Virus record (IMG/VR): IMGVR_UViG_3300042945_001689
Span: 32,001 to 96,000 of that record
Strand: one strand, 5' to 3'
Source of the DNA: a virus
DNA: 64,000 nt
Each line of letters begins with the position of its first letter. Positions within the stretch are counted from its first letter, which is position 1. The position numbers and the translations under genes were made by a program. Below the pieces are notes generated by a model, which saw only the letters and a list, made by a program, of their open reading frames with translations, did not search any database and was not told where the DNA came from. This document shows positions 1 to 64,000 of this stretch, piece after piece.

Positions 1-900
1 AACAATAATGTTACTCGCATATCTCTCAAGAATCTTATCAACAATAAGGTTTCCAGTACCAGCAAACAGGGTCTTATCAAACTGAATTCTAAATTGATCT
101 GTATTATATGCAGAGGCATACCTCTTAAAATAATCTAACTTTCCACACTTAATGTCATCCATTAACATTAATGTTGCTTCTTTTATATCTGTAGGAACAA
201 CCTTATATCCTGCTTCTACCACAAACGTATAGTCTGAACCCTTAGAAAATGTATTGCCCCAGCCAATTGGACCAAGCCAGTCTGATTGTGCAGTAGGCAG
301 CATAAGCGGTGCTTGATCTGCTCTATTGTAAGCACCTGTAATTTCTTGAATAATAGCAGTTTTGTTGTCACTTAATTTATAAGTAACTCCAAAAATTGCT
401 GGCTCTGCCAAGGAAGAGTCATACCAAAGTTCGTTGTTTTGATATACCTTCAATACTTTACGTGCTCTATGTTTGATTGGAGCATAGTCTGTGTTAAGAC
501 CAGTATGCTCTATTGTTTCAGTTTTATAATAAAATCCACCAGTAATAGCATCAATAATTAATCTTGCTGTTAATTCTCTTTGAGTAATTTCCGCTATTTC
601 TGTTGCTGTTGTGCCAAGGCTTGCTGGATCAACATACGGCCTTGTAATTTGAAGCATATCTTCTACAACAACATCTTCATCAACCTCTTGAATTCTTAAC
701 GCATAAACTTTATCGTATAAATGCCACTCATCTGTTTCAAACGCATAGTTTATTTTTTTGCCTGTTGTTGATGTTATTCTTTCTTCTAAAATAACTACAT
801 CTCTATCTTCGTCTTCAATAATCAAATCATATGCTGTAGATGCTGCTGGTACATCATAGGAAATGCTTAACGGGTAAGGGGGAAGACGAAGTATTTTCAT
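1..900 (-). CDS. Probable head-tail adaptor / head completion protein (partial, runs off window edge)
   Basis: ATG at 900 (MKILRLPPYPLSISYDV...), frame appears open to position 1; lies downstream of the capsid gene; call is mostly positional. Confidence 0.5.
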   Translation of the reverse strand, partial: MKILRLPPYPLSISYDVPAASTAYDLIIEDEDRDVVILEERITSTTGKKINYAFETDEWHLYDKVYALRIQEVDEDVVVEDMLQITRPYVDPASLGTTATEIAEITQRELTARLIIDAITGGFYYKTETIEHTGLNTDYAPIKHRARKVLKVYQNNELWYDSSLAEPAIFGVTYKLSDNKTAIIQEITGAYNRADQAPLMLPTAQSDWLGPIGWGNTFSKGSDYTFVVEAGYKVVPTDIKEATLMLMDDIKCGKLDYFKRYASAYNTDQFRIQFDKTLFAGTGNLIVDKILERYASNIIV

Positions 901-1112
901 TTATTTTTGCCGTAATATTTTGCTAATTCAACGGCGCTAACCTCTCGTACAGACTTAGATTGTAAAAATACCTCTAAATTTCCTTTATCAATAATAGAAA
1001 ATCCTTGATCAACATGTCCATATCCTTCAAAATATAAATTCTTTTCAGAATAAATGACTGTTTGATCATTAACATCAGCCTTTGATGTTACCTTTTTGTT
1101 TGTAGTTGCCAT
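897..1112 (-). CDS. Hypothetical protein in head module
   Basis: 71 aa ORF with AGGAG RBS and own TGCTATAAT promoter. Confidence 0.7.
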   Translation of the reverse strand: MATTNKKVTSKADVNDQTVIYSEKNLYFEGYGHVDQGFSIIDKGNLEVFLQSKSVREVSAVELAKYYGKNK

Positions 1113-1154
1113 GTGTTACGCTCCTTAATAGTACCTTAATTATAGCAGATTGTT

Positions 1155-1183
1155 AAAAAGGGCAGAGGACGAATCCCCTGCCC
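1155..1183 (-). terminator. Rho-independent terminator after major capsid gene
   Basis: Minus strand GGGCAGGGGA-TTCG-TCCTCTGCCC followed by TTTTT. Confidence 0.85.
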
Positions 1184-1202
1184 TAATTAATTTTTTTAGT
1201 GA

Positions 1203-2324
1203 TTAGGAAGCAGCAATGTCCTTATAGGCAATTGCATCTTCTTCTTCAATCTGGATACCGAAACGGACAAACACTGTGTATTCGATAGTATCTTTCTTTG
1301 GTTGATACTGACGGTTTACAGTGATATCGCGTTGGAAGCCCCAGATACGGTTTGCTGGGAATGTCAAATCGACATAATCTGCTGGATAGTAAGGAACTTC
1401 CATTACGTCAATGCCGAGTACACGAGTGGTACGAGCATTGCCAATAACCTGTCCTTGACCATCAAGATACGCTTGACGATTTGCTTGTGTGCTACCTGTA
1501 CGGCTTGAAAAAGCCTCAGAAATAGCATCAGCAAGTGTACCGTTGTTGCGAACAATGCTCTGGAACACATCTGTACCTGCATAAAACTTAAGATTATTCT
1601 TAAGTGCACGATACTTACGTGGCATTGCATTGATAATACCCTGCATAACTGGAGTTGTCCAGTTATCGGATGTAACTGCTGGAAGCACAGAATCGTGTGC
1701 ATCTCCATTAGTTGTAATTAAGTGGTGGAAACCTTCCATGATTGACAAGAAGTTTCCTGTTGAACCATCTCCGTTGATAGCCAAATCTTCGATATCATTA
1801 CCGAATGCATTGGTCATCAAACGAACAAGATGATCTTCAAGTGCTGCACCTTCAACGTTATCTTCAAGTGCTTCTGTAGTAACTTCCCAATCAAGACGAA
1901 TCTTCTTGGTTGTTAATTCTACCTTAGTAAATGTTGCACCTGTGTTAGCAAAAGCACCATCTCCTTGAGCAGCAGCGCGAAGAACACGCTCACCAACGTT
2001 AACTTTTTCAAGTTCCATTGTGTTGGCTCGCATAGTAACTCTACGGCCATCCTTAGCGAGAACTGTAGCATCCCAGACATAATCAATAAATTGACGTGCC
2101 TGTTCTGGTCTCAGAATTCCACTAGCAGCAGATCCCGAAGGATTTACAGCGTTTGCACCAGTTGTTACACCGAATTGTGCGGTTGGGATGTTACCCAAGG
2201 TGCTTGCACCTGGAGTAGAAACACCACCGATTCCACCAGAAGCAAAGCCACCATCCGCGTTATATAAACCCGAGTCTGATGCGCCTGCGCTACCTGGTTG
2301 ATTCTTAATAATTTCTTCTGACAT
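1203..2324 (-). CDS. Major capsid protein (HK97 fold)
   Basis: GILRPEQARQFID, ITTEALEDN-like and FGNDIEDLAINGDG motifs; follows portal and protease; AGGAGG RBS favours ATG at 2324. Confidence 0.9.
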   Translation of the reverse strand: MSEEIIKNQPGSAGASDSGLYNADGGFASGGIGGVSTPGASTLGNIPTAQFGVTTGANAVNPSGSAASGILRPEQARQFIDYVWDATVLAKDGRRVTMRANTMELEKVNVGERVLRAAAQGDGAFANTGATFTKVELTTKKIRLDWEVTTEALEDNVEGAALEDHLVRLMTNAFGNDIEDLAINGDGSTGNFLSIMEGFHHLITTNGDAHDSVLPAVTSDNWTTPVMQGIINAMPRKYRALKNNLKFYAGTDVFQSIVRNNGTLADAISEAFSSRTGSTQANRQAYLDGQGQVIGNARTTRVLGIDVMEVPYYPADYVDLTFPANRIWGFQRDITVNRQYQPKKDTIEYTVFVRFGIQIEEEDAIAYKDIAAS

Positions 2325-2349
2325 ATTGTTCACCTCCTAGTGAATTTCC

Positions 2350-3642
2350 TTACTTAAATAGGTCGGTTGCGAGGAAACGACCGCCCCATAAGGATTTCTG
2401 AACCATTTCTGGTTCCTGTACGATTTCGCCTAGATCGCCAGATTTGCGGAAAGCAGTGTCTTGCTCTACAGCATCGACTCTCTTTCCAAACTCAGCATTA
2501 CTTTCTTTGACGTTCTTAACCTCTTTAGATACGTCTGTAATGGACTTGCTTAATTCAGCAACTTGAGTCTGGACCATCTTCATGGTCTCTTCATTCAAGG
2601 ACTTAATAGTTGCTGCTAGATCGCCAAAGGCACTCGCAAGAGTTTCTTTAATTTCGGCAACTGCATTGACTACCACCTCGTCAGATTTTACAATCTCTTC
2701 AGTTGCTTTTGCAACTTCATCTGACTTAGCAAGTTCAGTCTCAACAACTGCTTCGGCTGCCTCAGTTGTTTCAGCAACAATTGCTTCTTCAACTTCAACA
2801 CTCTTGGTAACAGTTTCAACATCTGTTGCCTTTGGAGCGACCTCAACATCTTCAACAACTTCTGTTGTTTCATTTGTCATAGGACTTACCTCCTTTTGAA
2901 TCTCAGTTGGACTAATACCTTTGGCACTATCAACTAAGAACTTTATCATGTTTGTTTTTTCATCATCATTTTTCTCAACAAAACCTATATTTTTCATTGC
3001 TTGTCCAGAAGTGGGGCTAACTTCTGTTTCATTTTCTGAAACCATAACAAGGCCAGACTCTTTGTCCCAAAATACGTTTTCTACAACAATATCTGCTGCA
3101 GAACCCTTAAAAACATTTATCCCATCTACTTTTTCAATAGAAATAATGCTTGCAAATTGATTTGCTGGGTTATCAACAAGTGAAAGTTCTATAAGATCAT
3201 AGTCTTTAATAATTCTAATTGGCTTATCCATTTTCTCATCATAGCCATCATCCCACTTATTCATTCTTCCGCCAATTGAAAAACCTGTATATGTTCCATC
3301 CAATACTTTCTCCCACGCATTTTGTGCGCCTTTTGATACATATGCAGAAACAAAAACACCAGAATAAAACTTCTTTGACTCTGGATCAAAATATTTATCT
3401 TCTTTAAATGCCACCATTTTGCCTACTGCAGATGGCTGATGCATTTCACGGATGTTCCCTCTAAACTGAGAAAAAGCCTTTAAACTAGCGTCATTTGTTA
3501 CAATATCGTTTTGTACATCAAGATTGTCAAGTGTTGCAAAACCTGATACAATTCTACGTTCCTTATCAACTTTAGCAAAAGGCATTGACAACCTTACGTT
3601 GTCTCCTTGTGTTGACCAGTGGGCTTTATTTATGATACTCAT
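2350..3642 (-). CDS. Prohead protease fused to acidic/coiled-coil scaffold region
   Basis: IREMH, GFSIGG and ELSLVDNPAN motifs of HK97-type proteases; long E/V/A/K-rich C-terminal half. Confidence 0.9.
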   Translation of the reverse strand: MSIINKAHWSTQGDNVRLSMPFAKVDKERRIVSGFATLDNLDVQNDIVTNDASLKAFSQFRGNIREMHQPSAVGKMVAFKEDKYFDPESKKFYSGVFVSAYVSKGAQNAWEKVLDGTYTGFSIGGRMNKWDDGYDEKMDKPIRIIKDYDLIELSLVDNPANQFASIISIEKVDGINVFKGSAADIVVENVFWDKESGLVMVSENETEVSPTSGQAMKNIGFVEKNDDEKTNMIKFLVDSAKGISPTEIQKEVSPMTNETTEVVEDVEVAPKATDVETVTKSVEVEEAIVAETTEAAEAVVETELAKSDEVAKATEEIVKSDEVVVNAVAEIKETLASAFGDLAATIKSLNEETMKMVQTQVAELSKSITDVSKEVKNVKESNAEFGKRVDAVEQDTAFRKSGDLGEIVQEPEMVQKSLWGGRFLATDLFK

Positions 3643-3683
3643 ATCACATCCATTATATCAACTATTTTATCAGTTTGTTGATA

Positions 3684-5285
3684 TTATGTGGAAGACCTTC
3701 CCTCTCCTTGTGGATTACGTCCAGAAATTGTGGATGGAGAGTCTGAATTGTTATTTGTTCTTTGAGAGTCTCTTTCTCTATTTCCAGAAAGATTTGCTCT
3801 AGCATCTGTTGCTTGTCTTGCAGACATCTCAAATGGTGCATCTCCATCTGGTCTTTGTGGCAAGCCAATAGCCTCTCTAGCCTCGTTTGGCATCATAACC
3901 TGAGTCTTAACATATCTTTCTAGAATCTGAGATTGTGCAATTTCATCAGTTAATGTAAGTTCATTAAACTTAAGTTCAAGAATATCTGTTTTTTCACGAA
4001 CAACTTTGTTAATAAGTTTTTCTAATTCTTGTTGTGCTGGTCTAGCAACCTGCTCTTTGAATGTTCTATCTTGTGATAAAGCAGCAGCAATTGATCCACT
4101 ATCTGATCCACCCAGTTTAGAAATGGGCACTTGATGAGCAATCAAAATGTCATCACGATTTCTAATTCTATATTCATTAAATGAAGCCTCTTGAATTCCA
4201 TTTTCAATTGGATCCATTTTAAACTCAACTTTATTATTTTCACTATCTCCAGGAAGTGGGATATAAAGCGTTCTATGTGATTGTGATTTTAATCCAGTTT
4301 GTAAGAACCTAAACATCTTATCTTCTGCGTCTGCGCTTAATTTTGCACCCTTAAGAGTAATTATGTATCTAGGAACTGCCTTATTTTCAAAATAATCAAT
4401 GTTATATTGTGTTGCTAGTTGATCTCCAACAAGTGCTGGCAATGCAGCAATAATATCTGGTACACCATAATATGTGTTTAATGGTGAGTATTGTTTAAAG
4501 TGAATAATTTCATTTGGTCTACGATCTGTTGTAATTGGGTTTGGATTCTTTGCCCCAAAATTTCTAAAGTAAATTACAGATGGACCAATAATTTGAACAT
4601 AACCATCTCTTAGTCTGCGAACACGAATAGTTGTGGCTGGAATGTGTCCAATATACCCAATCTCTCCAGCAACAGTACGACCAATTTCTAGATATGCATT
4701 GCCAGTTGCTTGCATATCTACATAGATTTTTTCCATTGTTTTCGTAAAACTATCATCATCATTAAGGCCCTCTAGCCAATCTTTCATTTCAATCTTTGCA
4801 CGTTCAATACGCTTTCTTGCTCTACCCAAGGATGTCTCATCTTCAACATTTTCAAGTTTAAGCATTGTACGTGAACCAACGACAAAGTCATATCCAAGAC
4901 CAACAACATTTTCTACTTTTGCATCAATCGCTGCATGATTTGCAAAAGAAGTGTCATAATAATTTGCTAATTCATAAAGATTATATGGTGGTGTAATAAC
5001 ATCAAATAATCCGTAGCCATTTCTAATTACTGCACCAGGATTAATAGCCTTTGATCGTGCATCTTCAACACCTGCTGGACTTGAGTTTGCACTATTAAGA
5101 TATGCAGTTGCTGCTGTATCTGCCTTGCCTAAATTTCTTGATGTGCGTCTTTTAAAGTTTTGATCTAAATTTGCTAAACCCTTTAAATCATCCCAAGACT
5201 TTCCAAAAATATCGTTTTTCTTAAAGGTGTCATCTTTTTCTACTGGATCGCTAATTGAAGCGCCAATAATGTAATCTTCATTCAT
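3684..5285 (-). CDS. Portal protein
   Basis: GNAYLEI, EIIHFK, YYGVP, YFENKAVP, NEAREAIGLP motifs of phage portals. Confidence 0.92.
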   Translation of the reverse strand: MNEDYIIGASISDPVEKDDTFKKNDIFGKSWDDLKGLANLDQNFKRRTSRNLGKADTAATAYLNSANSSPAGVEDARSKAINPGAVIRNGYGLFDVITPPYNLYELANYYDTSFANHAAIDAKVENVVGLGYDFVVGSRTMLKLENVEDETSLGRARKRIERAKIEMKDWLEGLNDDDSFTKTMEKIYVDMQATGNAYLEIGRTVAGEIGYIGHIPATTIRVRRLRDGYVQIIGPSVIYFRNFGAKNPNPITTDRRPNEIIHFKQYSPLNTYYGVPDIIAALPALVGDQLATQYNIDYFENKAVPRYIITLKGAKLSADAEDKMFRFLQTGLKSQSHRTLYIPLPGDSENNKVEFKMDPIENGIQEASFNEYRIRNRDDILIAHQVPISKLGGSDSGSIAAALSQDRTFKEQVARPAQQELEKLINKVVREKTDILELKFNELTLTDEIAQSQILERYVKTQVMMPNEAREAIGLPQRPDGDAPFEMSARQATDARANLSGNRERDSQRTNNNSDSPSTISGRNPQGEGRSST

Positions 5286-5650
5286 TATTCTTCACCATGT
5301 TCCTTTAATGTTTGCTGTGCATCATAAACTGCACCAAGATCGTTCATGTTTGGAATAAGACCTTCACGCATTCTTGATAGTTGCTCTGTATATTCCATCT
5401 CACTTACTCTTTTAATTCCTGCATGAAATTCTGCATGACCACCTTCACAGCCATAATATTCCGCTGATCTTCTTAACTCAGCCATTTTTTGTATATCGCC
5501 ACGCATTGATGGTATGTTAAGAAGGTTTCCATGACCATCTCCAAACGCCTTTCCATTAGGCTTCATCCAAATATAAATACCCCAGTCGTAACCTTTTTCA
5601 ATTACTTTGAGTTTAGTTTTACCAACTTTTTCTGGTTTTGAATTATTCAT
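5285..5650 (-). CDS. Hypothetical protein
   Basis: ORF coupled to portal start; TGGTATACT 7 nt upstream of ATG 5650. Confidence 0.7.
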   Translation of the reverse strand: MNNSKPEKVGKTKLKVIEKGYDWGIYIWMKPNGKAFGDGHGNLLNIPSMRGDIQKMAELRRSAEYYGCEGGHAEFHAGIKRVSEMEYTEQLSRMREGLIPNMNDLGAVYDAQQTLKEHGEE

Positions 5651-5668
5651 AACCACAAGTATACCATA

Positions 5669-8600
5669 TTATGCTGGGGTGACAATATATTCTTGCCAGG
5701 ATGTGTCCTGATATGCAGCAACGCTATTTGATACTATTCTAAAATCATTATTAAAATCATCTACGACAGTTGTTCTATTTCCAATATATGTCTTATAGAC
5801 TTCTGATGGATTAACAATATATCTAGAATCTCTAGACCTAATTAACATATTGTTCCAGTCTCCTTCATTTTCCCACCCCTGCCAACTAGCCTCTTCATCT
5901 TCAACTTCCTGCCAAGTTCTTAAAACAAGGCGTTGTACTACCTGCAAGGCTGTTCCTTGATAAAAAGAAATATTGTTAAACATCATCAAATATTTCAAAA
6001 CAATACTTCCAGAATAATTATCAAAATTTAAAGATGAGTTAAATGATATACCAAAAGAATACCATTGCTGAATATCAATAACTGGTTGACCAACTAATTT
6101 ACCATTTAAATAATATGACAAATCTGTAAAAATAGTACCAGATGACCTTAACTTGCTAAATATAACTCCTCGCTTTCCAGTTGATGAGTTTGACTGGATG
6201 TAGAAATCTAAAGAATCTCCTTTATAATTAACTTCAAATATCTTAACTGGATTTTCTGGAAATGCATAAAGGTCACATCTTGTAAACATTTGTATAGCAC
6301 TTAAAGAATATTTATCTATAAGTGTTGATGAAACTGGTATTGAAACTCCTCTTTCAATATCATTGATACCATTTCGTAATTCTAGACCACTCTTTCTTGT
6401 TAAATATAAATATGGAGTATTGTCTTTATCAATAATTAATGGATTTTTTCCTTTATGGCCAGTATAAAATCCAACTTTTTTAAATGGATAAAGATCTATT
6501 CCATATTTTGTTCCAATTGGTGTACTAGATGTATAGTTTAGCGTTCTTGCAGCAAACTCTAGTTTTCTCAAAAAAACTTTTTTCTTTAAAATACTTTTTA
6601 CTTTAAAGTTAACAAAATATATTAATGACATATTTTCTAAATTAACATTTTTATCTGGATATATTAAATAGCCATCCACTAACTCAAACTTTTTATCTGT
6701 CCATGATGTTGTATTTAAATCTAAAACTCTTGACTGGTTTGCAGAAACATCTGTATAATCTTCATCTGGTTTTGAATATCCATTCGATGTATAGTCAAAT
6801 GCTATGTAAGATCTGACAGATGCGTCTGATGTAGAATATGTATTTGATACAGAAGAATTAGTCCAATAGTTTTGTCCTGCTGCTGGGATATCTGATGGAG
6901 ACGGATAATCAATGTTAAACTGAACATAATCTAAATCACTAACTATATTATTTTCTGAGTTTGCTACTTGAGACATTAATGAGGATACTGGCAGATAATC
7001 TCTCCAGTATCCCGCCACTGAAATATCTAAAAAGAATTTACCGTATTCTTTAAATGGAGAGAGTGTATAACTTGCAATATGTGGTAGCAAAGAAGAATAG
7101 GCATTTATTGTTGCAGTACCATTAGAAGCAAAATGATGATCTATTTCTAAAGAATTTTTAATAGTTGATATTCCAAAAGTATAAATTCTACCAGTAAACT
7201 TGTTATCATCAAAATCATTGCCAACATACATTTTTAAAGATAATGAATTAGATAAAAATTGAGATAACCCTAATATATTATTGCTTAAAAGTTTACTAAA
7301 CTCAAAACCAGCAACAAACTCGTGTAATGGAATTACACCAGATGCAATTGTAGAAATTGTTCCATTATAACAAAAGACATAGTTAATACTTCCATTACTT
7401 GCAAGTCTTCTAACTTTTAAATAATTGTTGTTATCTTGAAATAAACAAATCAAAGTTTGATCTGTTGAAGAACTTGTAAACTCAAAAATACCATATATAG
7501 CATTAATTGGTGATTGAATAAAACTTAAATCATTAAAATAAATAGAAGAATTTACTGTATTCCATGTTGAGTTAGGATTAAGAGAGAAAAATGCTTCGCC
7601 ATCATCTTGTATTGCAAAACTATCTTCTTCTAACTCTGATAAAGTTTTTGTTCCTAAATTAAATGTTGGCAAACTATATTCTGGAGTTTTTAATGATGTA
7701 TCTGTTGCATTTAAATTATCGATGTCTGCTTGTTGCCACGATAGATTTAATGGGTATGTTTTATTATTATTATACTTAGAAACAGAGTAATCAATTTCTA
7801 CTGATGTACCTCCATAATAACTATCAATAACTTCAGAAGACAATGGAATGCCTTGTCCATAAACATAATGCGATTTAGCAACTAGTGTTGACATAGAATA
7901 TGGAAAGATAGAAAATGATCCCAAAATAATTGGATCTACAACATTATCTTTATATGCATAAAATCCAATCCAGTCATTGCTTTTATCATTTAATGTAAAT
8001 TCTTCTGGCAAAGTTAAATCTTTTGTAGTAAAAGATAATTGTCCAACTTCTTCTCCATTTACCAATAAAGTAGCAGAATCTTTAATAAGTCTAATATGAA
8101 CTAGCATTGGCCTAAACCATTCGCCAACGTAATGAGAAACAAAATTATTTCCAACTACTAGAGTTAAAAATGCATTTTCTACATATAAACCATCTGTAGA
8201 AGTAATTGGACCAAATATTCTTTTTGGTGTGGTTGCATTAGAATCTATATTAAGCCAACATTCTACTGTGTAATCTTGATTTCTACCCGCCTCGTTTAAA
8301 AATCCACAACCTGGAAAAATAATTGATGGTTTTGCACTAATAATAAATTCACTTTGATCAAGATCTCTTAAACTTTGCCATGTTTCGTTTTCTTCCCAAT
8401 ATGCCCAATCCTCTTCTGCAGTTTGATCCCATGACTGGGTAGTAAGCAATTCTTCATGTGGTATCAATTCTATAGAACCACTAGATCCAAAAACAAGTGG
8501 AATTGATCCATCCCTAGCAACAAGATTATTATTTGCTACAACATAGTATCCATTGCGATCTGAAAGACCATATGCATCTGCAACTACTACACCATCTAAA

Positions 8601-9268
8601 TTTAAATTTATAGAAGATGGTAAATTTATTTTTTGTTTACCTAATGATTCCGCATGGTATTCTTCACATAATTGTCCCATTGTTAGCCCATGCCAACTAA
8701 ACCGATAATCTGATGATGATGAGCCTGCTGTGCTTGTTGTTATTTTAACAAGAATATCAATTGCCTCATTTGTTACTCCAGCAGGTATGTCGAAAGTACC
8801 AGAGACAAAAAACCATCCTGTTTTTTCTTGTGTATTAGAAAAATTTAAATCTTTATATACTGTTGATCCACCAGAATACTTATAGCCAATAGAAAGTTTA
8901 GTTAGATGTCTGCTTTCTGAATAAACCCAGGCACCAATACAAAAAGTTTGAAGATTAATGTCAAGATCATCAAAACCTATAAAGCCTGGAGTTTCTAATA
9001 CTATTGGACTATTTTCATTTATAATTTCAACAGAAAGAATATCTTCTTCAGGAAATGGGTACGGAGACATTGATTTAATTACTGCAGATGCTGGAGAATA
9101 CGTTGTTACTGCATTTGTAACAGTCCAATCTTCGTACCCAGTAAATAAATCTGCTCTAACTGCATCACTAATCAAACTAATATAATCAGCACTATCGTCT
9201 AAATGCCAGATGGCAATAGGATGCTCTGCATATAGTTTTTCAGCATACAGATTTGATAAAACTGTCAT
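5669..9268 (-). CDS. Large virion structural protein with probable LamG/concanavalin-like beta domains
   Basis: 1199 aa, beta-rich; HPIAIWHLDD, YTVECWL and TLLVNGEEV resemble LamG segments. Confidence 0.55.
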   Translation of the reverse strand: MTVLSNLYAEKLYAEHPIAIWHLDDSADYISLISDAVRADLFTGYEDWTVTNAVTTYSPASAVIKSMSPYPFPEEDILSVEIINENSPIVLETPGFIGFDDLDINLQTFCIGAWVYSESRHLTKLSIGYKYSGGSTVYKDLNFSNTQEKTGWFFVSGTFDIPAGVTNEAIDILVKITTSTAGSSSSDYRFSWHGLTMGQLCEEYHAESLGKQKINLPSSINLNLDGVVVADAYGLSDRNGYYVVANNNLVARDGSIPLVFGSSGSIELIPHEELLTTQSWDQTAEEDWAYWEENETWQSLRDLDQSEFIISAKPSIIFPGCGFLNEAGRNQDYTVECWLNIDSNATTPKRIFGPITSTDGLYVENAFLTLVVGNNFVSHYVGEWFRPMLVHIRLIKDSATLLVNGEEVGQLSFTTKDLTLPEEFTLNDKSNDWIGFYAYKDNVVDPIILGSFSIFPYSMSTLVAKSHYVYGQGIPLSSEVIDSYYGGTSVEIDYSVSKYNNNKTYPLNLSWQQADIDNLNATDTSLKTPEYSLPTFNLGTKTLSELEEDSFAIQDDGEAFFSLNPNSTWNTVNSSIYFNDLSFIQSPINAIYGIFEFTSSSTDQTLICLFQDNNNYLKVRRLASNGSINYVFCYNGTISTIASGVIPLHEFVAGFEFSKLLSNNILGLSQFLSNSLSLKMYVGNDFDDNKFTGRIYTFGISTIKNSLEIDHHFASNGTATINAYSSLLPHIASYTLSPFKEYGKFFLDISVAGYWRDYLPVSSLMSQVANSENNIVSDLDYVQFNIDYPSPSDIPAAGQNYWTNSSVSNTYSTSDASVRSYIAFDYTSNGYSKPDEDYTDVSANQSRVLDLNTTSWTDKKFELVDGYLIYPDKNVNLENMSLIYFVNFKVKSILKKKVFLRKLEFAARTLNYTSSTPIGTKYGIDLYPFKKVGFYTGHKGKNPLIIDKDNTPYLYLTRKSGLELRNGINDIERGVSIPVSSTLIDKYSLSAIQMFTRCDLYAFPENPVKIFEVNYKGDSLDFYIQSNSSTGKRGVIFSKLRSSGTIFTDLSYYLNGKLVGQPVIDIQQWYSFGISFNSSLNFDNYSGSIVLKYLMMFNNISFYQGTALQVVQRLVLRTWQEVEDEEASWQGWENEGDWNNMLIRSRDSRYIVNPSEVYKTYIGNRTTVVDDFNNDFRIVSNSVAAYQDTSWQEYIVTPA

Positions 9269-9283
9269 AGTAGCCTAATTATA

Positions 9284-11317
9284 TCAGGAAACAGTTTTAA
9301 TTTCACAATAGTCTGTAGTACAGTACATTTCTCCAATAGAATCAAGATTTTCAACACCATCATAAATTGCATCAAAGTTAATATGAGCAACCTTTCCAAC
9401 ATAAACATCATACTCTTCTTTAGTAATTTGTGTGTATGGCTGTTGTGGATAGGTATGATTTCCCATTGGGAGGAATGAAACTGCTTTTAATTGACCTTCA
9501 TACATGTGAAGTGCTGGAGCAATATGTTTTGTTTCTGTTTCTTTGTCAAAAGATAAAGTTACAGAGACTCCATTATCTGACCAATATTTTTGTGTAGTTG
9601 CAGCAAGACCAATCTTTTCAAAAAGACTTACATCCTTCTCTGATCTTGGATGTCCTGAAGACACTGGGAAGTATACTACGCTAGTATTTGCCGATACTAA
9701 ATCATCTTCAATTTTATACCCTGCTGCTTTAAATAAATGCAACATTGGATCTGTATTTCCAAAACGAATTGCACGTAAGAAATATTCTCCACCAACAGAC
9801 CAATGAACTCCTGGAGATGCTCCAGAAAGTAATGAGACAGATCCTGAAGGTTTTACAGTAGTTACACGAATTGACTCACGAACACATAGCCATTCTGAAT
9901 ATTGCTTATCGTAATGGCGAATCTTTTTATATCCTTCGTCCATCCACTCTCTGGTTGTTGGCATTCCATTAATATCAGTGAAAGATGCAATTCCAGTTAA
10001 AGATGTTCCAATTCTGCGGTTTCTTTGCATAATACCGTTTGTAATTTGCCAATGTGTTGGAAGTAATGTTACAGTTTTTCCATAAAGATATGCAAACTTT
10101 AGTGTACGCATAAAATCTTCTTTATCTGTGTGACGATTTAAATGAACTTCAACAAGTGTACAAAGTTCATAGGACTCTAGTGGTTGTTCCGCACAAGGAT
10201 TAAAACCCATAACACGATAATCTTTTCCATCTGCTGGATCTGCTAATCTTCCATAATTTCTTGCAACATCAAGCCAAATAAAACCAGGCTCTCCGTTATC
10301 TGCAATTAAATCTACATAGTCTTCATAATGAGTTCCAACTTCAGCAGAGATTGAGTTATTACTCATCCATGCCCACCCTGGATTTTCTGAATCAAATGAG
10401 TTACGATCTGGAAATACTTCTGAGTTTTTAAGATTAATAAAGTCTTTATCATTTGGATTTCCAAGAGCAAGAGTTGCAGATCTTCGAACATTTCCAGAAA
10501 CAACACATGTTCCAATAAGATTTACAATATCTACGATTGCTCTAGAATCTAACTTCTCTCCTGCTCTGGAGCCAATAACTTTGCGTATCCTTGTATGTAG
10601 ATCAATCAATGGTTTTGGACCGCTTGCAACCCCACCAAAGCCTTTAATTGGTGCTCCTAGAGGACGGATCAGATCATAGTTAAATTCTTGAATTGGTTGA
10701 TTTGTTCTTAAGAATGAATTAAGCAAAAGCCTAACAGATTCTACCCAACCTTCACGAGTATCTGGAATATCATATACAGATGCTGGTTCTGTTGGTGCAT
10801 AAATAGATAAATCTTTTTCTTGACCTACCGTGTCAAATCCAACTCCGATTCCAAGCATTAAAGCATCCATAACCCACGCAAATAAAGATCCAGGATCATT
10901 ACGATCAATATCTCTGGTTGAAACCATCGCACAGTTCTGAAGAGAAGCAGAGTTTTTCTTTTCCATTGTCATTGGAGTACCAAAAGCCCATAGACCTCTT
11001 CCTGGTGGAGTCCACTTCAAAGTAAACATACGGTCATAGGCTTCTTGTGCTGATTTTTGTGCCTTATAGTCATTCCAAGGTAGTCTGTTTTCTTTTGCAT
11101 GATTCTTTTGTACTGAATACATACCTTCGATCACTCTTTTACAAACCTCATGCCATCTTTCCTTAGTTCCATCCTCTTTTACACGGGAATAAGTACGGAT
11201 AAAAGTAATCTCTCCTAATGAGTTAAGACCAGCATCCTTAAAGCCAAAAGGAGGCTCTATTTCTGCATATTTTGTAACAAAATCATCGGAAAGGCGAAAA
11301 GAAAAAACATCTGACAT
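9284..11317 (-). CDS. nrdJ: Class II (B12-dependent) monomeric ribonucleoside-triphosphate reductase
   Basis: PPGRGLW, GNVRRSA, NPCAEQ (catalytic), TTVKPSGSVS and C-terminal CxxDxC. Confidence 0.93.
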   Translation of the reverse strand: MSDVFSFRLSDDFVTKYAEIEPPFGFKDAGLNSLGEITFIRTYSRVKEDGTKERWHEVCKRVIEGMYSVQKNHAKENRLPWNDYKAQKSAQEAYDRMFTLKWTPPGRGLWAFGTPMTMEKKNSASLQNCAMVSTRDIDRNDPGSLFAWVMDALMLGIGVGFDTVGQEKDLSIYAPTEPASVYDIPDTREGWVESVRLLLNSFLRTNQPIQEFNYDLIRPLGAPIKGFGGVASGPKPLIDLHTRIRKVIGSRAGEKLDSRAIVDIVNLIGTCVVSGNVRRSATLALGNPNDKDFINLKNSEVFPDRNSFDSENPGWAWMSNNSISAEVGTHYEDYVDLIADNGEPGFIWLDVARNYGRLADPADGKDYRVMGFNPCAEQPLESYELCTLVEVHLNRHTDKEDFMRTLKFAYLYGKTVTLLPTHWQITNGIMQRNRRIGTSLTGIASFTDINGMPTTREWMDEGYKKIRHYDKQYSEWLCVRESIRVTTVKPSGSVSLLSGASPGVHWSVGGEYFLRAIRFGNTDPMLHLFKAAGYKIEDDLVSANTSVVYFPVSSGHPRSEKDVSLFEKIGLAATTQKYWSDNGVSVTLSFDKETETKHIAPALHMYEGQLKAVSFLPMGNHTYPQQPYTQITKEEYDVYVGKVAHINFDAIYDGVENLDSIGEMYCTTDYCEIKTVS

Positions 11318-11433
11318 AAGTATAAATCTCCTAATTAAATTGAATTTGAATAATAACTAATTGTAGCAGAGTTTTTATTTTCTACAAACTCTACATCTTT
11401 AGATTAGGTAGAGTTTTTAATATATAAAAACTA

Positions 11434-12165
11434 CTACTTGTATGTTCTTTGTTCCCAAATTTTATTTTTATATACTCCACCATTTGGTTTTCTGTATATT
11501 TTACTATTTGCAATATTTTTATAAACTATAACATTTGAATTAATTATATTGAATTCACTTTCCCAATTATCCCTTTTAAATGGAATCATTTGAACTATTG
11601 GAGTACCTTTTGGTAATATTCCAGAAAATTCTTTATTTATAAAAAATGGCATGCTTCCTGGCAACAAGACCTTATCATTATCTACAATTCCAGAAACTGT
11701 ATAAAAAGGCAACTCAAACCTATTTAAAGGATGTGTATACAATACGCTATAACCCTCTGGAACTTGAATTCCCCAATCTGCAAACCAAGCAAAATGATCA
11801 TCTCTATATCCATGTGGTGTAACAAAACCATCCATTTTGCTTCTTGGTGTACAAAAATCTTTATATTTTAAGTCTTCTATTTCAACACTTAATCCATTTT
11901 CACTTTGTATAAAATTAATATCACACGGTGTTAAATATGTGTATCCAGATCCCATTACGTCAAAAACTGCTGGACAGGCCTTCCAAGTTGGCATTTTGCC
12001 ACCATCTTGCCCAATATAAAAATCATTATTTTGTGGATTTTTAATAAATCTATCCATTTTTCGATACCACTCTGGAATAGTTTTAAGTATAGATGTTGGC
12101 TTAAATAGACTGTCTTGGTTTAACCATGGTCTATTATTAGTAAAAATTATTTTTTTAATGTCCAT
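11434..12165 (-). CDS. Conserved phage hypothetical protein, distantly similar to the DUF6065-like neighbour
   Basis: IPEWY..., KACPAVFD..GSGY, GIVDND, LPKGTPIVQMIPFKR. Confidence 0.6.
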   Translation of the reverse strand: MDIKKIIFTNNRPWLNQDSLFKPTSILKTIPEWYRKMDRFIKNPQNNDFYIGQDGGKMPTWKACPAVFDVMGSGYTYLTPCDINFIQSENGLSVEIEDLKYKDFCTPRSKMDGFVTPHGYRDDHFAWFADWGIQVPEGYSVLYTHPLNRFELPFYTVSGIVDNDKVLLPGSMPFFINKEFSGILPKGTPIVQMIPFKRDNWESEFNIINSNVIVYKNIANSKIYRKPNGGVYKNKIWEQRTYK

Positions 12166-12881
12166 TATTTTTTTCTTTTATCATTTGTTTTTAATCTAAT
12201 TGTTTTTAATTCATGCTTTCCTACAGGAATATCTGATTCGTCTGTAGCATTTCTGTAAAAGTGTGTCCACTCACCAACTCTATTTTTTAATTGAGACACC
12301 TCTCCATATTTTTTATTTTTAATTTCATCTTCTTTAGAAAAAACATAATCATTAATATCTAATTCATATTGGTTTATGTTTTGTAAAGATATTGGAACAA
12401 TAGCAGCAATAGGAGTTTTTGCTGGAATTGTTATAACAACATTTGGTTTTGTAACTTTGGCTGCTAGTGGCAATGGATATCTAAAAAAAGAAGTAGAAAT
12501 AAGTGTTGTGTATAAATGAATTCCATCAATAAATAGATTTGGAACTGGCATTGTTAACAAAGTTGTATTTTCATCAGTAATAAATTTAGTAAATGTATCA
12601 AAACTTAGCGTTGCACTTCTTCTATTTTCATTGACATATTTGTTACCAGATAGGATAGTTATATGACCATCCTCTTTATCTGTATCAATTCCGTCCCAAA
12701 TAAAACTAATATCTTCATCAAAACTAATTCCCCAACCTAATGTATTTGAAATTGATAACGGAAAACAATGATATGCGTGTGCATTTGACACATTGTCCAT
12801 CCAATCTCTTTTAGCAGAAATTTGAGAGATGTTTACACCAGAATTTGGCATCATGTATGCATTAAAAACTTTATTAGTCAT
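12165..12881 (-). CDS. DUF6065-like protein (copy 1)
   Basis: KRDWMD...HAYHCFPLSISNTLGW motif; paralog of 24106-24825; start taken at MTNKVF. Confidence 0.6.
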   Translation of the reverse strand: MTNKVFNAYMMPNSGVNISQISAKRDWMDNVSNAHAYHCFPLSISNTLGWGISFDEDISFIWDGIDTDKEDGHITILSGNKYVNENRRSATLSFDTFTKFITDENTTLLTMPVPNLFIDGIHLYTTLISTSFFRYPLPLAAKVTKPNVVITIPAKTPIAAIVPISLQNINQYELDINDYVFSKEDEIKNKKYGEVSQLKNRVGEWTHFYRNATDESDIPVGKHELKTIRLKTNDKRKK

Positions 12882-13554
12882 TTGTTTCTTCATGAAGGTC
12901 TGGCCTATGATATTTTGCGCTATAATCAAGCATTGTTACTAACGAATATTTTGTTCCAGATACCACTGGCATTGCTGTATGAGGATACATATAGTTTGAT
13001 GGAAAAATATATAAATCACCTGCCTGTGGTTTAACTTTTATTCCTTGTAGTCTAAAATCCAACTCTCCACCTTCGTAATCATCATTTAAATATCCTACTA
13101 AAGAAACTACACAGTTATATGTAGGACCTTGATCATGATGCTCTTGAAAATGTTGTCCTGGACCATATTTTATAAAATTAAATGATTCCCAGTATCTTAG
13201 TTCTCCAACACGAAAAAAATGAGAGTAGTCTTTAACTGCTGGAAGTTGTAAGTCATAACAGTCCTGCCAGACTTCTTGCAGCAAAACTGATTGAACGCTT
13301 TTATCATTCAGTAAATTTTCTTTTCTATATTTAAAATCAACACAGTCTCTATATTCTGGAATTTTTTGGGCATATCCAACTAAAGCCTCTCTCCAAAAAT
13401 AATTTGGATTTTTGCCTGTTAGACTATTTTCTAGTCTACTAATTATTTTCATGTCTTTTTTAAATACATTTCTATAAACTGCTATTCCATCTGCAAGTAA
13501 TTCTTTACTATCCCAAGTTGGATTTTCAACAACATTTGGTTCAAAATTAATCAT
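12874..13554 (-). CDS. 2OG-Fe(II) oxygenase, prolyl 4-hydroxylase-like
   Basis: HHD...YLNDDYEGGEL...FPSNYMYPH...GTKYS. Confidence 0.88.
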   Translation of the reverse strand: MINFEPNVVENPTWDSKELLADGIAVYRNVFKKDMKIISRLENSLTGKNPNYFWREALVGYAQKIPEYRDCVDFKYRKENLLNDKSVQSVLLQEVWQDCYDLQLPAVKDYSHFFRVGELRYWESFNFIKYGPGQHFQEHHDQGPTYNCVVSLVGYLNDDYEGGELDFRLQGIKVKPQAGDLYIFPSNYMYPHTAMPVVSGTKYSLVTMLDYSAKYHRPDLHEETND

Positions 13555-14285
13555 TGTTGCCTTTCTGTGTAAGTATACTTATGTCCCAATTCATTAATAT
13601 CTGTCATAATAACAATACAATATTTTGTTCCATTAACCATGTCCATTGACGCATGCTCATAAATATAATTAGATGGAAAAATTGCTATATCACCAAACTT
13701 TGGTTTATAAACTAAGTTGTCTAGCCTTGGAAAAAATAATTCTCCGCCTTCATAATCATCATTTAAATAAATTACAACAGAAACTGTTGTATTATATGCT
13801 GGACCGTGATCTGCATGAATTCTAAATTGCTGTCCTACACCTTCATACTTTACAAAATTAAATGCTTCATAATAGACCACATTAATTCCCCAATAACGAG
13901 CATAGTCATCAACACATAATTTTAAAGTATTGTAAATTTCTTCATACATATCAATTAATTCAGCATTTTGCTCATCTCTTGCTCCCAGAGAATAAGGATT
14001 ATACTTAAAATCAGAGCAGTTTCTAGCATACTTTATTGGTTGATCTGAGTTTGTAACTTTTGCTTCATTCCACTTATACCTTGTTTGTCCATTTAAATTA
14101 TTTTCTAATATACTTAAATATTTTTCACAATTTTCTTTTGAAATTGCATTATTATAGATATTTAAACCTAATCCTGGATTGCTTACTTTAATATTATTAA
14201 AAGTTTTGTCTGGCATTCTAAAAGATGCAGATTCTGACCTATCTTTTGTAAACCAAGGATTTTGTGATTCATTTACTTCAATCAT
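13551..14285 (-). CDS. 2OG-Fe(II) oxygenase, prolyl 4-hydroxylase-like
   Basis: HAD...YLNDDYEGGEL...FPSNYIYEH...GTKY. Confidence 0.88.
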   Translation of the reverse strand: MIEVNESQNPWFTKDRSESASFRMPDKTFNNIKVSNPGLGLNIYNNAISKENCEKYLSILENNLNGQTRYKWNEAKVTNSDQPIKYARNCSDFKYNPYSLGARDEQNAELIDMYEEIYNTLKLCVDDYARYWGINVVYYEAFNFVKYEGVGQQFRIHADHGPAYNTTVSVVIYLNDDYEGGELFFPRLDNLVYKPKFGDIAIFPSNYIYEHASMDMVNGTKYCIVIMTDINELGHKYTYTERQQ

Positions 14286-14290
14286 TAGCG

Positions 14291-14336
14291 AGTCTCCTTT
14301 ATTTAATTATAGCATAAGAATTATTTAAAGGAGACT
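14291..14336 (-). promoter_or_regulatory. Internal extended -10 promoter inside an anti-Shine-Dalgarno hairpin
   Basis: 11 bp inverted repeat AGTCTCCTTTA / TAAAGGAGACT enclosing TGCTATAAT; downstream arm is the RBS of the gene starting at 14285. Confidence 0.65.
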
Positions 14337-14343
14337 GCGCTTT

Positions 14344-15648
14344 TTATTCAATACTTTGATCTCTTGTGTCATATACTAACATATTTTCTGTAAAGAAGTT
14401 GTCGTATGGTTCACAGTTAATCGAATATACTGTTTCTTCATAATTTAGAACGTCTAATGAATCAATATTGACAAACCCTAACTCTTCATATGAATATACC
14501 ATATATGTGTCATCAATTGAATCAATTCTTAAGAATTTTGAAACATTATCTTTTTTAGTTAAAATATAATGCGTTTCAGAATATGCATCGCCGTTAAGAA
14601 GATATACTTTATCTACTTGCTTTGATGATACTGCATAAACTGTAGTTTCTCTTAAATTGGTTTCATTTAGGATTAAGTCTTCTGCTGTCCAATTTAACCA
14701 ATCAGCGTTATGTGCTGAGGCTTGTTCTGGAAGTTCCATAGCAATTAAAACATCTCCTACAACTATGTCTTTGGCTTCTTTTCTGCCATTGGTAGTCATG
14801 ATGCCTGTATTGCTGGCAATGGAATACTCTGAGAATCCAAACCCTGGGAAAAATGGTCCGAATGGTGGTGGGAATGGTGGTGGGAATGGTGGTGGGAATG
14901 GTGGTGGGAATGGTGGTGGGAATGGTGGTGGTGCGAAACTTGGGAAGAACGGAAAGAACGGGAAGAATGGGAAAAATGGGAAGAATGGGAAGAATGGTGA
15001 AAGTGTAGTAACGCTAGAAGTTGTTGCTCCTAATGATGCTCCATTAGCATTTGTTGCAGTAACAGTGTAAGTCTGTGAAGTTCCTGCTGTATCAGCAATA
15101 GTTGATGATGTTGCTGATGATGCTAAATCTCCAGAAGAAGTTCCGTCAGAACCAGTAACGTTATGCTTAGATAAAGCCTTTCCACCAGTGGCACCAATTG
15201 TCCAACTGATTGTGTTTTGGTTAACACCAGCACTGGCGACCGCACCTTGAGGCGCTTGTGGAACTGTTGTTGCAGTTACTGAAGAAGAAGTTGTTCCGCT
15301 TGCAGTTCCTGCAGCGTTTGTTCCTTTTACTGTAAATGTGTATGAAGTATTTGATGCTAATCCCTGAAAAGTATAAGAAGGAGTGGAAGAGCCAGTATTT
15401 ACTTCGTAAGTTGAGGGGGTTGTTGTAATGATATAAGCAGTTGCTGCTGGAGATCCCGCTGGCAATGTCCAAGTAAGGCTTACTGCTCCACCTGTGCCTG
15501 CTGCAGATGCTGCTGAAGTAGTATTAGCAGTAGCAAGATAAGGACGAGATGTTCCTACATCTGTACCACTTAAGGAAGTAACATTATCTGGTTGCAAAAA
15601 GTTGTCTTGTGCTGAAGACTTGATACCTCTTTTTTTACTAACTGCCAT
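14344..15648 (-). CDS. FN3 domain(s) + (PFF)n(PPPF)n linker + C-terminal Hint-like domain protein (copy 1)
   Basis: FN3 signature (LTW...YTFQGL...YTFTVKGTNAAG); Pro/Phe repeats; Hint blocks SIASNT..TTNG.K...IVVGD, SETH, VYSINCE..NFFTENMLVYD. Confidence 0.8.
   Translation of the reverse strand: MAVSKKRGIKSSAQDNFLQPDNVTSLSGTDVGTSRPYLATANTTSAASAAGTGGAVSLTWTLPAGSPAATAYIITTTPSTYEVNTGSSTPSYTFQGLASNTSYTFTVKGTNAAGTASGTTSSSVTATTVPQAPQGAVASAGVNQNTISWTIGATGGKALSKHNVTGSDGTSSGDLASSATSSTIADTAGTSQTYTVTATNANGASLGATTSSVTTLSPFFPFFPFFPFFPFFPFFPSFAPPPFPPPFPPPFPPPFPPPFPPPFGPFFPGFGFSEYSIASNTGIMTTNGRKEAKDIVVGDVLIAMELPEQASAHNADWLNWTAEDLILNETNLRETTVYAVSSKQVDKVYLLNGDAYSETHYILTKKDNVSKFLRIDSIDDTYMVYSYEELGFVNIDSLDVLNYEETVYSINCEPYDNFFTENMLVYDTRDQSIE
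14852..14998 (-). repeat. Coding tandem repeats: 12 bp (CCACCACCATTC) x6 and 9 bp PFF-coding units x6-7
   Basis: Directly visible as GAATGGTGGTGG and GGGAAGAAY arrays on the plus strand. Confidence 0.95.
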
Positions 15649-15679
15649 TTTTACTCCTCTTTTCTATTATATCAAACTA

Positions 15680-17623
15680 TTATGCTTTTAAATCTCCCAT
15701 TACAACCCAAAGATTTGCTGCTCTCTTAAATAATGTTGCTGATGACCATTGTGCACGAAGTTTTAATCCAGGAGTTGCATTTACTGTTGTTGTTCCTGGT
15801 GTTACTGCTTCAATTGTCACTTCGCCAGTATTTGTTCGAAGAATATCAATTGATGTTCCGACTGGATAATTAAGTGTAGCATCTGTTGGGATTAAAACCT
15901 TAACTGCAGTTCCACCTGTATGTGAAACTTCAATTAATGAGTCTCTTTCATTTGCTGCTGAAAGGGTGTATTCTGCTGTCTTCTGAATAATTGATGTCCG
16001 TGATGGAACACCTTCTTTTGTTTGTGTACCGTCGGTAAAAATAAATCCACCAGCAGTTGTACTAATAACTGAAGTTCCGTTTACTTTAAGATCTTTTCCT
16101 GAAGCAAGGTTGATATGCTCGGAAGATGTCCAAGAATCTGTAGAATCTACCCAGTTAAAGGTTTTGTCTGTTGCGCCTTTAAGTGTAATACCTCCGCCAT
16201 CTGCAGTTGTATCAGTAGGAGTTCCTGTATCTCCAAGAACAATGTTTTTGTCTTCAATAACAAGGTTAGTTGAGTTAAGGTTTGTTGTAGTTCCATTAAT
16301 CGTTAAGTTTCCAGAAAGAGTTAAGTCTGTTCCAGAAACGGCTCCTGTAAATGTTGCTCCAGTAAGAGAAGCCTTAGCGTCTAACTGTGTTTGAATGGCT
16401 GAAGTTACCCCATCAACGTAGTTAAGTTCTGTAGTTGATGTGGTTACACCATCAAGAATGTTAAGTTCTGCTGCTGTAGAAGTAATAGAACTTCCAGCAA
16501 TCTGTAAAGTTGTGGCGTTTACTTCGCCTGCAGAGCCATAAATAACTGCTTTGCTATTTGCAATAGTTCCTGCTGATGATCCATCTACTAAGTTAAGTTC
16601 TGCTGCTGTAGAAGTAATAGAAGTGCCAGCAATTTGTAAAGTTGTAGCATTTACTTGGCCTGCTGGACCATAAATTACTGCCTTGCTATCTACAATTGTT
16701 CCAGCAATAGATCCATCTATTAAATTAACTTCTGATGCTGTTGCAGTGACATCTGTTGCACCTGCTGAAAGAACATGTGTATGACCTGTTCCTGCTTTTC
16801 CATCAATCTGTCCTTGAATTCCAGCAGAAACTCCTTCTAGGTACCCTATTTCTGTTGAAGATAGATCTCCAATTGATGTGGTACTTGGAAGAGTTACTGT
16901 TCCAGTAAATGTAGGACCTGCTAGTGCTGCTTTAGCATCTAACTGAGTTTGAATTGCTGAGGTTACACCATTAAGATAACTAATTTCAGTATTTGATACA
17001 TCTGCAACAACTGCTTGCTTATTGTCTAATTGTGTTTGAATTGCTGAAGTAACACCAGCAAGATATCCTAATTCTGTTGATGTTGCACCAGTTGCACTAA
17101 GGTTTCCTGTTGTAACAACAGTTCCGCTTACGTTTGGAAATGTAATAGTTCTATCGGCTGTAGGATCTGTTACTGTTAAAGTGGTTTCATAATCGTTTGC
17201 TGTAGTACCTTCAAAAACAATTCCTGTTGTAGCATTAATTGTTGTGCTGTTAATAGTAGTGGTTGTACCACTTACTGTTAAATCTCCTGAAACGGTAACG
17301 TTTCCACTACCATCGGACAAAACAACTGTGCCTGTTGCATCTGGAAATGTAATTGTACGGTCTGCTGTAGGATCTGTTACGGCAAGAGTTGTTTCAAATG
17401 CGTTGTCTGTAGCACCTTCAAATGTAATGCTTGAACCAAATGATGGGTTTACTGTAGAGGATTGGTCAATAAAGTAGTCAATATTTGCCCAGTGGTTAGT
17501 GCCATCACCGATCTTAAACTTATTAGTGTCTGATTCCCATCCGATTTCACCAGCATTTAGTATTGGGTTTGCTGATGTCCATTGTGCTGCAGTACCTCTG
17601 CGTTGCTGCATTCTTGTTGCCAT
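15680..17623 (-). CDS. Tail/head fibre-like protein
   Basis: N-terminal QQRRGTAAQW..NPIL..GEIG.E.DT.KFKIGDG (Mtd_N-like); internal GVTSAIQTQLD repeats; T/G/A-rich. Confidence 0.75.
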   Translation of the reverse strand: MATRMQQRRGTAAQWTSANPILNAGEIGWESDTNKFKIGDGTNHWANIDYFIDQSSTVNPSFGSSITFEGATDNAFETTLAVTDPTADRTITFPDATGTVVLSDGSGNVTVSGDLTVSGTTTTINSTTINATTGIVFEGTTANDYETTLTVTDPTADRTITFPNVSGTVVTTGNLSATGATSTELGYLAGVTSAIQTQLDNKQAVVADVSNTEISYLNGVTSAIQTQLDAKAALAGPTFTGTVTLPSTTSIGDLSSTEIGYLEGVSAGIQGQIDGKAGTGHTHVLSAGATDVTATASEVNLIDGSIAGTIVDSKAVIYGPAGQVNATTLQIAGTSITSTAAELNLVDGSSAGTIANSKAVIYGSAGEVNATTLQIAGSSITSTAAELNILDGVTTSTTELNYVDGVTSAIQTQLDAKASLTGATFTGAVSGTDLTLSGNLTINGTTTNLNSTNLVIEDKNIVLGDTGTPTDTTADGGGITLKGATDKTFNWVDSTDSWTSSEHINLASGKDLKVNGTSVISTTAGGFIFTDGTQTKEGVPSRTSIIQKTAEYTLSAANERDSLIEVSHTGGTAVKVLIPTDATLNYPVGTSIDILRTNTGEVTIEAVTPGTTTVNATPGLKLRAQWSSATLFKRAANLWVVMGDLKA

Positions 17624-17671
17624 ATTATTTTCCTCCTACAGAAAATTTCTTATTTTTATTATAACAGATAA

Positions 17672-18130
17672 TTAATTAAAGTTATCTGTTGCAACTCCTC
17701 CATCATAGGTATTTTCCCATGATGAAGTGCTATAGTCTCCTGCGCTTACTAGAACACCTGGTTCATTATAAGCACCTCCAGAAACAAATGTACTTACAAT
17801 AAGACCAGATCCATCAATTGCGGTATTGTGAATGTGGTCTTGTAATACTTCTGCATCTTCAAGAGTTGCAATTGCTACCCATTGAGATCCATAATAAACA
17901 TGAACTCTTTCTGTTAATGTGTCAAACCAAAGATTTCCATTTGATGGAGAATTTGGTGCTGTTCCGCTAACAGTTACTCCTGCACTACCCGCAACACTAT
18001 CAACATATGCTTTTGTTGCTGCATGTGTATTTTGAGTTGGAGTGGCAACTGTAACCGTTGATCCGAAAGTACCGCCATCGGCTACGACTAAGCCATGTTT
18101 TACCTTAAAATCTCTGTTTACAGTTGCCAT
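17672..18130 (-). CDS. Small fibre-associated structural protein
   Basis: AATKAYVD and PSNGNLWFDT fibre motifs; N-terminus shared with 18143-19969. Confidence 0.6.
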   Translation of the reverse strand: MATVNRDFKVKHGLVVADGGTFGSTVTVATPTQNTHAATKAYVDSVAGSAGVTVSGTAPNSPSNGNLWFDTLTERVHVYYGSQWVAIATLEDAEVLQDHIHNTAIDGSGLIVSTFVSGGAYNEPGVLVSAGDYSTSSWENTYDGGVATDNFN

Positions 18131-18142
18131 TTAATCTCCTTT

Positions 18143-19969
18143 TTATGCCTCTATGTATGTCTTTGAAACCTTAACAGAAGTATCTGCTGCTGCTGCAGTA
18201 ACTTGAAGAAGAACATTTCCACCGCTATAAACAGCATTTGTTGTTCCAAGTTCTGTATTGCTTATAACATTAGCATACTCTGTTACATAAACATTATTGT
18301 CACCATCTATAGCAACAAGCATTTCAATTACTTCAATGTTGCCAGACTTTTTCATCTGAATAACATACTTAGCAGCAGAATATGTTGTTGCTGAGAATGT
18401 ATCAATTGTTGTTGCTGAAGTGCCAGCAGTTGCTGTTGCAGATCCAACAAGAGCATCTGGTAGAGCAAGGCTAGTACCTGTTGCTGCTCCAAGTTCTGGA
18501 GTTACAAGAGTTGGTGTATTAGCAAATACCAGTGCACCAGTTCCTGTTTCATCAGTTACTGCTGAAGCAAGGTTTGCTGAAGAAGGGGTTCCCAAAAATG
18601 TTGCAACACCTGCTGCCAAACCAGAAACATCATTTGCAATTCTTACTGTAAGTGTATTGTTTGCACCGCTGATTGTCTTGTTTGTAAGAGTTTCGGCTGC
18701 ATCTTTAAGTGATGTTCCATTAACCTTAAATTCTTTTCCTGAAGCAAGGTTTAAGTGTTCAGATGAGGTCCATGCATCAGTTGCATCTACCCATGAGAAA
18801 GTCTTGTCTGTAGCACCCTTAAGAGTAATACCACCACCATCAGCACCTGCATCTGTTGGAGATGTTACTGCACCAAGTGTAAGGTTCTTGTCATCAACTG
18901 TGATTTCTGTTGAGTTAATTGTAGTTGTTGTACCGTTAACTGTTAGGTCCCCTGAAAGAACCAAAGATGTACCAGTTGCTGCACCAATGTTTGGTGTTAC
19001 GAGTGTTGGTGTATTAGCAAAAACAAGTGCTCCAGTACCAGTCTCGTCTGAAATAATTCCAGCGAGTTCTGATGAAGATGTTGCTGCAAGTACGTTTAAC
19101 TTATCTGTTGTTACAACAAGAGTCTTTGTGTTTGGAATAGTTGTACCATTGATAGAATCAGCAGTAGCAACACCAAGTGCTGGAGTTGTAAGTGTTGGGC
19201 TTGTAAGTGTCTTATTTGTAAGTGTCTGTGTGTTAGTTGTTCCAACTACCGCACCAGTTGCACCATGTGCTTCTGTAAGGTTGCCATGAGTTGTAAGATC
19301 TGAAGAAGTAGCCTTAGCATCCAACTGAGTCTGGATTGCTGAAGTTACGCCATCTACGTAGTTAAGTTCTGTAGCGGTTGCAGTAAGTGATGTACCAGCA
19401 ATTTGTAGAGTTGTAGCATTTACTTCTCCTGCTGCTCCATAAATAACTGCCTTACCATTTGCAATAGTCCCTGCAGATGATCCATCTACTAAGTTGAGTT
19501 CAGAAGCACTTGCAGTCAAATCCGAAACATTTGCTACTTGAACTGTAACTGTGTTGTTTGTATAAGAAATTGTTTTGTTGCTTAATGTTTGTGTTGCATC
19601 ATTAAGTGTTACAGTGCCTGTAGCGTTTGGAAGTGTGATAGTACGATCTGCTGTTGGATCTGCTACTTCAAGAATTGTCTCATAGTCATCTGCTGTTGCA
19701 CCTTCAAATGAAATTGAAGAACCAAATACACCAACGGCTGCTGGGGCTGACCACTCAACTCCGTATGTTGCACTTGAATTTGCTGTGAGGACCTGTCCGT
19801 TTGTACCAATGGCTAAACGTGCTACTGCATCATCTGCACTACCAACAATTAAGTCACCCTTAGCATCTACGGTTCCTGCGGTAAGAACATTCTTACCATT
19901 AACGGTTGCTGTTGATCCTTCAACAACTAATCCCGATTTTACTCTAAAATCTTTATTTACTGTTGCCAT
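18143..19969 (-). CDS. Fibre-like structural protein
   Basis: Shares several sequence blocks with 15680-17623; DETGTGALVFANTPTLVTP repeats. Confidence 0.72.
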   Translation of the reverse strand: MATVNKDFRVKSGLVVEGSTATVNGKNVLTAGTVDAKGDLIVGSADDAVARLAIGTNGQVLTANSSATYGVEWSAPAAVGVFGSSISFEGATADDYETILEVADPTADRTITLPNATGTVTLNDATQTLSNKTISYTNNTVTVQVANVSDLTASASELNLVDGSSAGTIANGKAVIYGAAGEVNATTLQIAGTSLTATATELNYVDGVTSAIQTQLDAKATSSDLTTHGNLTEAHGATGAVVGTTNTQTLTNKTLTSPTLTTPALGVATADSINGTTIPNTKTLVVTTDKLNVLAATSSSELAGIISDETGTGALVFANTPTLVTPNIGAATGTSLVLSGDLTVNGTTTTINSTEITVDDKNLTLGAVTSPTDAGADGGGITLKGATDKTFSWVDATDAWTSSEHLNLASGKEFKVNGTSLKDAAETLTNKTISGANNTLTVRIANDVSGLAAGVATFLGTPSSANLASAVTDETGTGALVFANTPTLVTPELGAATGTSLALPDALVGSATATAGTSATTIDTFSATTYSAAKYVIQMKKSGNIEVIEMLVAIDGDNNVYVTEYANVISNTELGTTNAVYSGGNVLLQVTAAAADTSVKVSKTYIEA

Positions 19970-19982
19970 TTTTTATCTCCTT

Positions 19983-20429
19983 TTATGCCTTTAATCCTAT
20001 ACGTGCATAACGTACGGTTATAGGTGTTGTACCGACTACTGGAGTAACCGTTAAGGATACTGTATTTCCAGCGCGGGAGACGCTTATGGTGCCAATATTC
20101 CCATCGTTGTCTATAGTTCCATATTCACTAACGCTAACATCTGTACCGTCAATTAATATGTTAATCTCTGTGGCGTAATATTTATTAGCGCCTCCAGAAG
20201 TATGTTTGATTGAGATTAGGTATTTAACCATTCTCCATTCTGTTGCGTTAAAATTATCAACTACCGTAGAACTTTCAATTCCGTTAATTGTTGATTCATT
20301 ATTACCAGTAGTTCCTAAGTCTGTGGCTTGGGCTGATGTTGAGTCAATTAAATCTTCATAATCTTGCTGAGTAGGACGATCTCCTGTTTGAAACAAGGCC
20401 TTGACTGATGCTAATGATATTTTTGCCAT
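19983..20429 (-). CDS. Structural protein, fibre-associated
   Basis: FQTGDRPTQQDYEDLIDS N-terminus; C-terminal domain similar to that of 18143-19969. Confidence 0.55.
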   Translation of the reverse strand: MAKISLASVKALFQTGDRPTQQDYEDLIDSTSAQATDLGTTGNNESTINGIESSTVVDNFNATEWRMVKYLISIKHTSGGANKYYATEINILIDGTDVSVSEYGTIDNDGNIGTISVSRAGNTVSLTVTPVVGTTPITVRYARIGLKA

Positions 20430-20469
20430 ACCTAGATTATAACATAATTATTTTAATAGTTTTATAATT

Positions 20470-20697
20470 TTATAAAATATAGTTGCTTACACCAATCATT
20501 TGTAAGGGAATTGGTGGCGCATTATTAGCGTTAAAGGCTATAATATCTATATCAGTTATTCTTACTCTAAATGGTAAAAATTCATTTATTGTTATCCCTC
20601 TGTCAATCTTTTCTTCAATAGAAACTTTAGGAAATGTGTGTTGATCAATTGATTTTAATATTGTTGTTTGTTTATCAAATATTGCAACAGAAGCCAT
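20470..20697 (-). CDS. Hypothetical protein
   Basis: 75 aa ORF coupled to upstream gene. Confidence 0.6.
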   Translation of the reverse strand: MASVAIFDKQTTILKSIDQHTFPKVSIEEKIDRGITINEFLPFRVRITDIDIIAFNANNAPPIPLQMIGVSNYIL

Positions 20698-21098
20698 TAA
20701 CTTGTTACGTCTTCTAAAACAACCATTTGACCTCTAGCAACTGTCCAAACTCGTGTTGCATCAGATAGTTGAACATCAAAAACATCTCCAGTTTTTAATT
20801 GTGCTGACTGTACAGATGTTAATTTAACTGTAAATTCTCCAGTTTCATCTCCCGCGTCTGGGGCAGGCGTTATTGTAAATACTGTACCAGCAGAATCTTG
20901 ATCAAAATTATTTTCTATATCTGGTCTTCTAAATCTTGCAGCAATTGTCCAGTTGGCTATTACAAGTGGATTTTTAGCATCATCTGTAACATATATCCTA
21001 AATGCAACGGTATCTCCCTTTACAATTGTCCATTTTACTAATGGCGGGGCATCACCAATATCATAAACAGATTGTCCAGCACCTCTATAATTAGCCAT
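20697..21098 (-). CDS. Small baseplate/adaptor-like beta protein (family of three with 28389 and 29623)
   Basis: IVKGDT...FDVQ...ARGQMVVLEDVT pattern shared with the paralogs. Confidence 0.55.
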   Translation of the reverse strand: MANYRGAGQSVYDIGDAPPLVKWTIVKGDTVAFRIYVTDDAKNPLVIANWTIAARFRRPDIENNFDQDSAGTVFTITPAPDAGDETGEFTVKLTSVQSAQLKTGDVFDVQLSDATRVWTVARGQMVVLEDVTS

Positions 21099-21136
21099 AT
21101 AAGAATTATAACATAATTACAAGAATATGTAAAAAG

Positions 21137-21166
21137 TTGACAAAAAACAAAACTTCATGTTATACT
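21137..21166 (+). promoter_or_regulatory. Sigma70/SigA-type promoter
   Basis: TTGACA-18-TATACT upstream of the transglycosylase gene. Confidence 0.7.
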
Positions 21167-21215
21167 GGTAGGTAACACCATAAAAAATGGTGTTTTGTTT
21201 TCTAAGGAGGAAACT

Positions 21216-21782
21216 ATGATTAAATTTATCGAAAGAAACAAAGAGGTCATTAGTATACTCGGCATACTGACTTTAGTAACGACATTGTCAAACGTTGCTA
21301 ATGCTGAAACACGAATAAGTGACAAAAATAATTTGAGTATAGAACAGGCTCAGGAGCAGGAAAACGCCTCGAAAGAGGTTTTTTTGGTTTCTAAAGAAGA
21401 AAATAATAAAATTAACAAAAAATACAAATATGGAACCCCCCTTGAAAAAGACGAACTAATTAAAATATTAAAGCAAGTAGGCTTTAAAGGATATTCACTA
21501 AAGGTTGCTTGGGCAACGGTAATGAAAGAATCTATGGGCACTCCTAACTCTTGGAATCCTAATAGACAGACTGGAGATAATTCTTATGGCCTATTTCAAA
21601 TCAATATGCTTGGAGGACTGGGCGAAGAAAGAAGAAGCAAGTTTAATCTAAAGTCTAACGAAGATCTGTTTGATCCAGTTAGAAATGCAGAAATCGCTTA
21701 TCATATGAGTAATGGTGGTGAAGATTGGTCTGCCTGGAAAGGCATTACCTGGAAAACTAAAGAGTGGATGGAAAGATATTAA
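21216..21782 (+). CDS. Exported lysozyme-like lytic transglycosylase
   Basis: N-terminal hydrophobic signal with A-N-A site; KES, SYGLFQINM, LFDP..N, DWSAW motifs; AGGAGG RBS before ATG 21216. Confidence 0.8.
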   Translation: MIKFIERNKEVISILGILTLVTTLSNVANAETRISDKNNLSIEQAQEQENASKEVFLVSKEENNKINKKYKYGTPLEKDELIKILKQVGFKGYSLKVAWATVMKESMGTPNSWNPNRQTGDNSYGLFQINMLGGLGEERRSKFNLKSNEDLFDPVRNAEIAYHMSNGGEDWSAWKGITWKTKEWMERY

Positions 21783-22783
21783 TTTTTAATATCTTGTATT
21801 ATCTCTAAAAATCCTTCTGCCCAATGCATATGTTTATGAACTCCACTATGCCTTGCCTTTTTTGAATAATACTTTTCATCTTCTATGTCTGTTGATGTAT
21901 CAAAATTTTTTGGATACAAATGTCTTAAATGTTCGTGTTTATTACATTCGTCTAAATATACATCAAGTCCATCATCACTTTTGTACCATCTATTAGACTT
22001 TAAATAAACAAAATTATTTGATACATTTTCTTGTTGTGTTATTAAGTCATACAAAAAACCACTCCACGTTGACCATAAAAATAAAATTTTTGCTTCTTTA
22101 CAATACTGCTCTAACATTTTAATATATTGATATGAGTAAAAAAATGGTAAATCTGGAGAAAAAACATCTTCAGAATAATGTGGTTTTTTAGAATATTTTT
22201 CTGATTCTTGATAAATTACGTGAGTTGAAGACAACATACTCTCTGGATGTACTGGAAAATAAGTATTTTTTGTTATTAATGTTTCAGTATTTACTGGAAC
22301 CATAAATCTATAAAAATCTGGAAACAAACATAAAAGAGTTTTTGGATGACCATATTCTTCAAAATATTTATATATATTATTTATAATTGCAACAACAGAG
22401 TCTCCTGGTTGACTTATATTTGAATACTTTACATTTAAAGCCTTTGCTACTTGACTGCCCCATATTTCTTTTTCTGGCAATCCCAACCCAAATGTAAAAG
22501 AACAGCCACCAAAAACAAGTTCATTGTTTTCATTAAAATCTTTTCCTCTAAAACCTAAATTATTTATAATATATGAATTAGACTGGTCCAATAAAAATTC
22601 TGTTTCTGTATAATGTCCCGTCCATAGCAAACCATTTGGATACAAACCTGGTTTTCTTTTATTTGTAATAATCCAATCATTTAAAAATAAATGTTTAACA
22701 TTTTCATGATCAACTACATCATTTCCAATTAAACCTAAGTCACTTATAGTTTCTTTTATAGTTTTAGTATATGTATTTTTCAT
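21779..22783 (-). CDS. SGNH/GDSL-like hypothetical protein
   Basis: N..GFR..F...FGGCSFTFG motif; paralog of 61852-62730. Confidence 0.55.
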   Translation of the reverse strand: MKNTYTKTIKETISDLGLIGNDVVDHENVKHLFLNDWIITNKRKPGLYPNGLLWTGHYTETEFLLDQSNSYIINNLGFRGKDFNENNELVFGGCSFTFGLGLPEKEIWGSQVAKALNVKYSNISQPGDSVVAIINNIYKYFEEYGHPKTLLCLFPDFYRFMVPVNTETLITKNTYFPVHPESMLSSTHVIYQESEKYSKKPHYSEDVFSPDLPFFYSYQYIKMLEQYCKEAKILFLWSTWSGFLYDLITQQENVSNNFVYLKSNRWYKSDDGLDVYLDECNKHEHLRHLYPKNFDTSTDIEDEKYYSKKARHSGVHKHMHWAEGFLEIIQDIKN

Positions 22784-22833
22784 ATTTTTTATCCTTTTTT
22801 TTAAATATTTTTTTAAATTTATACAAATAATAT

Positions 22834-23424
22834 TTAATTTTTATTAACATATTTATTTCTAATTTCATTTTCAAATATTCTGTATTTAGTTGGAATCCAA
22901 AAAGATGGTGTGGTATATCTTGTGCCTTTTGTTATCTCCCGCACACCGTGTATATACATTGTGTTTGATGGGAAAAATACCAATGTACCAGCACTAGGTT
23001 TAAAGTCTAAGTTATGATCTGGGAAGTATATCTCTCCGCCTTCGTAGTCATCGTTCAAATATATAACAGCCCCATAGTCAACTATAAATGCTTCATTTGG
23101 ATGTCCTTCTGGATCTTCTCCATCTGCATGTAGTGGTTGAAACTCTCCTGCGTCCCATCTTCTTATTCCAGCAGAATTTGTTTCAAGAGGTCTTCCAAAA
23201 TAAAGTTCTATCTCTTGCTGTACTCTATCAATTGCTTTTTTTAGTATGGCATGGGCCTCTGGCTTTTCAGAAGCAAGATTTCTTGTTACTTTGTCTGGTA
23301 TTCCAGCCATTGAATTAGAACCCCAAGAAATTGTATCGTCTATTGATGATAATACAATGTCTAAATCTTTCTTTGAAACAAAATTTTCTTTTATAACAAT
23401 ATTTTTTGTAGATCCTATTTTCAT
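22834..23424 (-). CDS. 2OG-Fe(II) oxygenase, prolyl 4-hydroxylase-like
   Basis: HAD...YLNDDYEGGEI...HGV...GTRY. Confidence 0.88.
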   Translation of the reverse strand: MKIGSTKNIVIKENFVSKKDLDIVLSSIDDTISWGSNSMAGIPDKVTRNLASEKPEAHAILKKAIDRVQQEIELYFGRPLETNSAGIRRWDAGEFQPLHADGEDPEGHPNEAFIVDYGAVIYLNDDYEGGEIYFPDHNLDFKPSAGTLVFFPSNTMYIHGVREITKGTRYTTPSFWIPTKYRIFENEIRNKYVNKN

Positions 23425-23433
23425 TTTTTCTCC

Positions 23434-23592
23434 TTAATTAGGTAACTCTGATTGCTCTGCTATTTCTTTTACTTTGTCAAAGTTTGATGCATCAACCATT
23501 GAAGATAAAACATAACATATCCATTGATAAGATGACTTTTCGCAATACCCCTTTGACTGCATAATTTTAGCAATATCTTCTATAATTTCCAT
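23434..23592 (-). CDS. Small hypothetical protein (52 aa)
   Basis: MEIIEDIAKIM...; start overlaps upstream stop (TAATG) and fills the gap between two oxygenases. Confidence 0.55.
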   Translation of the reverse strand: MEIIEDIAKIMQSKGYCEKSSYQWICYVLSSMVDASNFDKVKEIAEQSELPN

Positions 23593-24113
23593 TACTTATA
23601 CTCCAAAAATATGTTAATTGCATATCTTGTTCCAGAATGAACCTGATGCGCTATGTGCATATATGGGTAGTTTGATGGAAATAATACCATAGAATTTTTT
23701 ACTGGCTTAACTTTAATGTCAAAGTTGCAAAATTCTATCTCTCCGCCTTCGTAGTCATCGTTTAAATATATAACGCAACTAGTAACTCTGTTAGAAACAT
23801 GCTTTGAGCCATCATCATAGTGCATTACATACTTTTCTCCAGGCTCGTATTTTAATGCCTCTATTGTAAGATATGTTAGTTCTGGAAGAAAATATAAATC
23901 ACGATATGCACTTAAAGAACTATGCAGCGCCTCATCTATAATTTTAAAAATTTCTTTTTGCAACTCTTTGTCTTGAAAGTATATGACTGAATTAGATCTA
24001 TCTTCTGTTTTTACATTTAGTGGTTTTGTCCACTCATACTTATTAATTTCTTTAATTAATAAATCTGAATTATTCAAAACATTATAATAAAACTCTATTC
24101 CGTTTTTATTCAT
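23592..24113 (-). CDS. 2OG-Fe(II) oxygenase, prolyl 4-hydroxylase-like
   Basis: HYD...YLNDDYEGGEI...FPSNYPYMH...GTRY. Confidence 0.88.
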   Translation of the reverse strand: MNKNGIEFYYNVLNNSDLLIKEINKYEWTKPLNVKTEDRSNSVIYFQDKELQKEIFKIIDEALHSSLSAYRDLYFLPELTYLTIEALKYEPGEKYVMHYDDGSKHVSNRVTSCVIYLNDDYEGGEIEFCNFDIKVKPVKNSMVLFPSNYPYMHIAHQVHSGTRYAINIFLEYK

Positions 24114-24825
24114 TTTTTTTCCTTATGTCTTTGGTATGCAACTTTATTTTTTTTACTTCGTGTGATCCAACAGAATTGCCAAATTGATCAGTAGCGCTTC
24201 GATAAAAATCAGAAAACTTTGGAATTTTATTATTTTCTAATATTACATTTCCATAGTCTGTTACTTTTTTATGGTATTCATTAATATTATGTGGATTATT
24301 ATTTAAAGTAATTGTAGAATTTTGTAAATTTGTTAAAGATATTGGCAAAACAGAAATAATTGGAGAGTTTGCTTTAAACGTAATAACAGTGTTTGGCCTT
24401 GTAATTTTCCAAGATACTGGTATAGGTTTTTGCCAAAAACTAGAACTAATTAAGTTTGTTAACGGAACTGCGCCATCAATGTCTAAATTTGGTGGACCAA
24501 AAAACAATAAACTAGTTTCTGGATTTGTTTCAAAAAACCAACCTATATTAAAAATTAGTGTTGCAGTTCCTCTGTTAGTGTCAACAAATTCTTTACCTTT
24601 TAAAACCGTTATGTGATTTCCTTCAGAAGAGTCGTTTCCATCCCAAACAACAGAAATATCTTTGGGGAATGAAAATCCCCATCCCATTTGATTTGTTAAC
24701 GATAAAGGAAAACACCTGTATGCATGTTGATCAAATGTTTTATCCATCCAGTCTCTTTTTAAAGAAAGTTGTTCTATTCTTGCACCTAAACCTGGATTTA
24801 CTTCATATGCATTGATTTCATACAT
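24106..24825 (-). CDS. DUF6065-like protein (copy 2)
   Basis: KRDWMD...HAYRCFPLSLTNQMGW; paralog of 12165-12881. Confidence 0.6.
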   Translation of the reverse strand: MYEINAYEVNPGLGARIEQLSLKRDWMDKTFDQHAYRCFPLSLTNQMGWGFSFPKDISVVWDGNDSSEGNHITVLKGKEFVDTNRGTATLIFNIGWFFETNPETSLLFFGPPNLDIDGAVPLTNLISSSFWQKPIPVSWKITRPNTVITFKANSPIISVLPISLTNLQNSTITLNNNPHNINEYHKKVTDYGNVILENNKIPKFSDFYRSATDQFGNSVGSHEVKKIKLHTKDIRKKNE

Positions 24826-25488
24826 TTATTGTTTTTGCCTTAGTGGAGAGTTTGCTCCGTGTACCCTATCATTATAGTCAAACATTGTTACTGCAGAATA
24901 TTTTATTCCTTCTTTTACAGGCAAAGCAGCATGAGAATATAAAAAGTTTGATGGGAACAAAACAATATCTCCCTCTTCTGGAGTATAAGTATAGTTTATG
25001 TATGGGAAAAACAATTCTCCTCCAGTATAGTTGTCATTTAAATACATAACTGTAGAAACAGTACATACATAACTAAAACCATGATCTGAATGAACCTGAA
25101 AGTGTTGATCTTTTCCATATCTAACAAAATTAACTGCTTCTTGATACTCTAAGTTTAAATTAAAAAGTGAAGAATAATGTTTTACACATTCCTGTAGTCG
25201 TTCATCTATGTCAAAGTATATTTTTCTTAAATCTGACATAGTTGCTCTTGGGTTATTTACAAAATCATTTTTTCTTACTTTAAAGTCTACGCAATCTCTA
25301 TAATCTTTTCTTGTTTCATAATCACCAACTTGTGCTTCGCTCCATTTGAAAAAATTATCGCCATGTTTTTCAATAACATCTTCAAGTCGCTGAACAAGAT
25401 TTAAGTCTTTATTAAGCGCATTTTTATAAACGAATACAGCAGGCGCAGGATTTTCTATAGTGGTTGTTTCTATAAAGTTAGATAACAT
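24826..25488 (-). CDS. 2OG-Fe(II) oxygenase, prolyl 4-hydroxylase-like
   Basis: HSD...YLNDNYTGGEL...YSH...GIKYS; YRDCVDFK shared with 12874-13554. Confidence 0.88.
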   Translation of the reverse strand: MLSNFIETTTIENPAPAVFVYKNALNKDLNLVQRLEDVIEKHGDNFFKWSEAQVGDYETRKDYRDCVDFKVRKNDFVNNPRATMSDLRKIYFDIDERLQECVKHYSSLFNLNLEYQEAVNFVRYGKDQHFQVHSDHGFSYVCTVSTVMYLNDNYTGGELFFPYINYTYTPEEGDIVLFPSNFLYSHAALPVKEGIKYSAVTMFDYNDRVHGANSPLRQKQ

Positions 25489-25527
25489 TTAATCTCCTTT
25501 TTGGTCAATATATAGTATACTACATAT

Positions 25528-26112
25528 ATGGACAATATGTATAAGGTACAACCTGGCTATTTTGGGGACTCTGTTGATAATATCATTGTTTTAGAAAATT
25601 TTATAAGTCCAGATGACTTAGATAAATTTTACTTTTACTCTAAATCAATAGAAAATTTTTTATCCATACCTGATGACAACTGGGACAACAGGGTTCATAG
25701 TTCAGAGTTATTTAAAAATAGTAATAAGGCATTATTTCTTAAACTTTTAGAATATCAAAAAAAATTAAAAATAGAAATAGAAAAAAGATTTAACTTTGTT
25801 TTACAAGAAAATTCACCATCAATAGTTCTTTGGAGACCTGGAGACGATCAGCCTCCTCATGCAGACAAACAGGAGCAAGATGGTAATCCAAATTCTTATC
25901 CTGAAAATGATGTGGCATCCCTAATGTATATAAACGACAATTATGATGGTGGAGAAATATACTTTACTAACCAGGATATAACCATAAAGCCCAAGGCTGG
26001 TTCTGCAATATTTTTTCCTGGAGATATACATTATACTCATGGGGTAACAAAAGTATTAAATAACAACAGATATACATCGCCAGCATTTTGGCGTGTAAAA
26101 AACTTTAATTAA
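25528..26112 (+). CDS. 2OG-Fe(II) oxygenase, prolyl 4-hydroxylase-like
   Basis: HAD...YINDNYDGGEI...HGV...RYTSP. Confidence 0.88.
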   Translation: MDNMYKVQPGYFGDSVDNIIVLENFISPDDLDKFYFYSKSIENFLSIPDDNWDNRVHSSELFKNSNKALFLKLLEYQKKLKIEIEKRFNFVLQENSPSIVLWRPGDDQPPHADKQEQDGNPNSYPENDVASLMYINDNYDGGEIYFTNQDITIKPKAGSAIFFPGDIHYTHGVTKVLNNNRYTSPAFWRVKNFN

Positions 26113-27014
26113 ATATTATCCCTAACATCAAAAACCAACATATTTTCTGTAAAGAAATTATCATATGGTTCGCAATTGATTGAATAAACCGTATCTTCAT
26201 ATTCTATAATATCGAACACTTCTATTGGAACAAACTGTAGATCAGCAAAAGAGTATACAAAATATGAACTATCAATTTCTGATGTTTGTATAAATTTAAC
26301 AACATTATCTTTTTTAGTTAAAATATAATGCGTTCCCGAATATGCATCTCCGTTAATTATATAAAGTGTACCGATAGGTCTTGAGGTAATAGAAACAACC
26401 TCTGTTTCTCTTAAATTGGTTTCATCTAATAATAAATCTTCTTTACTCCAAGTTGTCCAATCAGAAACATTGTTGGTATCTAAATCCATAGCAACCAAAA
26501 CGTCTCCTACTACAATATCTTTAGCGTCTTTTCTTCCATTAATAGTTATAATTCCAGTATTGCTTGCAATGGAATATTCTGAATAGACTCCAAACCCTGG
26601 GAAAAATGGTGGTATTGGGAACGGTGGTGGGAACGGTGGTGGGGCAACGGCGAACGGTGGTGGGAACGGTGGTGGGAACGGTGGTGGGAACGGTGGTGGT
26701 GCTGGGGCTACTGGAGTAACAGAATTACTTGCTGCAGATTCTAACGATGTAGCAACACCATTTCCTAGTTTTACTTTAAATGTATAGGCTGTTCCATTTG
26801 ACAAACCACTAACAGTTATTGGAGAAGTTGAAGATGTTCCTGTTATATCTGATGGAGTTGAAGTTGCAGTGTAAGTTGTTCCAATTGGTTTGCCTAAATA
26901 GGCTGGTGCTGTAAATGAAACTGTTGCTGTTTCATTACCTTCTGTTGCAGTTCCAATTGTTGGAGTTCCTGGTTGTATTCCTCCACTACCTGAAGATATT
27001 GGTGGTAATGGCAT
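26109..27014 (-). CDS. FN3 + (PPPF)n + C-terminal Hint-like domain protein (copy 2)
   Basis: Start MPLPP at 27014 overlaps upstream stop; FN3 (ITVSGLSNGTAYTFKV); PPPF repeats; Hint domain highly similar to copy 1. Confidence 0.8.
   Translation of the reverse strand: MPLPPISSGSGGIQPGTPTIGTATEGNETATVSFTAPAYLGKPIGTTYTATSTPSDITGTSSTSPITVSGLSNGTAYTFKVKLGNGVATSLESAASNSVTPVAPAPPPFPPPFPPPFPPPFAVAPPPFPPPFPIPPFFPGFGVYSEYSIASNTGIITINGRKDAKDIVVGDVLVAMDLDTNNVSDWTTWSKEDLLLDETNLRETEVVSITSRPIGTLYIINGDAYSGTHYILTKKDNVVKFIQTSEIDSSYFVYSFADLQFVPIEVFDIIEYEDTVYSINCEPYDNFFTENMLVFDVRDNI
26595..26700 (-). repeat. Coding tandem repeat (CCACCACCGTTC) x6, interrupted once
   Basis: GAACGGTGGTGG array on the plus strand. 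Confidence 0.93.
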
Positions 27015-27814
27015 TATGCACTCAGATCGCCAATTGCAATCCAAGTATTGGTTGCTCGTTTAATTAATGTACAAGATGAATACTGTGTTCTTAATTTTGC
27101 TGCATTTGAAGAAACTTGAGGTGTGCAATTTAGTGTAACTCCTGCAGTGACTACTACTGTTGTTGCTCCAGTTCCAGTTTGAATAATTGTAATTTGTGAA
27201 CCAATTGCAAATGCTTGAGTTGCATTAAGTGGAATAGTAACTGTATTTGCAGTTGATGTTAAATTCATTTCAATAATTTTATATGCATCTGACAAAACCA
27301 ATGCGTGATTTGCTGTTTTTTCTAAAATAGTAAAATCTAATGCAGATTTAGTATCTTGAACTGCTTTGACTGCAGTTGGTGTTGCTGCTTTAACTGATGA
27401 AGTCTCTGATGTTGAATCTGACAATTGAACAACTCCAGGTGTTGAAACTGATGCTGCTGTAGGTGCAGCCCATTTAAGACCAAATGTGCCCTGTGTTGAG
27501 TCTGCAGTTAAAATATGTCCATCGCTACCAACTGTTAAATTATCTAAATTATTATTTGATGTCCCTACTAAAAGATCGCCTTTAGCGTCAATGACAGTTT
27601 CTTCTACAGCATTTGTTAAAGTTGCATCAATTGCATCAATTCTTGTATCTATATCATCTAGATACTTTGAAATACCTGCGGTTGCTGTGCCTTCTGGCTC
27701 TGCTTCTTGTCCCCAATGATAATATTTAAGTGCAACCTGTATGTCGGCTGGATCAGCCATTGCTGGAATTTTTGCTAGGGGATACTTAGAACTTCCTATA
27801 TTTGTGGCTGCCAT
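27014..27814 (-). CDS. Fibre-like structural protein
   Basis: DAKGDLLVG block shared with 18143; GVVQLSDST..AATP.AVK fibre repeat; C-terminal domain shared with 15680-17623. Confidence 0.7.
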   Translation of the reverse strand: MAATNIGSSKYPLAKIPAMADPADIQVALKYYHWGQEAEPEGTATAGISKYLDDIDTRIDAIDATLTNAVEETVIDAKGDLLVGTSNNNLDNLTVGSDGHILTADSTQGTFGLKWAAPTAASVSTPGVVQLSDSTSETSSVKAATPTAVKAVQDTKSALDFTILEKTANHALVLSDAYKIIEMNLTSTANTVTIPLNATQAFAIGSQITIIQTGTGATTVVVTAGVTLNCTPQVSSNAAKLRTQYSSCTLIKRATNTWIAIGDLSA

Positions 27815-27840
27815 AGTCTAAATATTATAGCATAGTTATT

Positions 27841-28389
27841 CTAAGAAGCAGAAGATGTGTTGTCTTCCCCTATGCTAATTGAAATCATTACATCATAATC
27901 CCCTGATAAATTTGACCAGGTTGATCCGCTCAAAGACTTAGCCTTAATTGTAAAGTCTAGATCAGTAGCGGTTAATGTTGGCTGAGTTATCACAGAGGCT
28001 ATAACATTTGTTGTTCCAATGATGTTGTGATGTACAACAAAACTTCCAGTTGTTTCTGTTATTCCAAACATATCATTAATGTCATATGTAAAATCTGCGC
28101 TTCCAGAAATAAAAGTGACAGTTTCATTAACGTTATATGTTAGTGGAGCAAACTTACCAACAATAGTCCAGACGTTATCAATATACTGATAAAGTTCTGA
28201 AGTAGAAACATCTAAATACATATCGTTTGCTAGTGGAGTTTCTGCAATTGTTAAACCACTTGGCAACCCAGTTCCAACAAATTGTTTGCTTCCTCTTGTG
28301 CCAGTTTGTCCAATGTCAACTGATACAGTAATTTCTTCTACTGGGCCATAAACAGAAAGTTCGGGATCAAGGACAACTACCTCTGGCAT
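27841..28389 (-). CDS. Structural hypothetical protein
   Basis: G.RGS..F.G.G.P...DMYLD motif typical of tail-associated proteins. Confidence 0.55.
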   Translation of the reverse strand: MPEVVVLDPELSVYGPVEEITVSVDIGQTGTRGSKQFVGTGLPSGLTIAETPLANDMYLDVSTSELYQYIDNVWTIVGKFAPLTYNVNETVTFISGSADFTYDINDMFGITETTGSFVVHHNIIGTTNVIASVITQPTLTATDLDFTIKAKSLSGSTWSNLSGDYDVMISISIGEDNTSSAS

Positions 28390-28778
28390 TAAACTGCCCC
28401 AGTAACATCATCTTGAACTGTAATTGTGCCAGTTAATAAAGTATATCTAAGTGCTGCGCCATTATAAATTTCAAGATCATAATAATAAGTTGAGCCACCC
28501 TCTAGATCTCTTCCTCCATCAGGAGTAATCGTACATGTTATTGTATTGTCTGAAGTGTTGATAGATGCACCTAAATCTGAAGATCCGTTAGATGTTAGGA
28601 CTAATTCTCTGGTACTGCCTCTAGCGTCTGCTATTGTAAAAATTGCATCTCTTGCTGGACTTGCTGATTTATAAGCAGAAAGAGCAAATGCTGCTCCTGT
28701 AGAATCTTTTGGGGATACAACAAACCTAAATGTATCGCCACGATAATAGTCAAAATTATAAGTGCCTGGAAATGCCAT
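28389..28778 (-). CDS. Small baseplate/adaptor-like beta protein
   Basis: YRGDTF...YYYDLEI...LLTGTITVQDDVT. Confidence 0.6.
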   Translation of the reverse strand: MAFPGTYNFDYYRGDTFRFVVSPKDSTGAAFALSAYKSASPARDAIFTIADARGSTRELVLTSNGSSDLGASINTSDNTITCTITPDGGRDLEGGSTYYYDLEIYNGAALRYTLLTGTITVQDDVTGAV

Positions 28779-28793
28779 GTATTTATTATACCA

Positions 28794-29540
28794 CTAAGAA
28801 ATATGGACTGTAAAGGATTTGACCTTTACGGCAGAATCTAGATCAGTTCTTATCTGTGGAACAACATTTGCTCGTTTCATTTTTTCATTTAAAATATACA
28901 GTGTTTGAGAAATTGAAAAGTCATAAGTATACTTATATTTTAGATTAGCAACAAATTGTGAAACATTTACAGCGGGAATAGAATAGGTCCTTAGCCAAAC
29001 CTCAACATTATTATCAAATGTTTCTATTTCAAAATTATAAACTATCTCTACCCTTGTGCCAATCTCTAATTGTTTAAAATTTAACTTCTGTGTTTCTGTA
29101 TTCCACAAACTTACTTTTCCTATTGGCAAATGTTTTTCTATTGTTTGTCCTTTAGAATCATTTAATAGGTCTACCCAGCCCTCGTCACCTTTATCTAATC
29201 CTAAAAATATTTGCTCTTGGTTTAAATTTTCGTAATATGCCCAACCAGATTTTGTTGGTTGTATTTCAGCACCTTCTTTATTTATATATAAAGTTTCTCC
29301 AGCAGGTCCTCTTTCACCCTTTGGTCCCCTTTCTCCCTTTTCTCCAGGATCCCCTTTATCGCCTTTTGGACCAGCCTCTCCAGCCCTTCCAGTTAGTCCT
29401 TGAGGTCCTTGTGGCCCTACAAGTATTCTATAGTCTATATCGGGCTCTGGAGCCGTTTTTTCTTCTTCAACAACTTTGCCATAAGAAGGTTTATTTTTTT
29501 GATTACCTGGAATTTCTGCTTTACGACTAATACTCATCAT
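28794..29540 (-). CDS. Collagen-like repeat protein
   Basis: About 13 consecutive Gly-X-Y triplets (GPQGPQGLTGRAGEAGPKGDK...). Confidence 0.85.
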   Translation of the reverse strand: MMSISRKAEIPGNQKNKPSYGKVVEEEKTAPEPDIDYRILVGPQGPQGLTGRAGEAGPKGDKGDPGEKGERGPKGERGPAGETLYINKEGAEIQPTKSGWAYYENLNQEQIFLGLDKGDEGWVDLLNDSKGQTIEKHLPIGKVSLWNTETQKLNFKQLEIGTRVEIVYNFEIETFDNNVEVWLRTYSIPAVNVSQFVANLKYKYTYDFSISQTLYILNEKMKRANVVPQIRTDLDSAVKVKSFTVHIS

Positions 29541-29622
29541 TCACCAGTTTTAATTATAAATGTTTTGTCATCGACTTTTATAACTTTTGCTGGCGTTACT
29601 GCAGGGGAAGTAATTTTAATTA

Positions 29623-30009
29623 TCATAGTCCACCTGGAGTTATATCACTGTATACACTAATTGTTCCAATAATTGGAGTCCAAACAATATCATCATCTGT
29701 AATGATCTGAACGTCAAAAGGTAGGTTTGCTACAACATTTTTATAACCATTTCCCCAGAACGTTGTTAAGTCTGAAGGGGCTGTAACAATAATATATCCA
29801 TCATATTTAGTAACAGTGAGTTCGTCTAACAAGTCCCCAGAAGAATCGTATGACGTTGCTGAAACTGTCCAATCATCAATATCTATTTCTGTTGTTTCAT
29901 CATCTTCTAAAAAATCTACCCTTAGAGTTGCGGTATCACCACGAACTACTTTCCATTTAATATTGATTGGCTCTGCGCCTACCTGTTCAATAGAAGATAT
30001 TGTACTCAT
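29623..30009 (-). CDS. Small baseplate/adaptor-like beta protein
   Basis: VVRGDT...FDVQ...GTISVYSDIT. Confidence 0.55.
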   Translation of the reverse strand: MSTISSIEQVGAEPINIKWKVVRGDTATLRVDFLEDDETTEIDIDDWTVSATSYDSSGDLLDELTVTKYDGYIIVTAPSDLTTFWGNGYKNVVANLPFDVQIITDDDIVWTPIIGTISVYSDITPGGL

Positions 30010-30060
30010 ACGTAAAATTATAACACAATAATCAATTTTTTCTAGCCAGGAGAAGGAAAC

Positions 30061-30089
30061 TTGACAAACTTAGAAAGTTGGTGTATACT
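30061..30089 (+). promoter_or_regulatory. Sigma70/SigA-type promoter
   Basis: TTGACA-17-TATACT with TG extension. Confidence 0.7.
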
Positions 30090-30167
30090 TTAAATATATA
30101 AGAAAAAAGAACTATCTTTAAGTTAAATATATAGAAGATATCTTATATATAGTATATAGAGTATATC

Positions 30168-30383
30168 TTATTTATTAGAATCTGAAACTCGATTTTCAAT
30201 TAAAATGTCATACAGTTTGTCAACCTTAATTTCTAACCTGTTGACCTGGTCTTTTACACTAGATCCACCATTTGGGCGGAGTTCAGAAAGATAATGTTTT
30301 ACAAGCCACTTGATTCCAAAGGCGATTGATGATACAATTGTTAAGATGGCTACTAAAAGGGAAGCCCAATCTTGCACTGTCAT
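30168..30383 (-). CDS. Small membrane protein (holin-like)
   Basis: One TM helix then ELRPNGGSSVKD coiled segment, a pattern common in actinophages. Confidence 0.6.
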   Translation of the reverse strand: MTVQDWASLLVAILTIVSSIAFGIKWLVKHYLSELRPNGGSSVKDQVNRLEIKVDKLYDILIENRVSDSNK

Positions 30384-30418
30384 AATAAAATTAATTCTAT
30401 CACATTTTTAGGAGTGTT

Positions 30419-31195
30419 TTGAAAAAACAAATTCTGGATACCATTGCGTACTCCAAAAAGTTGATAGTCTCGCCAGATATCGATGGACTCATGTCGGCAA
30501 TGTTGTTATCAAAATATAATGGTTCGTCAGTGGTAGGTACATACGATAAAAATCTTTTAGTTCTCGCGGATGGCATTGATCCAAAAGACTGTCTATTCGT
30601 TGACTGCGATATGAACTCTCCAGACTATGTATCAATTGGAAACCATATGCGACTTATGGAAGACAATATTTCAGTCGAATCGTTTAATCCAAATACGCAT
30701 TACGAAGTCAAGCAATACAATCAAAAGTTTCCATTTGCAACGTGTTTCCTTCTCGCGTTTGGAATAGAGACTCAAACATCCCTATCTGACAACCTATGCA
30801 TGGCATATGCAGATTCGACTTACAAGAATAAAGTCAACTATGCACCTAACATGCAGCATTGGTCAATGTTGATGGATTGTCCAGAAGTTCAATTTGTTAT
30901 GAACAATGATGTCCACACATCTGTGGAAAACCATATGGGTTATATGGAAGGTAAGCAAGGTTTTGTTTCAAGACGATTAGGCAAGGAAAAGTATATTGAT
31001 CAAATGAACCAGGCATTAGATAATCAAGGCGCATGGTCATTTGCATTTCCTAATAAATTAACCAGGGGATACAAATACCAAACAGGCCTAATAGACAAAA
31101 CAACCTGTATACGATATAATAAAGATATAATCTCATACGCAGAAGTATATGGAGGAGAATATAGCGTGACTTATAAGGATGAAGTAGAATGGTAG
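30419..31195 (+). CDS. Possible DHH-like phosphoesterase
   Basis: SPDIDGLMSA resembles DHH motif I; the rest is weak. Confidence 0.35.
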   Translation: MKKQILDTIAYSKKLIVSPDIDGLMSAMLLSKYNGSSVVGTYDKNLLVLADGIDPKDCLFVDCDMNSPDYVSIGNHMRLMEDNISVESFNPNTHYEVKQYNQKFPFATCFLLAFGIETQTSLSDNLCMAYADSTYKNKVNYAPNMQHWSMLMDCPEVQFVMNNDVHTSVENHMGYMEGKQGFVSRRLGKEKYIDQMNQALDNQGAWSFAFPNKLTRGYKYQTGLIDKTTCIRYNKDIISYAEVYGGEYSVTYKDEVEW

Positions 31196-31380
31196 GGCCT
31201 TGGGATTTATTAAATCCAAATGCGCCAAGAACACCAGAAGGTCTTGCTGCTGCCCGCCTAGAAATCTGTCAATCGTGTGATTGGTTTAGACCAAAAACTC
31301 AAACATGTAAAAAGTGTGGATGTTTTATGAAACTTAAGACTACCCTTGAACAGGCTAAGTGTCCATTGGGTAAGTGGTAG
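31189..31380 (+). CDS. Small Cys-rich protein
   Basis: RLEICxxC...CKKCGCFM..K......CPLGKW. Confidence 0.7.
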   Translation: MVGPWDLLNPNAPRTPEGLAAARLEICQSCDWFRPKTQTCKKCGCFMKLKTTLEQAKCPLGKW

Positions 31381-32104
31381 ACTCATTACGATATATCCTA
31401 ACTAGGTTAGATATTGTTGGATATTGAGAGTTATACTTGTTTTCCATAAGAAGTAAGCCATGAACGTTGTTTGCTTCGCATTCCCTCAAAAATTCAATAA
31501 ACTCATTTTCTGAAAAATTTTCTAGATCTACATTGTCTGGTCTATCATCTCCTATTACAGGACAAATTGAGATAACATACTTTTTGTCAGTTAGATCAAA
31601 CTTATTTATTTTATACCAAGAATATGGAACAATCATTGGAAAGTCATTATCTGCACAAACATTAAAAACCTCTTTGTTTGTTGTTGAAATGTAAAAGTCA
31701 TTATCGCTTATTCTTTTAAATTCTTTTGCATATTCAAGCATATAGTTAGATCTTTCAATATTTGATGAATTGTCGTTTAGATCAGACAATATACCGCCAA
31801 AAATTTTTTCTTTCTCGTAGATAAATCCACTTATAAAATTAATTGATACTGCCTTGTCATTAATTTCATTTATAGAAGAACATATCATAGATAGATACTG
31901 TGGCGAGATTGAGTGAGGCCTAATTGCAACTATAAATTTAAAGTTATCTTTTTCCATTATTCTAGATATTTTTGTAAAGTAGTCATTGCTATAGATTGTG
32001 TATGGATACATTACACCATCAAATTTTTTATACTGCAGGTTTTTCTTTTTTTTTATAAGTCCAGTAATATTTGTAGAATATCTGTCAAACCAGATTATAT
32101 CCAC
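31355..32104 (-). CDS. Truncated luciferase-like monooxygenase (LLM)-family protein
   Basis: FIVAIRP..ISPQYL...S...I....INFISG; paralog of 47264-47998. Confidence 0.5.
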   Translation of the reverse strand: MDIIWFDRYSTNITGLIKKKKNLQYKKFDGVMYPYTIYSNDYFTKISRIMEKDNFKFIVAIRPHSISPQYLSMICSSINEINDKAVSINFISGFIYEKEKIFGGILSDLNDNSSNIERSNYMLEYAKEFKRISDNDFYISTTNKEVFNVCADNDFPMIVPYSWYKINKFDLTDKKYVISICPVIGDDRPDNVDLENFSENEFIEFLRECEANNVHGLLLMENKYNSQYPTISNLVRIYRNESTTYPMDT

Positions 32105-32337
32105 TACTCTTCCTTACAACTACAATGATTACAAACATCTTCTTTGAATAATTGAGTTGCCCATTTATCTTCTAGCCATAAAGGGTTTGGAGGAGTGTGT
32201 GTCTTGTTAATCTCTACCCATGTTTCTCTACCCATATTGTCTGTTCTAGGAATATGGCTTGATTCGAACTCAGGAGCCTTTGGTTCTTCCTGGAAATCTA
32301 TGTCCCAGGCATTTTCGAAATTATCTAATATACCCAT
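32104..32337 (-). CDS. Hypothetical protein
   Basis: 77 aa ORF with TATAAT just upstream (leaderless). Confidence 0.6.
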   Translation of the reverse strand: MGILDNFENAWDIDFQEEPKAPEFESSHIPRTDNMGRETWVEINKTHTPPNPLWLEDKWATQLFKEDVCNHCSCKEE

Positions 32338-32553
32338 GTATTTATTATACCCGAAAATCTGAAAAATTTTGGTTTTGAGAAAATCTGAATATTTTGTAAA
32401 GATGTATGATACATGATTTTAAAAAAAACACACAAAAAAATTAGTGAGCACACCGCAGAGATATGCCCACTATGCATGGCCTTTTATTTTAAACTATGCA
32501 CCCACTTTTATTTTACACTATGCACCCTTGTTTATTTCTTAGGGGTGCCACCT

Positions 32554-32730
32554 CTATAATGTATTCCCCTGCACGTAGCCGTCAATACATAATAGATCGC
32601 ATGTAATTTTTACACGCTGGTTAGGTAGTAGTGTTGATTTAAATACCTCAATAAAATCGTAGACCTCTTGCTTAGTCATGAGGTTAATGTTGCGAGTGTT
32701 ACCTGACATTGTTGTTAGTGTTACTTTCAT
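32554..32730 (-). CDS. Small early protein (58 aa), paralog of 33886-34062
   Basis: MKVTLTTMSGNTRNINL...; AAAGGA RBS; below the ORF-track cutoff. Confidence 0.65.
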   Translation of the reverse strand: MKVTLTTMSGNTRNINLMTKQEVYDFIEVFKSTLLPNQRVKITCDLLCIDGYVQGNTL

Positions 32731-32864
32731 TTAGTTTCCTTTAGTAGTGCATAGACATTGGTTAATTGTAATTGTGTTACCCTTTTGGATAACGCTTGCG
32801 AGAGTGTCACACTCATCGCAGATGTAAAGATGATCGAACATATCCATAATGTTACCCATATTGG

Positions 32865-33059
32865 TTACTCTCCTAAAAAATAATCTAATTTGTAGCGTGA
32901 GAGGTGAAACCACTCACCTGATTCTAGTAACACACTCTTAGCGTGTTGATTAGACTTTTTGATCTTAACGATCTTGCCTGATTTAACTAAGGCAAAAGAT
33001 AGAGGCATTGTAATAATATCTCCAATTTCGATATTGTCGTATAGTGATAATGTAGTCAT
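32865..33059 (-). CDS. Small early protein
   Basis: GAAAGG RBS; first gene of the leftward early transcript. Confidence 0.65.
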   Translation of the reverse strand: MTTLSLYDNIEIGDIITMPLSFALVKSGKIVKIKKSNQHAKSVLLESGEWFHLSRYKLDYFLGE

Positions 33060-33215
33060 TTAGTAACTACCTTTCTTTTAATGTGATAAACCTTGTGTTT
33101 ATCGCTTTCCTTGACCTAGGTTATTTGCTCTTATTTGCTACGCTCACTCTATTTCTAGATTTATTTGGTAGGCTCAGAGGCTCACTAGGATTTCTTATTT
33201 AATTTTATAGTAGTA

Positions 33216-33244
33216 ATACTAGCATAGAAATCTCAAAAAGTCAA
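33216..33244 (-). promoter_or_regulatory. Leftward SigA-type early promoter
   Basis: TTGACT-17-TAGTAT on the minus strand. Confidence 0.65.
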
Positions 33245-33295
33245 GTTTAGACACGGACAAATCGGACATTTTTTGTGTGATCTGTACCACATTTA

Positions 33296-33339
33296 CCCGC
33301 GGGCCCCGACACGCCCGACCTCGTTGTGGGTTATCCACA
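33296..33339 (+). repeat. 44 bp block duplicated at 35895-35938 (one mismatch)
   Basis: CCCGCGGGCCCCGACACGCCCGACCTCGTTGTGRGTTATCCACA. Confidence 0.95.
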
Positions 33340-33434
33340 TGATGTACATCACATCCAGAATTGAGCGTGAGTTATCCACATGACCTACATCACATTTCAA
33401 AATGTCCGTTTTGGTATGATTACTGGTCAGTAGA

Positions 33435-33456
33435 TGTCAGACCCCCCTGCTATACT
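33435..33456 (+). promoter_or_regulatory. RecA-NDp/PafBC-like promoter 1
   Basis: TGTCAG-N10-TATACT. Confidence 0.7.
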
Positions 33457-33511
33457 TCTAGGTATAGAAGGTTGAAAAAGAAGTAAACCCCTTAAAGAAA
33501 GGAAGTCCAGA

Positions 33512-33721
33512 ATGACTTCACTAAATGTAAATGTAACTACTAAACAATATGAATTGCGTTGGTCTGGATTGCAGACTTCTAGCAATTACACTTCATCTAA
33601 TTTAGGTGGATTGTTCAATGATGAAAAGTCTATGAACGACTACTTAGATCAAAAAGTATCTGAGGGTTGGATAATCCTTGAAACTTCCGTTAATGTTTTT
33701 GAGCCTTTGGAGGTAAAGTAA
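33512..33721 (+). CDS. Small early protein
   Basis: GAAAGGA RBS, downstream of promoter. Confidence 0.7.
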   Translation: MTSLNVNVTTKQYELRWSGLQTSSNYTSSNLGGLFNDEKSMNDYLDQKVSEGWIILETSVNVFEPLEVK

Positions 33722-33885
33722 TGAACGCTATTTATTCACTAAAATCTATCTGCGGAAAGAATACTTTCTATGTAGATGCATATGATGTAAATTTTAATCC
33801 TAATGGTGCAACATGTTGCGATAATTGCAAATCAATTTTAATCTGCCGTGAGGCTTGGGACTTTCTCTATAAGGGGGATAAATAA

Positions 33886-34062
33886 ATGATAAAACTTAAA
33901 CTAACTACGTTTAATGGTACTACTAAGGATATTTCTTTCAGTACCTCGTCAGATGTGCGTACATATATTGACGCACTAAAAAATACACTACCTAAATCAG
34001 TAGTGTTGCAAGTATCTTGCGATACTCTTGGAATATCGGGTCACTTGAAAGGAAACAAATAA
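33886..34062 (+). CDS. Small early protein (58 aa), paralog of 32554-32730
   Basis: MIKLKLTTFNGTTKDISF... Confidence 0.65.
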   Translation: MIKLKLTTFNGTTKDISFSTSSDVRTYIDALKNTLPKSVVLQVSCDTLGISGHLKGNK

Positions 34063-34607
34063 TGAACCTTGATGAATATAAACAATTCGTAAAAACAAAA
34101 CGTCAGATGTCAAAAATTGACGCTATGGCAATTCTTGAAAATGCTAAAAAGCAAAATGAACTTATCCACTCTCAAAAAGAAAATGGTGAAAACTAATGAG
34201 CCTTGAACTACAAGACACACTGGCTATATGCCGTCAAATTCGTAACAATGATCGTGATAGTGGAACACACTACTTACTAGGTTATCTATGGGCTAACACT
34301 TCAGATAAAGAAAAGAAAAGAATCTATAAATTGTTCAAGGCAGACCTTGATGAGATTGGAGAAAAATAAAATGGAATTCGTAATTGTGTGCATGCATTGT
34401 TGGAAGAATACAAAATATGATGCGCTATCAGATGCAAGAGGGTTGCCGTGTAATCAATGCGGTAAAATCCTATAGGATGTGTTTAGACAAATAGTCTAAA
34501 AAAGCCCGCGGGCCCCTGTCCAAAATGTCCGATTTGTGATATGTGATGTAACACACATTGAGAGTTGTCCGATTTGTCTGATAATTACTTGACATAATGT
34601 GTGCAAA

Positions 34608-34629
34608 TGTCAGACCCCCCTGCTATAAT
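34608..34629 (+). promoter_or_regulatory. RecA-NDp/PafBC-like promoter 2
   Basis: TGTCAG-N10-TATAAT. Confidence 0.7.
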
Positions 34630-34682
34630 ATAAATATAAAGAAAACAAGCGGTAAAGAAATCCGCTAAGAAAGGTGGTCAAA

Positions 34683-34880
34683 ATGACTACATTAAATAAA
34701 ACTCAATGTGTGAATGGTAATTCTCACACCCCTAATCGTAAAGCAATTTCAATAATTGCTCACAATTTCGATTGTTCCGATTACTTTACATTTTGCGAAG
34801 TTTGCGAGCAAAACATTTCAGCATTCTCATTCTATGATGAGGATCGTGGAGATGTTCTCAGCAAATGGTCAATAGACTAA
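34683..34880 (+). CDS. Small early protein, possible Zn-binding
   Basis: GAAAGG RBS; CEVC plus other Cys/His. Confidence 0.6.
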   Translation: MTTLNKTQCVNGNSHTPNRKAISIIAHNFDCSDYFTFCEVCEQNISAFSFYDEDRGDVLSKWSID

Positions 34881-34941
34881 AAGGTCGTGTGATTAACCTC
34901 ACATTCCAAATGTCCTAAATGTCCGTTTTTGGATTTGATTA

Positions 34942-34963
34942 TGTCAGTCCAATCTGGTAAGAT
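34942..34963 (+). promoter_or_regulatory. RecA-NDp/PafBC-like promoter 3, with perfect CRP box at 34888-34903
   Basis: TGTCAG-N10-TAAGAT; TGTGA-TTAACC-TCACA upstream. Confidence 0.7.
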
Positions 34964-34996
34964 AAATACATAACAAAAAAAGAAAGAGGTGGCACT

Positions 34997-35200
34997 ATGT
35001 CAGCCAATGTTTACTCAGTCCAATCCCTACTAGTGGGAACCGAATATCAGTCTGCAACCTTAACGGGTAAGATCGTTAGAGCAGAAGCGCACCCTAAAGC
35101 CGTATGGTATGATGGTTGCGAAAGTTATCTCGTAGAAATCCGACCTGAAATCGGATTTAGAAATGCTTATCGCACCATAGCGGTAAAAACTTCTAATTAA
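34997..35200 (+). CDS. Small early protein
   Basis: GAGGTGG RBS. Confidence 0.7.
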   Translation: MSANVYSVQSLLVGTEYQSATLTGKIVRAEAHPKAVWYDGCESYLVEIRPEIGFRNAYRTIAVKTSN

Positions 35201-35271
35201 ATAAAATCGAAACAAGGGCAGTTTAGAGAGTGTTCTCGCCCGATGTCGTAAGTAAGAACTCTCACCAATAT

Positions 35272-35293
35272 TGTCAGTGCCCACTGATATAAT
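35272..35293 (+). promoter_or_regulatory. RecA-NDp/PafBC-like promoter 4
   Basis: TTGTCAGTG-N8-TATAAT, exact match to tTGTCRgtg-N8-TAnnnT. Confidence 0.75.
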
Positions 35294-35325
35294 TTAACTC
35301 AACTAAAGAATAGGAAATAAAAACA

Positions 35326-35532
35326 ATGAAAAAAATAACCCACTCGCTACAATTCGTTACCGAGGTTGATGAAAATCACCCAATAGGAATGCAACTGCTT
35401 TCACTTTCACGAGAAATGCAAAAAGAAATGCTTGAAGGAATGTTAAAAGAACTGGTTGCACCAAAAATTCAACCAATCCTTGACTTTCTTAATGAAGGCA
35501 ATTCATATGCAATTCTAAAGGTGGCAGACTAA
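35326..35532 (+). CDS. Small early protein
   Basis: ORF directly after promoter 4. Confidence 0.65.
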   Translation: MKKITHSLQFVTEVDENHPIGMQLLSLSREMQKEMLEGMLKELVAPKIQPILDFLNEGNSYAILKVAD

Positions 35533-35732
35533 TGATGACACGAAAAGACTATGTCGCAACTGCTGAAATTCTAAGCAATTATTTTGCTACATCTATTTTT
35601 GATGAGCAGGCAGAAATTTTATTTGCTGATTTGGTAGATGAATTTTCGCTAATGTTTGAAAGTGATAATCCAAGATTTGACGCAAATAAATTTGCTCTTG
35701 CTTGCTATAAAGAAATTGAGGTAAATGCGTGA
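35532..35732 (+). CDS. Small early protein
   Basis: MTRKDY...DNPRFD..KF..AC pattern seen in phage early genes. Confidence 0.7.
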   Translation: MMTRKDYVATAEILSNYFATSIFDEQAEILFADLVDEFSLMFESDNPRFDANKFALACYKEIEVNA

Positions 35733-35862
35733 ATAGATTTTTAACAACAATCGTTCAACTATTTTTAGCGGGTAGCGTTTTCATTTTATTTAAAATGATG
35801 TTACCAATGCTAAAAGAAGATTTTCAACAAATAAAAAATGATTTAACAAAATAAAAAAAATT

Positions 35863-35887
35863 CCTAAGCAAGAATAAAAACTGCTTA
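35863..35887 (+). repeat. Dispersed hairpin CCTRAGYA-loop-AAAC-TGCTYA, copy 1 of 6 (others at 38080, 38611, 38696, 39570, 40706)
   Basis: Six intergenic copies with compensatory and wobble changes in the stem. Confidence 0.85.
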
Positions 35888-36003
35888 AATTTTGCCCGCG
35901 GGCCCCGACACGCCCGACCTCGTTGTGAGTTATCCACAACTCCTTTACGTGTGGTTAAGATCACACCCCAAAACCTGCAAAACCCCCTTAATGAATTATG
36001 AGA

Positions 36004-36025
36004 TGTCAGTCAAATATGCTAGGAT
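36004..36025 (+). promoter_or_regulatory. RecA-NDp/PafBC-like promoter 5
   Basis: TGTCAG-N10-TAGGAT. Confidence 0.7.
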
Positions 36026-36052
36026 TGTATTATTCCAAAGAAAGGAAAACTA

Positions 36053-36247
36053 ATGGGAAACTTGTTTGATAAAATAGGAATTTGCTACACTTGCTATGAT
36101 GAGGGCGTTATCTTTACTGATATGGATAGCGATGGATTTATAAATGATTTCTGCGCTGATTGTGAAAAAGGTCAGGTATTTGCTAATGACTATTCAATAT
36201 GGTATGCTGAAAATGAAATGAACGAATACACTAAGGAGAACGCATAA
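36053..36247 (+). CDS. Small Zn-finger-like early protein
   Basis: CYTC...CADC; GAAAGGA RBS. Confidence 0.65.
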   Translation: MGNLFDKIGICYTCYDEGVIFTDMDSDGFINDFCADCEKGQVFANDYSIWYAENEMNEYTKENA

Positions 36248-36350
36248 TGACCTACTATGACGACTACTATGAAACTGATACGCCTACTGCCGTAGGTTGC
36301 TACTGCAAAATAAATTATCTATGCTCAGAATGTAAAGGAAGTTACAACTA

Positions 36351-36563
36351 ATGGAATATGAATATCTAATTACCTGCGCCTATGACGGGAACGCTCCGCA
36401 TTGGGAGCAACGCTATGAAAACGAATATGGCGCATGGGAAAACTTTTTCCTATTTACTGATTGGGGAATGGCTGATGAATACTCAACAGTTAATCTTTAC
36501 ACGCCAACTGGCAAATGTTATACAAAAAACTTTTATCGTAGTGGAATGGTGAGTGTAAAATAA
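36351..36563 (+). CDS. Small early protein
   Basis: AAAGGA RBS; acidic/aromatic. Confidence 0.65.
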   Translation: MEYEYLITCAYDGNAPHWEQRYENEYGAWENFFLFTDWGMADEYSTVNLYTPTGKCYTKNFYRSGMVSVK

Positions 36564-36757
36564 TGACACAGGAAAATTTTAAATATAGTTGGGAACGCTA
36601 TACTATTTGGGATACCCCCGAAGTTTGGGAAGAACCATGCGGTGATGAAAGGGCTGAATTGAATGGCGTTGTGTCTTGGGAGTTAGAAGATGAAGAGCCA
36701 TTTATTTCTTTAGAAGAAGATCCAGAAATGGAAGATTGGTTAATGAGTAATGTTTAA
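36563..36757 (+). CDS. Small highly acidic early protein
   Basis: Coupled start; very E/D/W-rich. Confidence 0.6.
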   Translation: MTQENFKYSWERYTIWDTPEVWEEPCGDERAELNGVVSWELEDEEPFISLEEDPEMEDWLMSNV

Positions 36758-37001
36758 GATGTAAAATATAAAAACCCCCGCGGGCGATGTCCGATTTGTC
36801 CAGAATCTCCCAGGATTTGATTTCTAAGATTATTTATGATATTATTTTTATATGTGGAAAAAAACAAGCGAAGAGTTACGTAGAATACAAGAGTTACGTA
36901 GATCTAATGCTGCTACCCCTTTACGGGACAAGTCTAAATATTCCCGAAAAAACAAGCATAAGAAACTTGACATTTATCTCCCTGAAAGGTAGAATATTAA
37001 T

Positions 37002-37730
37002 ATGAACCCAACTCACACCCTGAAACGCTCTAATGATAGGAAAGTAACTAATGCTGTCAGTCCTAATGGTAAGACTCCAACAATTGCTAACACCTTCGGA
37101 CTACCCGCAGGCAAAGAGTACTCCTGTCCTGGAGAAACCCCTACCTGCAAAAAAGTCTGCTACGCAGGAAAACTTGAAAAGATCTACAAAGGCGTAAAAG
37201 CCGTACTATTACATAATTGGGATTTGCTAAGCAATGCAGATTTTGATACCCAGGTACAATTGATAGATGAAATGATTATTGATTTCAAGTCTGATTGTGT
37301 AAAGAAAGACGCTCCTATGCTATTCCGTATCCACTGGGACGGAGATTTCTTCAATGATCAATACACTCTGGCCTGGAAGACAGTAATTGAAAGACACGAA
37401 GATGTTCAATTTTGGGTATACACGAGAGTAGCAAGCGCTGCTAGGATTCTTAAGGATGTTTCTAATTTAGGATTATATTATTCTACAGACGGCGATAACA
37501 AAAATATTGCACAAGGTCTCTCGGAAGAAGGAATAAAACTAGCATATCTTTCTACTACATTTGCGTTAGGTAAGGAAGATATGCTAAACTTGATAGGTAA
37601 GTCAGCCGTCAAGTGTCCTGAGAATAATAAAAAGATTCCCCTCATTTCTAAACAGGGGTCAGCGTGTGTTACTTGCGGTCAATGTGTATTTGAGCGTAAT
37701 AATATCCTATTTTCTAGTACTAAGAAATGA
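37002..37730 (+). CDS. GP88-like protein (radical-SAM-related Cys motif)
   Basis: FGLPAG..SCPG....CKKVCYA and FRIHWDGDF; TTGACA-17-TAGAAT promoter at 36967. Confidence 0.75.
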   Translation: MNPTHTLKRSNDRKVTNAVSPNGKTPTIANTFGLPAGKEYSCPGETPTCKKVCYAGKLEKIYKGVKAVLLHNWDLLSNADFDTQVQLIDEMIIDFKSDCVKKDAPMLFRIHWDGDFFNDQYTLAWKTVIERHEDVQFWVYTRVASAARILKDVSNLGLYYSTDGDNKNIAQGLSEEGIKLAYLSTTFALGKEDMLNLIGKSAVKCPENNKKIPLISKQGSACVTCGQCVFERNNILFSSTKK

Positions 37731-37891
37731 GGAACTATGGAAGTCCTAATTGTCCTATTTATCGGTATTGTCGTATTGTTGGCTGGCTTGGGACATAAGT
37801 GATTTATCTCACACCAAAACTAGGCTCTACGATTTGATATTTTCTAGCAACCCTGCTAGAATTGTAATAACAACAAAAGAAAGGAAGCAAA

Positions 37892-38050
37892 ATGGCAAAG
37901 TCAGCACTATACAAAGTAGGCGACACCTATACCTCTCAAAAGAGCAAGGTAACAGGAACCATCTTGGAGATTTCTCCAAACTCATCTGGCTCGGTGCGAG
38001 TTAAACTAGATGTAGAGGGAAATACCCGTTGGACAACTTGGAAGGCATAA
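37892..38050 (+). CDS. Small early protein (52 aa)
   Basis: MAKSALYKVGDTY...; GAAAGGA RBS; TTGATA-17-TAGAAT promoter. Confidence 0.65.
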   Translation: MAKSALYKVGDTYTSQKSKVTGTILEISPNSSGSVRVKLDVEGNTRWTTWKA

Positions 38051-38137
38051 GCCTTTAGGTTTAGCAAACGCTAACCAGACCTGAGCAAGTCTAGGATAAA
38101 CTGCTCACCAAACCCCTTACCCGAAAGGAACCCAAAT

Positions 38138-38560
38138 ATGGCACGACAGAAAGCAATCTCAGTAAAAATTGCAACAAGCAAAGTAATCAAGGCACTAGAA
38201 ACTCGTCTAGCAGAACTAGAAAAGAACTATGCCTCACAAGAAGCCAATGAAGCAAAGTATCAGAAGGCTTACAAGAATTGGCAGAAAGAACTACAAGAGT
38301 TCGCTATTGCTAATATCAAGAAGGCAGAAAACTTCCGCACATCATATCGTTCTTGGAATAAGACCTTGAACATTGACTACGACATCATCACAAACGAGGA
38401 CTCTTTACCAAAAGAGCCTGAGCGTGATTTTGAGCAACTCCATCAACACAGTTATCGTGAGATGAAAGAGGAAATGGAAAATGCTATCCGTATTCTCAAA
38501 ATGACAGATGAGGAAGTTGTAAGCACATCAACTTACAATGCTATTTCTCGTTATCTTTAA
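38138..38560 (+). CDS. Coiled-coil hypothetical protein
   Basis: GAAAGGA RBS, 140 aa. Confidence 0.75.
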   Translation: MARQKAISVKIATSKVIKALETRLAELEKNYASQEANEAKYQKAYKNWQKELQEFAIANIKKAENFRTSYRSWNKTLNIDYDIITNEDSLPKEPERDFEQLHQHSYREMKEEMENAIRILKMTDEEVVSTSTYNAISRYL

Positions 38561-38798
38561 CAAGATAGGCACACGGATAATTTAATTATCTATACGCCTT
38601 AGTTAAATCTCCTGAGTATGAGGCTAAACTGCTCACCAACTTTCATCTCTGCTAAGCCCCAGGCCATGATGCGTGGGTATGCCTGAGATGATCTTCCTGA
38701 GCATGAGGTTAAACTGCTCATTTTTGCCCCGCGGGGGATTGTGATAAACATCACATTCTTAAAAAATGTCCAGAAACGCCCAATTTAAGATTAGACAA

Positions 38799-38820
38799 TG
38801 TCAGCCCTATCCGCTAGAAT
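38799..38820 (+). promoter_or_regulatory. RecA-NDp/PafBC-like promoter 6, with perfect CRP box at 38740-38755
   Basis: TGTCAG-N10-TAGAAT; TGTGA-TAAACA-TCACA. Confidence 0.7.
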
Positions 38821-38851
38821 TATATTAACAACAACGAAAGGAACAACCCCT

Positions 38852-39145
38852 ATGGCAAATATGAAGAAAATTATGGATGCAACAAATGATGCTATCCATA
38901 CTAATGAAATTTCAGATGAGGCTTCAGGTCTTGTAGCAACTATCGCAGAAGGTCTGCCACTTGATGTAATTATCAAAGAGTTATACCAATACTCGCAAGC
39001 CTTATCTGCTATGGTACTAACAAAAGTTTTGCACACCATGTATGATGCCGAAACTATTGAGAACATGATAGATGGCTACCAAGATGAACTTACCGCAGAA
39101 ATGTTTGATGAGATTGAAAACTATCTTCAGAAAGAAGGAAACTAA
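38852..39145 (+). CDS. Acidic helical hypothetical protein
   Basis: GAAAGGA RBS favours start MANMKK at 38852. Confidence 0.65.
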   Translation: MANMKKIMDATNDAIHTNEISDEASGLVATIAEGLPLDVIIKELYQYSQALSAMVLTKVLHTMYDAETIENMIDGYQDELTAEMFDEIENYLQKEGN

Positions 39146-39146
39146 T

Positions 39147-39548
39147 ATGCCTATTCCAGATAACTCGTGTCTAGTAACTATCAACTCACTAAATGAGGAG
39201 ATTGCTTTACTAAAATCACAACTAGGAGATGCTCTTAGTAACTCACAAAGACACTATGAATACTATGAAAAACTGCAAAACTCTATTCGTTATTTCTTTG
39301 AGAGCAATCGTAGTGATGCTACTTGTGAGTTTGACATTGACAATGTAAATGCTTTCCTTGCTGAAAATAGCATTGAACCGCTAAAGCGTGAGTATCGTGT
39401 TGAGTTCCGAATTGAAGGAACAATTCTTGTGGAAGCAGAAAACGAAGATGAAGCACAAGATATAGTAAATGAACTTGATGTAACGCATTGGACTGCTGAA
39501 GTTGAAAATTTTGAAGCAGAAGCAACTAATGTAGAAGCAACCTACTAG
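39147..39548 (+). CDS. Acidic hypothetical protein
   Basis: GAAGGA RBS favours start MPIPD at 39147. Confidence 0.65.
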   Translation: MPIPDNSCLVTINSLNEEIALLKSQLGDALSNSQRHYEYYEKLQNSIRYFFESNRSDATCEFDIDNVNAFLAENSIEPLKREYRVEFRIEGTILVEAENEDEAQDIVNELDVTHWTAEVENFEAEATNVEATY

Positions 39549-39716
39549 TTTTTCCGTAGGGGAAAAAGTCCTGAGCATGACTAAAAACTGCTCACCACCC
39601 GCGGGGGTGTGACATTGATCACAGTGTGTTCTTTATCACATAACGATATTTTAGGATGATTTGACTTTGACTTTGATTTACGATAAAATTAGAATATCAA
39701 CTGAAAGGATAAAAAT

Positions 39717-40697
39717 ATGGCTCATGAAATCGAAATAATCAACGGTGAGGCTTCTTTTGCTTCATTGCGTGAACCTGCGTGGCATGGTTTAGGTACCGTG
39801 TTTACAGAAGAGAAAACAACTAGCGAAATGCTAGAGTTAGCAAATCTGCAAGACTGGAATGTAAGATTAGAAGAGGTCGAGGCTCCTGCTACTCTAACAT
39901 CAGACAAAAATTATTTCTATGTAGTACGAAATAATCCCGTAATCGAAAATCAAAACGATATTTTAGGTATTGTTGGAGAACGTTACAATGTATTGCAAAA
40001 TGAACAACTATTTGATTTTGCAGATGCAATGCTAGATGGTGGACGATGGGAAACCGCTGGCTCACTACGAGGTGGACGTGTAGTATTTGGTAGCCTTGCA
40101 CTAGATCGTGAAACCGTACTAGACCCTAATGGCGTTGCAGATAAAATCAACACCTATCTGATAGTCAATACATCACACGATGGTTCTATCTCAATTCAAG
40201 CAAGCGTTACCCCCGTACGTGTAGTGTGCGCTAACACATTGAACTTTGCTTTGCGTAGTGTAAAGCAATCCTTCAAGATTCGCCACACACAAACTGCTAA
40301 TGGTAAAGTACAATCCGCTAAGACTGCTCTAGGTATTGCTAACGCATACATGGACGACTTTAGCGTTATGGCAAACAAGATGATTCAGACTGAATTATCC
40401 GCTAAGCAATTCAACGATATTCTTCTCACCGCTTACCCTAAGCCTGATAAGGATTCTAAGCAAGCCCTAACCAAGTGGACAAATAAAATTGACACTCTCA
40501 ATGATATTTACACTGGCGAATTCAATCACATGATTTCGGGTAATGCGTGGGGCGCTCTTAATGCAATGACTGAACGCATTGACTGGTTCAGAGGTCAAGG
40601 TGAAACTAAGTTAGCAGCAGCAAGTGGTTTTGATGTTGCGACTAATGCAGAAAAAAATCGTTTAATGAAAATCGTAAATGATTTTGTAGCAGCGTAA
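39717..40697 (+). CDS. DUF932-family phage/plasmid protein
   Basis: MAHEIE...AWHGLG...NTSHDGS...TPVRVVCANTL; TTGACT-17-TAAAAT promoter at 39661. Confidence 0.85.
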   Translation: MAHEIEIINGEASFASLREPAWHGLGTVFTEEKTTSEMLELANLQDWNVRLEEVEAPATLTSDKNYFYVVRNNPVIENQNDILGIVGERYNVLQNEQLFDFADAMLDGGRWETAGSLRGGRVVFGSLALDRETVLDPNGVADKINTYLIVNTSHDGSISIQASVTPVRVVCANTLNFALRSVKQSFKIRHTQTANGKVQSAKTALGIANAYMDDFSVMANKMIQTELSAKQFNDILLTAYPKPDKDSKQALTKWTNKIDTLNDIYTGEFNHMISGNAWGALNAMTERIDWFRGQGETKLAAASGFDVATNAEKNRLMKIVNDFVAA

Positions 40698-40733
40698 ATA
40701 AATATCCTGAGCATGATATAAAACTGCTCATCT

Positions 40734-40810
40734 GATTCCATAGATCAATTGGTTAGATCGCCACCCTGTCACGGTGGAGGTTGCGGGTTCAAGTCCCGTT
40801 GGAATCGCCA
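40734..40810 (+). tRNA. tRNA-Asp(GTC) with encoded CCA
   Basis: Acceptor GATTCCA/TGGAATC, anticodon arm CCACC-CTGTCAC-GGTGG, GGTTCAAGTCC T-arm. Confidence 0.93.
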
Positions 40811-40949
40811 AAGGTTGGTGCAACACCCGCGGGGTTATCCACAGGTTATTCACATGATGAACGGTAAATCAAATTTTAAATCTAAAACATACTTTTTCCC
40901 TTTATTAAGAAGAGTTGACTTTTTCCTGGAATCAGGGTAAAATATTAAT

Positions 40950-41168
40950 ATGACCCAAAAAGTTGCAATTTACGAAATGAATTACTCTTGCTCTCCTGGC
41001 GGTATTGACTGCTGGGAAGCAACCATTCAAGGTTATGGTACTAGTACTACTGCCTCTGACTTTAAAAATGCTGGAGAGGCTCTTAATTGGGTACTTGACA
41101 GATACCCTGACGAAATGTTAGAATTGGTAGTAACTTCAATTCCTGCCTACGAAAAGGAATATGTATGA
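40950..41168 (+). CDS. Small early protein
   Basis: Leaderless after TTGACT-17-TAAAAT. Confidence 0.65.
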   Translation: MTQKVAIYEMNYSCSPGGIDCWEATIQGYGTSTTASDFKNAGEALNWVLDRYPDEMLELVVTSIPAYEKEYV

Positions 41169-41328
41169 CCCAAACAACCTACAAACCTTATACTATAAAT
41201 GAACTAGTCATGGCTATCTATGAAGATAACCTATCACATTTTGAATTTATGGAAAACATGAATGGGGGAGACTGTGATTGTTCTCTCCATAATACTATGA
41301 ATACTATTGTTGAATACTGGGGAGAATA

Positions 41329-41604
41329 ATGGGACGTAATCTAGCAGAAGAGTTAGCAAGCAATTCTTTATTGGATGAGATTAAATTAGATAATGCTATA
41401 GCGATACACTTACGGGGTAATCACTATCCCCCGATTCCTTTGACTATGGTCCAGCCATGTATCGAAGCAATTGACGCATATTGGGATGAGGATTTAGACC
41501 ATATGATTGATCTGCCAGAGGGCGTCTTCTATCGTGGTAGTGACAAGGCTCCTGCTTGGGCCATTATTGAATCACATCATCTTGGCGCTTGGTGTGCAGA
41601 TTGA
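41329..41604 (+). CDS. Hypothetical protein
   Basis: GGGAGA RBS; HLRGNHYPP. Confidence 0.7.
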   Translation: MGRNLAEELASNSLLDEIKLDNAIAIHLRGNHYPPIPLTMVQPCIEAIDAYWDEDLDHMIDLPEGVFYRGSDKAPAWAIIESHHLGAWCAD

Positions 41605-41781
41605 GGTGTACCTCATGTGGAAGTAAGATAACCTTTGAAAGCCAGGATGAAAGAGGATTCTGGTCCTGCCAGGATTGTGGGCAACCTACAGAAGAAGAGG
41701 GTTGACCTTATTAAGAAATGCTTGACATTTTCCCCAAAACCTGCTAAAATTTAATTACGAACCAAGTAGAAAGAACCCGAA

Positions 41782-42009
41782 ATGAAAACATCAAGACTAG
41801 ACCCATACTTACAAAAACAAGTTGAACTAGGCTCATCTGGCATAGACATTATGCATGGAGCATTAAAGACTATTATGCATGAGTTTGAAAACAAAACCTT
41901 TGAGGACAAATCATATGAAGAAGGATATATGGATTGTCTTGTTGACCTATACAGTTTGACCTACGATATCTCATTTGCTATCATGGATAATGAGAGAAAG
42001 GATACGTAA
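41782..42009 (+). CDS. Hypothetical protein
   Basis: Follows TTGACA-17-TAAAAT at 41722. Confidence 0.65.
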   Translation: MKTSRLDPYLQKQVELGSSGIDIMHGALKTIMHEFENKTFEDKSYEEGYMDCLVDLYSLTYDISFAIMDNERKDT

Positions 42010-42169
42010 TGGCAACATATCGTTTTATGACTGGTACTTGGTATGAGATTACCCTGCCAGATAACAAGGTAGATTTAGAGGGTTATTTCCCTGAAGAGTT
42101 ACATGATGCATACTTTGATAACTGTCTACCCGAAGATGTTCAAGTATACGAAGTTGAAGCGGACCATAT

Positions 42170-42364
42170 ATGGGACAATTGATTGAGTATATTAAGATAC
42201 ATCTAATTAGTTTAAGACAAGATTGGGAAGATGCTATTAATAACATAGACCTAATTGATTCTGAGTACCATCCTTCTGATGATTATTTTGAAGGAGCAAT
42301 TGAGGCAACAGAGCACCTGTTGTCAGTGGCAGAAGGTATACTTAATGGTGGAGAGGATAGATAA
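42170..42364 (+). CDS. Hypothetical protein
   Basis: ORF in the co-oriented early array. Confidence 0.55.
   Translation: MGQLIEYIKIHLISLRQDWEDAINNIDLIDSEYHPSDDYFEGAIEATEHLLSVAEGILNGGEDR
42321..42342 (+). promoter_or_regulatory. RecA-NDp/PafBC-like promoter 7 (inside the 3' end of the upstream ORF)
   Basis: TTGTCAGTG-N8-TATACT. Confidence 0.65.
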
Positions 42365-43011
42365 TGCCAAATTGGGTATACAATCAGGTATCTATCAAGG
42401 GACCTGAGAATCAGATAGCAGATATCAAGGAACAACTTAATCAACCATATACTAGTATTCAAGATAACTACAATCATGAAACTAAAAAATGGGAGAAAAA
42501 AGAGTTTGCATATAGTAATCCTATATTTGCATTTTGGAATATCCATCGACCATTAGACATGAAAACATATAATTTGCAAGAAGACCCCAATGCAGATAAA
42601 ACTAAACTATTTGATGGCAATAACTGGTATAACTGGAATGTTCGTGAGTGGGGTACTAAATGGGATGTTGGACTTAGAGACGATGAAAGATTTACTGATA
42701 CTGAGTTAATAGAAGAGACTAGTGGTTCATTAGTTTATTCTATACATACCGCTTGGGCTCCCCCTGTTCCTGCCATCCAAAAATTATCTAAGTTTGTGCC
42801 TGATTGTATTGTTACTCTTACCTATCAAGAAGAGCAAGGCTGGGGTGGCGAGGTAATTTATCTTGATGGCTTGGCTGTTATTGAGAAAGAATACGACTCT
42901 CTATGCAATGAGTGCGATGCAGAAAACACTATGGAATACTGTGAGCATTGCGAAGTTGAGACATGCACTGCTTGCGCCTTTCCTTCCTGTACCCATTTAG
43001 TACAGGCATAG
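42364..43011 (+). CDS. YubB/DUF1281-like ferredoxin-fold protein with C-terminal Cys cluster
   Basis: MPNW..N, WYNWNVREWGTKWD, TAWAPP motifs. Confidence 0.7.
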   Translation: MPNWVYNQVSIKGPENQIADIKEQLNQPYTSIQDNYNHETKKWEKKEFAYSNPIFAFWNIHRPLDMKTYNLQEDPNADKTKLFDGNNWYNWNVREWGTKWDVGLRDDERFTDTELIEETSGSLVYSIHTAWAPPVPAIQKLSKFVPDCIVTLTYQEEQGWGGEVIYLDGLAVIEKEYDSLCNECDAENTMEYCEHCEVETCTACAFPSCTHLVQA

Positions 43012-43073
43012 GTTGACAAACTGCAGCGGTAACGGTAGAATATATATACAACTAAAACTATGAGAGGATAGCA

Positions 43074-43439
43074 ATGGGAGATAGAACTAATTTTCACTTT
43101 AAAGTAAATGAAGACACCTTGACTTTGTACAGTCACTGGGGTGGTACCTGGCGTAAACAAGATTTGGCTCGTGCACTGAGTGTAGCAATGCCACGAATCC
43201 AAATGGGAGATATCGACTATGCATTGCGTGTTTGTATCTCACAATTGATTGGAGCAGATTGGAATCAGGAAACTGGTTTTGGTCTACGCATTAATAACCC
43301 GCAGGGTGCTGAAGAAGAATATGGATTTTTAGAAATCAACTTTAACAATGGCACAGTCCAGGATGATGACATTGTCAAGCCAATCCAGGAATTCATTTCC
43401 TACCACTTGACACAAGCAGCAACAACTGCTACAATTTAA
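43074..43439 (+). CDS. Conserved phage hypothetical protein
   Basis: MGDR...LYSHWGG; TTGACA-17-TAGAAT promoter at 43013. Confidence 0.7.
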   Translation: MGDRTNFHFKVNEDTLTLYSHWGGTWRKQDLARALSVAMPRIQMGDIDYALRVCISQLIGADWNQETGFGLRINNPQGAEEEYGFLEINFNNGTVQDDDIVKPIQEFISYHLTQAATTATI

Positions 43440-43470
43440 TAACCACAACCCTAACCGAAAGGAGCCAGCA

Positions 43471-43635
43471 ATGGCAACTAAGAAAGCAGCAAAAGCAAAG
43501 ACATACCCATATCTTGAAACTTGGGACACACGGTATGGCCTCTCCCAACGTGTGGTCCTACGTAAGAACGGCAAGTTTGTAGACAATGTCTCGCTTGACG
43601 CTCTTAAGCGAGGCCAACGGGTAGGCTCTCGCTAA
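43471..43635 (+). CDS. Small basic protein (54 aa)
   Basis: GAAAGGAG RBS; TTGACA-17-TACAAT promoter at 43407; hairpins downstream. Confidence 0.65.
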   Translation: MATKKAAKAKTYPYLETWDTRYGLSQRVVLRKNGKFVDNVSLDALKRGQRVGSR

Positions 43636-43732
43636 ATCAGTGAGGAATGGGTTCCCTCACTAACTAGGGGGGCGTTGGGTCTGCGACTTGCGCCCCTCTT
43701 TACTTTTTGGTACAATTCAATAAGGGAGAAAA

Positions 43733-43966
43733 ATGACTAGATTATTTAGACCAACAAGACAGACTAAGGAGGAAAAGGCTGCAGTAGAGATAGGTGACAT
43801 CCTATCAGACTTTAGACTTGACTTAGATTCACTTGGTTACTATGTAGCAAGGTCTAACCCCTATGTTATTTATCGTAGGTTTGAGGCTGTTGCGGAATCA
43901 GCATTATTAGAACGTGAAGGTTTAGATGATACAAGAATGGAGAACTACAATGACAGACTTCTATAA
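43733..43966 (+). CDS. Hypothetical protein
   Basis: GGGAGA RBS. Confidence 0.65.
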   Translation: MTRLFRPTRQTKEEKAAVEIGDILSDFRLDLDSLGYYVARSNPYVIYRRFEAVAESALLEREGLDDTRMENYNDRLL

Positions 43967-44228
43967 GGCATGTGCTATTCTATCTGAGTTATACATGGGG
44001 TATGGAGATGACCCAGAGTTTAGAGATTTTATAGAATACAATGATATTGGAATACCACTTGCTCACTTTGTAAATGACGGGCTGGTAAGAGAACTTGGCG
44101 ACTCAGCAAATATCTATATAGAGGAAACATTCTCACTACTATGTAAGTCACTAGGATACAAGGGTGCTACATATGATTTTGATAATTTAGATGATTTATT
44201 AGAAATGGCTCCTAGTAAAGAAGAGTAA
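43926..44228 (+). CDS. Acidic hypothetical protein
   Basis: FRDFIEYNDIGIPLA; true start probably MTDFY. Confidence 0.65.
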   Translation: MIQEWRTTMTDFYKACAILSELYMGYGDDPEFRDFIEYNDIGIPLAHFVNDGLVRELGDSANIYIEETFSLLCKSLGYKGATYDFDNLDDLLEMAPSKEE

Positions 44229-44344
44229 GGTTTGGGCAGATCCTCTACTTCCCTGGAGGATCGGCCTGATCGCGGCACCCGCGGGAAACTATATCAAGTG
44301 ACCGTGGTCCCCATGGCAAATCATATCAAATTGGACATATTGGA

Positions 44345-45170
44345 CAAACCTTATTTTCCCAAACCTTATTACGAAGACAATTATATTTTCCCAAAACCAT
44401 ATTACGAACATGATTATATTTTCCCAAACCCTTATTACGAAACATTAAAAAAAATCCCAGAAACTTTAGTGTTATAATAGTTTTATGAGTCCAAGAGTCC
44501 ATTTTGCTAAAGAAATGTATGGTCCTTATTTCCTAGAATCCAAACACTTTAGTTGTGATTGTGATAAAGATAAGAAGCCTATTCATCCTATACGTAAGTT
44601 TATAGATCGTCTCTTTCGTATCCCCGCCAAAGTAGAGGTCGAGCAGGTCCCTGAGCAGCCCAAGCCAAAGACGTCCAAGCCAGCCACCCAGGAAGAGATT
44701 GACGCCTACAATTTTCGGCGGGAACAACGTAAACAATCTAATCAATAATACCCCTATATAAAACATTACGATACCAAACCTTTTTTCCTGGTTTTCTTTT
44801 ATTTATCAAACCTTTATATAATTTTATTACGAAATATTTTAAAATATCCTAAAATTTGTTATCAAATTGTTATACATATTTGGCAACTTGACAAACCTTT
44901 ATATCTATGATATGGGGGATATGGGGTTTGGGATATAAGGTTTGAAGGTTTGATGGTTTGAAGATATAAGGTTTGGAGATAAGAGGTTTGGCCCCTAGAC
45001 ATTACGACCCCATCTGTCTAAGCGCTCCATAACCCATTACTCTCCACTTTCCTCCACTATACACCAAACCATACTATCTCAGTAACATTTATTTCATCCA
45101 AACCTCCCTATTACAATAGCCTTTATAGGTCATATAAGCCTATTTGCGAGGGGATATTAAACACCCAAAC
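44345..45170. repeat. Iteron-like repeat field
   Basis: Three ~33 bp units TATTTTCCCAAA(N)CCWTATTACGAA, further ATTACGA and AAACC copies, then a run of inverted GGTTTG copies. Confidence 0.75.
44485..44748 (+). CDS. Hypothetical protein
   Basis: TGTTATAAT promoter directly upstream (leaderless). Confidence 0.55.
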   Translation: MSPRVHFAKEMYGPYFLESKHFSCDCDKDKKPIHPIRKFIDRLFRIPAKVEVEQVPEQPKPKTSKPATQEEIDAYNFRREQRKQSNQ

Positions 45171-45377
45171 CATACTTCTTGGCCATAAAAGGATATATAC
45201 TTATATGTATGTCCGACTTTCTATGTGATATCTGTGATCGCTCTTTGGCCAAATATGTAACCATCAAAGCAGCATATTGTAGTACATGCTATAGAGATGA
45301 AGTCCTATTGGATCAAATAGACTAATGCTTCATACTGGGGCTATGTTCTTATATAGGTATTAATGGTCTTTCTTGAT

Positions 45378-45626
45378 TTACCCCGCAGTGCAAGGTTCAA
45401 GCACTCTATGAGATACAAAATCACCACAAGGACATAAACCTGCTCTACATTCACATTCATCTAGGTTTATCAAACTCTCATTAACAGGTAGAGGGGCACA
45501 TGACTTATTACTTTCATGAGAAACATACTCTCCACATGGAGAAAAACCTATTTTTCCATAGTCATAAAAATGTGATCCAATTGGAGTATGAGCACAACTT
45601 TTAGGATTTATTTCTTTGTTTTCCAT
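45378..45626 (-). CDS. Small Cys/His-rich protein
   Basis: Internal repeat PCG(E/D)(Y/F)VSH. Confidence 0.5.
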   Translation of the reverse strand: MENKEINPKSCAHTPIGSHFYDYGKIGFSPCGEYVSHESNKSCAPLPVNESLINLDECECRAGLCPCGDFVSHRVLEPCTAG

Positions 45627-46111
45627 ATATGTATCTTATCATACTGTTTTATTATAAGGGTGATGAGGGTCTTTATTGACTTCCCGCCGAACTTGACAAC
45701 CTATCCGCCGAACTGTATAATGAATATATGAGCATAGACGACATGACATTAAGAGAAGAAATAGCAAGGGCTATAGAGGCTATACCTATTGAGCCTGGAG
45801 TAACCAATGCTTTGGGTATGCGTATTGCTGCTGCTGAAATTGCAAGAGGGTTAGACAATTACATGACTCAGTGGTTTGAAAGACAGGTTGATTTTGAATA
45901 AGAATGAATGTGTGAAATGTGAGATGCATCACAAAGATCCTTTATTCTGGGAAAGTCATCAAACCATGACAGATAATAGAATTTGGTGTGTTTATGGAAG
46001 ATAAGTGTAGCCATACTTGGTATATGCGAGAACCAGGTATCCAGTGTACAAAATGTGGAGATATTTGGCAATCCGAGAATACTAACACATAGTGCTCGTG
46101 TAGAGCATAAG

Positions 46112-46145
46112 GGTGTTTACTGTTCTATTTACCGCCGAACTTTAA
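46112..46145. repeat. 34 bp direct repeat (second copy 47251-47284) flanking pstS
   Basis: GGTGTTTnnTGTTCTATTTACCGCCGAACTTTAA, last 25 bp identical. Confidence 0.9.
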
Positions 46146-47185
46146 GACTTAGATCCAATTAGTGCAATTTGCGCTTTTGCTATAGTTAGCGCCGAGCCTG
46201 TAAGTGGAGAGTATTCCAATTTTTTGGCTGAAAGAGTAGCGCATGAAGTGGCAGTATACTTAAAGAATCCTTTGATTATATTTGCCTTATCGCTTGCTTG
46301 TGTTGGTGCTAGGCCATAAGAGAACGAGGATATGTTGTAAGCCTTCTTATCCTTGTTGTTATAGTTTGGAACAATGATGCCATTTCCTTCAGGCTCAAAA
46401 TCACTTAGGAATGCAGAGGCTGCTTCAGATGTAGGTTGCATAAACACACCAGCACCATTTTCAATAAATGCCTTAGCAAGATTTTGATTTGTAGCATAAG
46501 AAGATTCCATATATCCTATTGCGCCATTTGTACGTGCAACCTGAGATGCCATAAGATTAGTTCCAGCAACAGAACTAAAAGTTCCTAAAGGTAATTGAGT
46601 TTTTGGAAATGCTTGTGTAAAAGACTTGTTTGGAGCCTTTGTCCAGATTGATGGAGCAATAGCACTAAGATATTCTGTTACTACTTGAGTTGTTCCAGAA
46701 CTATCTGCACGATAGAAAACCATTATTTGTAGGTTTGGTAGTTTTGGTTTTACTTTCTTTATAGTATTATCTTTAACTATTTGAGGATCATTCCACTTTG
46801 TTATATCCCCTGCAAAAATTTTAGCCAATGTTTTTTTCTTTAATTGAATCTTGCCTTTGTACCCATCAATTCTATATGCAATTGCAATAGGGCCTGCTAC
46901 TAATGGAACATACACAAAATCTTTTTCTTTATTAATTTGTGAAGCAGCAACATCACTTGCTGCAAAATCAACAGTGCCTAGCATAAACATATTAATTCCA
47001 GCACCTGATCCTAGTGCTGTGTATTCTATGCTATGTCCAGAGGCTTTTCCATATTGAACACGGCATTCATCAATAAAGTTAGCAATGAATGATGAACCAG
47101 AACCCGTAAGTTGATCTGCATGGGCTGGTTGGGCGATGAGTAAAGATGCAGCGATTGCTGCTACGATAAATCTAGAAGATTTCAT
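46142..47185 (-). CDS. pstS: Phosphate ABC transporter substrate-binding protein
   Basis: Signal peptide; GSGSSF, GSGAG, DFAASD, IFAGDITKWNDPQI, RADSSGTT, GAIGY.E motifs. Confidence 0.93.
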   Translation of the reverse strand: MKSSRFIVAAIAASLLIAQPAHADQLTGSGSSFIANFIDECRVQYGKASGHSIEYTALGSGAGINMFMLGTVDFAASDVAASQINKEKDFVYVPLVAGPIAIAYRIDGYKGKIQLKKKTLAKIFAGDITKWNDPQIVKDNTIKKVKPKLPNLQIMVFYRADSSGTTQVVTEYLSAIAPSIWTKAPNKSFTQAFPKTQLPLGTFSSVAGTNLMASQVARTNGAIGYMESSYATNQNLAKAFIENGAGVFMQPTSEAASAFLSDFEPEGNGIIVPNYNNKDKKAYNISSFSYGLAPTQASDKANIIKGFFKYTATSCATLSAKKLEYSPLTGSALTIAKAQIALIGSKS

Positions 47186-47202
47186 AATTTAATGATACCA
47201 GG

Positions 47203-47246
47203 AGTATTTTAATTTAGGGTAAATAGAAAAAGAACATCTAATTAAC
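47203..47246 (-). promoter_or_regulatory. Putative PHO box upstream of pstS
   Basis: GTTAA / GTTCT / ATTTACCC / ATTAA at 11 bp period, just upstream of a TGGTATCAT -10. Confidence 0.45.
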
Positions 47247-47263
47247 AGTAGGTGTTTGATGTT

Positions 47264-47998
47264 CTATTTACCGCCGAACTTTAAAGCCTTATATTCTTTT
47301 ACAAAGTTCATAACTTTTTTTTCTGCGTTTGTCTCATACACTAATACACCATAAAACCCTTTACTATTTAAATCATCTAAAAAGTCAGCGAATTCTTTTT
47401 TAGTAAACGTTGTAGAGTCTGAGTGGTTAGCATGAATAGTGTTTTCATCATCGTCTTTAAATATAGGTCCAATGGAAACTATTGCTTTTGAATTATCTAT
47501 ATCATACTCACCGCTTATATACCTTGAATATGGCAAAATAACATTTTGATCATGCTTTTTTGCAGCGTCAAACGTAAACTTATTTGTTGTAGAAACAAAT
47601 AATTTTGGTAACTTTAGTCCTTTCATTGCACTAAATACATCTAAAAATTTAATAAGATAGTTAGATTTGTCTATGTTTGAAGAAAGATCATTGACATCTC
47701 CAATTACCCCTCCATACTCTCTTTCATGTTCTTTAGGCCACCCAGATATTAAATTAATTTCTATTGATCCTGGAGAAATTTCATCTAAAGAATTGCATAA
47801 AAAAGAAAGATACTGTGGAGATATAAGATATGGCCTTATTGCTATCATGTATGTAAAGTTTTGATATTTATCTATACATCTTGCTACACGAACAAAATCT
47901 GCATTTTCAATACCAGTAGCAAATAATATACCATCAAAACCACTGGCGTGGGCATTTTTAATTTCTTCAAACCAACCACTAAAATAATATATCTTCAT
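47264..47998 (-). CDS. Truncated LLM-family protein
   Basis: YMIAIRPYLISPQYL...INLISG; start taken at MKIYYF. Confidence 0.5.
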   Translation of the reverse strand: MKIYYFSGWFEEIKNAHASGFDGILFATGIENADFVRVARCIDKYQNFTYMIAIRPYLISPQYLSFLCNSLDEISPGSIEINLISGWPKEHEREYGGVIGDVNDLSSNIDKSNYLIKFLDVFSAMKGLKLPKLFVSTTNKFTFDAAKKHDQNVILPYSRYISGEYDIDNSKAIVSIGPIFKDDDENTIHANHSDSTTFTKKEFADFLDDLNSKGFYGVLVYETNAEKKVMNFVKEYKALKFGGK

Positions 47999-48267
47999 TA
48001 ATAATCCTGCAACCATGCTAAATAATTTGCTATTGCAAAAATAAACAAATAGATAAAGAAAATATACTTCATAGTGTATAATTGTAGCATGGACACTATA
48101 GAAAAAGAAAACACCTGTGCTTATTGCAATCACCCTGCCGTCTATAATGATATAGGATTAAATGATAAAGGTATGTTTGCAGTATTGGATGTATGTAAGT
48201 GCCACCTTGAAAAGTATGCTCCATAATCGCTATTGACAAACTGACTTCTGCAAGATATACTTAATAC

Positions 48268-48609
48268 ATGGAATCATTACTATTAGCAATTGCATTGTTT
48301 TTGTCATCCCCTGCTGGACAGGATCCAAATAGGGAGCCAATGTGGTTTGATGGATGTCAAAACATCACAGAACAACAATTAGATAGTTCAACCTGGCAAT
48401 ATTCTTGCGGGGATAATGATATGATAGAACCACAAACTATAGAAGAATGGGTGGAACCAAATGCGGCAATCGAACACTTTAGCCTCACAAAACAAACAAA
48501 AGCGTTACCTAAAAAACAAAAAGCGTCTACAATCAAAGCCAAGCCTGTCAAGGCAGCAAAGACGGGAACAGGCAATAAGAGAACTCATGCTTCTAAACTA
48601 CTTAAGTAA
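48268..48609 (+). CDS. Exported hypothetical protein with basic tail
   Basis: Signal-like N-terminus; TTGACA-17-TATACT promoter at 48233. Confidence 0.6.
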   Translation: MESLLLAIALFLSSPAGQDPNREPMWFDGCQNITEQQLDSSTWQYSCGDNDMIEPQTIEEWVEPNAAIEHFSLTKQTKALPKKQKASTIKAKPVKAAKTGTGNKRTHASKLLK

Positions 48610-48794
48610 AACAGCAAAGCCAAGTCAAGAATCAGTTTCTAATAATGATAAATAAAGTGAGTGGTCCTGATGATGATGGCTATATGCTTTATGCTAATTC
48701 AAACAGACTGCTAGGATTTTGGGGCAATTTGTGTGGACTAGTGGCTACATTTTTTATTAATCAATCAATAAAACATGGAGATTATTTTGAAATA

Positions 48795-49181
48795 TTAGAC
48801 CAAGACTAGGTCTATTGTAGTTTTTTTAAGTTCTTCTTCTGTCCAAAGTCCAACTTTAGAATCTCCGCCATATGATTTTGCCAAACCAGAATTTATAAGT
48901 TGATCATTAACACTTACCTCTGACTTTAAATATATTTTGCCAAGATATCTTCCATACTTATCAGGTTTAGATACTTCTAGTTTTACAAGTTTGCCTTCTA
49001 GGTTCTTAACTAAAAACTCTTTAAGGGCTTTTCCAAGTGGTGTATTTTTTTCTGCAGTATCAATACCAGATAATCTAATTCTTTCTTTGTGCCATACACT
49101 AAATCCAAGATCAATAAATACATCACAGGTATCACCATCAACTACCTTGTCAATTTTTGTATAATATGTATACATAGCCAT
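48795..49181 (-). CDS. Thermonuclease (SNase-like)
   Basis: VVDGDT, IRLSGIDTAE, DKYGRYLG. Confidence 0.88.
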   Translation of the reverse strand: MAMYTYYTKIDKVVDGDTCDVFIDLGFSVWHKERIRLSGIDTAEKNTPLGKALKEFLVKNLEGKLVKLEVSKPDKYGRYLGKIYLKSEVSVNDQLINSGLAKSYGGDSKVGLWTEEELKKTTIDLVLV

Positions 49182-49257
49182 GTTGACAATTATAACATCG
49201 TTTGGTACAATTGAACTATAGAAACAGCCTATTTAACACTTTAGAAAGGTCTTGGTT

Positions 49258-49509
49258 ATGAAAGAACTTATTCACTTTACAGCAGATTGGTGTCAACCAT
49301 GCAAGGCTATGGCGCCAATTGTTTATGAATTTAAAGATAAACATCCAGAAATTATATACACAAAGATAGATGTAGATGAAAATCCAGATGCTGCTCAATT
49401 TTTTAATGTAAAAGGAGTTCCAACTTTTATATCTCAAATAGAGGGACTTAATCATGATCGAAGAACTGGTAAGTCTACTTTGTTTCAATTAGAATCACTG
49501 TTCGGATAA
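49258..49509 (+). CDS. Thioredoxin
   Basis: FTADWCQPCK, IDVDENP, GVPTF. Confidence 0.9.
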   Translation: MKELIHFTADWCQPCKAMAPIVYEFKDKHPEIIYTKIDVDENPDAAQFFNVKGVPTFISQIEGLNHDRRTGKSTLFQLESLFG

Positions 49510-49515
49510 AACTTA

Positions 49516-49589
49516 GCACCAGTAGCCAAGTTGGTTAAGGCCCCGAACTCATAATTCGGTTATCGTAGGTTCAAGTCCTACCTGGTGTA
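49516..49589 (+). tRNA. tRNA with CAT anticodon (Met or Ile2)
   Basis: Cloverleaf; CCGAA-CTCATAA-TTCGG. Confidence 0.88.
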
Positions 49590-49593
49590 CTAA

Positions 49594-49667
49594 TGGTCTG
49601 TAGCACAATTGGCAGTTGCACTCGGCTGTTAACCGAGATGTTGTAGGTTCGAGTCCTACCAGACCAG
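49594..49667 (+). tRNA. tRNA-Asn(GTT)
   Basis: CTCGG-CTGTTAA-CCGAG; GGTTCGAGTCC. Confidence 0.9.
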
Positions 49668-49670
49668 CAA

Positions 49671-49742
49671 GGCACCATCGTCTATCGGTTAGGACATCGC
49701 CCTTTCACGGCGAAAAGACGGGTTCGACTCCCGTTGGCGCTA
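49671..49742 (+). tRNA. tRNA-Glu(TTC)
   Basis: TCGCC-CTTTCAC-GGCGA; one acceptor-stem mismatch. Confidence 0.85.
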
Positions 49743-49743
49743 C

Positions 49744-49816
49744 GCCCTCATAACTCAGGGGATAGAGTCACGGACTTCTAATCCGTTGGTCGCAGGTTCG
49801 AATCCTGCTGAGGGCA
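49744..49816 (+). tRNA. tRNA-Arg(TCT)
   Basis: GCCCTCA/TGAGGGC; ACGGA-CTTCTAA-TCCGT. Confidence 0.9.
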
Positions 49817-49847
49817 CAAATATGATAGAATTAGTAATGGAGATATT

Positions 49848-50510
49848 ATGTTAACTAAAAATAGTTTTATTGGATATGAAGTAGAAGAGCCTATTGCAAA
49901 TGTTTTTATTATTAAAAATTTTTTATCTGACACAGAACAAAAAATATTATTAGATTATGTTAAATCTTTGTCTCAAGAGGATTGGGAACATGAGTATCGT
50001 GAAAATTTAAAAAAGTTTTGTTTAGTAAAATTTGGCACAGATGATGTACAAAAATTAGTAAAAGAGGGAAAGTTTGAAGTTACAGAAAATTGGAGCGATA
50101 AAAATTTTCATCTTGTTAATAATGGAACTTCAGCAGTTAAAAAAATATGTTTATCTTTAACTGAAATTATTAATACTTTTTTACCAGAAGATATAGAAAT
50201 GAGAGGCCCAGGAACAGCACAAAGGCAGTATGCTGGTGTTCCACTTACTGCACATTACGACCAATACACTGATCCATCAATAGAATATGCAGCAATTATT
50301 TATTTAAATGACGACTACATTGATGGAGAATTATTTTTTCCAAACAAAACTTTTGAAATTAAGCCATTATCAAAATCGTTAGTTATTTTTCCTGGAACAG
50401 AAGAGTTTACTCATGGAGTAAAGGCTCCTGGAGAAGGACCAATAAGATATGTTTTGCCTTCTTTTATCTCTAAAAAAGAATTTTATAATGATGGAAAATA
50501 TTATGTATGA
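49848..50510 (+). CDS. 2OG-Fe(II) oxygenase
   Basis: HYD...YLNDDYIDGEL...HGV...RY. Confidence 0.85.
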   Translation: MLTKNSFIGYEVEEPIANVFIIKNFLSDTEQKILLDYVKSLSQEDWEHEYRENLKKFCLVKFGTDDVQKLVKEGKFEVTENWSDKNFHLVNNGTSAVKKICLSLTEIINTFLPEDIEMRGPGTAQRQYAGVPLTAHYDQYTDPSIEYAAIIYLNDDYIDGELFFPNKTFEIKPLSKSLVIFPGTEEFTHGVKAPGEGPIRYVLPSFISKKEFYNDGKYYV

Positions 50511-50540
50511 AATTAATGAAAACATTGATAAAACAATAAA

Positions 50541-51089
50541 ATGTTTTTAACGCTTACAACATATCCAAGATCTGGGCAACACTTTTTAAAAGAGCATCTA
50601 GAACAAAGATTTTTTTTAGAAAACTTTAAATATACCCACGAAGAAGAAGAAAATAAAGAATGTACAACAATAACAATAATAAGAAATCCGTTAGAATCAA
50701 TAGCATCTTGGGTGGCTATGCAAAATTATTATGACAAAAAAACAAATCACTTTTTAATAATCAAAAATATTAAATTTTGTCAAGCAAAATATAACAAATT
50801 TTATAAATATATTTTATCAAATGTAGATATAATTATTGATTATAATTATTTAAATTCAAACACTGAAGACATAATACAATATATAGGACAAAAAATAAAA
50901 AATGTTCCAAACAACAATAACGTTGTGCTAAACATTAAAGATGAACCTGATAGAAAACACATAGTCTCTTCAAAAAAAAATCAAGAATATGATTTTATTT
51001 TAAATATAACAAAAAAAATTGATATGAAAAATGAATTTGAACTATACAATTTAGCACTTAAAAAATCTTACCCTAATTTTATTTTATAA
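50541..51089 (+). CDS. Sulfotransferase-like protein
   Basis: TYPRSG (5'-PSB loop) and IRNP...IAS (3'-PB) motifs. Confidence 0.6.
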   Translation: MFLTLTTYPRSGQHFLKEHLEQRFFLENFKYTHEEEENKECTTITIIRNPLESIASWVAMQNYYDKKTNHFLIIKNIKFCQAKYNKFYKYILSNVDIIIDYNYLNSNTEDIIQYIGQKIKNVPNNNNVVLNIKDEPDRKHIVSSKKNQEYDFILNITKKIDMKNEFELYNLALKKSYPNFIL

Positions 51090-51611
51090 CTATTTTTCTG
51101 GACAACAGTTGAATGAATCTAACTGTACTGCAGTAGAACGATCTGTTCCAAAAGACAACATTGCAGATTTAGTTGCTGGAACACAGTTAGGTACTGGTTT
51201 TCCATCTTTACCTGGCTTCATGCCACGTTGCACATAACCCTCCCAACATGGGGCAGCCTTTTCAATTCCAAACACATCAGCAAACAAAGCCTTGTTTCTT
51301 TCACGTTCTGCAATTCTGCGAGACCAAGAAAATCCTGCATCTCCGCCCCAAGCATCCCACATAATACGACCATTAGATGGATTTGACGTGTTATAAAAAT
51401 CTTTACCTTTTTTATCTACTTCATGACGAGAAAAAAAAGAATACATGCGCTTTACTGTATCTAAAGATAATGCTCTTCCAGCAACAATGTCAGTTGCTCT
51501 ACCCCAGCCTACAGGTGTACCAGCACCAGTTGCTTTTCCTTCTTCTTTCCATTTAAGCGCTCTACGAGCAGCAGCCTTCATGCCAGACGTTGGGCTATAG
51601 GTATCAGCCAT
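51090..51611 (-). CDS. Conserved phage hypothetical protein
   Basis: GTPVG...TVKRMYSFFSRHE...WGGDAG; C-terminal CWEGY...VPNCVP. Confidence 0.7.
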   Translation of the reverse strand: MADTYSPTSGMKAAARRALKWKEEGKATGAGTPVGWGRATDIVAGRALSLDTVKRMYSFFSRHEVDKKGKDFYNTSNPSNGRIMWDAWGGDAGFSWSRRIAERERNKALFADVFGIEKAAPCWEGYVQRGMKPGKDGKPVPNCVPATKSAMLSFGTDRSTAVQLDSFNCCPEK

Positions 51612-51740
51612 TTTTCTTCTCCTTTGGTTTACCAGGCGTATATGGCTCTACACGAGACTTTATACGACCATCCTTAGTCATACGAACAATCCATCCATCT
51701 TTTATCTGCATTGGATTAAATGCATATTTTGATTTCTTCA

Positions 51741-52301
51741 TTATTTAGCAAAACCTCTAGGATCAAACATGCTATTATCCCAAATAGACTTTGTAACTTT
51801 TTCTGAACTATATGTTCCACCCCTACGCTTATATTCTTGAACTACCCAAGAATTAGCAACAGCGCTTGGATACACATCAAATTTATCTTTTGCTGCTTGC
51901 ACAACTCTAGCATAAAGTTGTGGATTTGATGGTCTTGATCCACCACTTCTTGGTTTAATGAAATCACCATAATTTGGTTTTTCTGCTTTACCAATTGAAT
52001 TGTCATATGCATCCATGCCTGATCCTTCTTTATCGTCTTCCATTGAATTATTCTCCATATCTATTACTTTTGCATCATTGTGCATCATTCCAATACTATA
52101 AGCGGTTGGTTCCCACTTACCATCTTCTTCTTTATAAATTCTGACTGACATTGCTGGGTTCTCTGGTGGCATTGACTCAAGAGCGTACTCAGATCCAGGA
52201 GTTCCTAGTGTTCCGCCTTCTATCATTATATGTTCAACAACTCCATGAATAATACCTTCTGTAGTTTTACCCATAACGAAATTGCCTTCAGTAATATGCA
52301 T
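51741..52301 (-). CDS. Conserved phage hypothetical protein
   Basis: KFDVYPSA.AN.W...EYKRRGG.Y. Confidence 0.7.
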   Translation of the reverse strand: MHITEGNFVMGKTTEGIIHGVVEHIMIEGGTLGTPGSEYALESMPPENPAMSVRIYKEEDGKWEPTAYSIGMMHNDAKVIDMENNSMEDDKEGSGMDAYDNSIGKAEKPNYGDFIKPRSGGSRPSNPQLYARVVQAAKDKFDVYPSAVANSWVVQEYKRRGGTYSSEKVTKSIWDNSMFDPRGFAK

Positions 52302-52353
52302 AACTATAATTATACCAGTTTTTCTGGTATACTATTATAGTTGAAAGGTAATA

Positions 52354-53310
52354 ATGGCAAACATAGTCTTTTTAGGCAATTTTGAAGTACCATATAGTAG
52401 CGAAAATCATCACGCTAACTCTTTAGAATCTTTAGGTCATACTGTTTGTAGATTGCAAGAAAGAACAATTAAGGATAGTTTTGTTCTTGAACAAGCAATG
52501 AACAGTGATCTCTTTATATGGGTGCATACACATGGCTGGAACACTCCAGGAAGAATCGGTATGGGCTACGTGCTAGAAGAGTTAAAGAAGGCCAACATCC
52601 CCACAATGACATATCATTTAGACCTATGGCTTGGTTTAGAAAGACAGAAAGACTTAGAAGAGGATGACTTCTATAAAACAATTGGACACTTCTTTGCAAC
52701 AGATAAATTAATGACTGATTGGTTTAATGAGAACACTAATGTAAAAGGACACTTCCTTCCTGCTGGAGTATATGATAAAGAGTGCTACATTCATCCAGAC
52801 TATGATGTTCAAGACTTTGATTACGATGTGATATTTGTTGGTAGTAAAAGATATCACCATGAATATCCATACAGACCGCAACTAATAGATCACTTAAGAA
52901 ATGTTTATGGTAAAAGATTTTTACATGTAGGTGGAGATGGTGATACTGGAACTGTCCGTGGAGATAAGTTAAATAGAATTTATGCTAAAAGTAAGATAGC
53001 AATTGGAGATAGTTTAAATATAGGATTTAACTATCCTTACTATACAAGCGATAGATTGTTTGAAAGTACTGGTCGTGGTGGATTTACTATCTACCCTCGT
53101 ATTAAAGGTCTTGAAGAATATTTTGAAGATGAAAGTGAAATTGTTTTTTATGAACATGGAAACTTAAAAGATTTAACAGATAAGATAGATGAATATCTTG
53201 AAGACAACCTTAGCAGGGAAGATATAAGATTAAATGGTCATGAAAGAACTAAGCAAGAGCATACATATATACATAGATGGGCAACTATACTAAAGGAGTT
53301 AAACATATGA
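52354..53310 (+). CDS. Glycosyltransferase (GT-B, CgeB/Glyco_trans_1_2-like)
   Basis: DVIFVGS, SDRLFE..G.G, HTYIHR. Confidence 0.8.
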   Translation: MANIVFLGNFEVPYSSENHHANSLESLGHTVCRLQERTIKDSFVLEQAMNSDLFIWVHTHGWNTPGRIGMGYVLEELKKANIPTMTYHLDLWLGLERQKDLEEDDFYKTIGHFFATDKLMTDWFNENTNVKGHFLPAGVYDKECYIHPDYDVQDFDYDVIFVGSKRYHHEYPYRPQLIDHLRNVYGKRFLHVGGDGDTGTVRGDKLNRIYAKSKIAIGDSLNIGFNYPYYTSDRLFESTGRGGFTIYPRIKGLEEYFEDESEIVFYEHGNLKDLTDKIDEYLEDNLSREDIRLNGHERTKQEHTYIHRWATILKELNI

Positions 53311-54059
53311 ACTTTATAGAAAGATCTGATATCGTATGGAAAACAGTTCCATATATTCGTCAAGGTGAAACCAGAAACTATGATTACAATCTTGAATTAA
53401 ACGAGCCATTGGCAAGTTGGGATGTTTGGGATTATTGGGAAAAAGAAAGAATACATAGCATGAAGACTCACCTTAAGAAAGGTGATGTATTTTTTGATAT
53501 TGGCACAGAATCTGGATGGTGTAATTTAGTTTATGCTGATATAGTTGGACCAGAAAACATGGTGCTTATTGAACCAACACCAGAGTTTTGGCCAAACATT
53601 CATGCTCTTTGGTATAAAAATTATTCAGTAGATCCGTTAGGAATGTATGCTGGATTAATTAGCGACAACACAACTGATACTCGCAAAGGTAGTGATCTTA
53701 ATGCGTGGGGAGAAGATTATCTTGGTGCAATTATTGATCGCAATAAGTATGTCTATATTCATGACAATTCTGCAAACATACCTATGATTAAATTAGATGA
53801 CTATGTTTCTGAAGTTGGCATTGTTCCAGATGTTTTAAATATTGATGTAGAAGGTGCAGAACTTCTTGTATTTAAAGGTGCAGAAAACACGTTAAGAAAT
53901 AATAATTTAAAAATATTTGTATCAATTCATGATGATTTAGGTCTGCGTGATTACAATACATCACCTGAAGATACTATATCTTATCTAGAATCTCTTGGAT
54001 ATGTTGGAGAATTTCTAGCAAAAAATCATGAAGCACATTGGTATTTTGAAAAGAAATAA
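53307..54059 (+). CDS. FkbM-family methyltransferase
   Basis: VFFDIG, IEP, KLDD, NIDVEGAELLV..G. Confidence 0.85.
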   Translation: MNFIERSDIVWKTVPYIRQGETRNYDYNLELNEPLASWDVWDYWEKERIHSMKTHLKKGDVFFDIGTESGWCNLVYADIVGPENMVLIEPTPEFWPNIHALWYKNYSVDPLGMYAGLISDNTTDTRKGSDLNAWGEDYLGAIIDRNKYVYIHDNSANIPMIKLDDYVSEVGIVPDVLNIDVEGAELLVFKGAENTLRNNNLKIFVSIHDDLGLRDYNTSPEDTISYLESLGYVGEFLAKNHEAHWYFEKK

Positions 54060-54061
54060 AA

Positions 54062-54910
54062 ATGTTAACTGCCTATATTTATTCTAAAGATCCACTTGAT
54101 TCTGCTAATGATAAATGGGATTACGGTCTATTAAAGCAAACATTTGAAAGAAATAAAATAAAAGAAGTTGTTGTTGATACATTGCCACAAGAAGAAAGAG
54201 CCTTTGTTGTTATTCCTGGACAAGGTAATGCTGGTAAAGAAGATAGTATAAATGATGAATTAAAAAATATAGGCAGAGTAGTTTTATTTATAACTGGAGA
54301 TGAAGGAAATTTATTTGATATTGATAAAATAACGCATGGAAATATATCTATTTGGGTTCAATGCCCGACAAGAAAACACCAAAAATATAATAAACTTCCT
54401 ATAGGTGCACCACATCATATTAAAGACAACATCCCCGAATATACAGAAAAAACACATACTGCATGCTTTGCTGGGCAAATTACACATAAGAGAAGACAGC
54501 AATTAGCAGACATAATGCCAAGTATTAAAGATTCTATTTATAAACCTACTGATGGCTTTGCCAAAGGCGATGAACCAAAAGAATATTATAAAAATTTGTT
54601 TAGTGCTAAAATTGCTCCCGCTCCTGCAGGCGCTGTAAGTATGGATTCATTTAGATTTTTTGAAGCAATTGAAATGCTTTGTCTGCCTATTGCAGACTTA
54701 AGAAACTCTAAAGGGCATAAAGATAATTTTTATCATTATATTTTTGATGAAACATTGCCATTTCCATCAACTAGTAATTGGTCAGAATTGCCAGAGATTA
54801 TTAAATCAATATTAAAGGATTATCCAAACAATATGCATCATGTAGTTTCTTGGTGGATTAAATATAAAAGAGATTTTGCAATTAAACTTATGAAGGAGAT
54901 ATATGCATAA
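54062..54910 (+). CDS. Exostosin/GT47-like glycosyltransferase
   Basis: FAGQ...RR, Y...L..AK....P.G....SFRFFEA....C.PI. Confidence 0.65.
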   Translation: MLTAYIYSKDPLDSANDKWDYGLLKQTFERNKIKEVVVDTLPQEERAFVVIPGQGNAGKEDSINDELKNIGRVVLFITGDEGNLFDIDKITHGNISIWVQCPTRKHQKYNKLPIGAPHHIKDNIPEYTEKTHTACFAGQITHKRRQQLADIMPSIKDSIYKPTDGFAKGDEPKEYYKNLFSAKIAPAPAGAVSMDSFRFFEAIEMLCLPIADLRNSKGHKDNFYHYIFDETLPFPSTSNWSELPEIIKSILKDYPNNMHHVVSWWIKYKRDFAIKLMKEIYA

Positions 54911-55664
54911 GAATGACGTAACAATTATTGTTGTAACATCAGTTCTTCCAGATCACCCAGACACTTCTATCCTTGATGAAACAATTAACTCCGTAAGATA
55001 TCATTTTCCTGATAACGAAATCATATTGCAGATAGATGGCTTGCGTGAAGAAAGACTAAATAGAAAAAATGATTATGATGAATTTAAGAACAGAGTGTTA
55101 TGGAAATGTTTGCATGAATGGAAAAATGTTTTACCAATAATTTTTGACAAACATAGTCATCAGACAACAATGATGAAAGAAACAATTGGTTTAATAACTA
55201 CATCAATATTATTGTATGTTGAGGGAGATGCTCCACTTGTTACTGAAGAGCCTATAGATTGGCAAAAATGTTTAGATATGTTTGAGTATAATGAAGCAAA
55301 AACAATTAGATTTCACTTTGAAGCATCTATTCCAAGATCACATGAGCATTTAATGTTTGGTCTTAGTGATGATTTTATGAAAACAGCACAATGGAGCCAA
55401 AGACCACACCTATCTTTAGTGTCGTATTATAGAAATGAGATTATGCCAAGATTAAAGGATCATTCGTTTATAGAAGACATTATCCATGGCGCTATACAAG
55501 ATGATATTTTGCCCTATGACGTATTTGATAAAGAAGGATGGGACAAACATAAACTTTGGATCTACCATCCAAAAAATAATATTAAAAGATCTTACCATTT
55601 AGACGGACGCAGGGGTACAAGAAAATTCACATCAGATGATGACGTATGGGGATATACTGAATGA
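54903..55664 (+). CDS. Probable GT-A fold glycosyltransferase
   Basis: VTIIVVTS...T..S, LYVEGD, HLDGR; located in a GT operon. Confidence 0.55.
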   Translation: MHKNDVTIIVVTSVLPDHPDTSILDETINSVRYHFPDNEIILQIDGLREERLNRKNDYDEFKNRVLWKCLHEWKNVLPIIFDKHSHQTTMMKETIGLITTSILLYVEGDAPLVTEEPIDWQKCLDMFEYNEAKTIRFHFEASIPRSHEHLMFGLSDDFMKTAQWSQRPHLSLVSYYRNEIMPRLKDHSFIEDIIHGAIQDDILPYDVFDKEGWDKHKLWIYHPKNNIKRSYHLDGRRGTRKFTSDDDVWGYTE

Positions 55665-56704
55665 GACTTGGAATTATTGCTAGATCAGACAATACTGGGC
55701 TGGGATACCAAACAAAACAGTTAACAGATATGTTAAAACCTAGCAAAGTAATGTTAATTGATTTTTCTCAACATAACAATAATAAACAACATCCTGAATG
55801 GTATAACGGATATGAAGTAATAAATGTTCTTGGTATACCAGATAGCAGGGATATCGATAGATTTTTAAAAGATATAGACGTTGTATTAAGTTGTGAAACA
55901 TTCTACAACAATGACGAACTGATATTAAAGGCTAGAGATAAAGGAATTAAAACAATTCTTCAGTATAATTACGAACTTTTTGGGAACCTATCAAAAAAGA
56001 ATATGGAATTACCAAATGTTTTAGTATCTCCTAGTTCATGGAAAATAGATGATATTGAGTTTAAATTTGGCAGAAAAGCAAAAGTAGTTCACTTGCCACC
56101 GCCAACAAACACAAATCTATTTGACGGTGCTAGTAAAATTAATAGATCAAAAACTCATAATCGCATACTGCACATTGGTGGAAAACGTGCTGCACAAGAT
56201 AGAAATGGAACCAACACAATAGTTAATATGTTGAAATATTCTAAAGCAGATTATGAACTAGTAATAAGGACGCAAACCAAACTTGATCTAAACTTTAATG
56301 ATGATCGTATTGTATTAGATTATAATGATAGTGTAGATAGAGAGTCAATGTACGTTGGCTTTGATGCTATGGTCTTGCCTAGAAGATATGCTGGACTATG
56401 TTTACCTATGAATGAGTCTTTGCTTAGTGCCCTGCCAGTTTTTATGACAAATATCGCCCCCAACCATAAAGTGCTTCCAAAAAAATGGTTAGTAGAGTCA
56501 CATCTAATTGAACAGTTTAAAGCAAAAACTATGATAAATGTTTATGAAGCAGATTTAAAAAAACTAGCAGGACTTATTGATAATTATGTTGCACTTAGTA
56601 ATGAACAAAAAAATATTGAAAAAGAAGAAGCCTTGTCCATAGGATATGAAAACTTTGCTCCAGAGGCACTACTGCCACAATACATTAAATTAATTAATGA
56701 ATAA
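55661..56704 (+). CDS. Glycosyltransferase (GT-B, GT4-like)
   Basis: D..VLP..Y.GLCLP..E.L....PV. Confidence 0.78.
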   Translation: MRLGIIARSDNTGLGYQTKQLTDMLKPSKVMLIDFSQHNNNKQHPEWYNGYEVINVLGIPDSRDIDRFLKDIDVVLSCETFYNNDELILKARDKGIKTILQYNYELFGNLSKKNMELPNVLVSPSSWKIDDIEFKFGRKAKVVHLPPPTNTNLFDGASKINRSKTHNRILHIGGKRAAQDRNGTNTIVNMLKYSKADYELVIRTQTKLDLNFNDDRIVLDYNDSVDRESMYVGFDAMVLPRRYAGLCLPMNESLLSALPVFMTNIAPNHKVLPKKWLVESHLIEQFKAKTMINVYEADLKKLAGLIDNYVALSNEQKNIEKEEALSIGYENFAPEALLPQYIKLINE

Positions 56705-57397
56705 CTACTCTTCATAAATTGTTTTATTTTTAAACTCTTTAGATAAATATAAATCTTTTAATTCTAAAAATGATCCACTCTCCGTTGATAAAAATGGATA
56801 TTTGTTTGCCTCGTAGTCATAAGATAATGGTGCAAAATTTTCTGATTTATAAACTTTAACATCTGATATTTCTTTTGACTCATCATTAAATGTATTGCCA
56901 TAAATAGATCGATACAACAAATTATGATTTATTCTTAAAATATTATCAAATTTTTCTTTTGACATTTTCATCGGTACATGTATTTCATAGTTTAATGGAT
57001 TATCAATACCCATCTGTAAAAGTTTATCTTGTGTTATTTTTAATCTATTTATATAAGAACTTCTTCCAAGTATAGTTTCATAAGCATCAATTTTATTTTC
57101 TAATGTGCCACTGTAATATGAAACTATTGTATCAATTGGTTTAATAATAAAAAAATCATCATTCATTAAAACAAAATCATCTGGGATATCAGATGTGTTA
57201 CATATTGTTTTAAAATTATTAAAAGCATTTTTATATTTAGAATATTTTTGATTTACTGGTATATATTGCCCAACATACCAATCTGGTTTACCACCAACTA
57301 CCCATAGACTGTCTACATTGCAATTTTTAACAACAGACCTTATAGAATAACGAAGTTCTTCGTTGTTTCCATCTTTGCATATATAAACAAAATTCAT
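56705..57397 (-). CDS. Stealth-like sugar-phosphate transferase-related protein
   Basis: ELRYSIRSV and FVLMNDDFF resemble Stealth conserved region 2. Confidence 0.55.
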   Translation of the reverse strand: MNFVYICKDGNNEELRYSIRSVVKNCNVDSLWVVGGKPDWYVGQYIPVNQKYSKYKNAFNNFKTICNTSDIPDDFVLMNDDFFIIKPIDTIVSYYSGTLENKIDAYETILGRSSYINRLKITQDKLLQMGIDNPLNYEIHVPMKMSKEKFDNILRINHNLLYRSIYGNTFNDESKEISDVKVYKSENFAPLSYDYEANKYPFLSTESGSFLELKDLYLSKEFKNKTIYEE

Positions 57398-57418
57398 AAC
57401 ATCTCCAAAATAATATGA

Positions 57419-57440
57419 GGCAGACTAATTAAAGTCTGCC
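57419..57440. terminator. Hairpin, possible terminator
   Basis: GGCAGACT-AATTAA-AGTCTGCC. Confidence 0.5.
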
Positions 57441-57457
57441 CCACACTTATTAATATA

Positions 57458-57742
57458 TTACTTAACTACCTTTTTTGCTGTAGTAGCCTTTTTTGTAGCC
57501 TTCTTTTTCACTGGCTTAATAGTCTTCATTGCATCATCAACATCCTTTGCGATTGCATCGAACTTGCCAAATGCTGGATCTTTTGGATTTGCTGCACGAA
57601 GAACTACTGGGACTAGAGCAGCCACCAGAGCAGCCCACATGTCCTTTGGATCGGTAACTCCCGCTGTGTATAGTGCAACTACACCAGCAAGTACAGAGCG
57701 TCCGTATGAGGCTCCCATAGCCTTTAGTTGTGCTTGATTCAT
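57458..57742 (-). CDS. Small membrane protein (holin-like)
   Basis: Two hydrophobic helices, NPKD.AFG, Lys-rich tail. Confidence 0.6.
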   Translation of the reverse strand: MNQAQLKAMGASYGRSVLAGVVALYTAGVTDPKDMWAALVAALVPVVLRAANPKDPAFGKFDAIAKDVDDAMKTIKPVKKKATKKATTAKKVVK

Positions 57743-57848
57743 TTACTCACCTCTTTCTATTATTATTATACACTAAAACTAATAAGTAAAATTTTTTTTA
57801 TTTCTAATTTGTTTTTTTAATTTAATCTTATTTATTAGTTTTTTTATT

Positions 57849-58247
57849 TTATTTATCATCTGAACCTTTTCCATTGTCTTGAACAATAGGAAGAAGTTTT
57901 CCTATCACACTAGACAAAAATGTTGGGCTATTTAAATCATCAACCCTAGTATTATTCATTTCTTTGCGACAATCTTCAATAACATTATTTACAATATCAA
58001 TTGTATCCTCAATATATTTGAATGCCCATTCCCTTGAGTCTGATAAAAATTTAACAAATCCTTCGTTAGTTTCATCTTTAAACATTGATGAATTTTCTAT
58101 TTGATCTTTCATTGCTGACATCATGGCAATAGCAATTTGATTATCTAATAAACTTTGATTGAGAGCACCTTGTATTTGATATGCTCTATAAATCATATAA
58201 ATATTAAATGCTGATAGCCCAATAATTACCCAGTTATACCACTGCAT
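57849..58247 (-). CDS. Membrane-anchored hypothetical protein
   Basis: N-terminal TM; FVKFLSDSREWAFKYIE. Confidence 0.6.
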   Translation of the reverse strand: MQWYNWVIIGLSAFNIYMIYRAYQIQGALNQSLLDNQIAIAMMSAMKDQIENSSMFKDETNEGFVKFLSDSREWAFKYIEDTIDIVNNVIEDCRKEMNNTRVDDLNSPTFLSSVIGKLLPIVQDNGKGSDDK

Positions 58248-58725
58248 TTCGCTCCTCATGTGTTGGCCAATAGTAATTGCATTTTTCACAACATGGTTCA
58301 TTGTATGGACTAATTGTTGCATACTGATACTTGTTATAAAAAATAGGATCCTTTTTAAATAGATTAGCCTTGTGAGTTGTTGTAATACGCATTACCTTAT
58401 TATCATTAAGCCAGAATGATGGTGGAGTTTTTCCCCATCTATCCGAACATTTTTCTTTAAGATCATTAAGGTTGTTTTCATTGTTTATTGTCTTAATCCC
58501 ACGAACCTTAGCCTCTTCTATCATGTGCTGTATATAAGACCACAGACCAGCCTCATAGCCCTTCCACATAAGCACTGCAGGGTGATTACGCCATGCCCCA
58601 GACGGTGACTCTCCTGACAACACCTTGAGTATTTGATACCCCTCAAGGATTTGTTTATTAAGTCTTTTATTGTCTAAGGATTTTGCGGTATATGAAATAT
58701 TACTAGATGGAAGAAATGTTTGCAT
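58234..58725 (-). CDS. Pyrimidine-dimer DNA glycosylase-like (MSMEG_6728-type) protein
   Basis: MQTFLP, LD.KRL.KQ..E..QIL, HPAVLMW.GY. Confidence 0.75.
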   Translation of the reverse strand: MQTFLPSSNISYTAKSLDNKRLNKQILEGYQILKVLSGESPSGAWRNHPAVLMWKGYEAGLWSYIQHMIEEAKVRGIKTINNENNLNDLKEKCSDRWGKTPPSFWLNDNKVMRITTTHKANLFKKDPIFYNKYQYATISPYNEPCCEKCNYYWPTHEERNAVV

Positions 58726-58843
58726 TAAACAACCTTAAGGGTATTGCAACGAGTACAGCCAACATATGTATTACCAGTAAATGGACATGCTCCAGCATCT
58801 ACAAGAGCATGACCTTTAAATTTACATACAATTTTTTTGATAA

Positions 58844-59599
58844 TCATAATCCTAATTCTTTTCTTTTTTTTGTAGCAGAGATTGCTTCTATATCTTTATC
58901 TAAACCAACCTGCTCAATCTTATATCCAACATCACGTCCATACACTATGTTTGTTATGTTAGGCATTTTGATTACAAATGGAAAGTTTAAACTGGCATCT
59001 TTCCTAATATATCCATTAACTTCTTCATAAGAGAGCGGATCTTTTTCGCTAGTCCCTTGAGTATCCCTAACACCAAGCACCACCTGTTCTGTTCTTTTCT
59101 TTGCTTCAAAGTATAATGCATTATGACCCTCATGCCAAGGCTGGTAACGACCTAGCATTAGCGTTGTAGGGGCTTTCCAGTCTGGTAAATTATACTTATC
59201 TATAATATATTGTACCCTATCATCTGATTCTATTGTACTGTCAAAAGACTCATCATAAAGAATGGGATCTTCCCAAAGTTTATTTGTGTCTTCAAACCTT
59301 CCTTCTTTAATTCTATTCATCCAAATTAAAATATCTGGTTTACCAAAAGCATCTCTTGTTTTTTCGGTAGGGCAAATAAAATCTACAACTACAACCTGAC
59401 CTTGCTCTGATAACATTTTTGCAATAGCACCAAGTCTACGAGCATTCTCTACTCTATCTTCTATAGAAAATCCTAAATCAGAGTTAATTGTTGACCTAAC
59501 ATAATCAGCATTAACATGAATAGCATTAATTCTAGAAGATAGTTTTGTCGCCAAAGTGGTTTTACCAGATCCAGGAATACCAATTATTTGTATAATCAT
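58844..59599 (-). CDS. Adenylylsulfate-kinase-like domain fused to HxGH nucleotidyltransferase domain
   Basis: GIPGSGKTT, D.VR, LGFS.EDR.EN.RR; GRYQPWHEGH, ISATK.R. Confidence 0.8.
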   Translation of the reverse strand: MIIQIIGIPGSGKTTLATKLSSRINAIHVNADYVRSTINSDLGFSIEDRVENARRLGAIAKMLSEQGQVVVVDFICPTEKTRDAFGKPDILIWMNRIKEGRFEDTNKLWEDPILYDESFDSTIESDDRVQYIIDKYNLPDWKAPTTLMLGRYQPWHEGHNALYFEAKKRTEQVVLGVRDTQGTSEKDPLSYEEVNGYIRKDASLNFPFVIKMPNITNIVYGRDVGYKIEQVGLDKDIEAISATKKRKELGL

Positions 59600-59826
59600 T
59601 TTCCACCCGTCCTAACTAACATAACTATAGCCCCATTTTCTTCTAAGGCTTTTTTAACCCTTACCATATATTCTACAGCAAGTCTCTTATCTCTGTCAAA
59701 TAACTTCATAAAACTTGCTTCGTCTGCTCTTACTGTAATAAAATGCTCATTATCAATAATATCTACACCAAATCCATTTGGTGGGGCAATAGATCTAACG
59801 GCTCGCCTCATTGCGTCTGTATACAT
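59596..59826 (-). CDS. Hypothetical protein
   Basis: Start MYTDAM overlaps the upstream stop. Confidence 0.6.
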   Translation of the reverse strand: MYTDAMRRAVRSIAPPNGFGVDIIDNEHFITVRADEASFMKLFDRDKRLAVEYMVRVKKALEENGAIVMLVRTGGK

Positions 59827-60038
59827 TATTCTTCTCTTTTCCAGTGAAAGAATGACTTTATATAAACTGCAGCATAAGCAACGGCGGAAAATATAAAACC
59901 ATACTGTTTTGTTATCAGTGCATATGTAATCCATAACACCTCATTGGCGCAAAGTATTAACCAACCCCAAATCGTTTTGCGACCTACAAAGTAGATGCCT
60001 GCTACTCCTATTACTGCTAATACCCACGACCACCACAT
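59826..60038 (-). CDS. Small PnuC-like membrane protein
   Basis: Three short TM segments, WGW, W..YA. Confidence 0.5.
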   Translation of the reverse strand: MWWSWVLAVIGVAGIYFVGRKTIWGWLILCANEVLWITYALITKQYGFIFSAVAYAAVYIKSFFHWKREE

Positions 60039-60061
60039 GATTAAACCTATCTCTTAGTATT

Positions 60062-60487
60062 CTATTCTACCAGACCTGGATAATCTGTGCAAATGCCATA
60101 AACATTATTATATTTATAATCTAAATTTAAATCAACTATAATTGATTTTTCTGTAACATTTTTTCCTGGATATGTCCATATATACCCATTGCTTGTTAAA
60201 GTAAAATCATCTTCTTGATGCCAAAAAAACATATGTTTATTTCTATCTAATGCATTTAAAGCATTGATATTTTTACAATGAAACCAGGACACATCTTTAA
60301 TATCATCTATAAATCTATCTCCTACTGGATATTGTGAAAAATCATGACCTAAGTACCAAGTAGATTCTATCAGTCTAATATCAATCTCTACATTAAATCC
60401 CTTTTGTATTGCATGGTAAATAAGCCCAGGACTATTCTCTAGTGGACTTGGACCATCAACATTTCCTCTGTGTGCTATTTTAATCAT
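60062..60487 (-). CDS. Glycerophosphodiester phosphodiesterase-like protein
   Basis: IAHRGN, EN, VEIDI, GICTDYP. Confidence 0.7.
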   Translation of the reverse strand: MIKIAHRGNVDGPSPLENSPGLIYHAIQKGFNVEIDIRLIESTWYLGHDFSQYPVGDRFIDDIKDVSWFHCKNINALNALDRNKHMFFWHQEDDFTLTSNGYIWTYPGKNVTEKSIIVDLNLDYKYNNVYGICTDYPGLVE

Positions 60488-61847
60488 TCTTACTCCTATT
60501 ATATAAATAATAGTTCAAATCTTCTGGAGTACCTATTCCCCACATTTTTTCAACTGGTAAAGCATAAATCTTTTTTTCATCTAAAATAGCCTCGTTAAAT
60601 GCTGGGCATGTATAAAATTCATTATTTACACGAATATCTTTATTAATCATTTGTTTTGCATATTTTATAAAATCTGACCCATGTTTCCAATAGTATATTC
60701 CTACCGTTGCATTATCACTAATAGGTTTTTTTTCAGCAACTTCTAAAACTAATCCATCTGAGTCTGTTTTTGCATAAGACCACTTTGGATGTGATGATTT
60801 AAATGTTGCTATTCCACCGTCTGCATTCTTGCTATATAAATCATATAAAAACTTTTTACTGTCCCATTCAACAATTTGATCTGAGTTTGCTATAAAAAGT
60901 GGACTATTGTTGTTTATATACTCGGAGGCCATTAAGCAGGTTCTTGCAGCACCGTCTGTAATTCCATTTATTTTTATTATGTTGCAATTAGGTGTAATTC
61001 TATTAAGCAAGTATTCTAAACCATATTTATCATAATGTTCTTGTTGTACAACATAAGTATATTTTGCATTAATACCCAAACTATTTACTACAGCCTGTAT
61101 CATTGGCATATTATCAACTTCTATCAATGGCTTTGGAAATGAATATCCAGCATCAAAAAATCTACTACCCATTCCAGCCATTGGAATTAAAACGTTTAAA
61201 CTATTATCATTCCACATACTTTTTGAATTTTTTAAATAATCAATTGCAATATTTATTTTTTCTAAACACAAGTCAGATCTATTTGTAATTTCAAAAAGTT
61301 TTGCTTTGCTATCTATTGCTGCAAGTTTTCCAACAATACTATCTTCAAATATTGCTGTATCTTCTGGCAAAAGACCAAAAAATGACATTGCCTTCCAATA
61401 CATTTCTGGATGTGGTTTAGCAAACTTAACGTCTTCGCTGCTTACTATATAATCTACAAAGTCAATAATTCCAAGAGATCTTAAACAACTTTCAACTGTT
61501 AATTTTATACTATTGCTTGCAACAGATATAAACATATTATTTTTTTTAATATGTTTAAACAAATCAATAAGTTCATAATCTATTGATAGACCATCTAATG
61601 CAATTTTAGTAGCATTCTGTTTTTCAGTATAAATTTGTTCATAGTATTTTTGTTCTAAACCTTTACTCTTTGTTAAAATTTTTAACTTATCTTTTGTTGG
61701 TAGGCCTTCATAAATTTTAGAATGTTCTTCTTTTGATATGATATATTTTTTATCAACATTTTTTAAGGCACAGTTTAATGCAACAAAATGTATTTCTTTG
61801 CTGTCAATTAACACTCCATCAAGATCAAAAACAATTAATTTGTTCAT
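60480..61847 (-). CDS. HAD phosphatase fused to sugar nucleotidyltransferase
   Basis: FDLDGVL, KPHPE, FEDS..G; IPMAG.GSRF...PKPLI, EK, GTPEDL. Confidence 0.85.
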   Translation of the reverse strand: MNKLIVFDLDGVLIDSKEIHFVALNCALKNVDKKYIISKEEHSKIYEGLPTKDKLKILTKSKGLEQKYYEQIYTEKQNATKIALDGLSIDYELIDLFKHIKKNNMFISVASNSIKLTVESCLRSLGIIDFVDYIVSSEDVKFAKPHPEMYWKAMSFFGLLPEDTAIFEDSIVGKLAAIDSKAKLFEITNRSDLCLEKINIAIDYLKNSKSMWNDNSLNVLIPMAGMGSRFFDAGYSFPKPLIEVDNMPMIQAVVNSLGINAKYTYVVQQEHYDKYGLEYLLNRITPNCNIIKINGITDGAARTCLMASEYINNNSPLFIANSDQIVEWDSKKFLYDLYSKNADGGIATFKSSHPKWSYAKTDSDGLVLEVAEKKPISDNATVGIYYWKHGSDFIKYAKQMINKDIRVNNEFYTCPAFNEAILDEKKIYALPVEKMWGIGTPEDLNYYLYNRSKND

Positions 61848-61851
61848 AATA

Positions 61852-62730
61852 TTATTTTATCATATACAACGAATGTGCAAATTCAGACCAGGCATAATGA
61901 AACGCATATCCAAAATGTGGCTCTTGATCATCTCTTTTGTCATAAGCGTCTATCAAACAATCTAAATTTTTATTTTGATCAATACATGTAAATATATCAT
62001 TAAAAAATTTTTTTTCATCTATTTGATAAAAAGTTTTAAAATAGTTATAAAGTTTTTCATCAGATTTATTTTTATATAAGTCAACTATATTTTTATTTTT
62101 TATTAAAGTATATCTGTTAAGTAAGAATTGTGTCCAAGTAAAAGAAATTAATTTTATGTTATTTGAATTACAATACTGTTCTAACATTAAATATACATTA
62201 TGAGATAAAATAGTAGCAAGATAGTTTGTCTGATGATTCTGCTGTGCATCATCATGTAGATAAATAACGTCTCTTCCAATATTTGGAAAGTTAATAAAAA
62301 TACAATCTGGATTGCCAAACATTTTACAGTATTTAAAAATGTTACTTATTATTTCAAAGTTTGATCCTGCTGGAATTCCAAGATTATAGAAACCACTTAA
62401 TGACTCTTTTTCTTTTATTTTTTCATAAACTAAAGTTGGCCATAAATAATCTTGTGGCATTCCAACTCCAAAGGTGTTTGAACATCCAGCAAATAAAATA
62501 TGCTTGCCATTATGTTTATCAGTAAAATCATCTGATCTAAATCCATAATTGTTTAAATAGTATGTACTTGGATCATCTGATAAATAATTTATTTTTTGTT
62601 TTTTTTGAGAGTCGTATGTAGGTCTATCAACAAAACAATTTGTTTTTATTTTTTCATTATCAAATGCCCATAGTGGCACAATAAAATCATTTAAGTTTAT
62701 ATTTTTTTTATGAAATTTAAAAAGATTCAT
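61852..62730 (-). CDS. SGNH/GDSL-like hypothetical protein
   Basis: NNYGFRSDDF...FAGCSNTFG; paralog of 21779-22783. Confidence 0.55.
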   Translation of the reverse strand: MNLFKFHKKNINLNDFIVPLWAFDNEKIKTNCFVDRPTYDSQKKQKINYLSDDPSTYYLNNYGFRSDDFTDKHNGKHILFAGCSNTFGVGMPQDYLWPTLVYEKIKEKESLSGFYNLGIPAGSNFEIISNIFKYCKMFGNPDCIFINFPNIGRDVIYLHDDAQQNHQTNYLATILSHNVYLMLEQYCNSNNIKLISFTWTQFLLNRYTLIKNKNIVDLYKNKSDEKLYNYFKTFYQIDEKKFFNDIFTCIDQNKNLDCLIDAYDKRDDQEPHFGYAFHYAWSEFAHSLYMIK

Positions 62731-63742
62731 TGTTTAATAACACCCCAACTATTTTATTTTTTTCTAGTTTATCTACTAAATCTTTTGAGTTAGAATTATA
62801 CTCATTTTGTATTGATATATATGTGTGGTTTTTTGACCAGGCTATATCTCTATATTGTCCATGAGTTGATGTCCTTTTCATACGAGATTTTGTCTCAACA
62901 TTATATGATGATGTCTCTAGTGGTGTGTATATTTCTACAATGTTAGATTTATTTGGCATCATTAACATATTTAACAAACCGCTTCCAGTCAAACCGATTA
63001 GTGTTTTAACAGAACTAAAATATTTTATTTGATCTTCAAATGTTTTAAATGTTTCTGGAATAACTATCTCGCAACCATTATTTTTAAAAAATTCTTCAAT
63101 TAAATATTCGTTATTTTGTCTATCCATATTAATATATTTTTGTGATTTTACATTTCTTGACAAATATACAACTTTATTTGCAACTTCATCTTTTGAATAT
63201 TCGCTAAACAAATTAGAAAGCAAGTCAAGGTTTTGCAACTTAAGTTCTGTGTCTTTGAAGATGGCACAGTTATCTGTTTTAATAATAACATTTTTATTTG
63301 GATGTGATGTATTATTAATTTTATTAAGTTCTTGCATTCTTTTTGGAGAAGAGTTTATTATTGTAAAATTAATATGTTTTTTTTCTAATACTTCTAAAAA
63401 AAATTTAAAAAATGCTGGTCCATCTTTATCATAAAAATAACTAGGAATATCTGAAGAATCTAAAATGAATTCAAAATCACCCCACGAAGGACTAGACTTA
63501 AAATTTTTGTCTAAATATAAAATTTTTGCAAGATTGTCTATTAAATTATGATATATTCTTGGATGTAAACCTATAAGTATTTTATTGTTTGTTGAAGTTA
63601 GGTCTAATATACTATAATTGTTTTCTTTTATAAAATCATTATTCCTTGCTACATAAACATGGTTGTTAGACTGATACTCAAGGTATCTAATATTTTTATC
63701 ATAATTGATATGCATATGTATTGGAATATTATTTATTAACAT
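62717..63742 (-). CDS. GT61 (DUF563)-like glycosyltransferase
   Basis: VYLSR...R..NE...F.DQI..FSS...LIG..GSGL.N. Confidence 0.7.
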   Translation of the reverse strand: MLINNIPIHMHINYDKNIRYLEYQSNNHVYVARNNDFIKENNYSILDLTSTNNKILIGLHPRIYHNLIDNLAKILYLDKNFKSSPSWGDFEFILDSSDIPSYFYDKDGPAFFKFFLEVLEKKHINFTIINSSPKRMQELNKINNTSHPNKNVIIKTDNCAIFKDTELKLQNLDLLSNLFSEYSKDEVANKVVYLSRNVKSQKYINMDRQNNEYLIEEFFKNNGCEIVIPETFKTFEDQIKYFSSVKTLIGLTGSGLLNMLMMPNKSNIVEIYTPLETSSYNVETKSRMKRTSTHGQYRDIAWSKNHTYISIQNEYNSNSKDLVDKLEKNKIVGVLLNNESF

Positions 63743-64000
63743 TTAACCCTCAATTGTTAAATTTTCCCAGATTTCAGCCCACCTAGGCTTGGTCTTATGA
63801 TTGTTGAATTCTCTCGAAATGTTTCCCTTGTCTAAGTATACTCCGCCCCATACTCCATACTCTTTTTCAGATATACCGACAGCAAAGCAGGTTCTGGCAA
63901 CTGGGCAAGCAATGCATACATTATCTACTCCATGTCTAATGTTTGGATTATCTTCATATTTATCAAAGAATAAATTTGTATCATAATCAAGACAAGCAGC
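63743..64000 (-). CDS. whiB: WhiB-family transcription factor (5' end outside window)
   Basis: AACLDYDTNLFF...CIACPVARTC...EYGVWGG; not in the ORF track because the start is missing. Confidence 0.88.
   Translation of the reverse strand, partial: AACLDYDTNLFFDKYEDNPNIRHGVDNVCIACPVARTCFAVGISEKEYGVWGGVYLDKGNISREFNNHKTKPRWAEIWENLTIEG

Follow-up and report, generated by a model that had tools for sequence, protein, structure and literature searches.

Phage tail fibres and tailspikes carry self-cleaving C-terminal intramolecular chaperone domains of the Peptidase_S74 type, which use a Ser-Lys dyad. The mechanism by which Hint domains cleave or transfer at their N-terminus has been described (PMC8616854). 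The prolyl 4-hydroxylase (P4H) of PBCV-1 acts on the virus's own proline-rich repeats, according to the account of Eriksson (1999) given in PMC9301287. In mycobacteriophages, glycosylation of virions on the tails of capsid and tail-tube proteins has been reported (Freeman et al. 2023, PMC10527164, as summarized in PMC12801897).

The locus described here resembles these systems in part. Like chlorovirus PBCV-1 with its P4H (5c5t), it combines virus-encoded P4H-type oxygenases with virus-encoded Pro-rich tandem repeats. Like the Hedgehog C-terminal domain and BIL domains (6y75), it encodes a C-terminal Hint domain with a position-1 nucleophile and a block-B His but no splicing partner; its chemistry would therefore be to cleave at its N-terminus or to transfer the part that precedes it.

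The host genome of the locus is that of an uncultured, actinophage-like freshwater phage of about 108 kb. Analysis of open reading frames (ORFs) and Pfam matches in the window (the whole 64,000-nucleotide stretch analysed, to which all coordinates refer) showed two paralogous cassettes, A and B, both on the minus strand save for one plus-strand oxygenase gene. Each comprises a fibre with a common C-terminal domain, a protein of FN3, Pro/Phe repeat and Hint (designated H; H′ in cassette B), P4H-like 2OG oxygenases and DUF6065, as follows.

Cassette A
11434-12165, minus: protein P (phrog_7084), 243 aa; its gene closes the swapped module (phrog_7084 E 1.3e-34)
12165-12929, minus: DUF6065 protein, 254 aa by ORF (PF19541 E 1.1e-25, 90.9 bits, cut-off 26.6)
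12874-13554, minus: P4H-like 2OG-Fe(II) oxygenase, long type, 226 aa, paralogue of 24826-25488 (PF13640 E 2.9e-15)
13551-14285, minus: P4H-like 2OG-Fe(II) oxygenase, long type, 244 aa (PF13640 E 3.4e-12; HxD...H...K)
14344-15648, minus: H, 434 aa; conserved N-terminal peptide, two FN3, tract, Hint (fn3 E 2.7e-8)
14347-14823 (coding), minus: putative Hint of H, from Ser276 (Intein_splicing E 8e-5, below cut-off; alignments A1 and A4; AF2; Foldseek)
~14824-15000 (coding), minus: (PFF)6(PPPF)6 tract of H (DNA tandem repeats)
15680-17623, minus: fibre, 647 aa, Mtd_N-type N-terminus (Pfam Mtd_N E 2.7e-13; tail-fibre PHROGs)
~15683-15991 (coding), minus: conserved C-terminal fibC domain of the fibre (identity to its cassette B counterpart)

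Cassette B
22834-23424, minus: P4H-like 2OG-Fe(II) oxygenase, 196 aa (PF13640 E 1.6e-9; catalytic residues)
23592-24113, minus: P4H-like 2OG-Fe(II) oxygenase, 173 aa (PF13640 E 7.6e-17)
24106-24825, minus: DUF6065 protein, 239 aa (PF19541 E 4.9e-36, 124.8 bits, cut-off 26.6)
24826-25488, minus: P4H-like 2OG-Fe(II) oxygenase, long type, 220 aa (PF13640 E 6.3e-13; catalytic residues)
25528-26112, plus: P4H-like 2OG-Fe(II) oxygenase, short type, 194 aa, opposite strand (PF13640 E 5.7e-10; catalytic residues)
26109-27014, minus: H′, ~301 aa, one FN3 (fn3 E 7e-5; Intein_splicing E 5e-3)
26112-26576 (coding), minus: putative Hint of H′ (identity to cassette A Hint)
~26577-26711 (coding), minus: (PPPF)n tract of H′ (tandem repeat)
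27014-27814, minus: fibre, 266 aa (Phage_fiber_2 E 7.5e-7; PHROG tail matches)
~27017-27328 (coding), minus: fibC domain of the fibre (blastp to cassette A fibre C-domain)

The original prediction that one gene set occurs twice was confirmed by ORFs, Pfam and blastp paralogy. The Hint parts are 63% identical over 164 aa (E 8e-74), the DUF6065 proteins 46% identical (E 6e-67) and the oxygenases 12874-13554 and 24826-25488 42% identical (E 5e-56). Both fibres do end in the same C-terminal domain (40% identity over 108 aa, E 1e-11), which, as searched with an HMM of the domain, lies immediately upstream of H in the majority of related loci, and an FN3, Pro/Phe repeat and Hint-like protein follows straight after the fibre in both cassettes. 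The placing of six of the seven oxygenases beside the Pro-rich genes holds for the whole 108-kb genome, whose only PF13640 gene outside the cassettes lies at 49848-50510. The single DUF6065-like gene expected per cassette was found in cassette B, whereas cassette A has two, the PF19541 member and its putative distant relative phrog_7084. The best explanation of the two modules is that they are paralogous host-recognition modules of an actinophage-like freshwater phage.

The repeat had been described as PPPF, and this motif is present in both cassettes, although the cassette A tract reads (PFF)6 followed by (PPPF)6. At the DNA level these correspond to tandem repeats of period 9 (14941-14997, 6.3 copies) and period 12 (14860-14931, 6 copies, 100% match); the H′ tract has period 12 with 7.2 copies (26616-26699). 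The H tracts contain 20 Pro per 30 residues compared to 12 in the next-richest stretch of the genome, and are its only strongly Pro-rich sequences. H′ probably starts at the ATG at 27014, because aligned homologues begin there, and this start gives a 1-nt overlap with the fibre stop codon.

The Hint part was modelled with AF2 (pLDDT 90) and compared with solved structures by Foldseek. The best matches were Tetrahymena BIL2 (6y75; E 6e-8, TM 0.70/0.77), the DnaB mini-intein, BIL 2lwy and Hedgehog 1at0; there were 58 PDB matches at E ≤ 1e-3 and, among the matches listed, all were inteins, BIL domains or Hedgehog. Ser276 and the block-B His, His360, are invariant in alignment A1; the block-B His is also invariant in alignment A4, where conservation of the position-1 Ser reaches at least 90%. 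Divergent members have Cys at position 1, and a PDB profile aligned Hint Ser1 with intein Cys1. The predicted C-terminal Hint domain with autoprocessing capacity was thus borne out at the level of model and conserved residues: the domain is, as modelled, a genuine Hint fold and, judged from the alignments, has the residues needed for N-terminal autoprocessing. The His-Asn pair and C-extein nucleophile of splicing inteins were absent from alignments A1 and A4, in which a C-terminal ...MLV[FY]D stands 2-10 residues before the stop codon; lacking His-Asn, it could cleave only at its N-terminus. The ligation also proposed for it is unsupported. Two relatives (L083 and L085) have no Hint, and their proteins end a few residues from the predicted cleavage site, just past the repeat, which argues for simple release over obligatory ligation. 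A RiPP-like product is likewise unsupported, H being a multidomain FN3 protein of 300-430 aa in a fibre module and not a short leader-core precursor; no protease or exporter genes were seen in either cassette among ORFs and Pfam matches.

The seven PF13640 genes score 30.8-62.5 bits against a curated cut-off of 27, and all seven products have the HxD...H iron triad and a 2OG-binding K/R ten residues past the second His. Among solved structures they come closest to P4Hs of bacteria, PBCV-1 and algae and to lysyl hydroxylases, that is, to peptidyl-prolyl and peptidyl-lysyl hydroxylases, although solved P4Hs were matched weakly, with E values between 1e-3 and 6e-7. The best PDB matches of 23592-24113 were Bacillus anthracis P4H (3itq/5hv0, E 6e-7) and PBCV-1 P4H (5c5t, E 3e-5), and 12874-13554 weakly matched LH3, B. 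anthracis P4H and PBCV-1 P4H. Orthologues of 13551-14285 are the first gene past Pro-rich H in relatives. Elsewhere arrays reach up to ten paralogous oxygenases, more than one substrate would obviously need, an observation that counts against tract hydroxylation.

To follow co-occurrence across phages, 58 scorable non-redundant H relatives were compared. At least two oxygenases lay past H in 17/20 Pro-rich but 1/38 other cases (naive Fisher p 1e-10), DUF6065 lay past H in 15/17 Pro-rich but 0/36 other cases, and Pro content correlated with oxygenase count among non-redundant H genes (Spearman rho 0.76). More distant phages, whose H proteins have Cys-Hints and (FFxPPx)n or (PPYF)n tracts, keep the pairing: of 133 such loci, most have arrays. 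The expected association was found, but all loci come from one broad phage group with a common fibre module, and the Pro-rich-plus-array state has about 2-3 independent origins on the Hint tree, for which a sign test was not significant. Some genomes also have a second Pro-rich H without an adjoining oxygenase.

These data are consistent with the following mechanism. The accessory H protein that follows the fibre is built from a conserved N-terminal peptide, FN3 domains (one or two), a Pro/Phe tract prone to slippage and, at the C-terminus, a Hint. At the invariant X|Ser junction, the Hint would most likely remove itself through an N-to-O acyl shift and subsequent hydrolysis, as the conserved residues and natural Hint-less forms suggest, leaving an FN3 protein that ends in a Pro/Phe tail. 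Adjacency, co-variation and family resemblance suggest that the neighbouring P4H-like oxygenases most likely hydroxylate prolines of this tail before or during assembly. Host-recognition modules with Hint self-release and tail hydroxylation offer the best explanation overall, although our confidence in it falls a little short of even. For the tract as dedicated oxygenase substrate, intact active sites, P4H-like relatives and the tracking of Pro-rich H by arrays speak in favour, whereas the small number of contrasts (about 2-3) and single 2OG genes without a Pro-rich repeat speak against; hydroxylation of the H tract by the adjoining oxygenases is plausible, with nearly an even chance of being correct.

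Glycosylation of the tract, the further step proposed, is unsupported in this genome: PF11397, the Skp1 hydroxyproline GlcNAc-transferase family, was not found there by tblastn or by a family search whose controls gave no signal. However, PF11397 lies beside the oxygenases in some relatives (L067, L056, L061, L023, L050, L078 and L085), where a GT60-type enzyme might then glycosylate hydroxyproline; relatives' loci with PF11397 often also hold a DUF6171 zinc-ribbon gene.

A relative, L009, bears on how the module moves. It matches the window at 97% DNA identity starting just past the phrog_7084 gene, with a recombination boundary at 11429; between that boundary and the fibre its H and phrog_7084 are different ones and oxygenases are missing, implying that the module was exchanged as a unit. 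Neighbouring genes are transferred together regardless of what they do, which is a further point against tract hydroxylation. Both array sites, one upstream of a lysozyme-like gene and the other between the ribonucleotide reductase (RNR) gene and a 1199-aa gene, are variable spots that gather accessory genes.

The arrays and DUF6065 could be accessory islands that build up at variable spots downstream of fibres, with host proteins or small molecules rather than H as targets, their link to Pro-rich H reflecting lineage history and linkage. We regard this as unlikely but as the alternative that survives best. The small number of independent contrasts fits it, as do the single 2OG genes that relatives lacking a Pro-rich H carry at these two sites; 18/35 non-Pro-rich relatives have one or more 2OG genes within 10 kb, often paired with DUF6171. 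Published work (PMC3037559, PMC9301287) also regards such phage 2OG genes as either metabolic or cryptic. Accessory islands are favoured, too, by the T4-like cyanophages, which have many 2OG genes of this broad group but lack H. The H family was not found in isolated cyanophages and therefore cannot explain their arrays, so that the general role once suggested for the oxygenase arrays of aquatic phages does not extend to them. Against accessory islands, no O-O-DUF6065 block occurs beside a non-Pro-rich H among about 190 loci, while arrays follow most Pro-rich H; in addition, the oxygenase block was duplicated along with H in this genome, which has no other Pro-rich sequence, and PF11397 protein glycosyltransferases co-occur with oxygenases.

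The oxygenases might instead modify other virion proteins, either the PF01391 collagen-repeat protein just upstream of cassette B (28794-29540) or the fibres, with H a mere neighbour. Collagen P4H and lysyl hydroxylases are among the closest solved relatives, and jumbo-phage Hint proteins have collagen-like repeats. However, the collagen-like stretch is limited to about 14 triplets with one X-Pro-Gly site, and this explanation, which we consider improbable, leaves the tracking of H proline content by arrays unaccounted for.

The phrog_7084 protein, whose gene lies directly before a class II RNR gene, had no match in sequence searches of Pfam and PDB, dUTPase included. It aligned with DUF6065 by hhalign (probability 87%, E 4e-6, 130 columns) and is a putative distant relative of it on sequence. 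Its AF2 model (pLDDT 89) matched the dUTPase/dCTP-deaminase superfamily in all of its best 22 matches (VIA Z 9.1; Foldseek E 6e-4), suggesting a dUTPase-like fold; of the five dUTPase motifs only motif III- and IV-like strings (IIDxD and GTPxVQ) were seen. DUF6065 and phrog_7084 could be a partner, a chaperone or an enzyme; DUF6065 always accompanies the oxygenase array and phrog_7084 always closes the module, with a putative dUTPase-like fold common to both. That nucleotides or DNA, and not protein, are the targets of DUF6065, phrog_7084 and the oxygenases would fit this fold and its motifs, the adjoining RNR gene and a phrog_7084 homologue that in halovirus HSTV-2 lies next to thymidylate synthase and DNA polymerase, but is very improbable given that every solved PF13640 relative found is a protein hydroxylase, that phrog_7084 is swapped with fibre and H and not with the RNR gene, that it has no Pfam dUTPase match and that herpesvirus dUTPase-fold matches in the same structure list are non-enzymatic tegument proteins.

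A Pro/Phe repeat with a predicted self-cleaving cap beside collagen-type prolyl-hydroxylase-like enzymes is a testable candidate substrate for this class of phage oxygenases. As far as the available accounts describe the mycobacteriophage system, the likeness lies in actinophage-encoded enzymes that decorate virion proteins on terminal low-complexity extensions; there, unlike in the H module, glycosyltransferases act directly, with no oxygenase step and no Hint. Relatives that pair a P4H-like enzyme with a PF11397 GlcNAc-transferase recall the Skp1 pathway (P4H PhyA and GT60 Gnt1) and plant extensin-type hydroxyproline glycoproteins, but the present genome is without PF11397 and the candidate phage substrate is a repeat tract, whereas in Skp1 it is a single proline. 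Like Peptidase_S74 chaperones, the Hint is the C-terminal domain of a fibre-region protein and would detach itself once its task is done, so that the mature fibre part remains; its fold and chemistry are unrelated to the Ser-Lys dyad enzymes, no cassette protein had a Peptidase_S74 Pfam match, and any chaperone function of the Hint is speculative. Compared to Hedgehog and BIL domains, the phage clade has Ser instead of Cys as nucleophile and F/Y-Asp in place of His-Asn, without a sterol-recognition region or a downstream ubiquitin-like acceptor, and its natural Hint-less variants suggest plain release. The similarity of 23592-24113 to PBCV-1 5c5t is weak, and its hydroxylase activity is putative. 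Unlike PBCV-1, the phage is tailed and has a prokaryotic host, it and its relatives carry arrays of 2-10 paralogues instead of one enzyme, and the Pro/Phe repeat is fused to FN3 and Hint within a fibre module, with DUF6065 as constant companion.

Almost all genes in 11434-27814 lie on the minus strand of a parent virus record of 108 kb that is rated 99% complete in IMG/VR. Pfam and PHROG scans of this region showed two fibre modules, cassettes A and B, containing proteins with FN3, a Pro/Phe tract and a C-terminal Hint domain (designated H in cassette A and H′ in cassette B), 2OG-Fe(II) oxygenases (2OG) of family PF13640, and DUF6065.

Genes of cassettes A and B, those of A in order of transcription (coordinates, strand, gene, source of assignment)
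15680-17623, minus, fibre of cassette A (Pfam/PHROG)
14344-15648, minus, H protein of cassette A (Pfam/PHROG)
13551-14285 and 12874-13554, minus, two PF13640 oxygenases of cassette A (Pfam)
12165-12929, minus, DUF6065 gene of cassette A (Pfam)
11434-12165, minus, phrog_7084 gene of cassette A (PHROG)
27014-27814, minus, fibre of cassette B (Pfam/PHROG)
26109-27014, minus, H′ of cassette B, most likely starting at 27014 (Pfam/PHROG)
25528-26112, plus, oxygenase of cassette B on the opposite strand (Pfam)
24826-25488, minus, oxygenase of cassette B (Pfam)
24106-24825, minus, DUF6065 gene of cassette B (Pfam)
23592-24113 and 22834-23424, minus, two further oxygenases of cassette B (Pfam)

All-against-all blastp showed that counterparts in the two cassettes are 40-63% identical (E 1e-11 to 8e-74). 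The tracts are true tandem repeats at the DNA level, with six perfect 12-nt units encoding (PPPF)6 and six 9-nt units encoding (PFF)6 in cassette A, and about seven 12-nt units in cassette B by tandem-repeat analysis. The domain scans, the paralogy and the repeats thus confirm the duplicated cassette, while the interpretation attached to it in the original prediction is partly supported; each copy had been assigned one DUF6065-like gene, whereas cassette A holds two. The two cassettes contain six of the seven PF13640 genes of the whole 108-kb genome. An antisense ORF at 14657-15070 (plus strand) was rejected as a gene, being the repeat read on the opposite strand. The cassette A fibre gene carries a 132-nt tandem duplication at 16460-16741 (2.1 copies, 85% match). 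Cassette B is closed by a 334-aa gene (21779-22783, minus strand) that has neither a Pfam nor a PHROG match, gave only a weak SGNH/GDSL-hydrolase lead in ESM Atlas, and recurs adjoining oxygenases in the related loci L002, L018 and L046. A scan for promoters and terminators gave a signal no different from that of shuffled sequence.

A search of IMG/VR yielded 162 H relatives; 78 loci were fetched, and their genes were mapped with HMMs built from the window's own paralogues. Nearly all loci shared a common backbone (lysozyme-like gene, small genes, fibre, fibre, H, phrog_7084, class II ribonucleotide reductase (RNR; 83-99% identical), 1199-aa protein and portal), and thus represent one phage family with one backbone in which gene order alone proves little. 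For this reason, the fibre-H-phrog_7084 order was rejected as independent synteny evidence. The tract ahead of the Hint domain was hypervariable, with the forms (PFF/PPF)n, (FGFTP)n, (FSP)n, (GAF)n and (GFxHY)n. The proposed co-occurrence was observed: of the 58 non-redundant H genes that could be scored, 20 were Pro-rich, and 17 of these were followed by two or more oxygenases in an array, against 1 of the 38 others. DUF6065 followed H in 15/17 Pro-rich and 0/36 other forms, and proline fraction correlated with oxygenase count (Spearman rho 0.76). The naive p of about 1e-10 is invalid as it stands; on the Hint tree, the Pro-rich-plus-array state comprised one large clade and one or two outliers, leaving 2-3 independent contrasts and a non-significant sign test. 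Each backbone class defined by RNR identity (95-100%, 87-89% and 84%) holds both module types, indicating that the module moves as a unit.

More distant phages, with portals 40-50% identical, carry Hint domains beginning with Cys (Cys-Hints) and (FFxPPx)n or (PPYF)n tracts. Oxygenase-DUF6065 arrays were present in most of 133 loci of these phages, which show persistence and not contrast because they were retrieved with Pro-rich queries. Other observations weigh against a link between oxygenases and tract: from one to three 2OG genes persist within 10 kb in half of the relatives whose H is not Pro-rich, a second Pro-rich H in some genomes has no oxygenase beside it, and the two array sites are variable spots where further accessory genes also lie. 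In several relatives, the gene after a cassette B-type fibre encodes, in place of H, a Gly/Ser/Cys/Thr-rich protein of 350 aa that matches no family (L008:1306-2367, plus strand).

The HxD...H triad and the Lys/Arg ten residues past the second His are kept in all seven oxygenases. Their best solved relatives are the prolyl 4-hydroxylases (P4H) of B. anthracis (E 6e-7), PBCV-1 and an alga, together with collagen lysyl hydroxylases; the matches are weak, but the label "prolyl-hydroxylase-like" is fair at the family level. The nearest relatives in isolated phages are 2OG-Fe(II) genes of T4-like cyanophages (about 30% identity). The H tracts are by far the most Pro-rich sequences in the genome, with 20 prolines per 30 residues against 12 in the next. 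This adds weight to the best single hypothesis, in which the adjacent oxygenases would hydroxylate the Pro/Phe tract; its odds are a little under even. A protein with collagen triple-helix repeats, encoded immediately upstream of cassette B (28794-29540, minus strand; PF01391, E 5.6e-9), might instead be the substrate, but it has only about 14 Gly-X-Y triplets and is a poor alternative.

Glycosylation of the hydroxylated tract had also been proposed. Among the related loci, a PF11397 glycosyltransferase gene adjoins oxygenases in L067/L056, L061/L062, L023, L047, L050, L078 and L085 (matches with E 3e-36 and 4e-33), lies directly after H in L061/L062, and often has a small zinc-ribbon gene, DUF6171, as its companion. 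PF11397 is the family of the Skp1 hydroxyproline GlcNAc-transferase, and these neighbours support the view that such enzymes generally hydroxylate proteins, with glycosylation as the next step. No PF11397 transferase was found in the window's own 108-kb genome, leaving glycosylation in this genome unsupported, as is a RiPP product. A DUF6171-like zinc-ribbon gene is present at 31192-31377 (plus strand; tblastn E 4e-16), here not adjoining an oxygenase; in relatives, DUF6171 lies directly before a 2OG oxygenase, often also with PF11397.

The phrog_7084 protein was modelled with a pLDDT of 89, and its top 22 structural neighbours were all dUTPases or dCTP deaminases (Z up to 9.1; unrelated matches, Z 3-4, were well below; Foldseek E 6e-4). 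Profile-profile comparison linked phrog_7084 to DUF6065 (probability 87%, E 4e-6). The sequence profiles of the two had no match in the PDB. For DUF6065, tblastn against isolated phages gave no match, the literature search found no papers, and a contig scan returned only nine loci, which yield no cellular context because all lie on contigs of this phage family that had been binned with unrelated phyla in MAGs. The phrog_7084 gene adjoins the class II RNR gene in the window, and its homologues in haloarchaeal tailed viruses (about 50 records, including halovirus HSTV-2 gene 40, locus L079) adjoin thymidylate synthase and DNA polymerase; such neighbours would suggest nucleotide metabolism. However, the related locus L009 is 97% identical to the window at the DNA level from 11429 onwards, just past the phrog_7084 gene, and carries a different cassette from this boundary to the middle of the fibre gene. 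The exchanged unit thus comprises phrog_7084, H and the fibre C-terminus but leaves out the RNR gene, and assignment of phrog_7084 to an RNR module was rejected.

The RNR gene (9284-11317, minus strand) and the gene of a 1199-aa protein of unassigned family (5669-9268, minus strand) are situated between the fibre modules and the portal, protease and capsid genes (3684-5285, 2350-3642 and 1203-2333), an unusual location for an RNR gene. The portal is 47% identical to Streptomyces phage portals, a likeness from which we only infer an actinobacterial host, and titles of MAGs holding contigs of this phage family point to estuaries and to lakes, Mendota-type samples among them. The genome also encodes a PstS-like phosphate-binding protein (46142-47185, minus strand; PBP_like_2, E 2e-40); PstS-like genes are typical auxiliary genes of aquatic phages.

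The Hint part gave only a sub-threshold match to Pfam Intein_splicing and weak profile matches to BIL and intein chains, in which its conserved Ser aligned with intein Cys1. A model from a 33-sequence alignment (pLDDT 90) matched Tetrahymena BUBL BIL2 in Foldseek (TM 0.70/0.77, E 6e-8), followed by the Ssp DnaB mini-intein, a C. thermocellum BIL domain and Hedgehog. Across two alignments of H relatives, A1 and A4, block-B His360 never varies, and Ser276, with which the Hint domain of copy A begins, is invariant in A1 and conserved to 90% or more in A4; the first residue is Cys in more distant members. The protein ends in MLV[FY]D plus a few residues where inteins have a terminal His-Asn, which excludes splicing and leaves N-terminal cleavage or transfer as the sole available chemistry. 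Two related loci, L083 and L085, encode FN3 domains and a (PFF)n tract, stop a few residues past the tract and lack the Hint domain. These forms correspond to the predicted cleavage product made directly, favouring simple release over obligatory ligation, and self-removal of the Hint domain is likely. By analogy with BUBL BIL2 and Hedgehog, the Hint ester intermediate could form a covalent bond between the hydroxylated Pro/Phe tail and another molecule, possible acceptors being the phrog_7084 protein, a host-envelope component or a lysine in the conserved C-terminal domain of the fibre. This is improbable; if true, the phage would encode its own means of ligating proteins without ATP during virion assembly or adsorption.

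Few "auxiliary" genes are as abundant in aquatic phages as those for P4H-like 2OG oxygenases, whose use has been called cryptic (PMC9301287, PMC3037559). The Pro/Phe tail, carried by a fibre-region protein and present again on several hundred contigs from metagenomes, gives them a specific candidate substrate that the phage itself encodes. If tract hydroxylation and Hint removal are the right reading, these oxygenase genes would be re-filed from "metabolic" to virion-decoration enzymes, hydroxyproline (and, in relatives, glycosylated hydroxyproline) would be added to phage structural biology, and the Hint domain would be a removable cap in phage fibre maturation. The oxygenase arrays of cyanophages are not accounted for in this way, since isolated cyanophages lack H.

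Neither megablast with the entire region nor tblastn with full-length H matched any isolated phage, and a literature search pairing Hint with tail fibre returned nothing of relevance. The Cys-Hints of related loci L067 and L082 retrieved from IMG/VR only the former's own contig and nothing, respectively; the L067 protein (L067:1-573, plus strand), a singleton there, has a (TIA/TIN)n and not a Pro/Phe tract, and downstream of its gene come two oxygenases, DUF6171 and a PF11397 glycosyltransferase. When 1.84 billion cluster representatives were searched, this Hint type was present in 1024 clusters; in nearly all of the 107 listed matches with enough upstream sequence, the Hint domain formed the C-terminal end or lay close to it, and the tract ahead of it was usually of low complexity. 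In isolated phages, the Hint domain alone matched five records only, all collagen-like tail proteins of jumbo phages (Erwinia, Yersinia and NCTB). In Yersinia phage fHe-Yen9-02, a "virion structural protein" (L090:1496-2938, plus strand) has collagen-like Gly-X-Y repeats and, at its C-terminus, a canonical Hint domain (Cys1 ... His-Asn), and is encoded directly upstream of tail-fibre genes. In Yersinia and Erwinia jumbo phages, the same kind of Hint domain caps a collagen-like protein encoded just ahead of the tail-fibre genes.

What the first reader, a model, noticed from the sequence alone, without database searches (positions are those of the whole stretch)
14344..14823. Atypical Hint domain: Ser nucleophile and no terminal His-Asn (second copy 26109-26573)
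Seen: both copies begin EY|SIASNT, have S-x-T-H at block B, VYSINCE at block F, and end NFFTENMLV(Y/F)D instead of ...LVHN, followed by only 5-7 residues. Known: inteins need the terminal Asn for splicing and C-terminal cleavage, whereas Hedgehog-type Hints perform only N-terminal acyl shift and transfer to a nucleophile. Inference: this domain cannot splice but may activate the conserved PFFPGFGxxSEY end as an ester for hydrolysis, cyclisation or ligation to another molecule. The two Hint coding regions share long identical DNA stretches (e.g. 14542-14575 vs 26301-26334), suggesting recent duplication or gene conversion.
Basis: partly seen in the sequence, partly recalled or inferred. Interest (0 to 1): 0.7.

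Follow-up and report, generated by a model that had tools for sequence, protein, structure and literature searches.

The report
Self-cleaving Hint cap on phage fibre proteins
Two fibre-associated proteins of an uncultured freshwater phage end in a real but non-canonical Hedgehog/intein (Hint) domain, which most likely cuts itself off; it belongs to a large, undescribed phage family of such C-terminal modules.

Summary
Both ORFs (14344-15648 and 26109-27014, minus strand) end in a 152-residue domain with a confident Hint fold: AF2 pLDDT 87, VIA Z 18.4 to Tetrahymena BIL2, 16.5 to a Clostridium BIL, 16.4 to Hedgehog. The Ser after ...SEY superposes on intein residue 1, and the Asp of ...LV(Y/F)D on the intein's terminal Asn.

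The domain belongs to a family of at least 501 representative proteins. It sits almost always at the extreme C-terminus, with a 3-9 residue tail, behind FN3, PASTA, TIG, LCCL or collagen-like modules. No Pfam or NCBIfam model reaches its cut-off.

Family-wide, position 1 is Ser or Cys (120/126) and the block-B His is kept (120/126). The C-terminal end grades from Cys...HN through Ser...HD|Ser to the Ser...FD clade found here.

Orthologous proteins at the same position after the fibre gene lack the Hint and stop just after the Pro/Phe repeats. The mature product therefore probably ends there.

Best reading: a BIL/Hedgehog-like autoprocessing module doing N-terminal cleavage, not splicing. How the ester is resolved (water or another nucleophile) is open.

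The "recent duplication or gene conversion" inference is not supported. This is a new variant of a known kind. Other first readers of this scan noted the same stretch.

The parts
14344..15648 (-). Copy 1 gene, 434 aa. It has a conserved basic N-terminal peptide, 2 x FN3, Pro/Phe repeats, a Hint domain and a 7-aa tail.
   Evidence: Translation; Pfam fn3 34.4 bits; 33 homologues.
14368..14823 (-). Copy 1 Hint domain, Ser276 to Asp427 (152 aa).
   Evidence: AF2 pLDDT 87. Foldseek top hits are BIL2 6y75, Ssp DnaB and BIL 2lwy. VIA Z is 18.4/16.5/16.4, with model residues 12..163 matching intein residues 1..last.
14821..14823 (-). Ser276, the predicted N-terminal nucleophile. The scissile bond is Tyr275|Ser276.
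   Evidence: Invariant in A1 and A2. Ser 95 / Cys 25 of 126 family-wide. Superposes on Cys1 of inteins and Cys258 of Hedgehog.
14569..14580 (-). Block B S357-E-T-H360, equivalent to the intein TxxH motif.
   Evidence: His in 120/126 and Ser/Thr in 121/126 family-wide; coordinates.
14368..14430 (-). Blocks F/G, VYSINCEPYDNFFTENMLVYD, ending in Tyr426-Asp427 in place of His-Asn.
   Evidence: Nearly invariant in 28 and 23 sequences. Asp427 aligns with the terminal Asn of 2imz and 1dq3.
14347..14367 (-). 7-residue C-terminal tail TRDQSIE (pattern x-[RKP]-D in relatives).
14860..14997 (-). Tandem DNA repeats encoding (PPPF)6 and (PFF)6. The 12-nt unit is repeated 6 times at 100% identity; the 9-nt unit is repeated 6.3 times.
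   Evidence: TRF. A near-identical relative, L003, has one PPPF unit fewer.
26109..27014 (-). Copy 2 gene, 301 aa from the ATG at 27014: 1 x FN3, PPPF repeats, a Hint domain and a 5-aa tail.
   Evidence: Orthologues P0007 and P0008 start with MPLPP.
26127..26573 (-). Copy 2 Hint domain, Ser148 to Asp296, with His229 at 26328-26330.
   Evidence: 64% identical to copy 1; coordinates.
26616..26699 (-). 12-nt tandem repeat encoding the PPPF units of copy 2.
   Evidence: TRF.
15680..17623 (-). Upstream fibre gene of copy 1 (Mtd_N domain; tail-fibre PHROGs).
   Evidence: A fibre gene precedes the Hint gene in nearly all of the 32 related viral loci; in a few the upstream flank is too short to show it.
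27014..27814 (-). Upstream fibre gene of copy 2. Its stop overlaps the start of copy 2 as TAATG.
11434..14285 (-). Downstream context of copy 1: two 2OG-Fe(II) oxygenases (13551-14285, 12874-13554), a DUF6065 protein (12165-12929) and a phrog_7084 protein (11434-12165).
   Evidence: A phrog_7084 homologue lies downstream of the Hint gene in most of the related loci, directly behind it in many.
22834..26112 (.). Downstream context of copy 2: four 2OG-Fe(II) oxygenases (three on the minus strand; 25528-26112 on the plus strand) and a DUF6065 protein (24106-24825).

Best explanation
Each protein is made as a precursor whose last ~160 residues form a Hint-fold autoprocessing module of the bacterial-intein-like/Hedgehog kind. 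Ser276 (Ser148 in copy 2), assisted by the block-B Ser-x-x-His, attacks the Tyr-Ser peptide bond in an N-to-O acyl shift. The resulting ester is then resolved, most simply by water. This releases the mature fibre-associated protein (N-terminal peptide, FN3 domains, Pro/Phe repeats) with a new C-terminus ...SEY, and discards the Hint plus its tail. The module does not splice, because the penultimate His and a conserved +1 nucleophile are missing. The retained terminal Asp lies in the active site; it may serve as the general base for resolving the ester. Shown: the fold, the equivalence of Ser and Asp to intein residues 1 and last, the family-wide conservation of the nucleophile and block-B His, the strictly C-terminal position, and the existence of Hint-less orthologues that end at the same point. 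Inferred: that cleavage happens, and how the ester is resolved.
For: Fold and residue equivalence. Model Ser12 matches residue 1 of 2imz, 1dq3, 2cw8, 5o9i and 6owu, and Cys258 of 1at0; model Asp163 matches their last residue. Conservation across 126 full-length family domains: position 1 is Ser 95 / Cys 25, block-B His is 120, block-B Ser/Thr is 121, and the terminal residue is Asp 84 / Asn 20. Position: the domain is almost always at the extreme C-terminus, with a modal tail of 4-5 residues, behind unrelated adhesion-type modules: FN3, PASTA x4, TIG, LCCL and collagen-like. Hint-less orthologues of 225-255 aa share the N-terminal peptide, 2 x FN3 and F/P repeats. They stop just after the repeats and sit at the same position after the fibre gene. 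In a tree of the N-terminal parts, some Hint-bearing forms nest among Hint-less ones. The +1 residue is not conserved in the Ser...FD clade. The N-terminal cleavage chemistry of BIL and Hedgehog Hint domains is established (PMC7765530, PMC7664689).
Against: There is no experimental evidence of cleavage for any family member, and no virion peptide data were found. Sequence matches to all curated Hint models are below their cut-offs. Block-F position 4 is Ser, not the usual Asp, and the block-F His is replaced by Asp (EPYD). The catalytic set is therefore untested, and an oxyester is less reactive than a thioester. The very strong conservation of CEPYDNFFTENMLVFD exceeds what simple self-cleavage needs, so an additional function is possible. 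Hint-less orthologues are also compatible with the Hint being an optional functional tip rather than a discarded one.
Confidence: 0.6

Rival explanations
1. The first step (N-to-O acyl shift) is the same, but the ester is resolved by a nucleophile other than water. Candidates are a Lys or N-terminal amine of a virion partner such as the upstream fibre, a cell-wall amine, or a lipid. The ...SEY carboxyl would then become covalently attached (Hedgehog- or BUBL-like transfer).
For: Hedgehog Hint transfers its N-terminal domain to cholesterol. Tetrahymena BIL2, the top structural match, forms Lys isopeptide bonds without ATP (PMC8616854, section 2.4). An invariant Asp and the extra conserved EPYDNFFTENM surface lie beyond the minimal catalytic set. 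Orthologues replace the Hint with Cys-rich, basic or aromatic caps, which would suit an attachment end. The fibre gene is always immediately upstream and is translationally coupled in copy 2. One family member carries four PASTA (muropeptide-binding) domains.
Against: No acceptor has been identified. There is no adduct-recognition region after the Hint, only 5-7 residues. An oxyester is a poor acyl donor for amines compared with a thioester. Structural similarity to BIL2 shows shared fold only.
Confidence: 0.15
2. The domain is catalytically inert in this clade. It stays attached as a folded C-terminal knob with a binding, structural or folding-nucleus role.
For: His-Asn, the block-F His and the block-F Asp are all replaced. 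The C-terminal 20 residues are invariant, as expected for a binding surface. C-terminal domains of fibre proteins are often the functional tips.
Against: The nucleophile, the block-B Ser/Thr and the block-B His are kept in 95% or more of a family that diverges to about 25% identity. That is hard to explain without catalysis. The domain is much more conserved than the N-terminal parts, the opposite of a receptor-binding tip. Hint-less orthologues function without it.
Confidence: 0.15
3. It is a true (mini-)intein that splices the short tail onto the N-extein, using Asp cyclisation and the +1 Thr in copy 1.
For: Inteins with a terminal Asp, Gln or Glu can splice (PMC4031507). Copy 1 has Thr at +1. 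The sister clade Ser...His-Asp|Ser has all four canonical positions, and some members have 35-97 residue C-exteins.
Against: Copy 2 has Val at +1. The +1 residue varies (T, S, V, A, R, Y, M, K, G) within the Ser...FD clade. The penultimate His is lost. A 5-7 residue C-extein and placement in a hypervariable protein are unlike intein insertion sites. No homing endonuclease is present.
Confidence: 0.07

Closest known systems
Bacterial intein-like (BIL) domains, A- and B-type (Amitai et al. 2003; Dassa et al. 2004, as summarised in PMC7765530 and PMC7664689)
   Same: Both have the Hint fold; solved BILs are the best structural matches (6tmm Z 18.4, 2lwy Z 16.5). Both occur in hypervariable, non-conserved surface or structural proteins, lack a +1 nucleophile and are expected to give cleavage rather than splicing. 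B-type BILs also keep the N-terminal motifs but lack the C-terminal intein motif.
   Different: This domain has Ser rather than Cys at position 1 and F/Y-Asp rather than His-Asn. It sits at the extreme C-terminus with a 5-7 residue tail and is phage-encoded. Pfam Hint_2 and Intein_splicing score below their cut-offs.
Hedgehog C-terminal autoprocessing (Hog/Hint) domain
   Same: Both lie C-terminal to the functional part. Only the first acyl-shift step is expected, followed by release of the N-terminal part. Both need an active-site Asp. The fold matches at Z 16.4 (1at0).
   Different: Hedgehog uses Cys and has a sterol-recognition region after the Hint that recruits cholesterol. Here there is Ser and only a 5-7 residue tail. 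Pfam Hint PF01079 is not reached.
Class 1 mini-inteins (e.g. Ssp/Npu DnaB, gp41-1)
   Same: Blocks A, B, F and G align without gaps (by eye; Pfam Intein_splicing positions 77-153). Some inteins use Ser1 and some end in Asp or Gln (PMC4031507).
   Different: There is no conserved +1 nucleophile, no penultimate His and no real C-extein. The domain is not inserted in a conserved site of an essential enzyme.
Bacterial proteins with a divergent C-terminal Hint-like domain (subgroup noted by Burglin 2008, PMC2362128, and by Dassa and Pietrokovski)
   Same: [quoted passage not shown]
   Different: The present family is essentially viral: 1 hit in 185,579 prokaryote genomes, on a contig binned into a lake MAG.
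C-terminal intramolecular chaperone / self-cleaving domain of phage tailspikes and fibres (Peptidase S74) - functional analogue only
   Same: Both are C-terminal modules on phage fibre-type proteins, removed by autoproteolysis N-terminal to a conserved Ser (from established knowledge).
   Different: The fold and chemistry are unrelated. No Pfam or fold match to S74 was seen.

Membership tests
Hint (Hedgehog/intein) superfamily | Horseshoe-like all-beta Hint fold with the N- and C-terminal residues meeting at the active site | tested here: met
   AF2 pLDDT 87.3. In the Foldseek search 58 PDB chains score E<=1e-3, and all those listed are Hint domains. In the VIA search 29 chains score Z>=8, all Hint domains, with a top Z of 18.4, rmsd 1.9 A and 140 aligned residues.
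Hint (Hedgehog/intein) superfamily | Nucleophile (Cys/Ser) at position 1 and block-B T/S-x-x-H | tested here: met
   Ser276 and S357-x-x-H360 are invariant in A1 and A2. Family-wide, position 1 is S/C in 120/126 and block-B His in 120/126.
Intein (class 1) | Terminal Asn (or Asp/Gln/Glu) preceded by His (block G) | tested here: not met
   The terminal residue is Asp, which is allowed. The penultimate residue is Tyr or Phe, not His.
Intein (class 1) | Cys/Ser/Thr at +1 of a functional C-extein | tested here: not met
   The +1 residue is Thr in copy 1 and Val in copy 2, and varies in relatives. The C-extein is only 5-7 residues.
Intein (class 1) | Pfam Intein_splicing (PF14890) gathering score | tested here: not met
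   Scores of 26.4 and 19.6 bits against a cut-off of 35.8.
Class 3 intein | No nucleophile at position 1; Trp-Cys-Thr motif (block B Trp, block F:4 Cys, block G:5 Thr) | tested here: not met
   Position 1 is Ser, F:4 is Ser, G:5 is Val, and there is no block-B Trp (read from the alignment; the motif definition comes from PMC7664689).
Hedgehog Hog domain | Cys nucleophile and a sterol-recognition region C-terminal to the Hint | tested here: not met
   The nucleophile is Ser276 and only 7 or 5 residues follow the Hint. Pfam Hint PF01079 matches 1 of 23 members at E 0.036.
BIL A-type | Cys1 and conserved C-terminal His-Asn without a +1 nucleophile | tested here: not met
   The window copies have Ser...Y/F-Asp. 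Distant family members fit this pattern, including the jumbo-phage proteins P0184 and P0185 (Cys...LVHN|V).
BIL B-type | Intein N-terminal motifs present and C-terminal motif absent; Pfam Hint_2 (PF13403), taken here as the nearest curated model | tested here: inconclusive
   The motif pattern fits. Hint_2 matches 8 of 23 members with a best E of 0.009, below its 28.4-bit cut-off. No B-type reference sequences were available for a direct profile comparison.
Peptidase S74 (tailspike intramolecular chaperone) | S74 sequence family or fold | tested here: inconclusive
   No Pfam hit was found and the fold is clearly Hint. This is considered only as a functional analogue.

The most novel reading that the evidence does not exclude
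The Hint is an enzyme-free ligation device. The ester formed at Tyr275|Ser276 would be attacked by a specific amine or hydroxyl, such as a Lys of the co-translated upstream fibre, a peptidoglycan stem-peptide amine on the host, or a lipid head group. The Pro/Phe-repeat end of the protein would then become covalently anchored. This would be the first Hedgehog/BUBL-type protein-transfer reaction in a phage virion. The Cys-rich, basic and aromatic caps of Hint-less orthologues would be alternative anchoring solutions.
Probability: 0.13. Interest if true: 0.85.

Novelty: new variant of a known kind. Interest (0 to 1): 0.55.

Why it matters
Hint domains are known from inteins, Hedgehog, BILs and polymorphic toxins. 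A large, almost exclusively viral clade of strictly C-terminal Hint modules on fibre-associated and virion proteins has not been described in the searched literature and is missed by Pfam and NCBIfam cut-offs. It shows a graded series of active sites, from Cys...His-Asn to Ser...His-Asp|Ser to Ser...Phe-Asp. That makes it a natural experiment on how intein-like chemistry is re-tuned from splicing to cleavage or transfer. If cleavage is confirmed, it adds a second, unrelated solution to the self-removing C-terminal module of phage fibres, alongside the S74 chaperone. It also offers compact Ser-based self-cleaving tags. If the ester is transferred instead, it would be a new kind of virion protein ligation.

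Tried and rejected
(1) Recent duplication or gene conversion was rejected. DNA identity is 73%, and the same 30-nt string recurs in orthologues from other contigs.

(2) A homotrimer of the Hint domain was tested, on the idea of a self-removing trimerisation propeptide. Complex prediction gave no verdict (score 0.00), which is no evidence either way.

(3) PDB sequence searches gave nothing for the single sequence, and only block-A matches at E 0.06 with the profile.

(4) blastn of the locus against cultured phages found no match. tblastn of the domain found only 4 jumbo-phage records.

(5) NCBIfam has no model for these proteins.

(6) The literature was searched for Hint/intein-like with tail fibre, virion, collagen and Erwinia. 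No description of this module was found. The hits concern terminase or RNR inteins.

(7) A class 3 intein mechanism was considered and rejected, because Ser1 is present and there is no WCT motif.

The context of Hint-less orthologues was obtained through the search for related loci instead.

(9) The fold of the conserved downstream neighbour 11434-12165 gives only a moderate dUTPase-like beta-barrel match (Z 8-9.5; Foldseek TMq 0.31) and no functional clue.

(10) The Dassa et al. 2004 JBC paper could not be read.

(11) Active-site geometry in the model could not be inspected, because coordinates are not exposed.
Full report
WHAT IS THERE

The window is part of a 108-kb IMG/VR virus record estimated 99% complete, with about 35% GC. 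Its portal is 47% identical to those of Streptomyces siphophages such as Annadreamy. The only hit among 185,579 prokaryote genomes is a contig binned into a lake MAG (sample label ME2015). I infer that the phage is an uncultured freshwater, possibly actinobacterial, phage.

The two ORFs named in the finding lie in a tail-fibre region (PHROGs).
- Copy 1 (14344-15648, minus strand, 434 aa) has a conserved basic N-terminal peptide, two FN3 domains, (PFF)6 and (PPPF)6 repeats, the junction ...PFFPGFGFSEY|SIASNTG, a 152-residue domain and the tail TRDQSIE.
- Copy 2 (301 aa from the ATG at 27014) has one FN3 domain, PPPF repeats, the same junction and domain, and the tail VRDNI.

IS IT A HINT DOMAIN?

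Sequence evidence alone is weak but consistent.
- Pfam Intein_splicing scores E 7e-6 and 26 bits against a cut-off of 35.8.
- 14 of 23 relatives touch Intein_splicing and 8 of 23 touch Hint_2, all below threshold.
- NCBIfam has nothing.

Structure settles the question. An AF2 model built on 28 homologues has pLDDT 87.
- Foldseek finds 58 PDB chains at E<=1e-3, and all those listed are Hint domains. The list is led by BIL2 of the Tetrahymena BUBL1 locus, the Ssp DnaB mini-intein and the Clostridium thermocellum BIL.
- An independent all-against-all VIA search gives Z 18.4 (6tmm), 16.5 (2lwy), 16.4 (Hedgehog 1at0) and 16.3 (Npu DnaB). There are 29 chains at Z>=8, all Hint domains.

The aligned ranges are informative. 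Model residue 12 (Ser276) pairs with residue 1 of the RecA, PI-PfuI, TFIIB and Prp8 inteins and with Cys258 of Hedgehog. Model residue 163 (Asp427) pairs with their last residue. So the Ser is the position-1 nucleophile, and the final Asp sits where inteins have the cyclising Asn.

THE FAMILY

A profile of 23 domain-only sequences (A2) finds 501 representative proteins at E<=1e-3 among 1.84 billion, 128 of them at E<=1e-10.

In 126 hits covering the whole domain:
- position 1 is Ser 95 / Cys 25;
- the block-B residues are Ser/Thr 121 and His 120;
- the penultimate residue is His 57, Phe 43 or Tyr 14;
- the terminal residue is Asp 84 or Asn 20.

The combinations are Ser...FD (42), Ser...HD (33, mostly followed by Ser), Ser...YD/YN (14) and Cys...HN (20 or more).

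The domain is almost always the last thing in the protein, with a modal tail of 4-5 residues. It follows unrelated adhesion-type modules: FN3, four PASTA domains, TIG and LCCL. In the only cultured members it follows collagen-like repeats. These are the 'virion structural proteins' of Erwinia phage pEa_SNUABM_2 and Yersinia phage fHe-Yen9-02, which have Cys1 and LVHN|V.

A midpoint-rooted tree places the Cys...HN forms basally. A Ser clade (n=96) splits into Ser...HD and Ser...[F/Y]D/N, with the Ser...FD clade of the window (n=47, support 0.97) nested inside. The rooting is an assumption. Even so, the polarity from canonical to derived is what comparison with inteins suggests.

WHAT IT PROBABLY DOES

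Three observations point to N-terminal autoprocessing.

(i) The residues needed for the first step, the nucleophile and block-B S/T-x-x-H, are kept across a family that diverges to about 25% identity. The residues needed for later splicing steps are lost or variable in this clade: the penultimate His, the block-F His (here Asp in EPYD) and a +1 nucleophile.

(ii) The module is strictly C-terminal, as in Hedgehog.

(iii) Orthologous proteins with the same N-terminal peptide, FN3 pair and F/P repeats exist without any Hint. They are 225-255 aa long, many of them on contigs of tens of kilobases (up to about 120 kb), and they stop a few residues after the repeats.
- In 20 or more viral loci they occupy the same position after the fibre gene.
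- Their ends vary. Some are plain (e.g. ...FGVFGFR), some Cys-rich (e.g. ...CPECTKGCPC, ...NWYGCAGWC), and some a basic helix. In L040, L043 and L044 there is instead a different, Cys...SHN|K Hint.
- In a tree of the N-terminal parts, some Hint-bearing proteins nest among Hint-less ones.

The simplest reading is that the functional product ends right after the repeats and that the Hint is a removable cap. I put this at about 0.6.

The invariant terminal Asp is unexplained by simple cleavage. I infer that it acts on the ester, as a general base for water or for another nucleophile, by analogy with the active-site Asp of Hedgehog. This rests on established knowledge and was not tested.

RIVALS

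- Transfer of the activated C-terminus to another nucleophile cannot be excluded (0.15). Hedgehog and the BUBL BIL2 are precedents (PMC8616854). The over-conserved CEPYDNFFTENMLVFD surface, the coupled upstream fibre gene and the 'anchoring-like' caps of orthologues are suggestive, but no acceptor is known.
- An inert structural knob (0.15) fits the loss of several canonical residues but not the retention of the nucleophile and His.
- True splicing of the 5-7 residue tail (0.07) is chemically possible in copy 1 (Asp|Thr; PMC4031507). It is not conserved, since copy 2 has Asp|Val.
- A trimerisation-propeptide idea was tested with a three-copy complex prediction, which gave no verdict.

THE DNA-IDENTITY CLAIM

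The 34-nt identical run exists, but the two Hint coding regions are only 73% identical overall. Both paralogues are present side by side on another contig (L003 and L008). The same string encoding THYILTKKD appears in orthologues from other contigs. It reflects a conserved catalytic motif plus AT-rich codon usage, not a recent event.

By contrast, the repeat regions are evolving fast. The PPPF array is a perfect 12-nt x 6 tandem repeat, and a near-identical relative has one unit fewer.

CONTEXT

In nearly all of the 32 related loci a fibre gene precedes the FN3/repeat/Hint gene; in a few the upstream flank is too short to show it. A homologue of 11434-12165 (phrog_7084) lies downstream in most of them, directly behind the Hint gene in many. 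Closer relatives also carry two to six 2OG-Fe(II) oxygenases (PF13640, the prolyl-hydroxylase-type family) and DUF6065 proteins. The synteny supports an association, but the chemistry is untested. The phrog_7084 protein models as a dUTPase-like beta barrel at moderate Z.

COMPARISON AND NOVELTY

The domain works most like a BIL or Hedgehog Hint. It fails the defining tests of class 1 and class 3 inteins, of Hog domains and of A-type BILs. It resembles B-type BILs in motif pattern but could not be placed there; the Hint_2 match is below threshold.

Bacterial C-terminal Hint-like proteins have been noted as a separate subgroup (PMC2362128). Automatic labels show that Hint-like domains are common in phage proteins. 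I found no paper describing this C-terminal module of phage fibre-associated proteins.

I rate it a new variant of a known kind, with interest about 0.55. The most novel reading not excluded is covalent anchoring by ester transfer, at about 0.13.

Noticed in passing
window 11434-14285 and 22834-26112: There is a battery of six 2OG-Fe(II) oxygenase genes (PF13640, prolyl-hydroxylase type), two DUF6065 genes and a phrog_7084 gene directly downstream of the two Pro-rich Hint proteins. The synteny is conserved in many related viral loci. The Pro/Phe repeats are obvious candidate substrates, but nothing was tested.
   Followed up: partly
window 11434-12165 (-): This phrog_7084 protein has a homologue downstream of the Hint gene in most related loci, directly behind it in many. 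The AF2 model (pLDDT 79) gives only a moderate dUTPase-like beta-barrel match (VIA Z 8-9.5). A language-model search places it next to DUF6065 clusters.
   Followed up: partly
L037-L058 (viral loci), e.g. L041, L047, L056-L058, L049, L054: Orthologues of the FN3/repeat protein end in short Cys-rich caps (e.g. ...NWYGCAGWC, ...FFCPECTKGCPC, ...CICQGSIWAC) or in a basic amphipathic tail instead of a Hint. The C-terminal end after the repeats is therefore a swappable cap.
   Followed up: partly
P0094, P0096, P0103, P0107 (family members): In the sister clade Ser...His-Asp|Ser, some members carry 35-97 residue C-exteins with a shared helix-like motif (...ITEP.QS...LE.LYQ.W...). All four canonical splicing positions are present, so they are candidates for genuine splicing with a terminal Asp.
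   Followed up: no
L035:2996-4438 and L036:3011-4453 (Yersinia phage fHe-Yen9-02 333c; Erwinia phage pEa_SNUABM_2 gp110): These cultured jumbo-phage 'virion structural proteins' combine collagen-like Gly-X-Y repeats with a C-terminal Cys...LVHN|V Hint of the same family. They are the most tractable experimental handle.
   Followed up: partly
window 14860-14931: A perfect 12-nt x 6 tandem repeat (100% identity) encodes (PPPF)6. A near-identical relative (L003) has five units, which suggests slippage-driven length variation.
   Followed up: yes
window 27012-27016: The stop of the fibre gene 27014-27814 overlaps the ATG of Hint-protein copy 2 (TAATG), which implies translational coupling. The TTG at 27044 listed by the ORF finder is probably not the start.
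   Followed up: yes
P0100 and P0128 (family members): Two long proteins (1108 and 1840 aa) each carry two matched stretches of the profile, apparently two Hint-like domains one after the other, rather than a single terminal one.
   Followed up: no
window 46142-47185 (-), 52354-56704 (+): There is a PstS-like phosphate-binding auxiliary gene and a run of glycosyltransferase-like genes elsewhere in the window.
   Followed up: no

Follow-up and report, generated by a model that had tools for sequence, protein, structure and literature searches.

Middle promoters of phage T4 combine a MotA box at -30 with a -10 element, and the phage proteins MotA and AsiA appropriate the sigma factor and remodel its region 4. 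Temperate phages wired to the SOS response carry LexA boxes or RecA-cleaved repressors and are derepressed via LexA or CI, usually as prophages. CapW, BrxR and DriD are wHTH-WYL proteins that sense ssDNA and turn phage attack or DNA damage into a transcriptional response. In Mycobacterium and other Actinobacteria, PafBC promoters (RecA-NDp, recA P1 type) are read by sigma adaptation (PMC8635444; PMC11804915). Their motif is tGTCgg(N10)tA(N3)T, in which the box, or '-26 element', lies at -23 to -28 and no -35 is present (PMC8635444).

We analyzed a window of 64,000 nucleotides (positions 32,001 to 96,000 of IMG/VR record IMGVR_UViG_3300042945_001689) from the 108-kb genome of an uncultured actinobacterial phage from a lake, in which cassettes of tiny, probably early genes lie behind seven TGTCAG promoters, numbered P1 to P7 here. 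The motif TGTCAG-N10-TANNNT was found exactly seven times in the window, at 33435, 34608, 34942, 35272, 36004, 38799 and 42321, always on the plus strand, in agreement with the first-pass annotation. Shuffled versions of the window gave a mean of 0.76 matches (sd 0.83, maximum 4), and none of 100 shuffles gave seven. The rest of the genome contained one extra match, at genome position 96607, which looks like a chance occurrence. When one mismatch was tolerated, 23 matches were obtained without an excess over the 22.7 expected, and the signal therefore resides in the exact motif. In all seven sites the box occupies -28 to -23 and the spacing between box and -10 is invariant at 10 nt. Six sites are intergenic and the seventh (42321) lies within an ORF; the predicted leaders, from +1 to ATG, measure 21-49 nt and each has a Shine-Dalgarno sequence, and all seven sites precede an RBS and start codon by 15-49 nt, which bears out the claim that every site stands just upstream of an ORF with an RBS. 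Sites 35272 and 42321 read TTGTCAGTG, which bears out the two full matches given in the first-pass annotation. An extended -10 (TGn, with TG at -15/-14) was present in five of the seven. The match to TTGACA at 17-bp spacing was, in site order, 1, 3, 4, 2, 1, 5 and 0 of 6; five sites match at 3/6 or fewer positions and have no usable -35, the exceptions being P6 (TAGACA) and P3 (TTGATT). Judged by their sequence, all seven are genuine promoters and form a class of their own, in which TGTCAG at -28 to -23 replaces the -35 hexamer upstream of a -10 that is usually TGn-extended, and their architecture is identical to that of host PafBC-type promoters, as had been noticed in the first-pass annotation.

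P1 (33435-33456; TGTCAG ACCCCCCTGC TATACT; extended -10, -35 match 1/6) has a predicted +1 near 33463 and serves six small genes at 33512-34475. P2 (34608-34629; TGTCAG ACCCCCCTGC TATAAT; extended -10, T(-1)A(+1)) has its predicted +1 at 34636 and serves the gene at 34683-34880, 6 of 12 homologues of which keep the promoter type. The gene at 34997-35200 is served by P3 (34942-34963; TGTCAG TCCAATCTGG TAAGAT; extended -10, weak -35 TTGATT; predicted +1 34970), and a TGTCRG promoter was found in 43 of 54 distinct upstream regions of its homologues. P4 (35272-35293; tTGTCAGTG CCCACTGA TATAAT; extended -10, no -35; predicted +1 near 35300) precedes three genes (35326-35532, 35532-35732 and 35729-35854) and is kept in 21 of 33 homologues, and P5 (36004-36025; TGTCAG TCAAATATGC TAGGAT; extended -10, no -35; predicted +1 36032) serves genes at 36053-37005. 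P1-P5 are the only promoters of the resulting plus-strand cassettes (33512-37005), which hold approximately 15 small ORFan genes of 34-72 aa, mostly acidic; the early ORFans had no match in PHROG, Pfam or the protein atlas. P6 (38799-38820; TGTCAG CCCTATCCGC TAGAAT; predicted +1 38827) lacks the TG and serves 38852-39145 and 39147-39548. Because it has a near-consensus -35, TAGACA at 17 bp, it is of a hybrid type, and the relative L093 has the same TGTCAGCCCTATC promoter.

P7 (42321-42342; tTGTCAGTGGC AGAAGG TATACT) is located inside the ORF at 42170-42364 and has neither TG nor -35. The ATG at 42364 lies 21 nt on and begins the gene that it serves (42364-43011), which encodes a DUF1281_C-like product of 215 aa. 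A TGTCRG promoter was present within 130 nt upstream of 32 of 39 homologues of this gene from relatives, and P7 is therefore probably real despite its intra-ORF position; the view of 42321 as a chance match was dropped after this orthologue test. The conservation of the site, and hence its probable reality, is new here. The same block (36967-45721, plus strand) also contains canonical promoters without a TGTCAG box, of the form TTGACA/TTGACT-N17-TAnAAT, at 36967, 37834, 39661, 40915, 41095, 41722, 43013, 43407 and 45693.

The motif was conserved in relatives of the phage, where 8 of 9, 8 of 9 and 4 of 6 matches per record fell inside early regions (controls 0-2), and it was retained before orthologous genes at 32-74% protein identity. 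Across 674 sites of the lineage, a Shine-Dalgarno sequence and start codon followed in 75% of cases versus 15% for random positions, with a distance peak at 20-39 nt. A matrix built from 444 non-redundant sites was flat at -36 to -32, without a -35 signal; TGTCAG appeared at -28 to -23, followed by S-S at -21/-20, and 78% of the sites had G at -14. In close relatives a faint preference for T/G at -35 was considered as a possible true -35, but it was attributed in part to the U-tract of a terminator hairpin directly upstream and disappeared in the larger site set; T(-1)A(+1) was conserved among these relatives. Among 879 gene-proximal extended -10 sites from 147 related loci, 418 had TGTCRG at the box position. 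In this set single box mismatches numbered 20 at -24/-23 versus 3 in TGTC, and this concentration fits a reading of GTC by PafB. The box is preferentially extended by ACCCC or GGGG, in a subset of sites TGTCC recurs as a second box 32 nt further upstream, and in relatives many TGTCRG sites match TTGACA perfectly, 17-18 bp from the -10. In this phage or its relatives the same genes carry either TGTCRG or ordinary TTGACA-N17 promoters; the two types interconvert in evolution before the same genes, via the hybrids, which is new here. Multi-copy use of the motif among IMG/VR viruses was confined to this single abundant lineage, and this confinement is likewise new. The motif was not enriched in phiC31, L5, TM4 or Streptomyces phages of the BE cluster, the nearest cultured relatives by portal (47% identity between the phage portal and those of Streptomyces phages), and it is therefore not general to actinophages.

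Because the phage carries a WhiB-like gene, its host is probably an actinobacterium, which the habitat and GC content also suggest and which upholds the actinobacterial setting proposed earlier. The gene (minus strand, window 63405-63722, genome 95405-95722, in a feature spanning 63405-64000) matched Pfam Whib with an E-value of 1.4e-13 and has the pattern C-X25-C-X2-C-X5-C and GVWGG; it is a host marker, separate from the TGTCAG promoters. On the host side, the phage also has a GP88 family protein. When genomes were scanned for WhiB, most hits were mis-binned phage contigs from Rimov and Mendota MAGs, informative for habitat only. Assignment of the host by the phage PstS was abandoned, as the protein was 33-44% identical to actinobacteria of all kinds and did not discriminate, and tblastn of all phage ORFs against the islands of candidate hosts described below gave no meaningful link.

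As candidate hosts we used streamlined actinobacterial genomes of 1.3-1.5 Mb and 43-48% GC. A WYL domain was present in 398 of 401 sampled Actinomycetes genomes (10 of these unpublished), and the candidate hosts encode PafB and PafC in tandem (E 3e-36 and 6e-30 to the 7p5x chains), with the DNA-reading arginines R46 and R50 conserved in PafB. Upstream of recA, TGTCAGTGGC-N6-TAnnnT together with a LexA box was found in six of six genomes, with box and spacing as in the phage. Promoters of this type also stand before a DEDDh exonuclease, an SNF2 helicase, DNA methylases and further genes in a DNA-processing/defence island of the candidate hosts, whose genes include methylases, nucleases and Abi-like genes. 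Many of these sites are leaderless, with the ATG 6-7 nt past the -10 in 17 of 24. The phage sites share with PafBC promoters the TGTCRG at -28 to -23, the distance of exactly 10 nt to TAnnnT, the invariant GTC with looser -24/-23, and the occurrence of the motif at candidate-host recA; a -35 consensus is lacking in most but not all of them. They differ in their location, as seven copies in a phage before putatively early ORFan genes, in their usually extended -10 and the C- or G-run after the box, and in that some copies have a true -35 and a subset has the second upstream box.

We consider it somewhat probable that the seven sites are transcribed by the host housekeeping RNA polymerase only with the help of the host heterodimer PafBC, which would gate the small-gene cassettes on ssDNA. 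In such 'sigma adaptation', recognition of GTC in the box would fall to PafB and the holding of sigma region 4 to PafC; PafBC, which is activated by ssDNA, would then switch on the cassettes of small, putatively early genes. The ssDNA could come from injection, end resection, restriction damage or replication driven by the phage RecA and DnaE. Four phage products, RecA, a DnaE-type polymerase, DnaB and DnaG, generate or handle ssDNA. PafBC binding, dependence on ssDNA or DNA damage, expression as the first genes, and a takeover or anti-defence function of the products are predictions made from the DNA. That the lake actinophage lineage exchanged recognition of the -35 for the host PafBC site in the majority of its early promoters, turning the host's alarm into the phage's 'go' signal, seems to us an evenly balanced proposition. 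The earlier suggestion that these genes are wired to the host damage sensor is partly supported, by the geometry, the actinobacterial host, the candidate-host pafBC and recA motif, the lack of a WYL or PafB-like gene in the phage and the conservation of the sites. It is complicated by the ordinary TTGACA-N17 promoters of the same genes in some genomes, for which ssDNA gating therefore cannot be essential, and the restriction to one lineage also counts against it. Such a need for ssDNA would also sit uneasily with a role as the earliest genes of a lytic phage. P6 and many sites of relatives have a good TTGACA at 17-18 bp, whereas the absence of a -35 is part of the definition of PafBC promoters.

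If the PafBC reading is true, this would be the first phage early programme run through promoters that mimic the targets of a host WYL-type DNA-damage activator, in contrast to reliance on the phage's own factor or on loss of a repressor. CapW, BrxR and DriD control host defence or repair genes, whereas the target promoters here would be owned by the phage. As in SOS-wired switches, phage expression would be tied to host sensing of ssDNA or DNA damage, but through activation by PafBC. No integrase was found in the phage, and the window contained no actinobacterial SOS box (full box TCGAAC-N4-GTTCGA; 0 matches to CGAAC-N4-GTTCG with up to one mismatch). In the most abundant freshwater bacteria, PafBC would acquire a part in the conflict between phage and host, the sensing of cutting or replication of own or host DNA by a lytic phage would be explained, and hundreds of natural promoter variants, including the -35 hybrids, would become available for dissecting sigma adaptation. 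The literature searched contained no description of phage PafBC-type promoters; a 2025 paper on PafBC and mycobacteriophage resistance exists (cited in PMC12848934).

The main rival is a phage-encoded factor acting as in T4 middle transcription, whereby at least one small early protein, expressed from the canonical promoters of the block, would retarget host sigma-A RNA polymerase to TGTCAG-N10-TAnnnT; we regard it as unlikely. A -10 with an upstream box at fixed short spacing in place of the -35 is also the T4 middle architecture (the parallel is drawn in PMC8635444), and here, too, ordinary promoters occur alongside, so that one block holds two promoter classes. Many small acidic early proteins without known function are conserved across the lineage, the ACCCC/GGGG extensions of the phage boxes differ from the TGGC at host recA, and the confinement to one lineage, with the class missing from the other actinophages examined, would be explained equally well by a lineage-specific factor. 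T4, however, encodes both activator and co-activator, whereas no sigma factor, HTH, WYL, MotA-like or AsiA-like domain was found in approximately 70 phage proteins scanned, and the box here appears to be the host activator's own type of site. The most conserved of the small proteins are themselves under TGTCAG promoters, one would expect host PafBC to occupy these sites anyway, and the coincidence of core, spacing and tolerated mismatches with host promoters at recA and other DNA-processing genes would otherwise be remarkable. A phage-encoded mimic had been offered as the alternative at the outset: searches of the phage for a WYL domain and for a PafB-like reading frame found none, although a PafB mimic without detectable sequence similarity could still fill this role.

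It is quite unlikely, in our judgement, that the sites are essentially constitutive extended -10 promoters with a modulatory TGTCAG box, used either as an operator for tuning or repression by PafBC or another protein, or as a decoy that would titrate PafBC during phage genome replication and blunt the host's PafBC-driven response. Extended -10 promoters can function without a -35, and the frequent TG or G upstream of the -10, the hybrids with full TTGACA and the interconversion with canonical promoters all fit such a view; the defence/DNA-processing island on the same promoter type would offer a decoy a possible target. The near-invariant TGTC, kept at one distance from the -10 across hundreds of sites, is, however, typical of an initiation element, P6 and P7 keep the box without the TG, and a box at this position activates in the known PafBC system. 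That the box is read by another host factor, such as another winged-helix/WYL regulator or a feature of sigma-A, RbpA or CarD, with PafBC uninvolved, is highly improbable: a third WYL protein of 735 aa in the candidate hosts, bare-motif counts scarcely above controls across their genomes and the many motif-bearing island genes outside classical repair would allow it, but recA, the reference PafBC target, has the motif together with a LexA box in all six genomes, the PafB recognition arginines are conserved, and we know of no other factor that uses this box/-10 geometry. LexA boxes occur in some relatives of the phage.

The pattern TGTCAG-N10-TANNNT was matched seven times in the 64-kb window, always on the plus strand, at 33435, 34608, 34942, 35272, 36004, 38799 and 42321 (P1 to P7). 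These are the sites, with the same spacing, that the first-pass annotation had reported. In 100 dinucleotide-preserving shuffles of the window the pattern occurred 0.76 ± 0.83 times and none of the shuffles reached seven. The window covers bases 32001-96000 of a 108,124-bp genome, an IMG/VR virus record with a rated completeness of 99%, the remainder of which contained one further, chance-like match. No excess was present in the window when one mismatch was permitted. Six sites were intergenic and the seventh, 42321, was located in the final 44 nt of an ORF (42170-42364). As had been claimed, a ribosome-binding (Shine-Dalgarno) sequence and start codon came after each site; the ATG was 15-49 nt past the predicted transcription start. 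Five had a TG at -15/-14, and 35272 and 42321, singled out earlier as full matches, both read TTGTCAGTG. At 17-bp spacing, P1 to P7 matched TTGACA at 1, 3, 4, 2, 1, 5 and 0 of 6 positions, respectively; P6, with TAGACA 17 bp from its -10, is a hybrid that combines the box with a TTGACA-like -35.

The published motif of PafBC, a heterodimer of the WYL proteins PafB and PafC, is tGTCgg(N10)tA(N3)T, with its 5' part at -23 to -28 and no -35 (PMC8635444). Its GTC triplet is read by R46 and R50 of PafB, and PafBC is placed between the DNA and sigma region 4, complex formation being stimulated by ssDNA (PMC8635444; PMC11804915). The window sites were identical to this motif in core, position and spacing (PMC8635444), which bears out the resemblance originally proposed. 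Among 879 gene-proximal extended -10 sites (TGnTAnnnT) in 147 related loci, TGTCRG occupied -28 to -23 in 418. Single-mismatch variants numbered 7 at -24 and 13 at -23, and 1, 1, 0 and 1 at the four positions of TGTC; with mismatches scarcely occurring in TGTC, this spectrum fits GTC readout.

The phage is tailed and encodes a portal, a prohead protease, an HK97-type capsid protein, fibres and a class II ribonucleotide reductase. Outside the window, genome positions 4537-11952 (fetched as locus L394) encode RecA, a DnaE-type Pol III alpha subunit (1091 aa), DnaG primase and DnaB helicase; the phage proteins scanned did not include an integrase. A GC content of ∼35% would initially speak against actinobacteria as hosts, but three features favour them: a genuine WhiB (Pfam E 1.4e-13, four Cys, GVWGG motif), a GP88-family protein and a portal that shares 47% identity with the portals of Streptomyces BE-cluster phages. 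The phage has ∼600 relatives in IMG/VR, and WhiB-bearing look-alike contigs were present in MAGs of the Rimov reservoir and Lake Mendota. Judged by these sequence features and habitats, the phage is an uncultured freshwater actinophage.

All seven sites were contained in the only long plus-strand block (∼33.4-46 kb), which consists of small ORFan genes, mostly encoding acidic proteins; its small ORFs had no PHROG or Pfam match. Over its initial 3.5 kb, P1 to P5 (33435-36004) were the sole promoter-like signals. Ordinary, box-free TTGACA/TTGACT-N17-TAnAAT promoters (hereafter canonical) appeared from 36967 on, with P6 and P7 scattered among them. Any anti-defence role of the early products would be purely conjectural.

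The promoter class was conserved in relatives. In an unbiased set of early regions, retrieved by similarity to the DUF932 protein encoded in the block (50-86% identity), the motif was clustered on the coding strand with 8, 8, 8, 5 and 3 sites per locus, and in whole relative records 8/9, 8/9 and 4/6 matches fell inside 3.5-7 kb, compared to 0-2 for reversed-pattern controls. Higher-GC relatives used the variant TGTCGG. IMG/VR was further scanned for TGTCAGACCCC-N5-TAnnnT, and the 80 loci (712 kb) analyzed among the matches listed contained 454 sites of the general motif. A matrix of 444 non-redundant sites showed TGTCAG at -28 to -23, A/T at -31 to -29, S-S at -21/-20, G at -14 in 78% and a TAtaaT -10, without a -35 signal; T(-1)A(+1) was kept in the closest relatives. 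A Shine-Dalgarno sequence, start codon and ORF followed 75% of 674 sites versus 15% of random positions, with a distance peak 20-39 nt past the -10. A TGTCRG promoter preceded homologues of the genes at 34997, 35326 and 42364 (downstream of P3, P4 and P7) in 43/54 (distinct upstream regions), 21/33 and 32/39 cases, respectively, fractions that are somewhat inflated as most of these loci were fetched by the motif. P7, at first doubtful, was rescued by the last of these values. In the unbiased set the motif was immediately 5' of DUF932 in 4 of 11 loci.

Of 401 genomes sampled from the class to which a genuine WhiB-bearing Quadrisphaera MAG belongs, 398 had a WYL domain; this tally takes in 10 unpublished genomes, on which the other claims do not depend. 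Twenty complete genomes in the sample had a size of 1.3-1.5 Mb and a GC content of 43-48%, properties that fit Nanopelagicales (acI), and are taken as candidate hosts. Three of them (G234, G266 and G281) each had two adjacent WYL genes. In G266 the PafB matched 7p5x_AY over its full length (E 2.7e-36) with the ERMFERDK arginines conserved, and the PafC matched 7p5x_AX (E 6e-30). Upstream of recA, TGTCAGTGGC (or TGTCGGAGGC)-N6-TAnnnT was present together with a LexA box in all six small genomes examined. Both pafBC and the motif at a damage gene thus occur in candidate hosts, and by these motif matches and those described next plausible hosts use this promoter type frequently, the reference PafBC target recA included.

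In the same three genomes the matches were concentrated in one 20-40 kb island each (G266:C1:409000-436000, loci L145-L146; L149-L150 in G281; L151-L152 in G234), with 6-8 TGTCRG-N10-TAnnnT promoters per island. An ATG lay 6-7 nt past the -10 at 17 of 24 matches, which marks these as promoters of leaderless genes. The islands encode an Rce1/Abi-like CAAX protease, a trypsin-like peptidase, N6/N4 and C5 DNA methylases, a GHKL ATPase, an SNF2 helicase and a RecB-like nuclease, and may be PafBC-controlled defence or DNA-processing islands. Outside them, the same promoter type preceded the gene of a DEDDh exonuclease and, accompanied by a LexA box, a DUF6504 gene.

The reading that we favour, at somewhat better than even, is that host PafBC recruits host RNAP-SigA to the phage TGTCAG promoters by sigma adaptation. 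Promoter output would then track ssDNA, which could arise from injection, from resection or restriction, or from the RecA- and DnaE-driven replication of the phage itself. PafBC-type promoters as such are already known. In agreement with the first-pass annotation, which knew of no such case in a lytic phage, no description of multi-copy PafBC-type promoters in a phage lineage was found in the literature searched. A 2025 study that concerns PafBC in mycobacteriophage resistance is cited in PMC12848934.

Lineage restriction, hybrids, interconversion and a second box complicate the simple PafBC reading. In two IMG/VR scans, for the phage-typical ACCCC extension and for the recA-type TTGTCAGTGGC, multi-site loci sharing proteins with this phage made up 96/120 and 63/103 among the matches listed, where unrelated contigs had single matches only. 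No motif enrichment was found in phiC31, L5, TM4 and two Streptomyces BE phages. The main rival, an unrecognised phage factor acting like T4 MotA/AsiA, is unlikely. This restriction to one lineage speaks for it; against it, the phage has no WYL domain or PafB-like frame, and no sigma factor or HTH was found among ∼70 proteins scanned.

Numerous sites of relatives have the form TTGACA-N1-2-TGTCRG, in which a full-consensus -35 is spaced 17-18 bp from the -10. Several promoters that are canonical here had TGTCRG in the relatives' homologues, namely those of 37892 (43/60), DUF932 (55/71, 17 hybrids among them), 41782 (34/43) and GP88 (18/45); the reverse switch was seen at 43074. The same genes are therefore served by either promoter type, and on this comparison the two are probably active in the same phase, which argues against a switch that responds strictly to damage and also against the "first genes" label attached earlier. 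Constitutive extended -10 promoters, with a box that modulates transcription or decoys PafBC, are a less probable second rival, for which the frequent -14 G speaks and against which the nearly invariant TGTC does. The least probable rival is that another host factor reads the TGTCAG box.

A second box, TGTCC (AAATGTCCG), was located exactly 32 nt 5' of the TGTCAG box in 7/47 and 40/653 phage sites and in 0/28 host sites. It occurs at P1 (33403-33407) and P6 (38767-38771), at 34920 and 34566, and in relatives (L093, L097). The 32-nt offset corresponds to three helical turns, and ATCACAT often precedes the second box.

No LexA box was found in the window. Some relatives had actinobacterial LexA boxes (CGAAC-N4-GTTCG; L099:7488, L101:8410 and 10288, L103:10285 and others), in L099 and L101 ∼30 nt 5' of a TGTCGG promoter. 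In three relatives (L098, L100 and L102) GC-rich hairpins (GCGACACGCC...GGCGTGTCG) with a T-run abutted TGTCRG boxes on the upstream side, the T-rich -35 region being the terminator U-tract, which gives a very compact terminator-promoter junction.

The window also contains further repeats. Three copies of the E. coli-type DnaA box GTTATCCACA (33330-33339, 33371-33380 and 35930-35938) lie 5' of P1 and P5, with copies within a 48-nt repeat (33292-33339 and 35891-35938) that opens with a CCCGCGGG palindrome. A repeated intergenic element, TCCTGAGCATGA..AAACTGCTCA, separates early cassettes (35856-35885, 38593-38635, 38678-38720, 39552-39594 and 40688-40730). Three tandem 33-nt repeats (ACCTTATTACGAA...TATATTTTCCCAAA; 44343-44441, with more copies at 41705 and 44821) and inverted GGTTTGA repeats (44932-44993) are iteron-like and may mark a replication origin. 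Auxiliary-gene regions at 46142-47185 (minus), 58234-58725 (minus), 52354-56704 (plus) and 60480-63742 (minus) encode a PstS-like phosphate-binding protein, a T4 endonuclease V-type pyrimidine-dimer glycosylase and a glycosyltransferase/methyltransferase/HAD-nucleotidyltransferase cluster.
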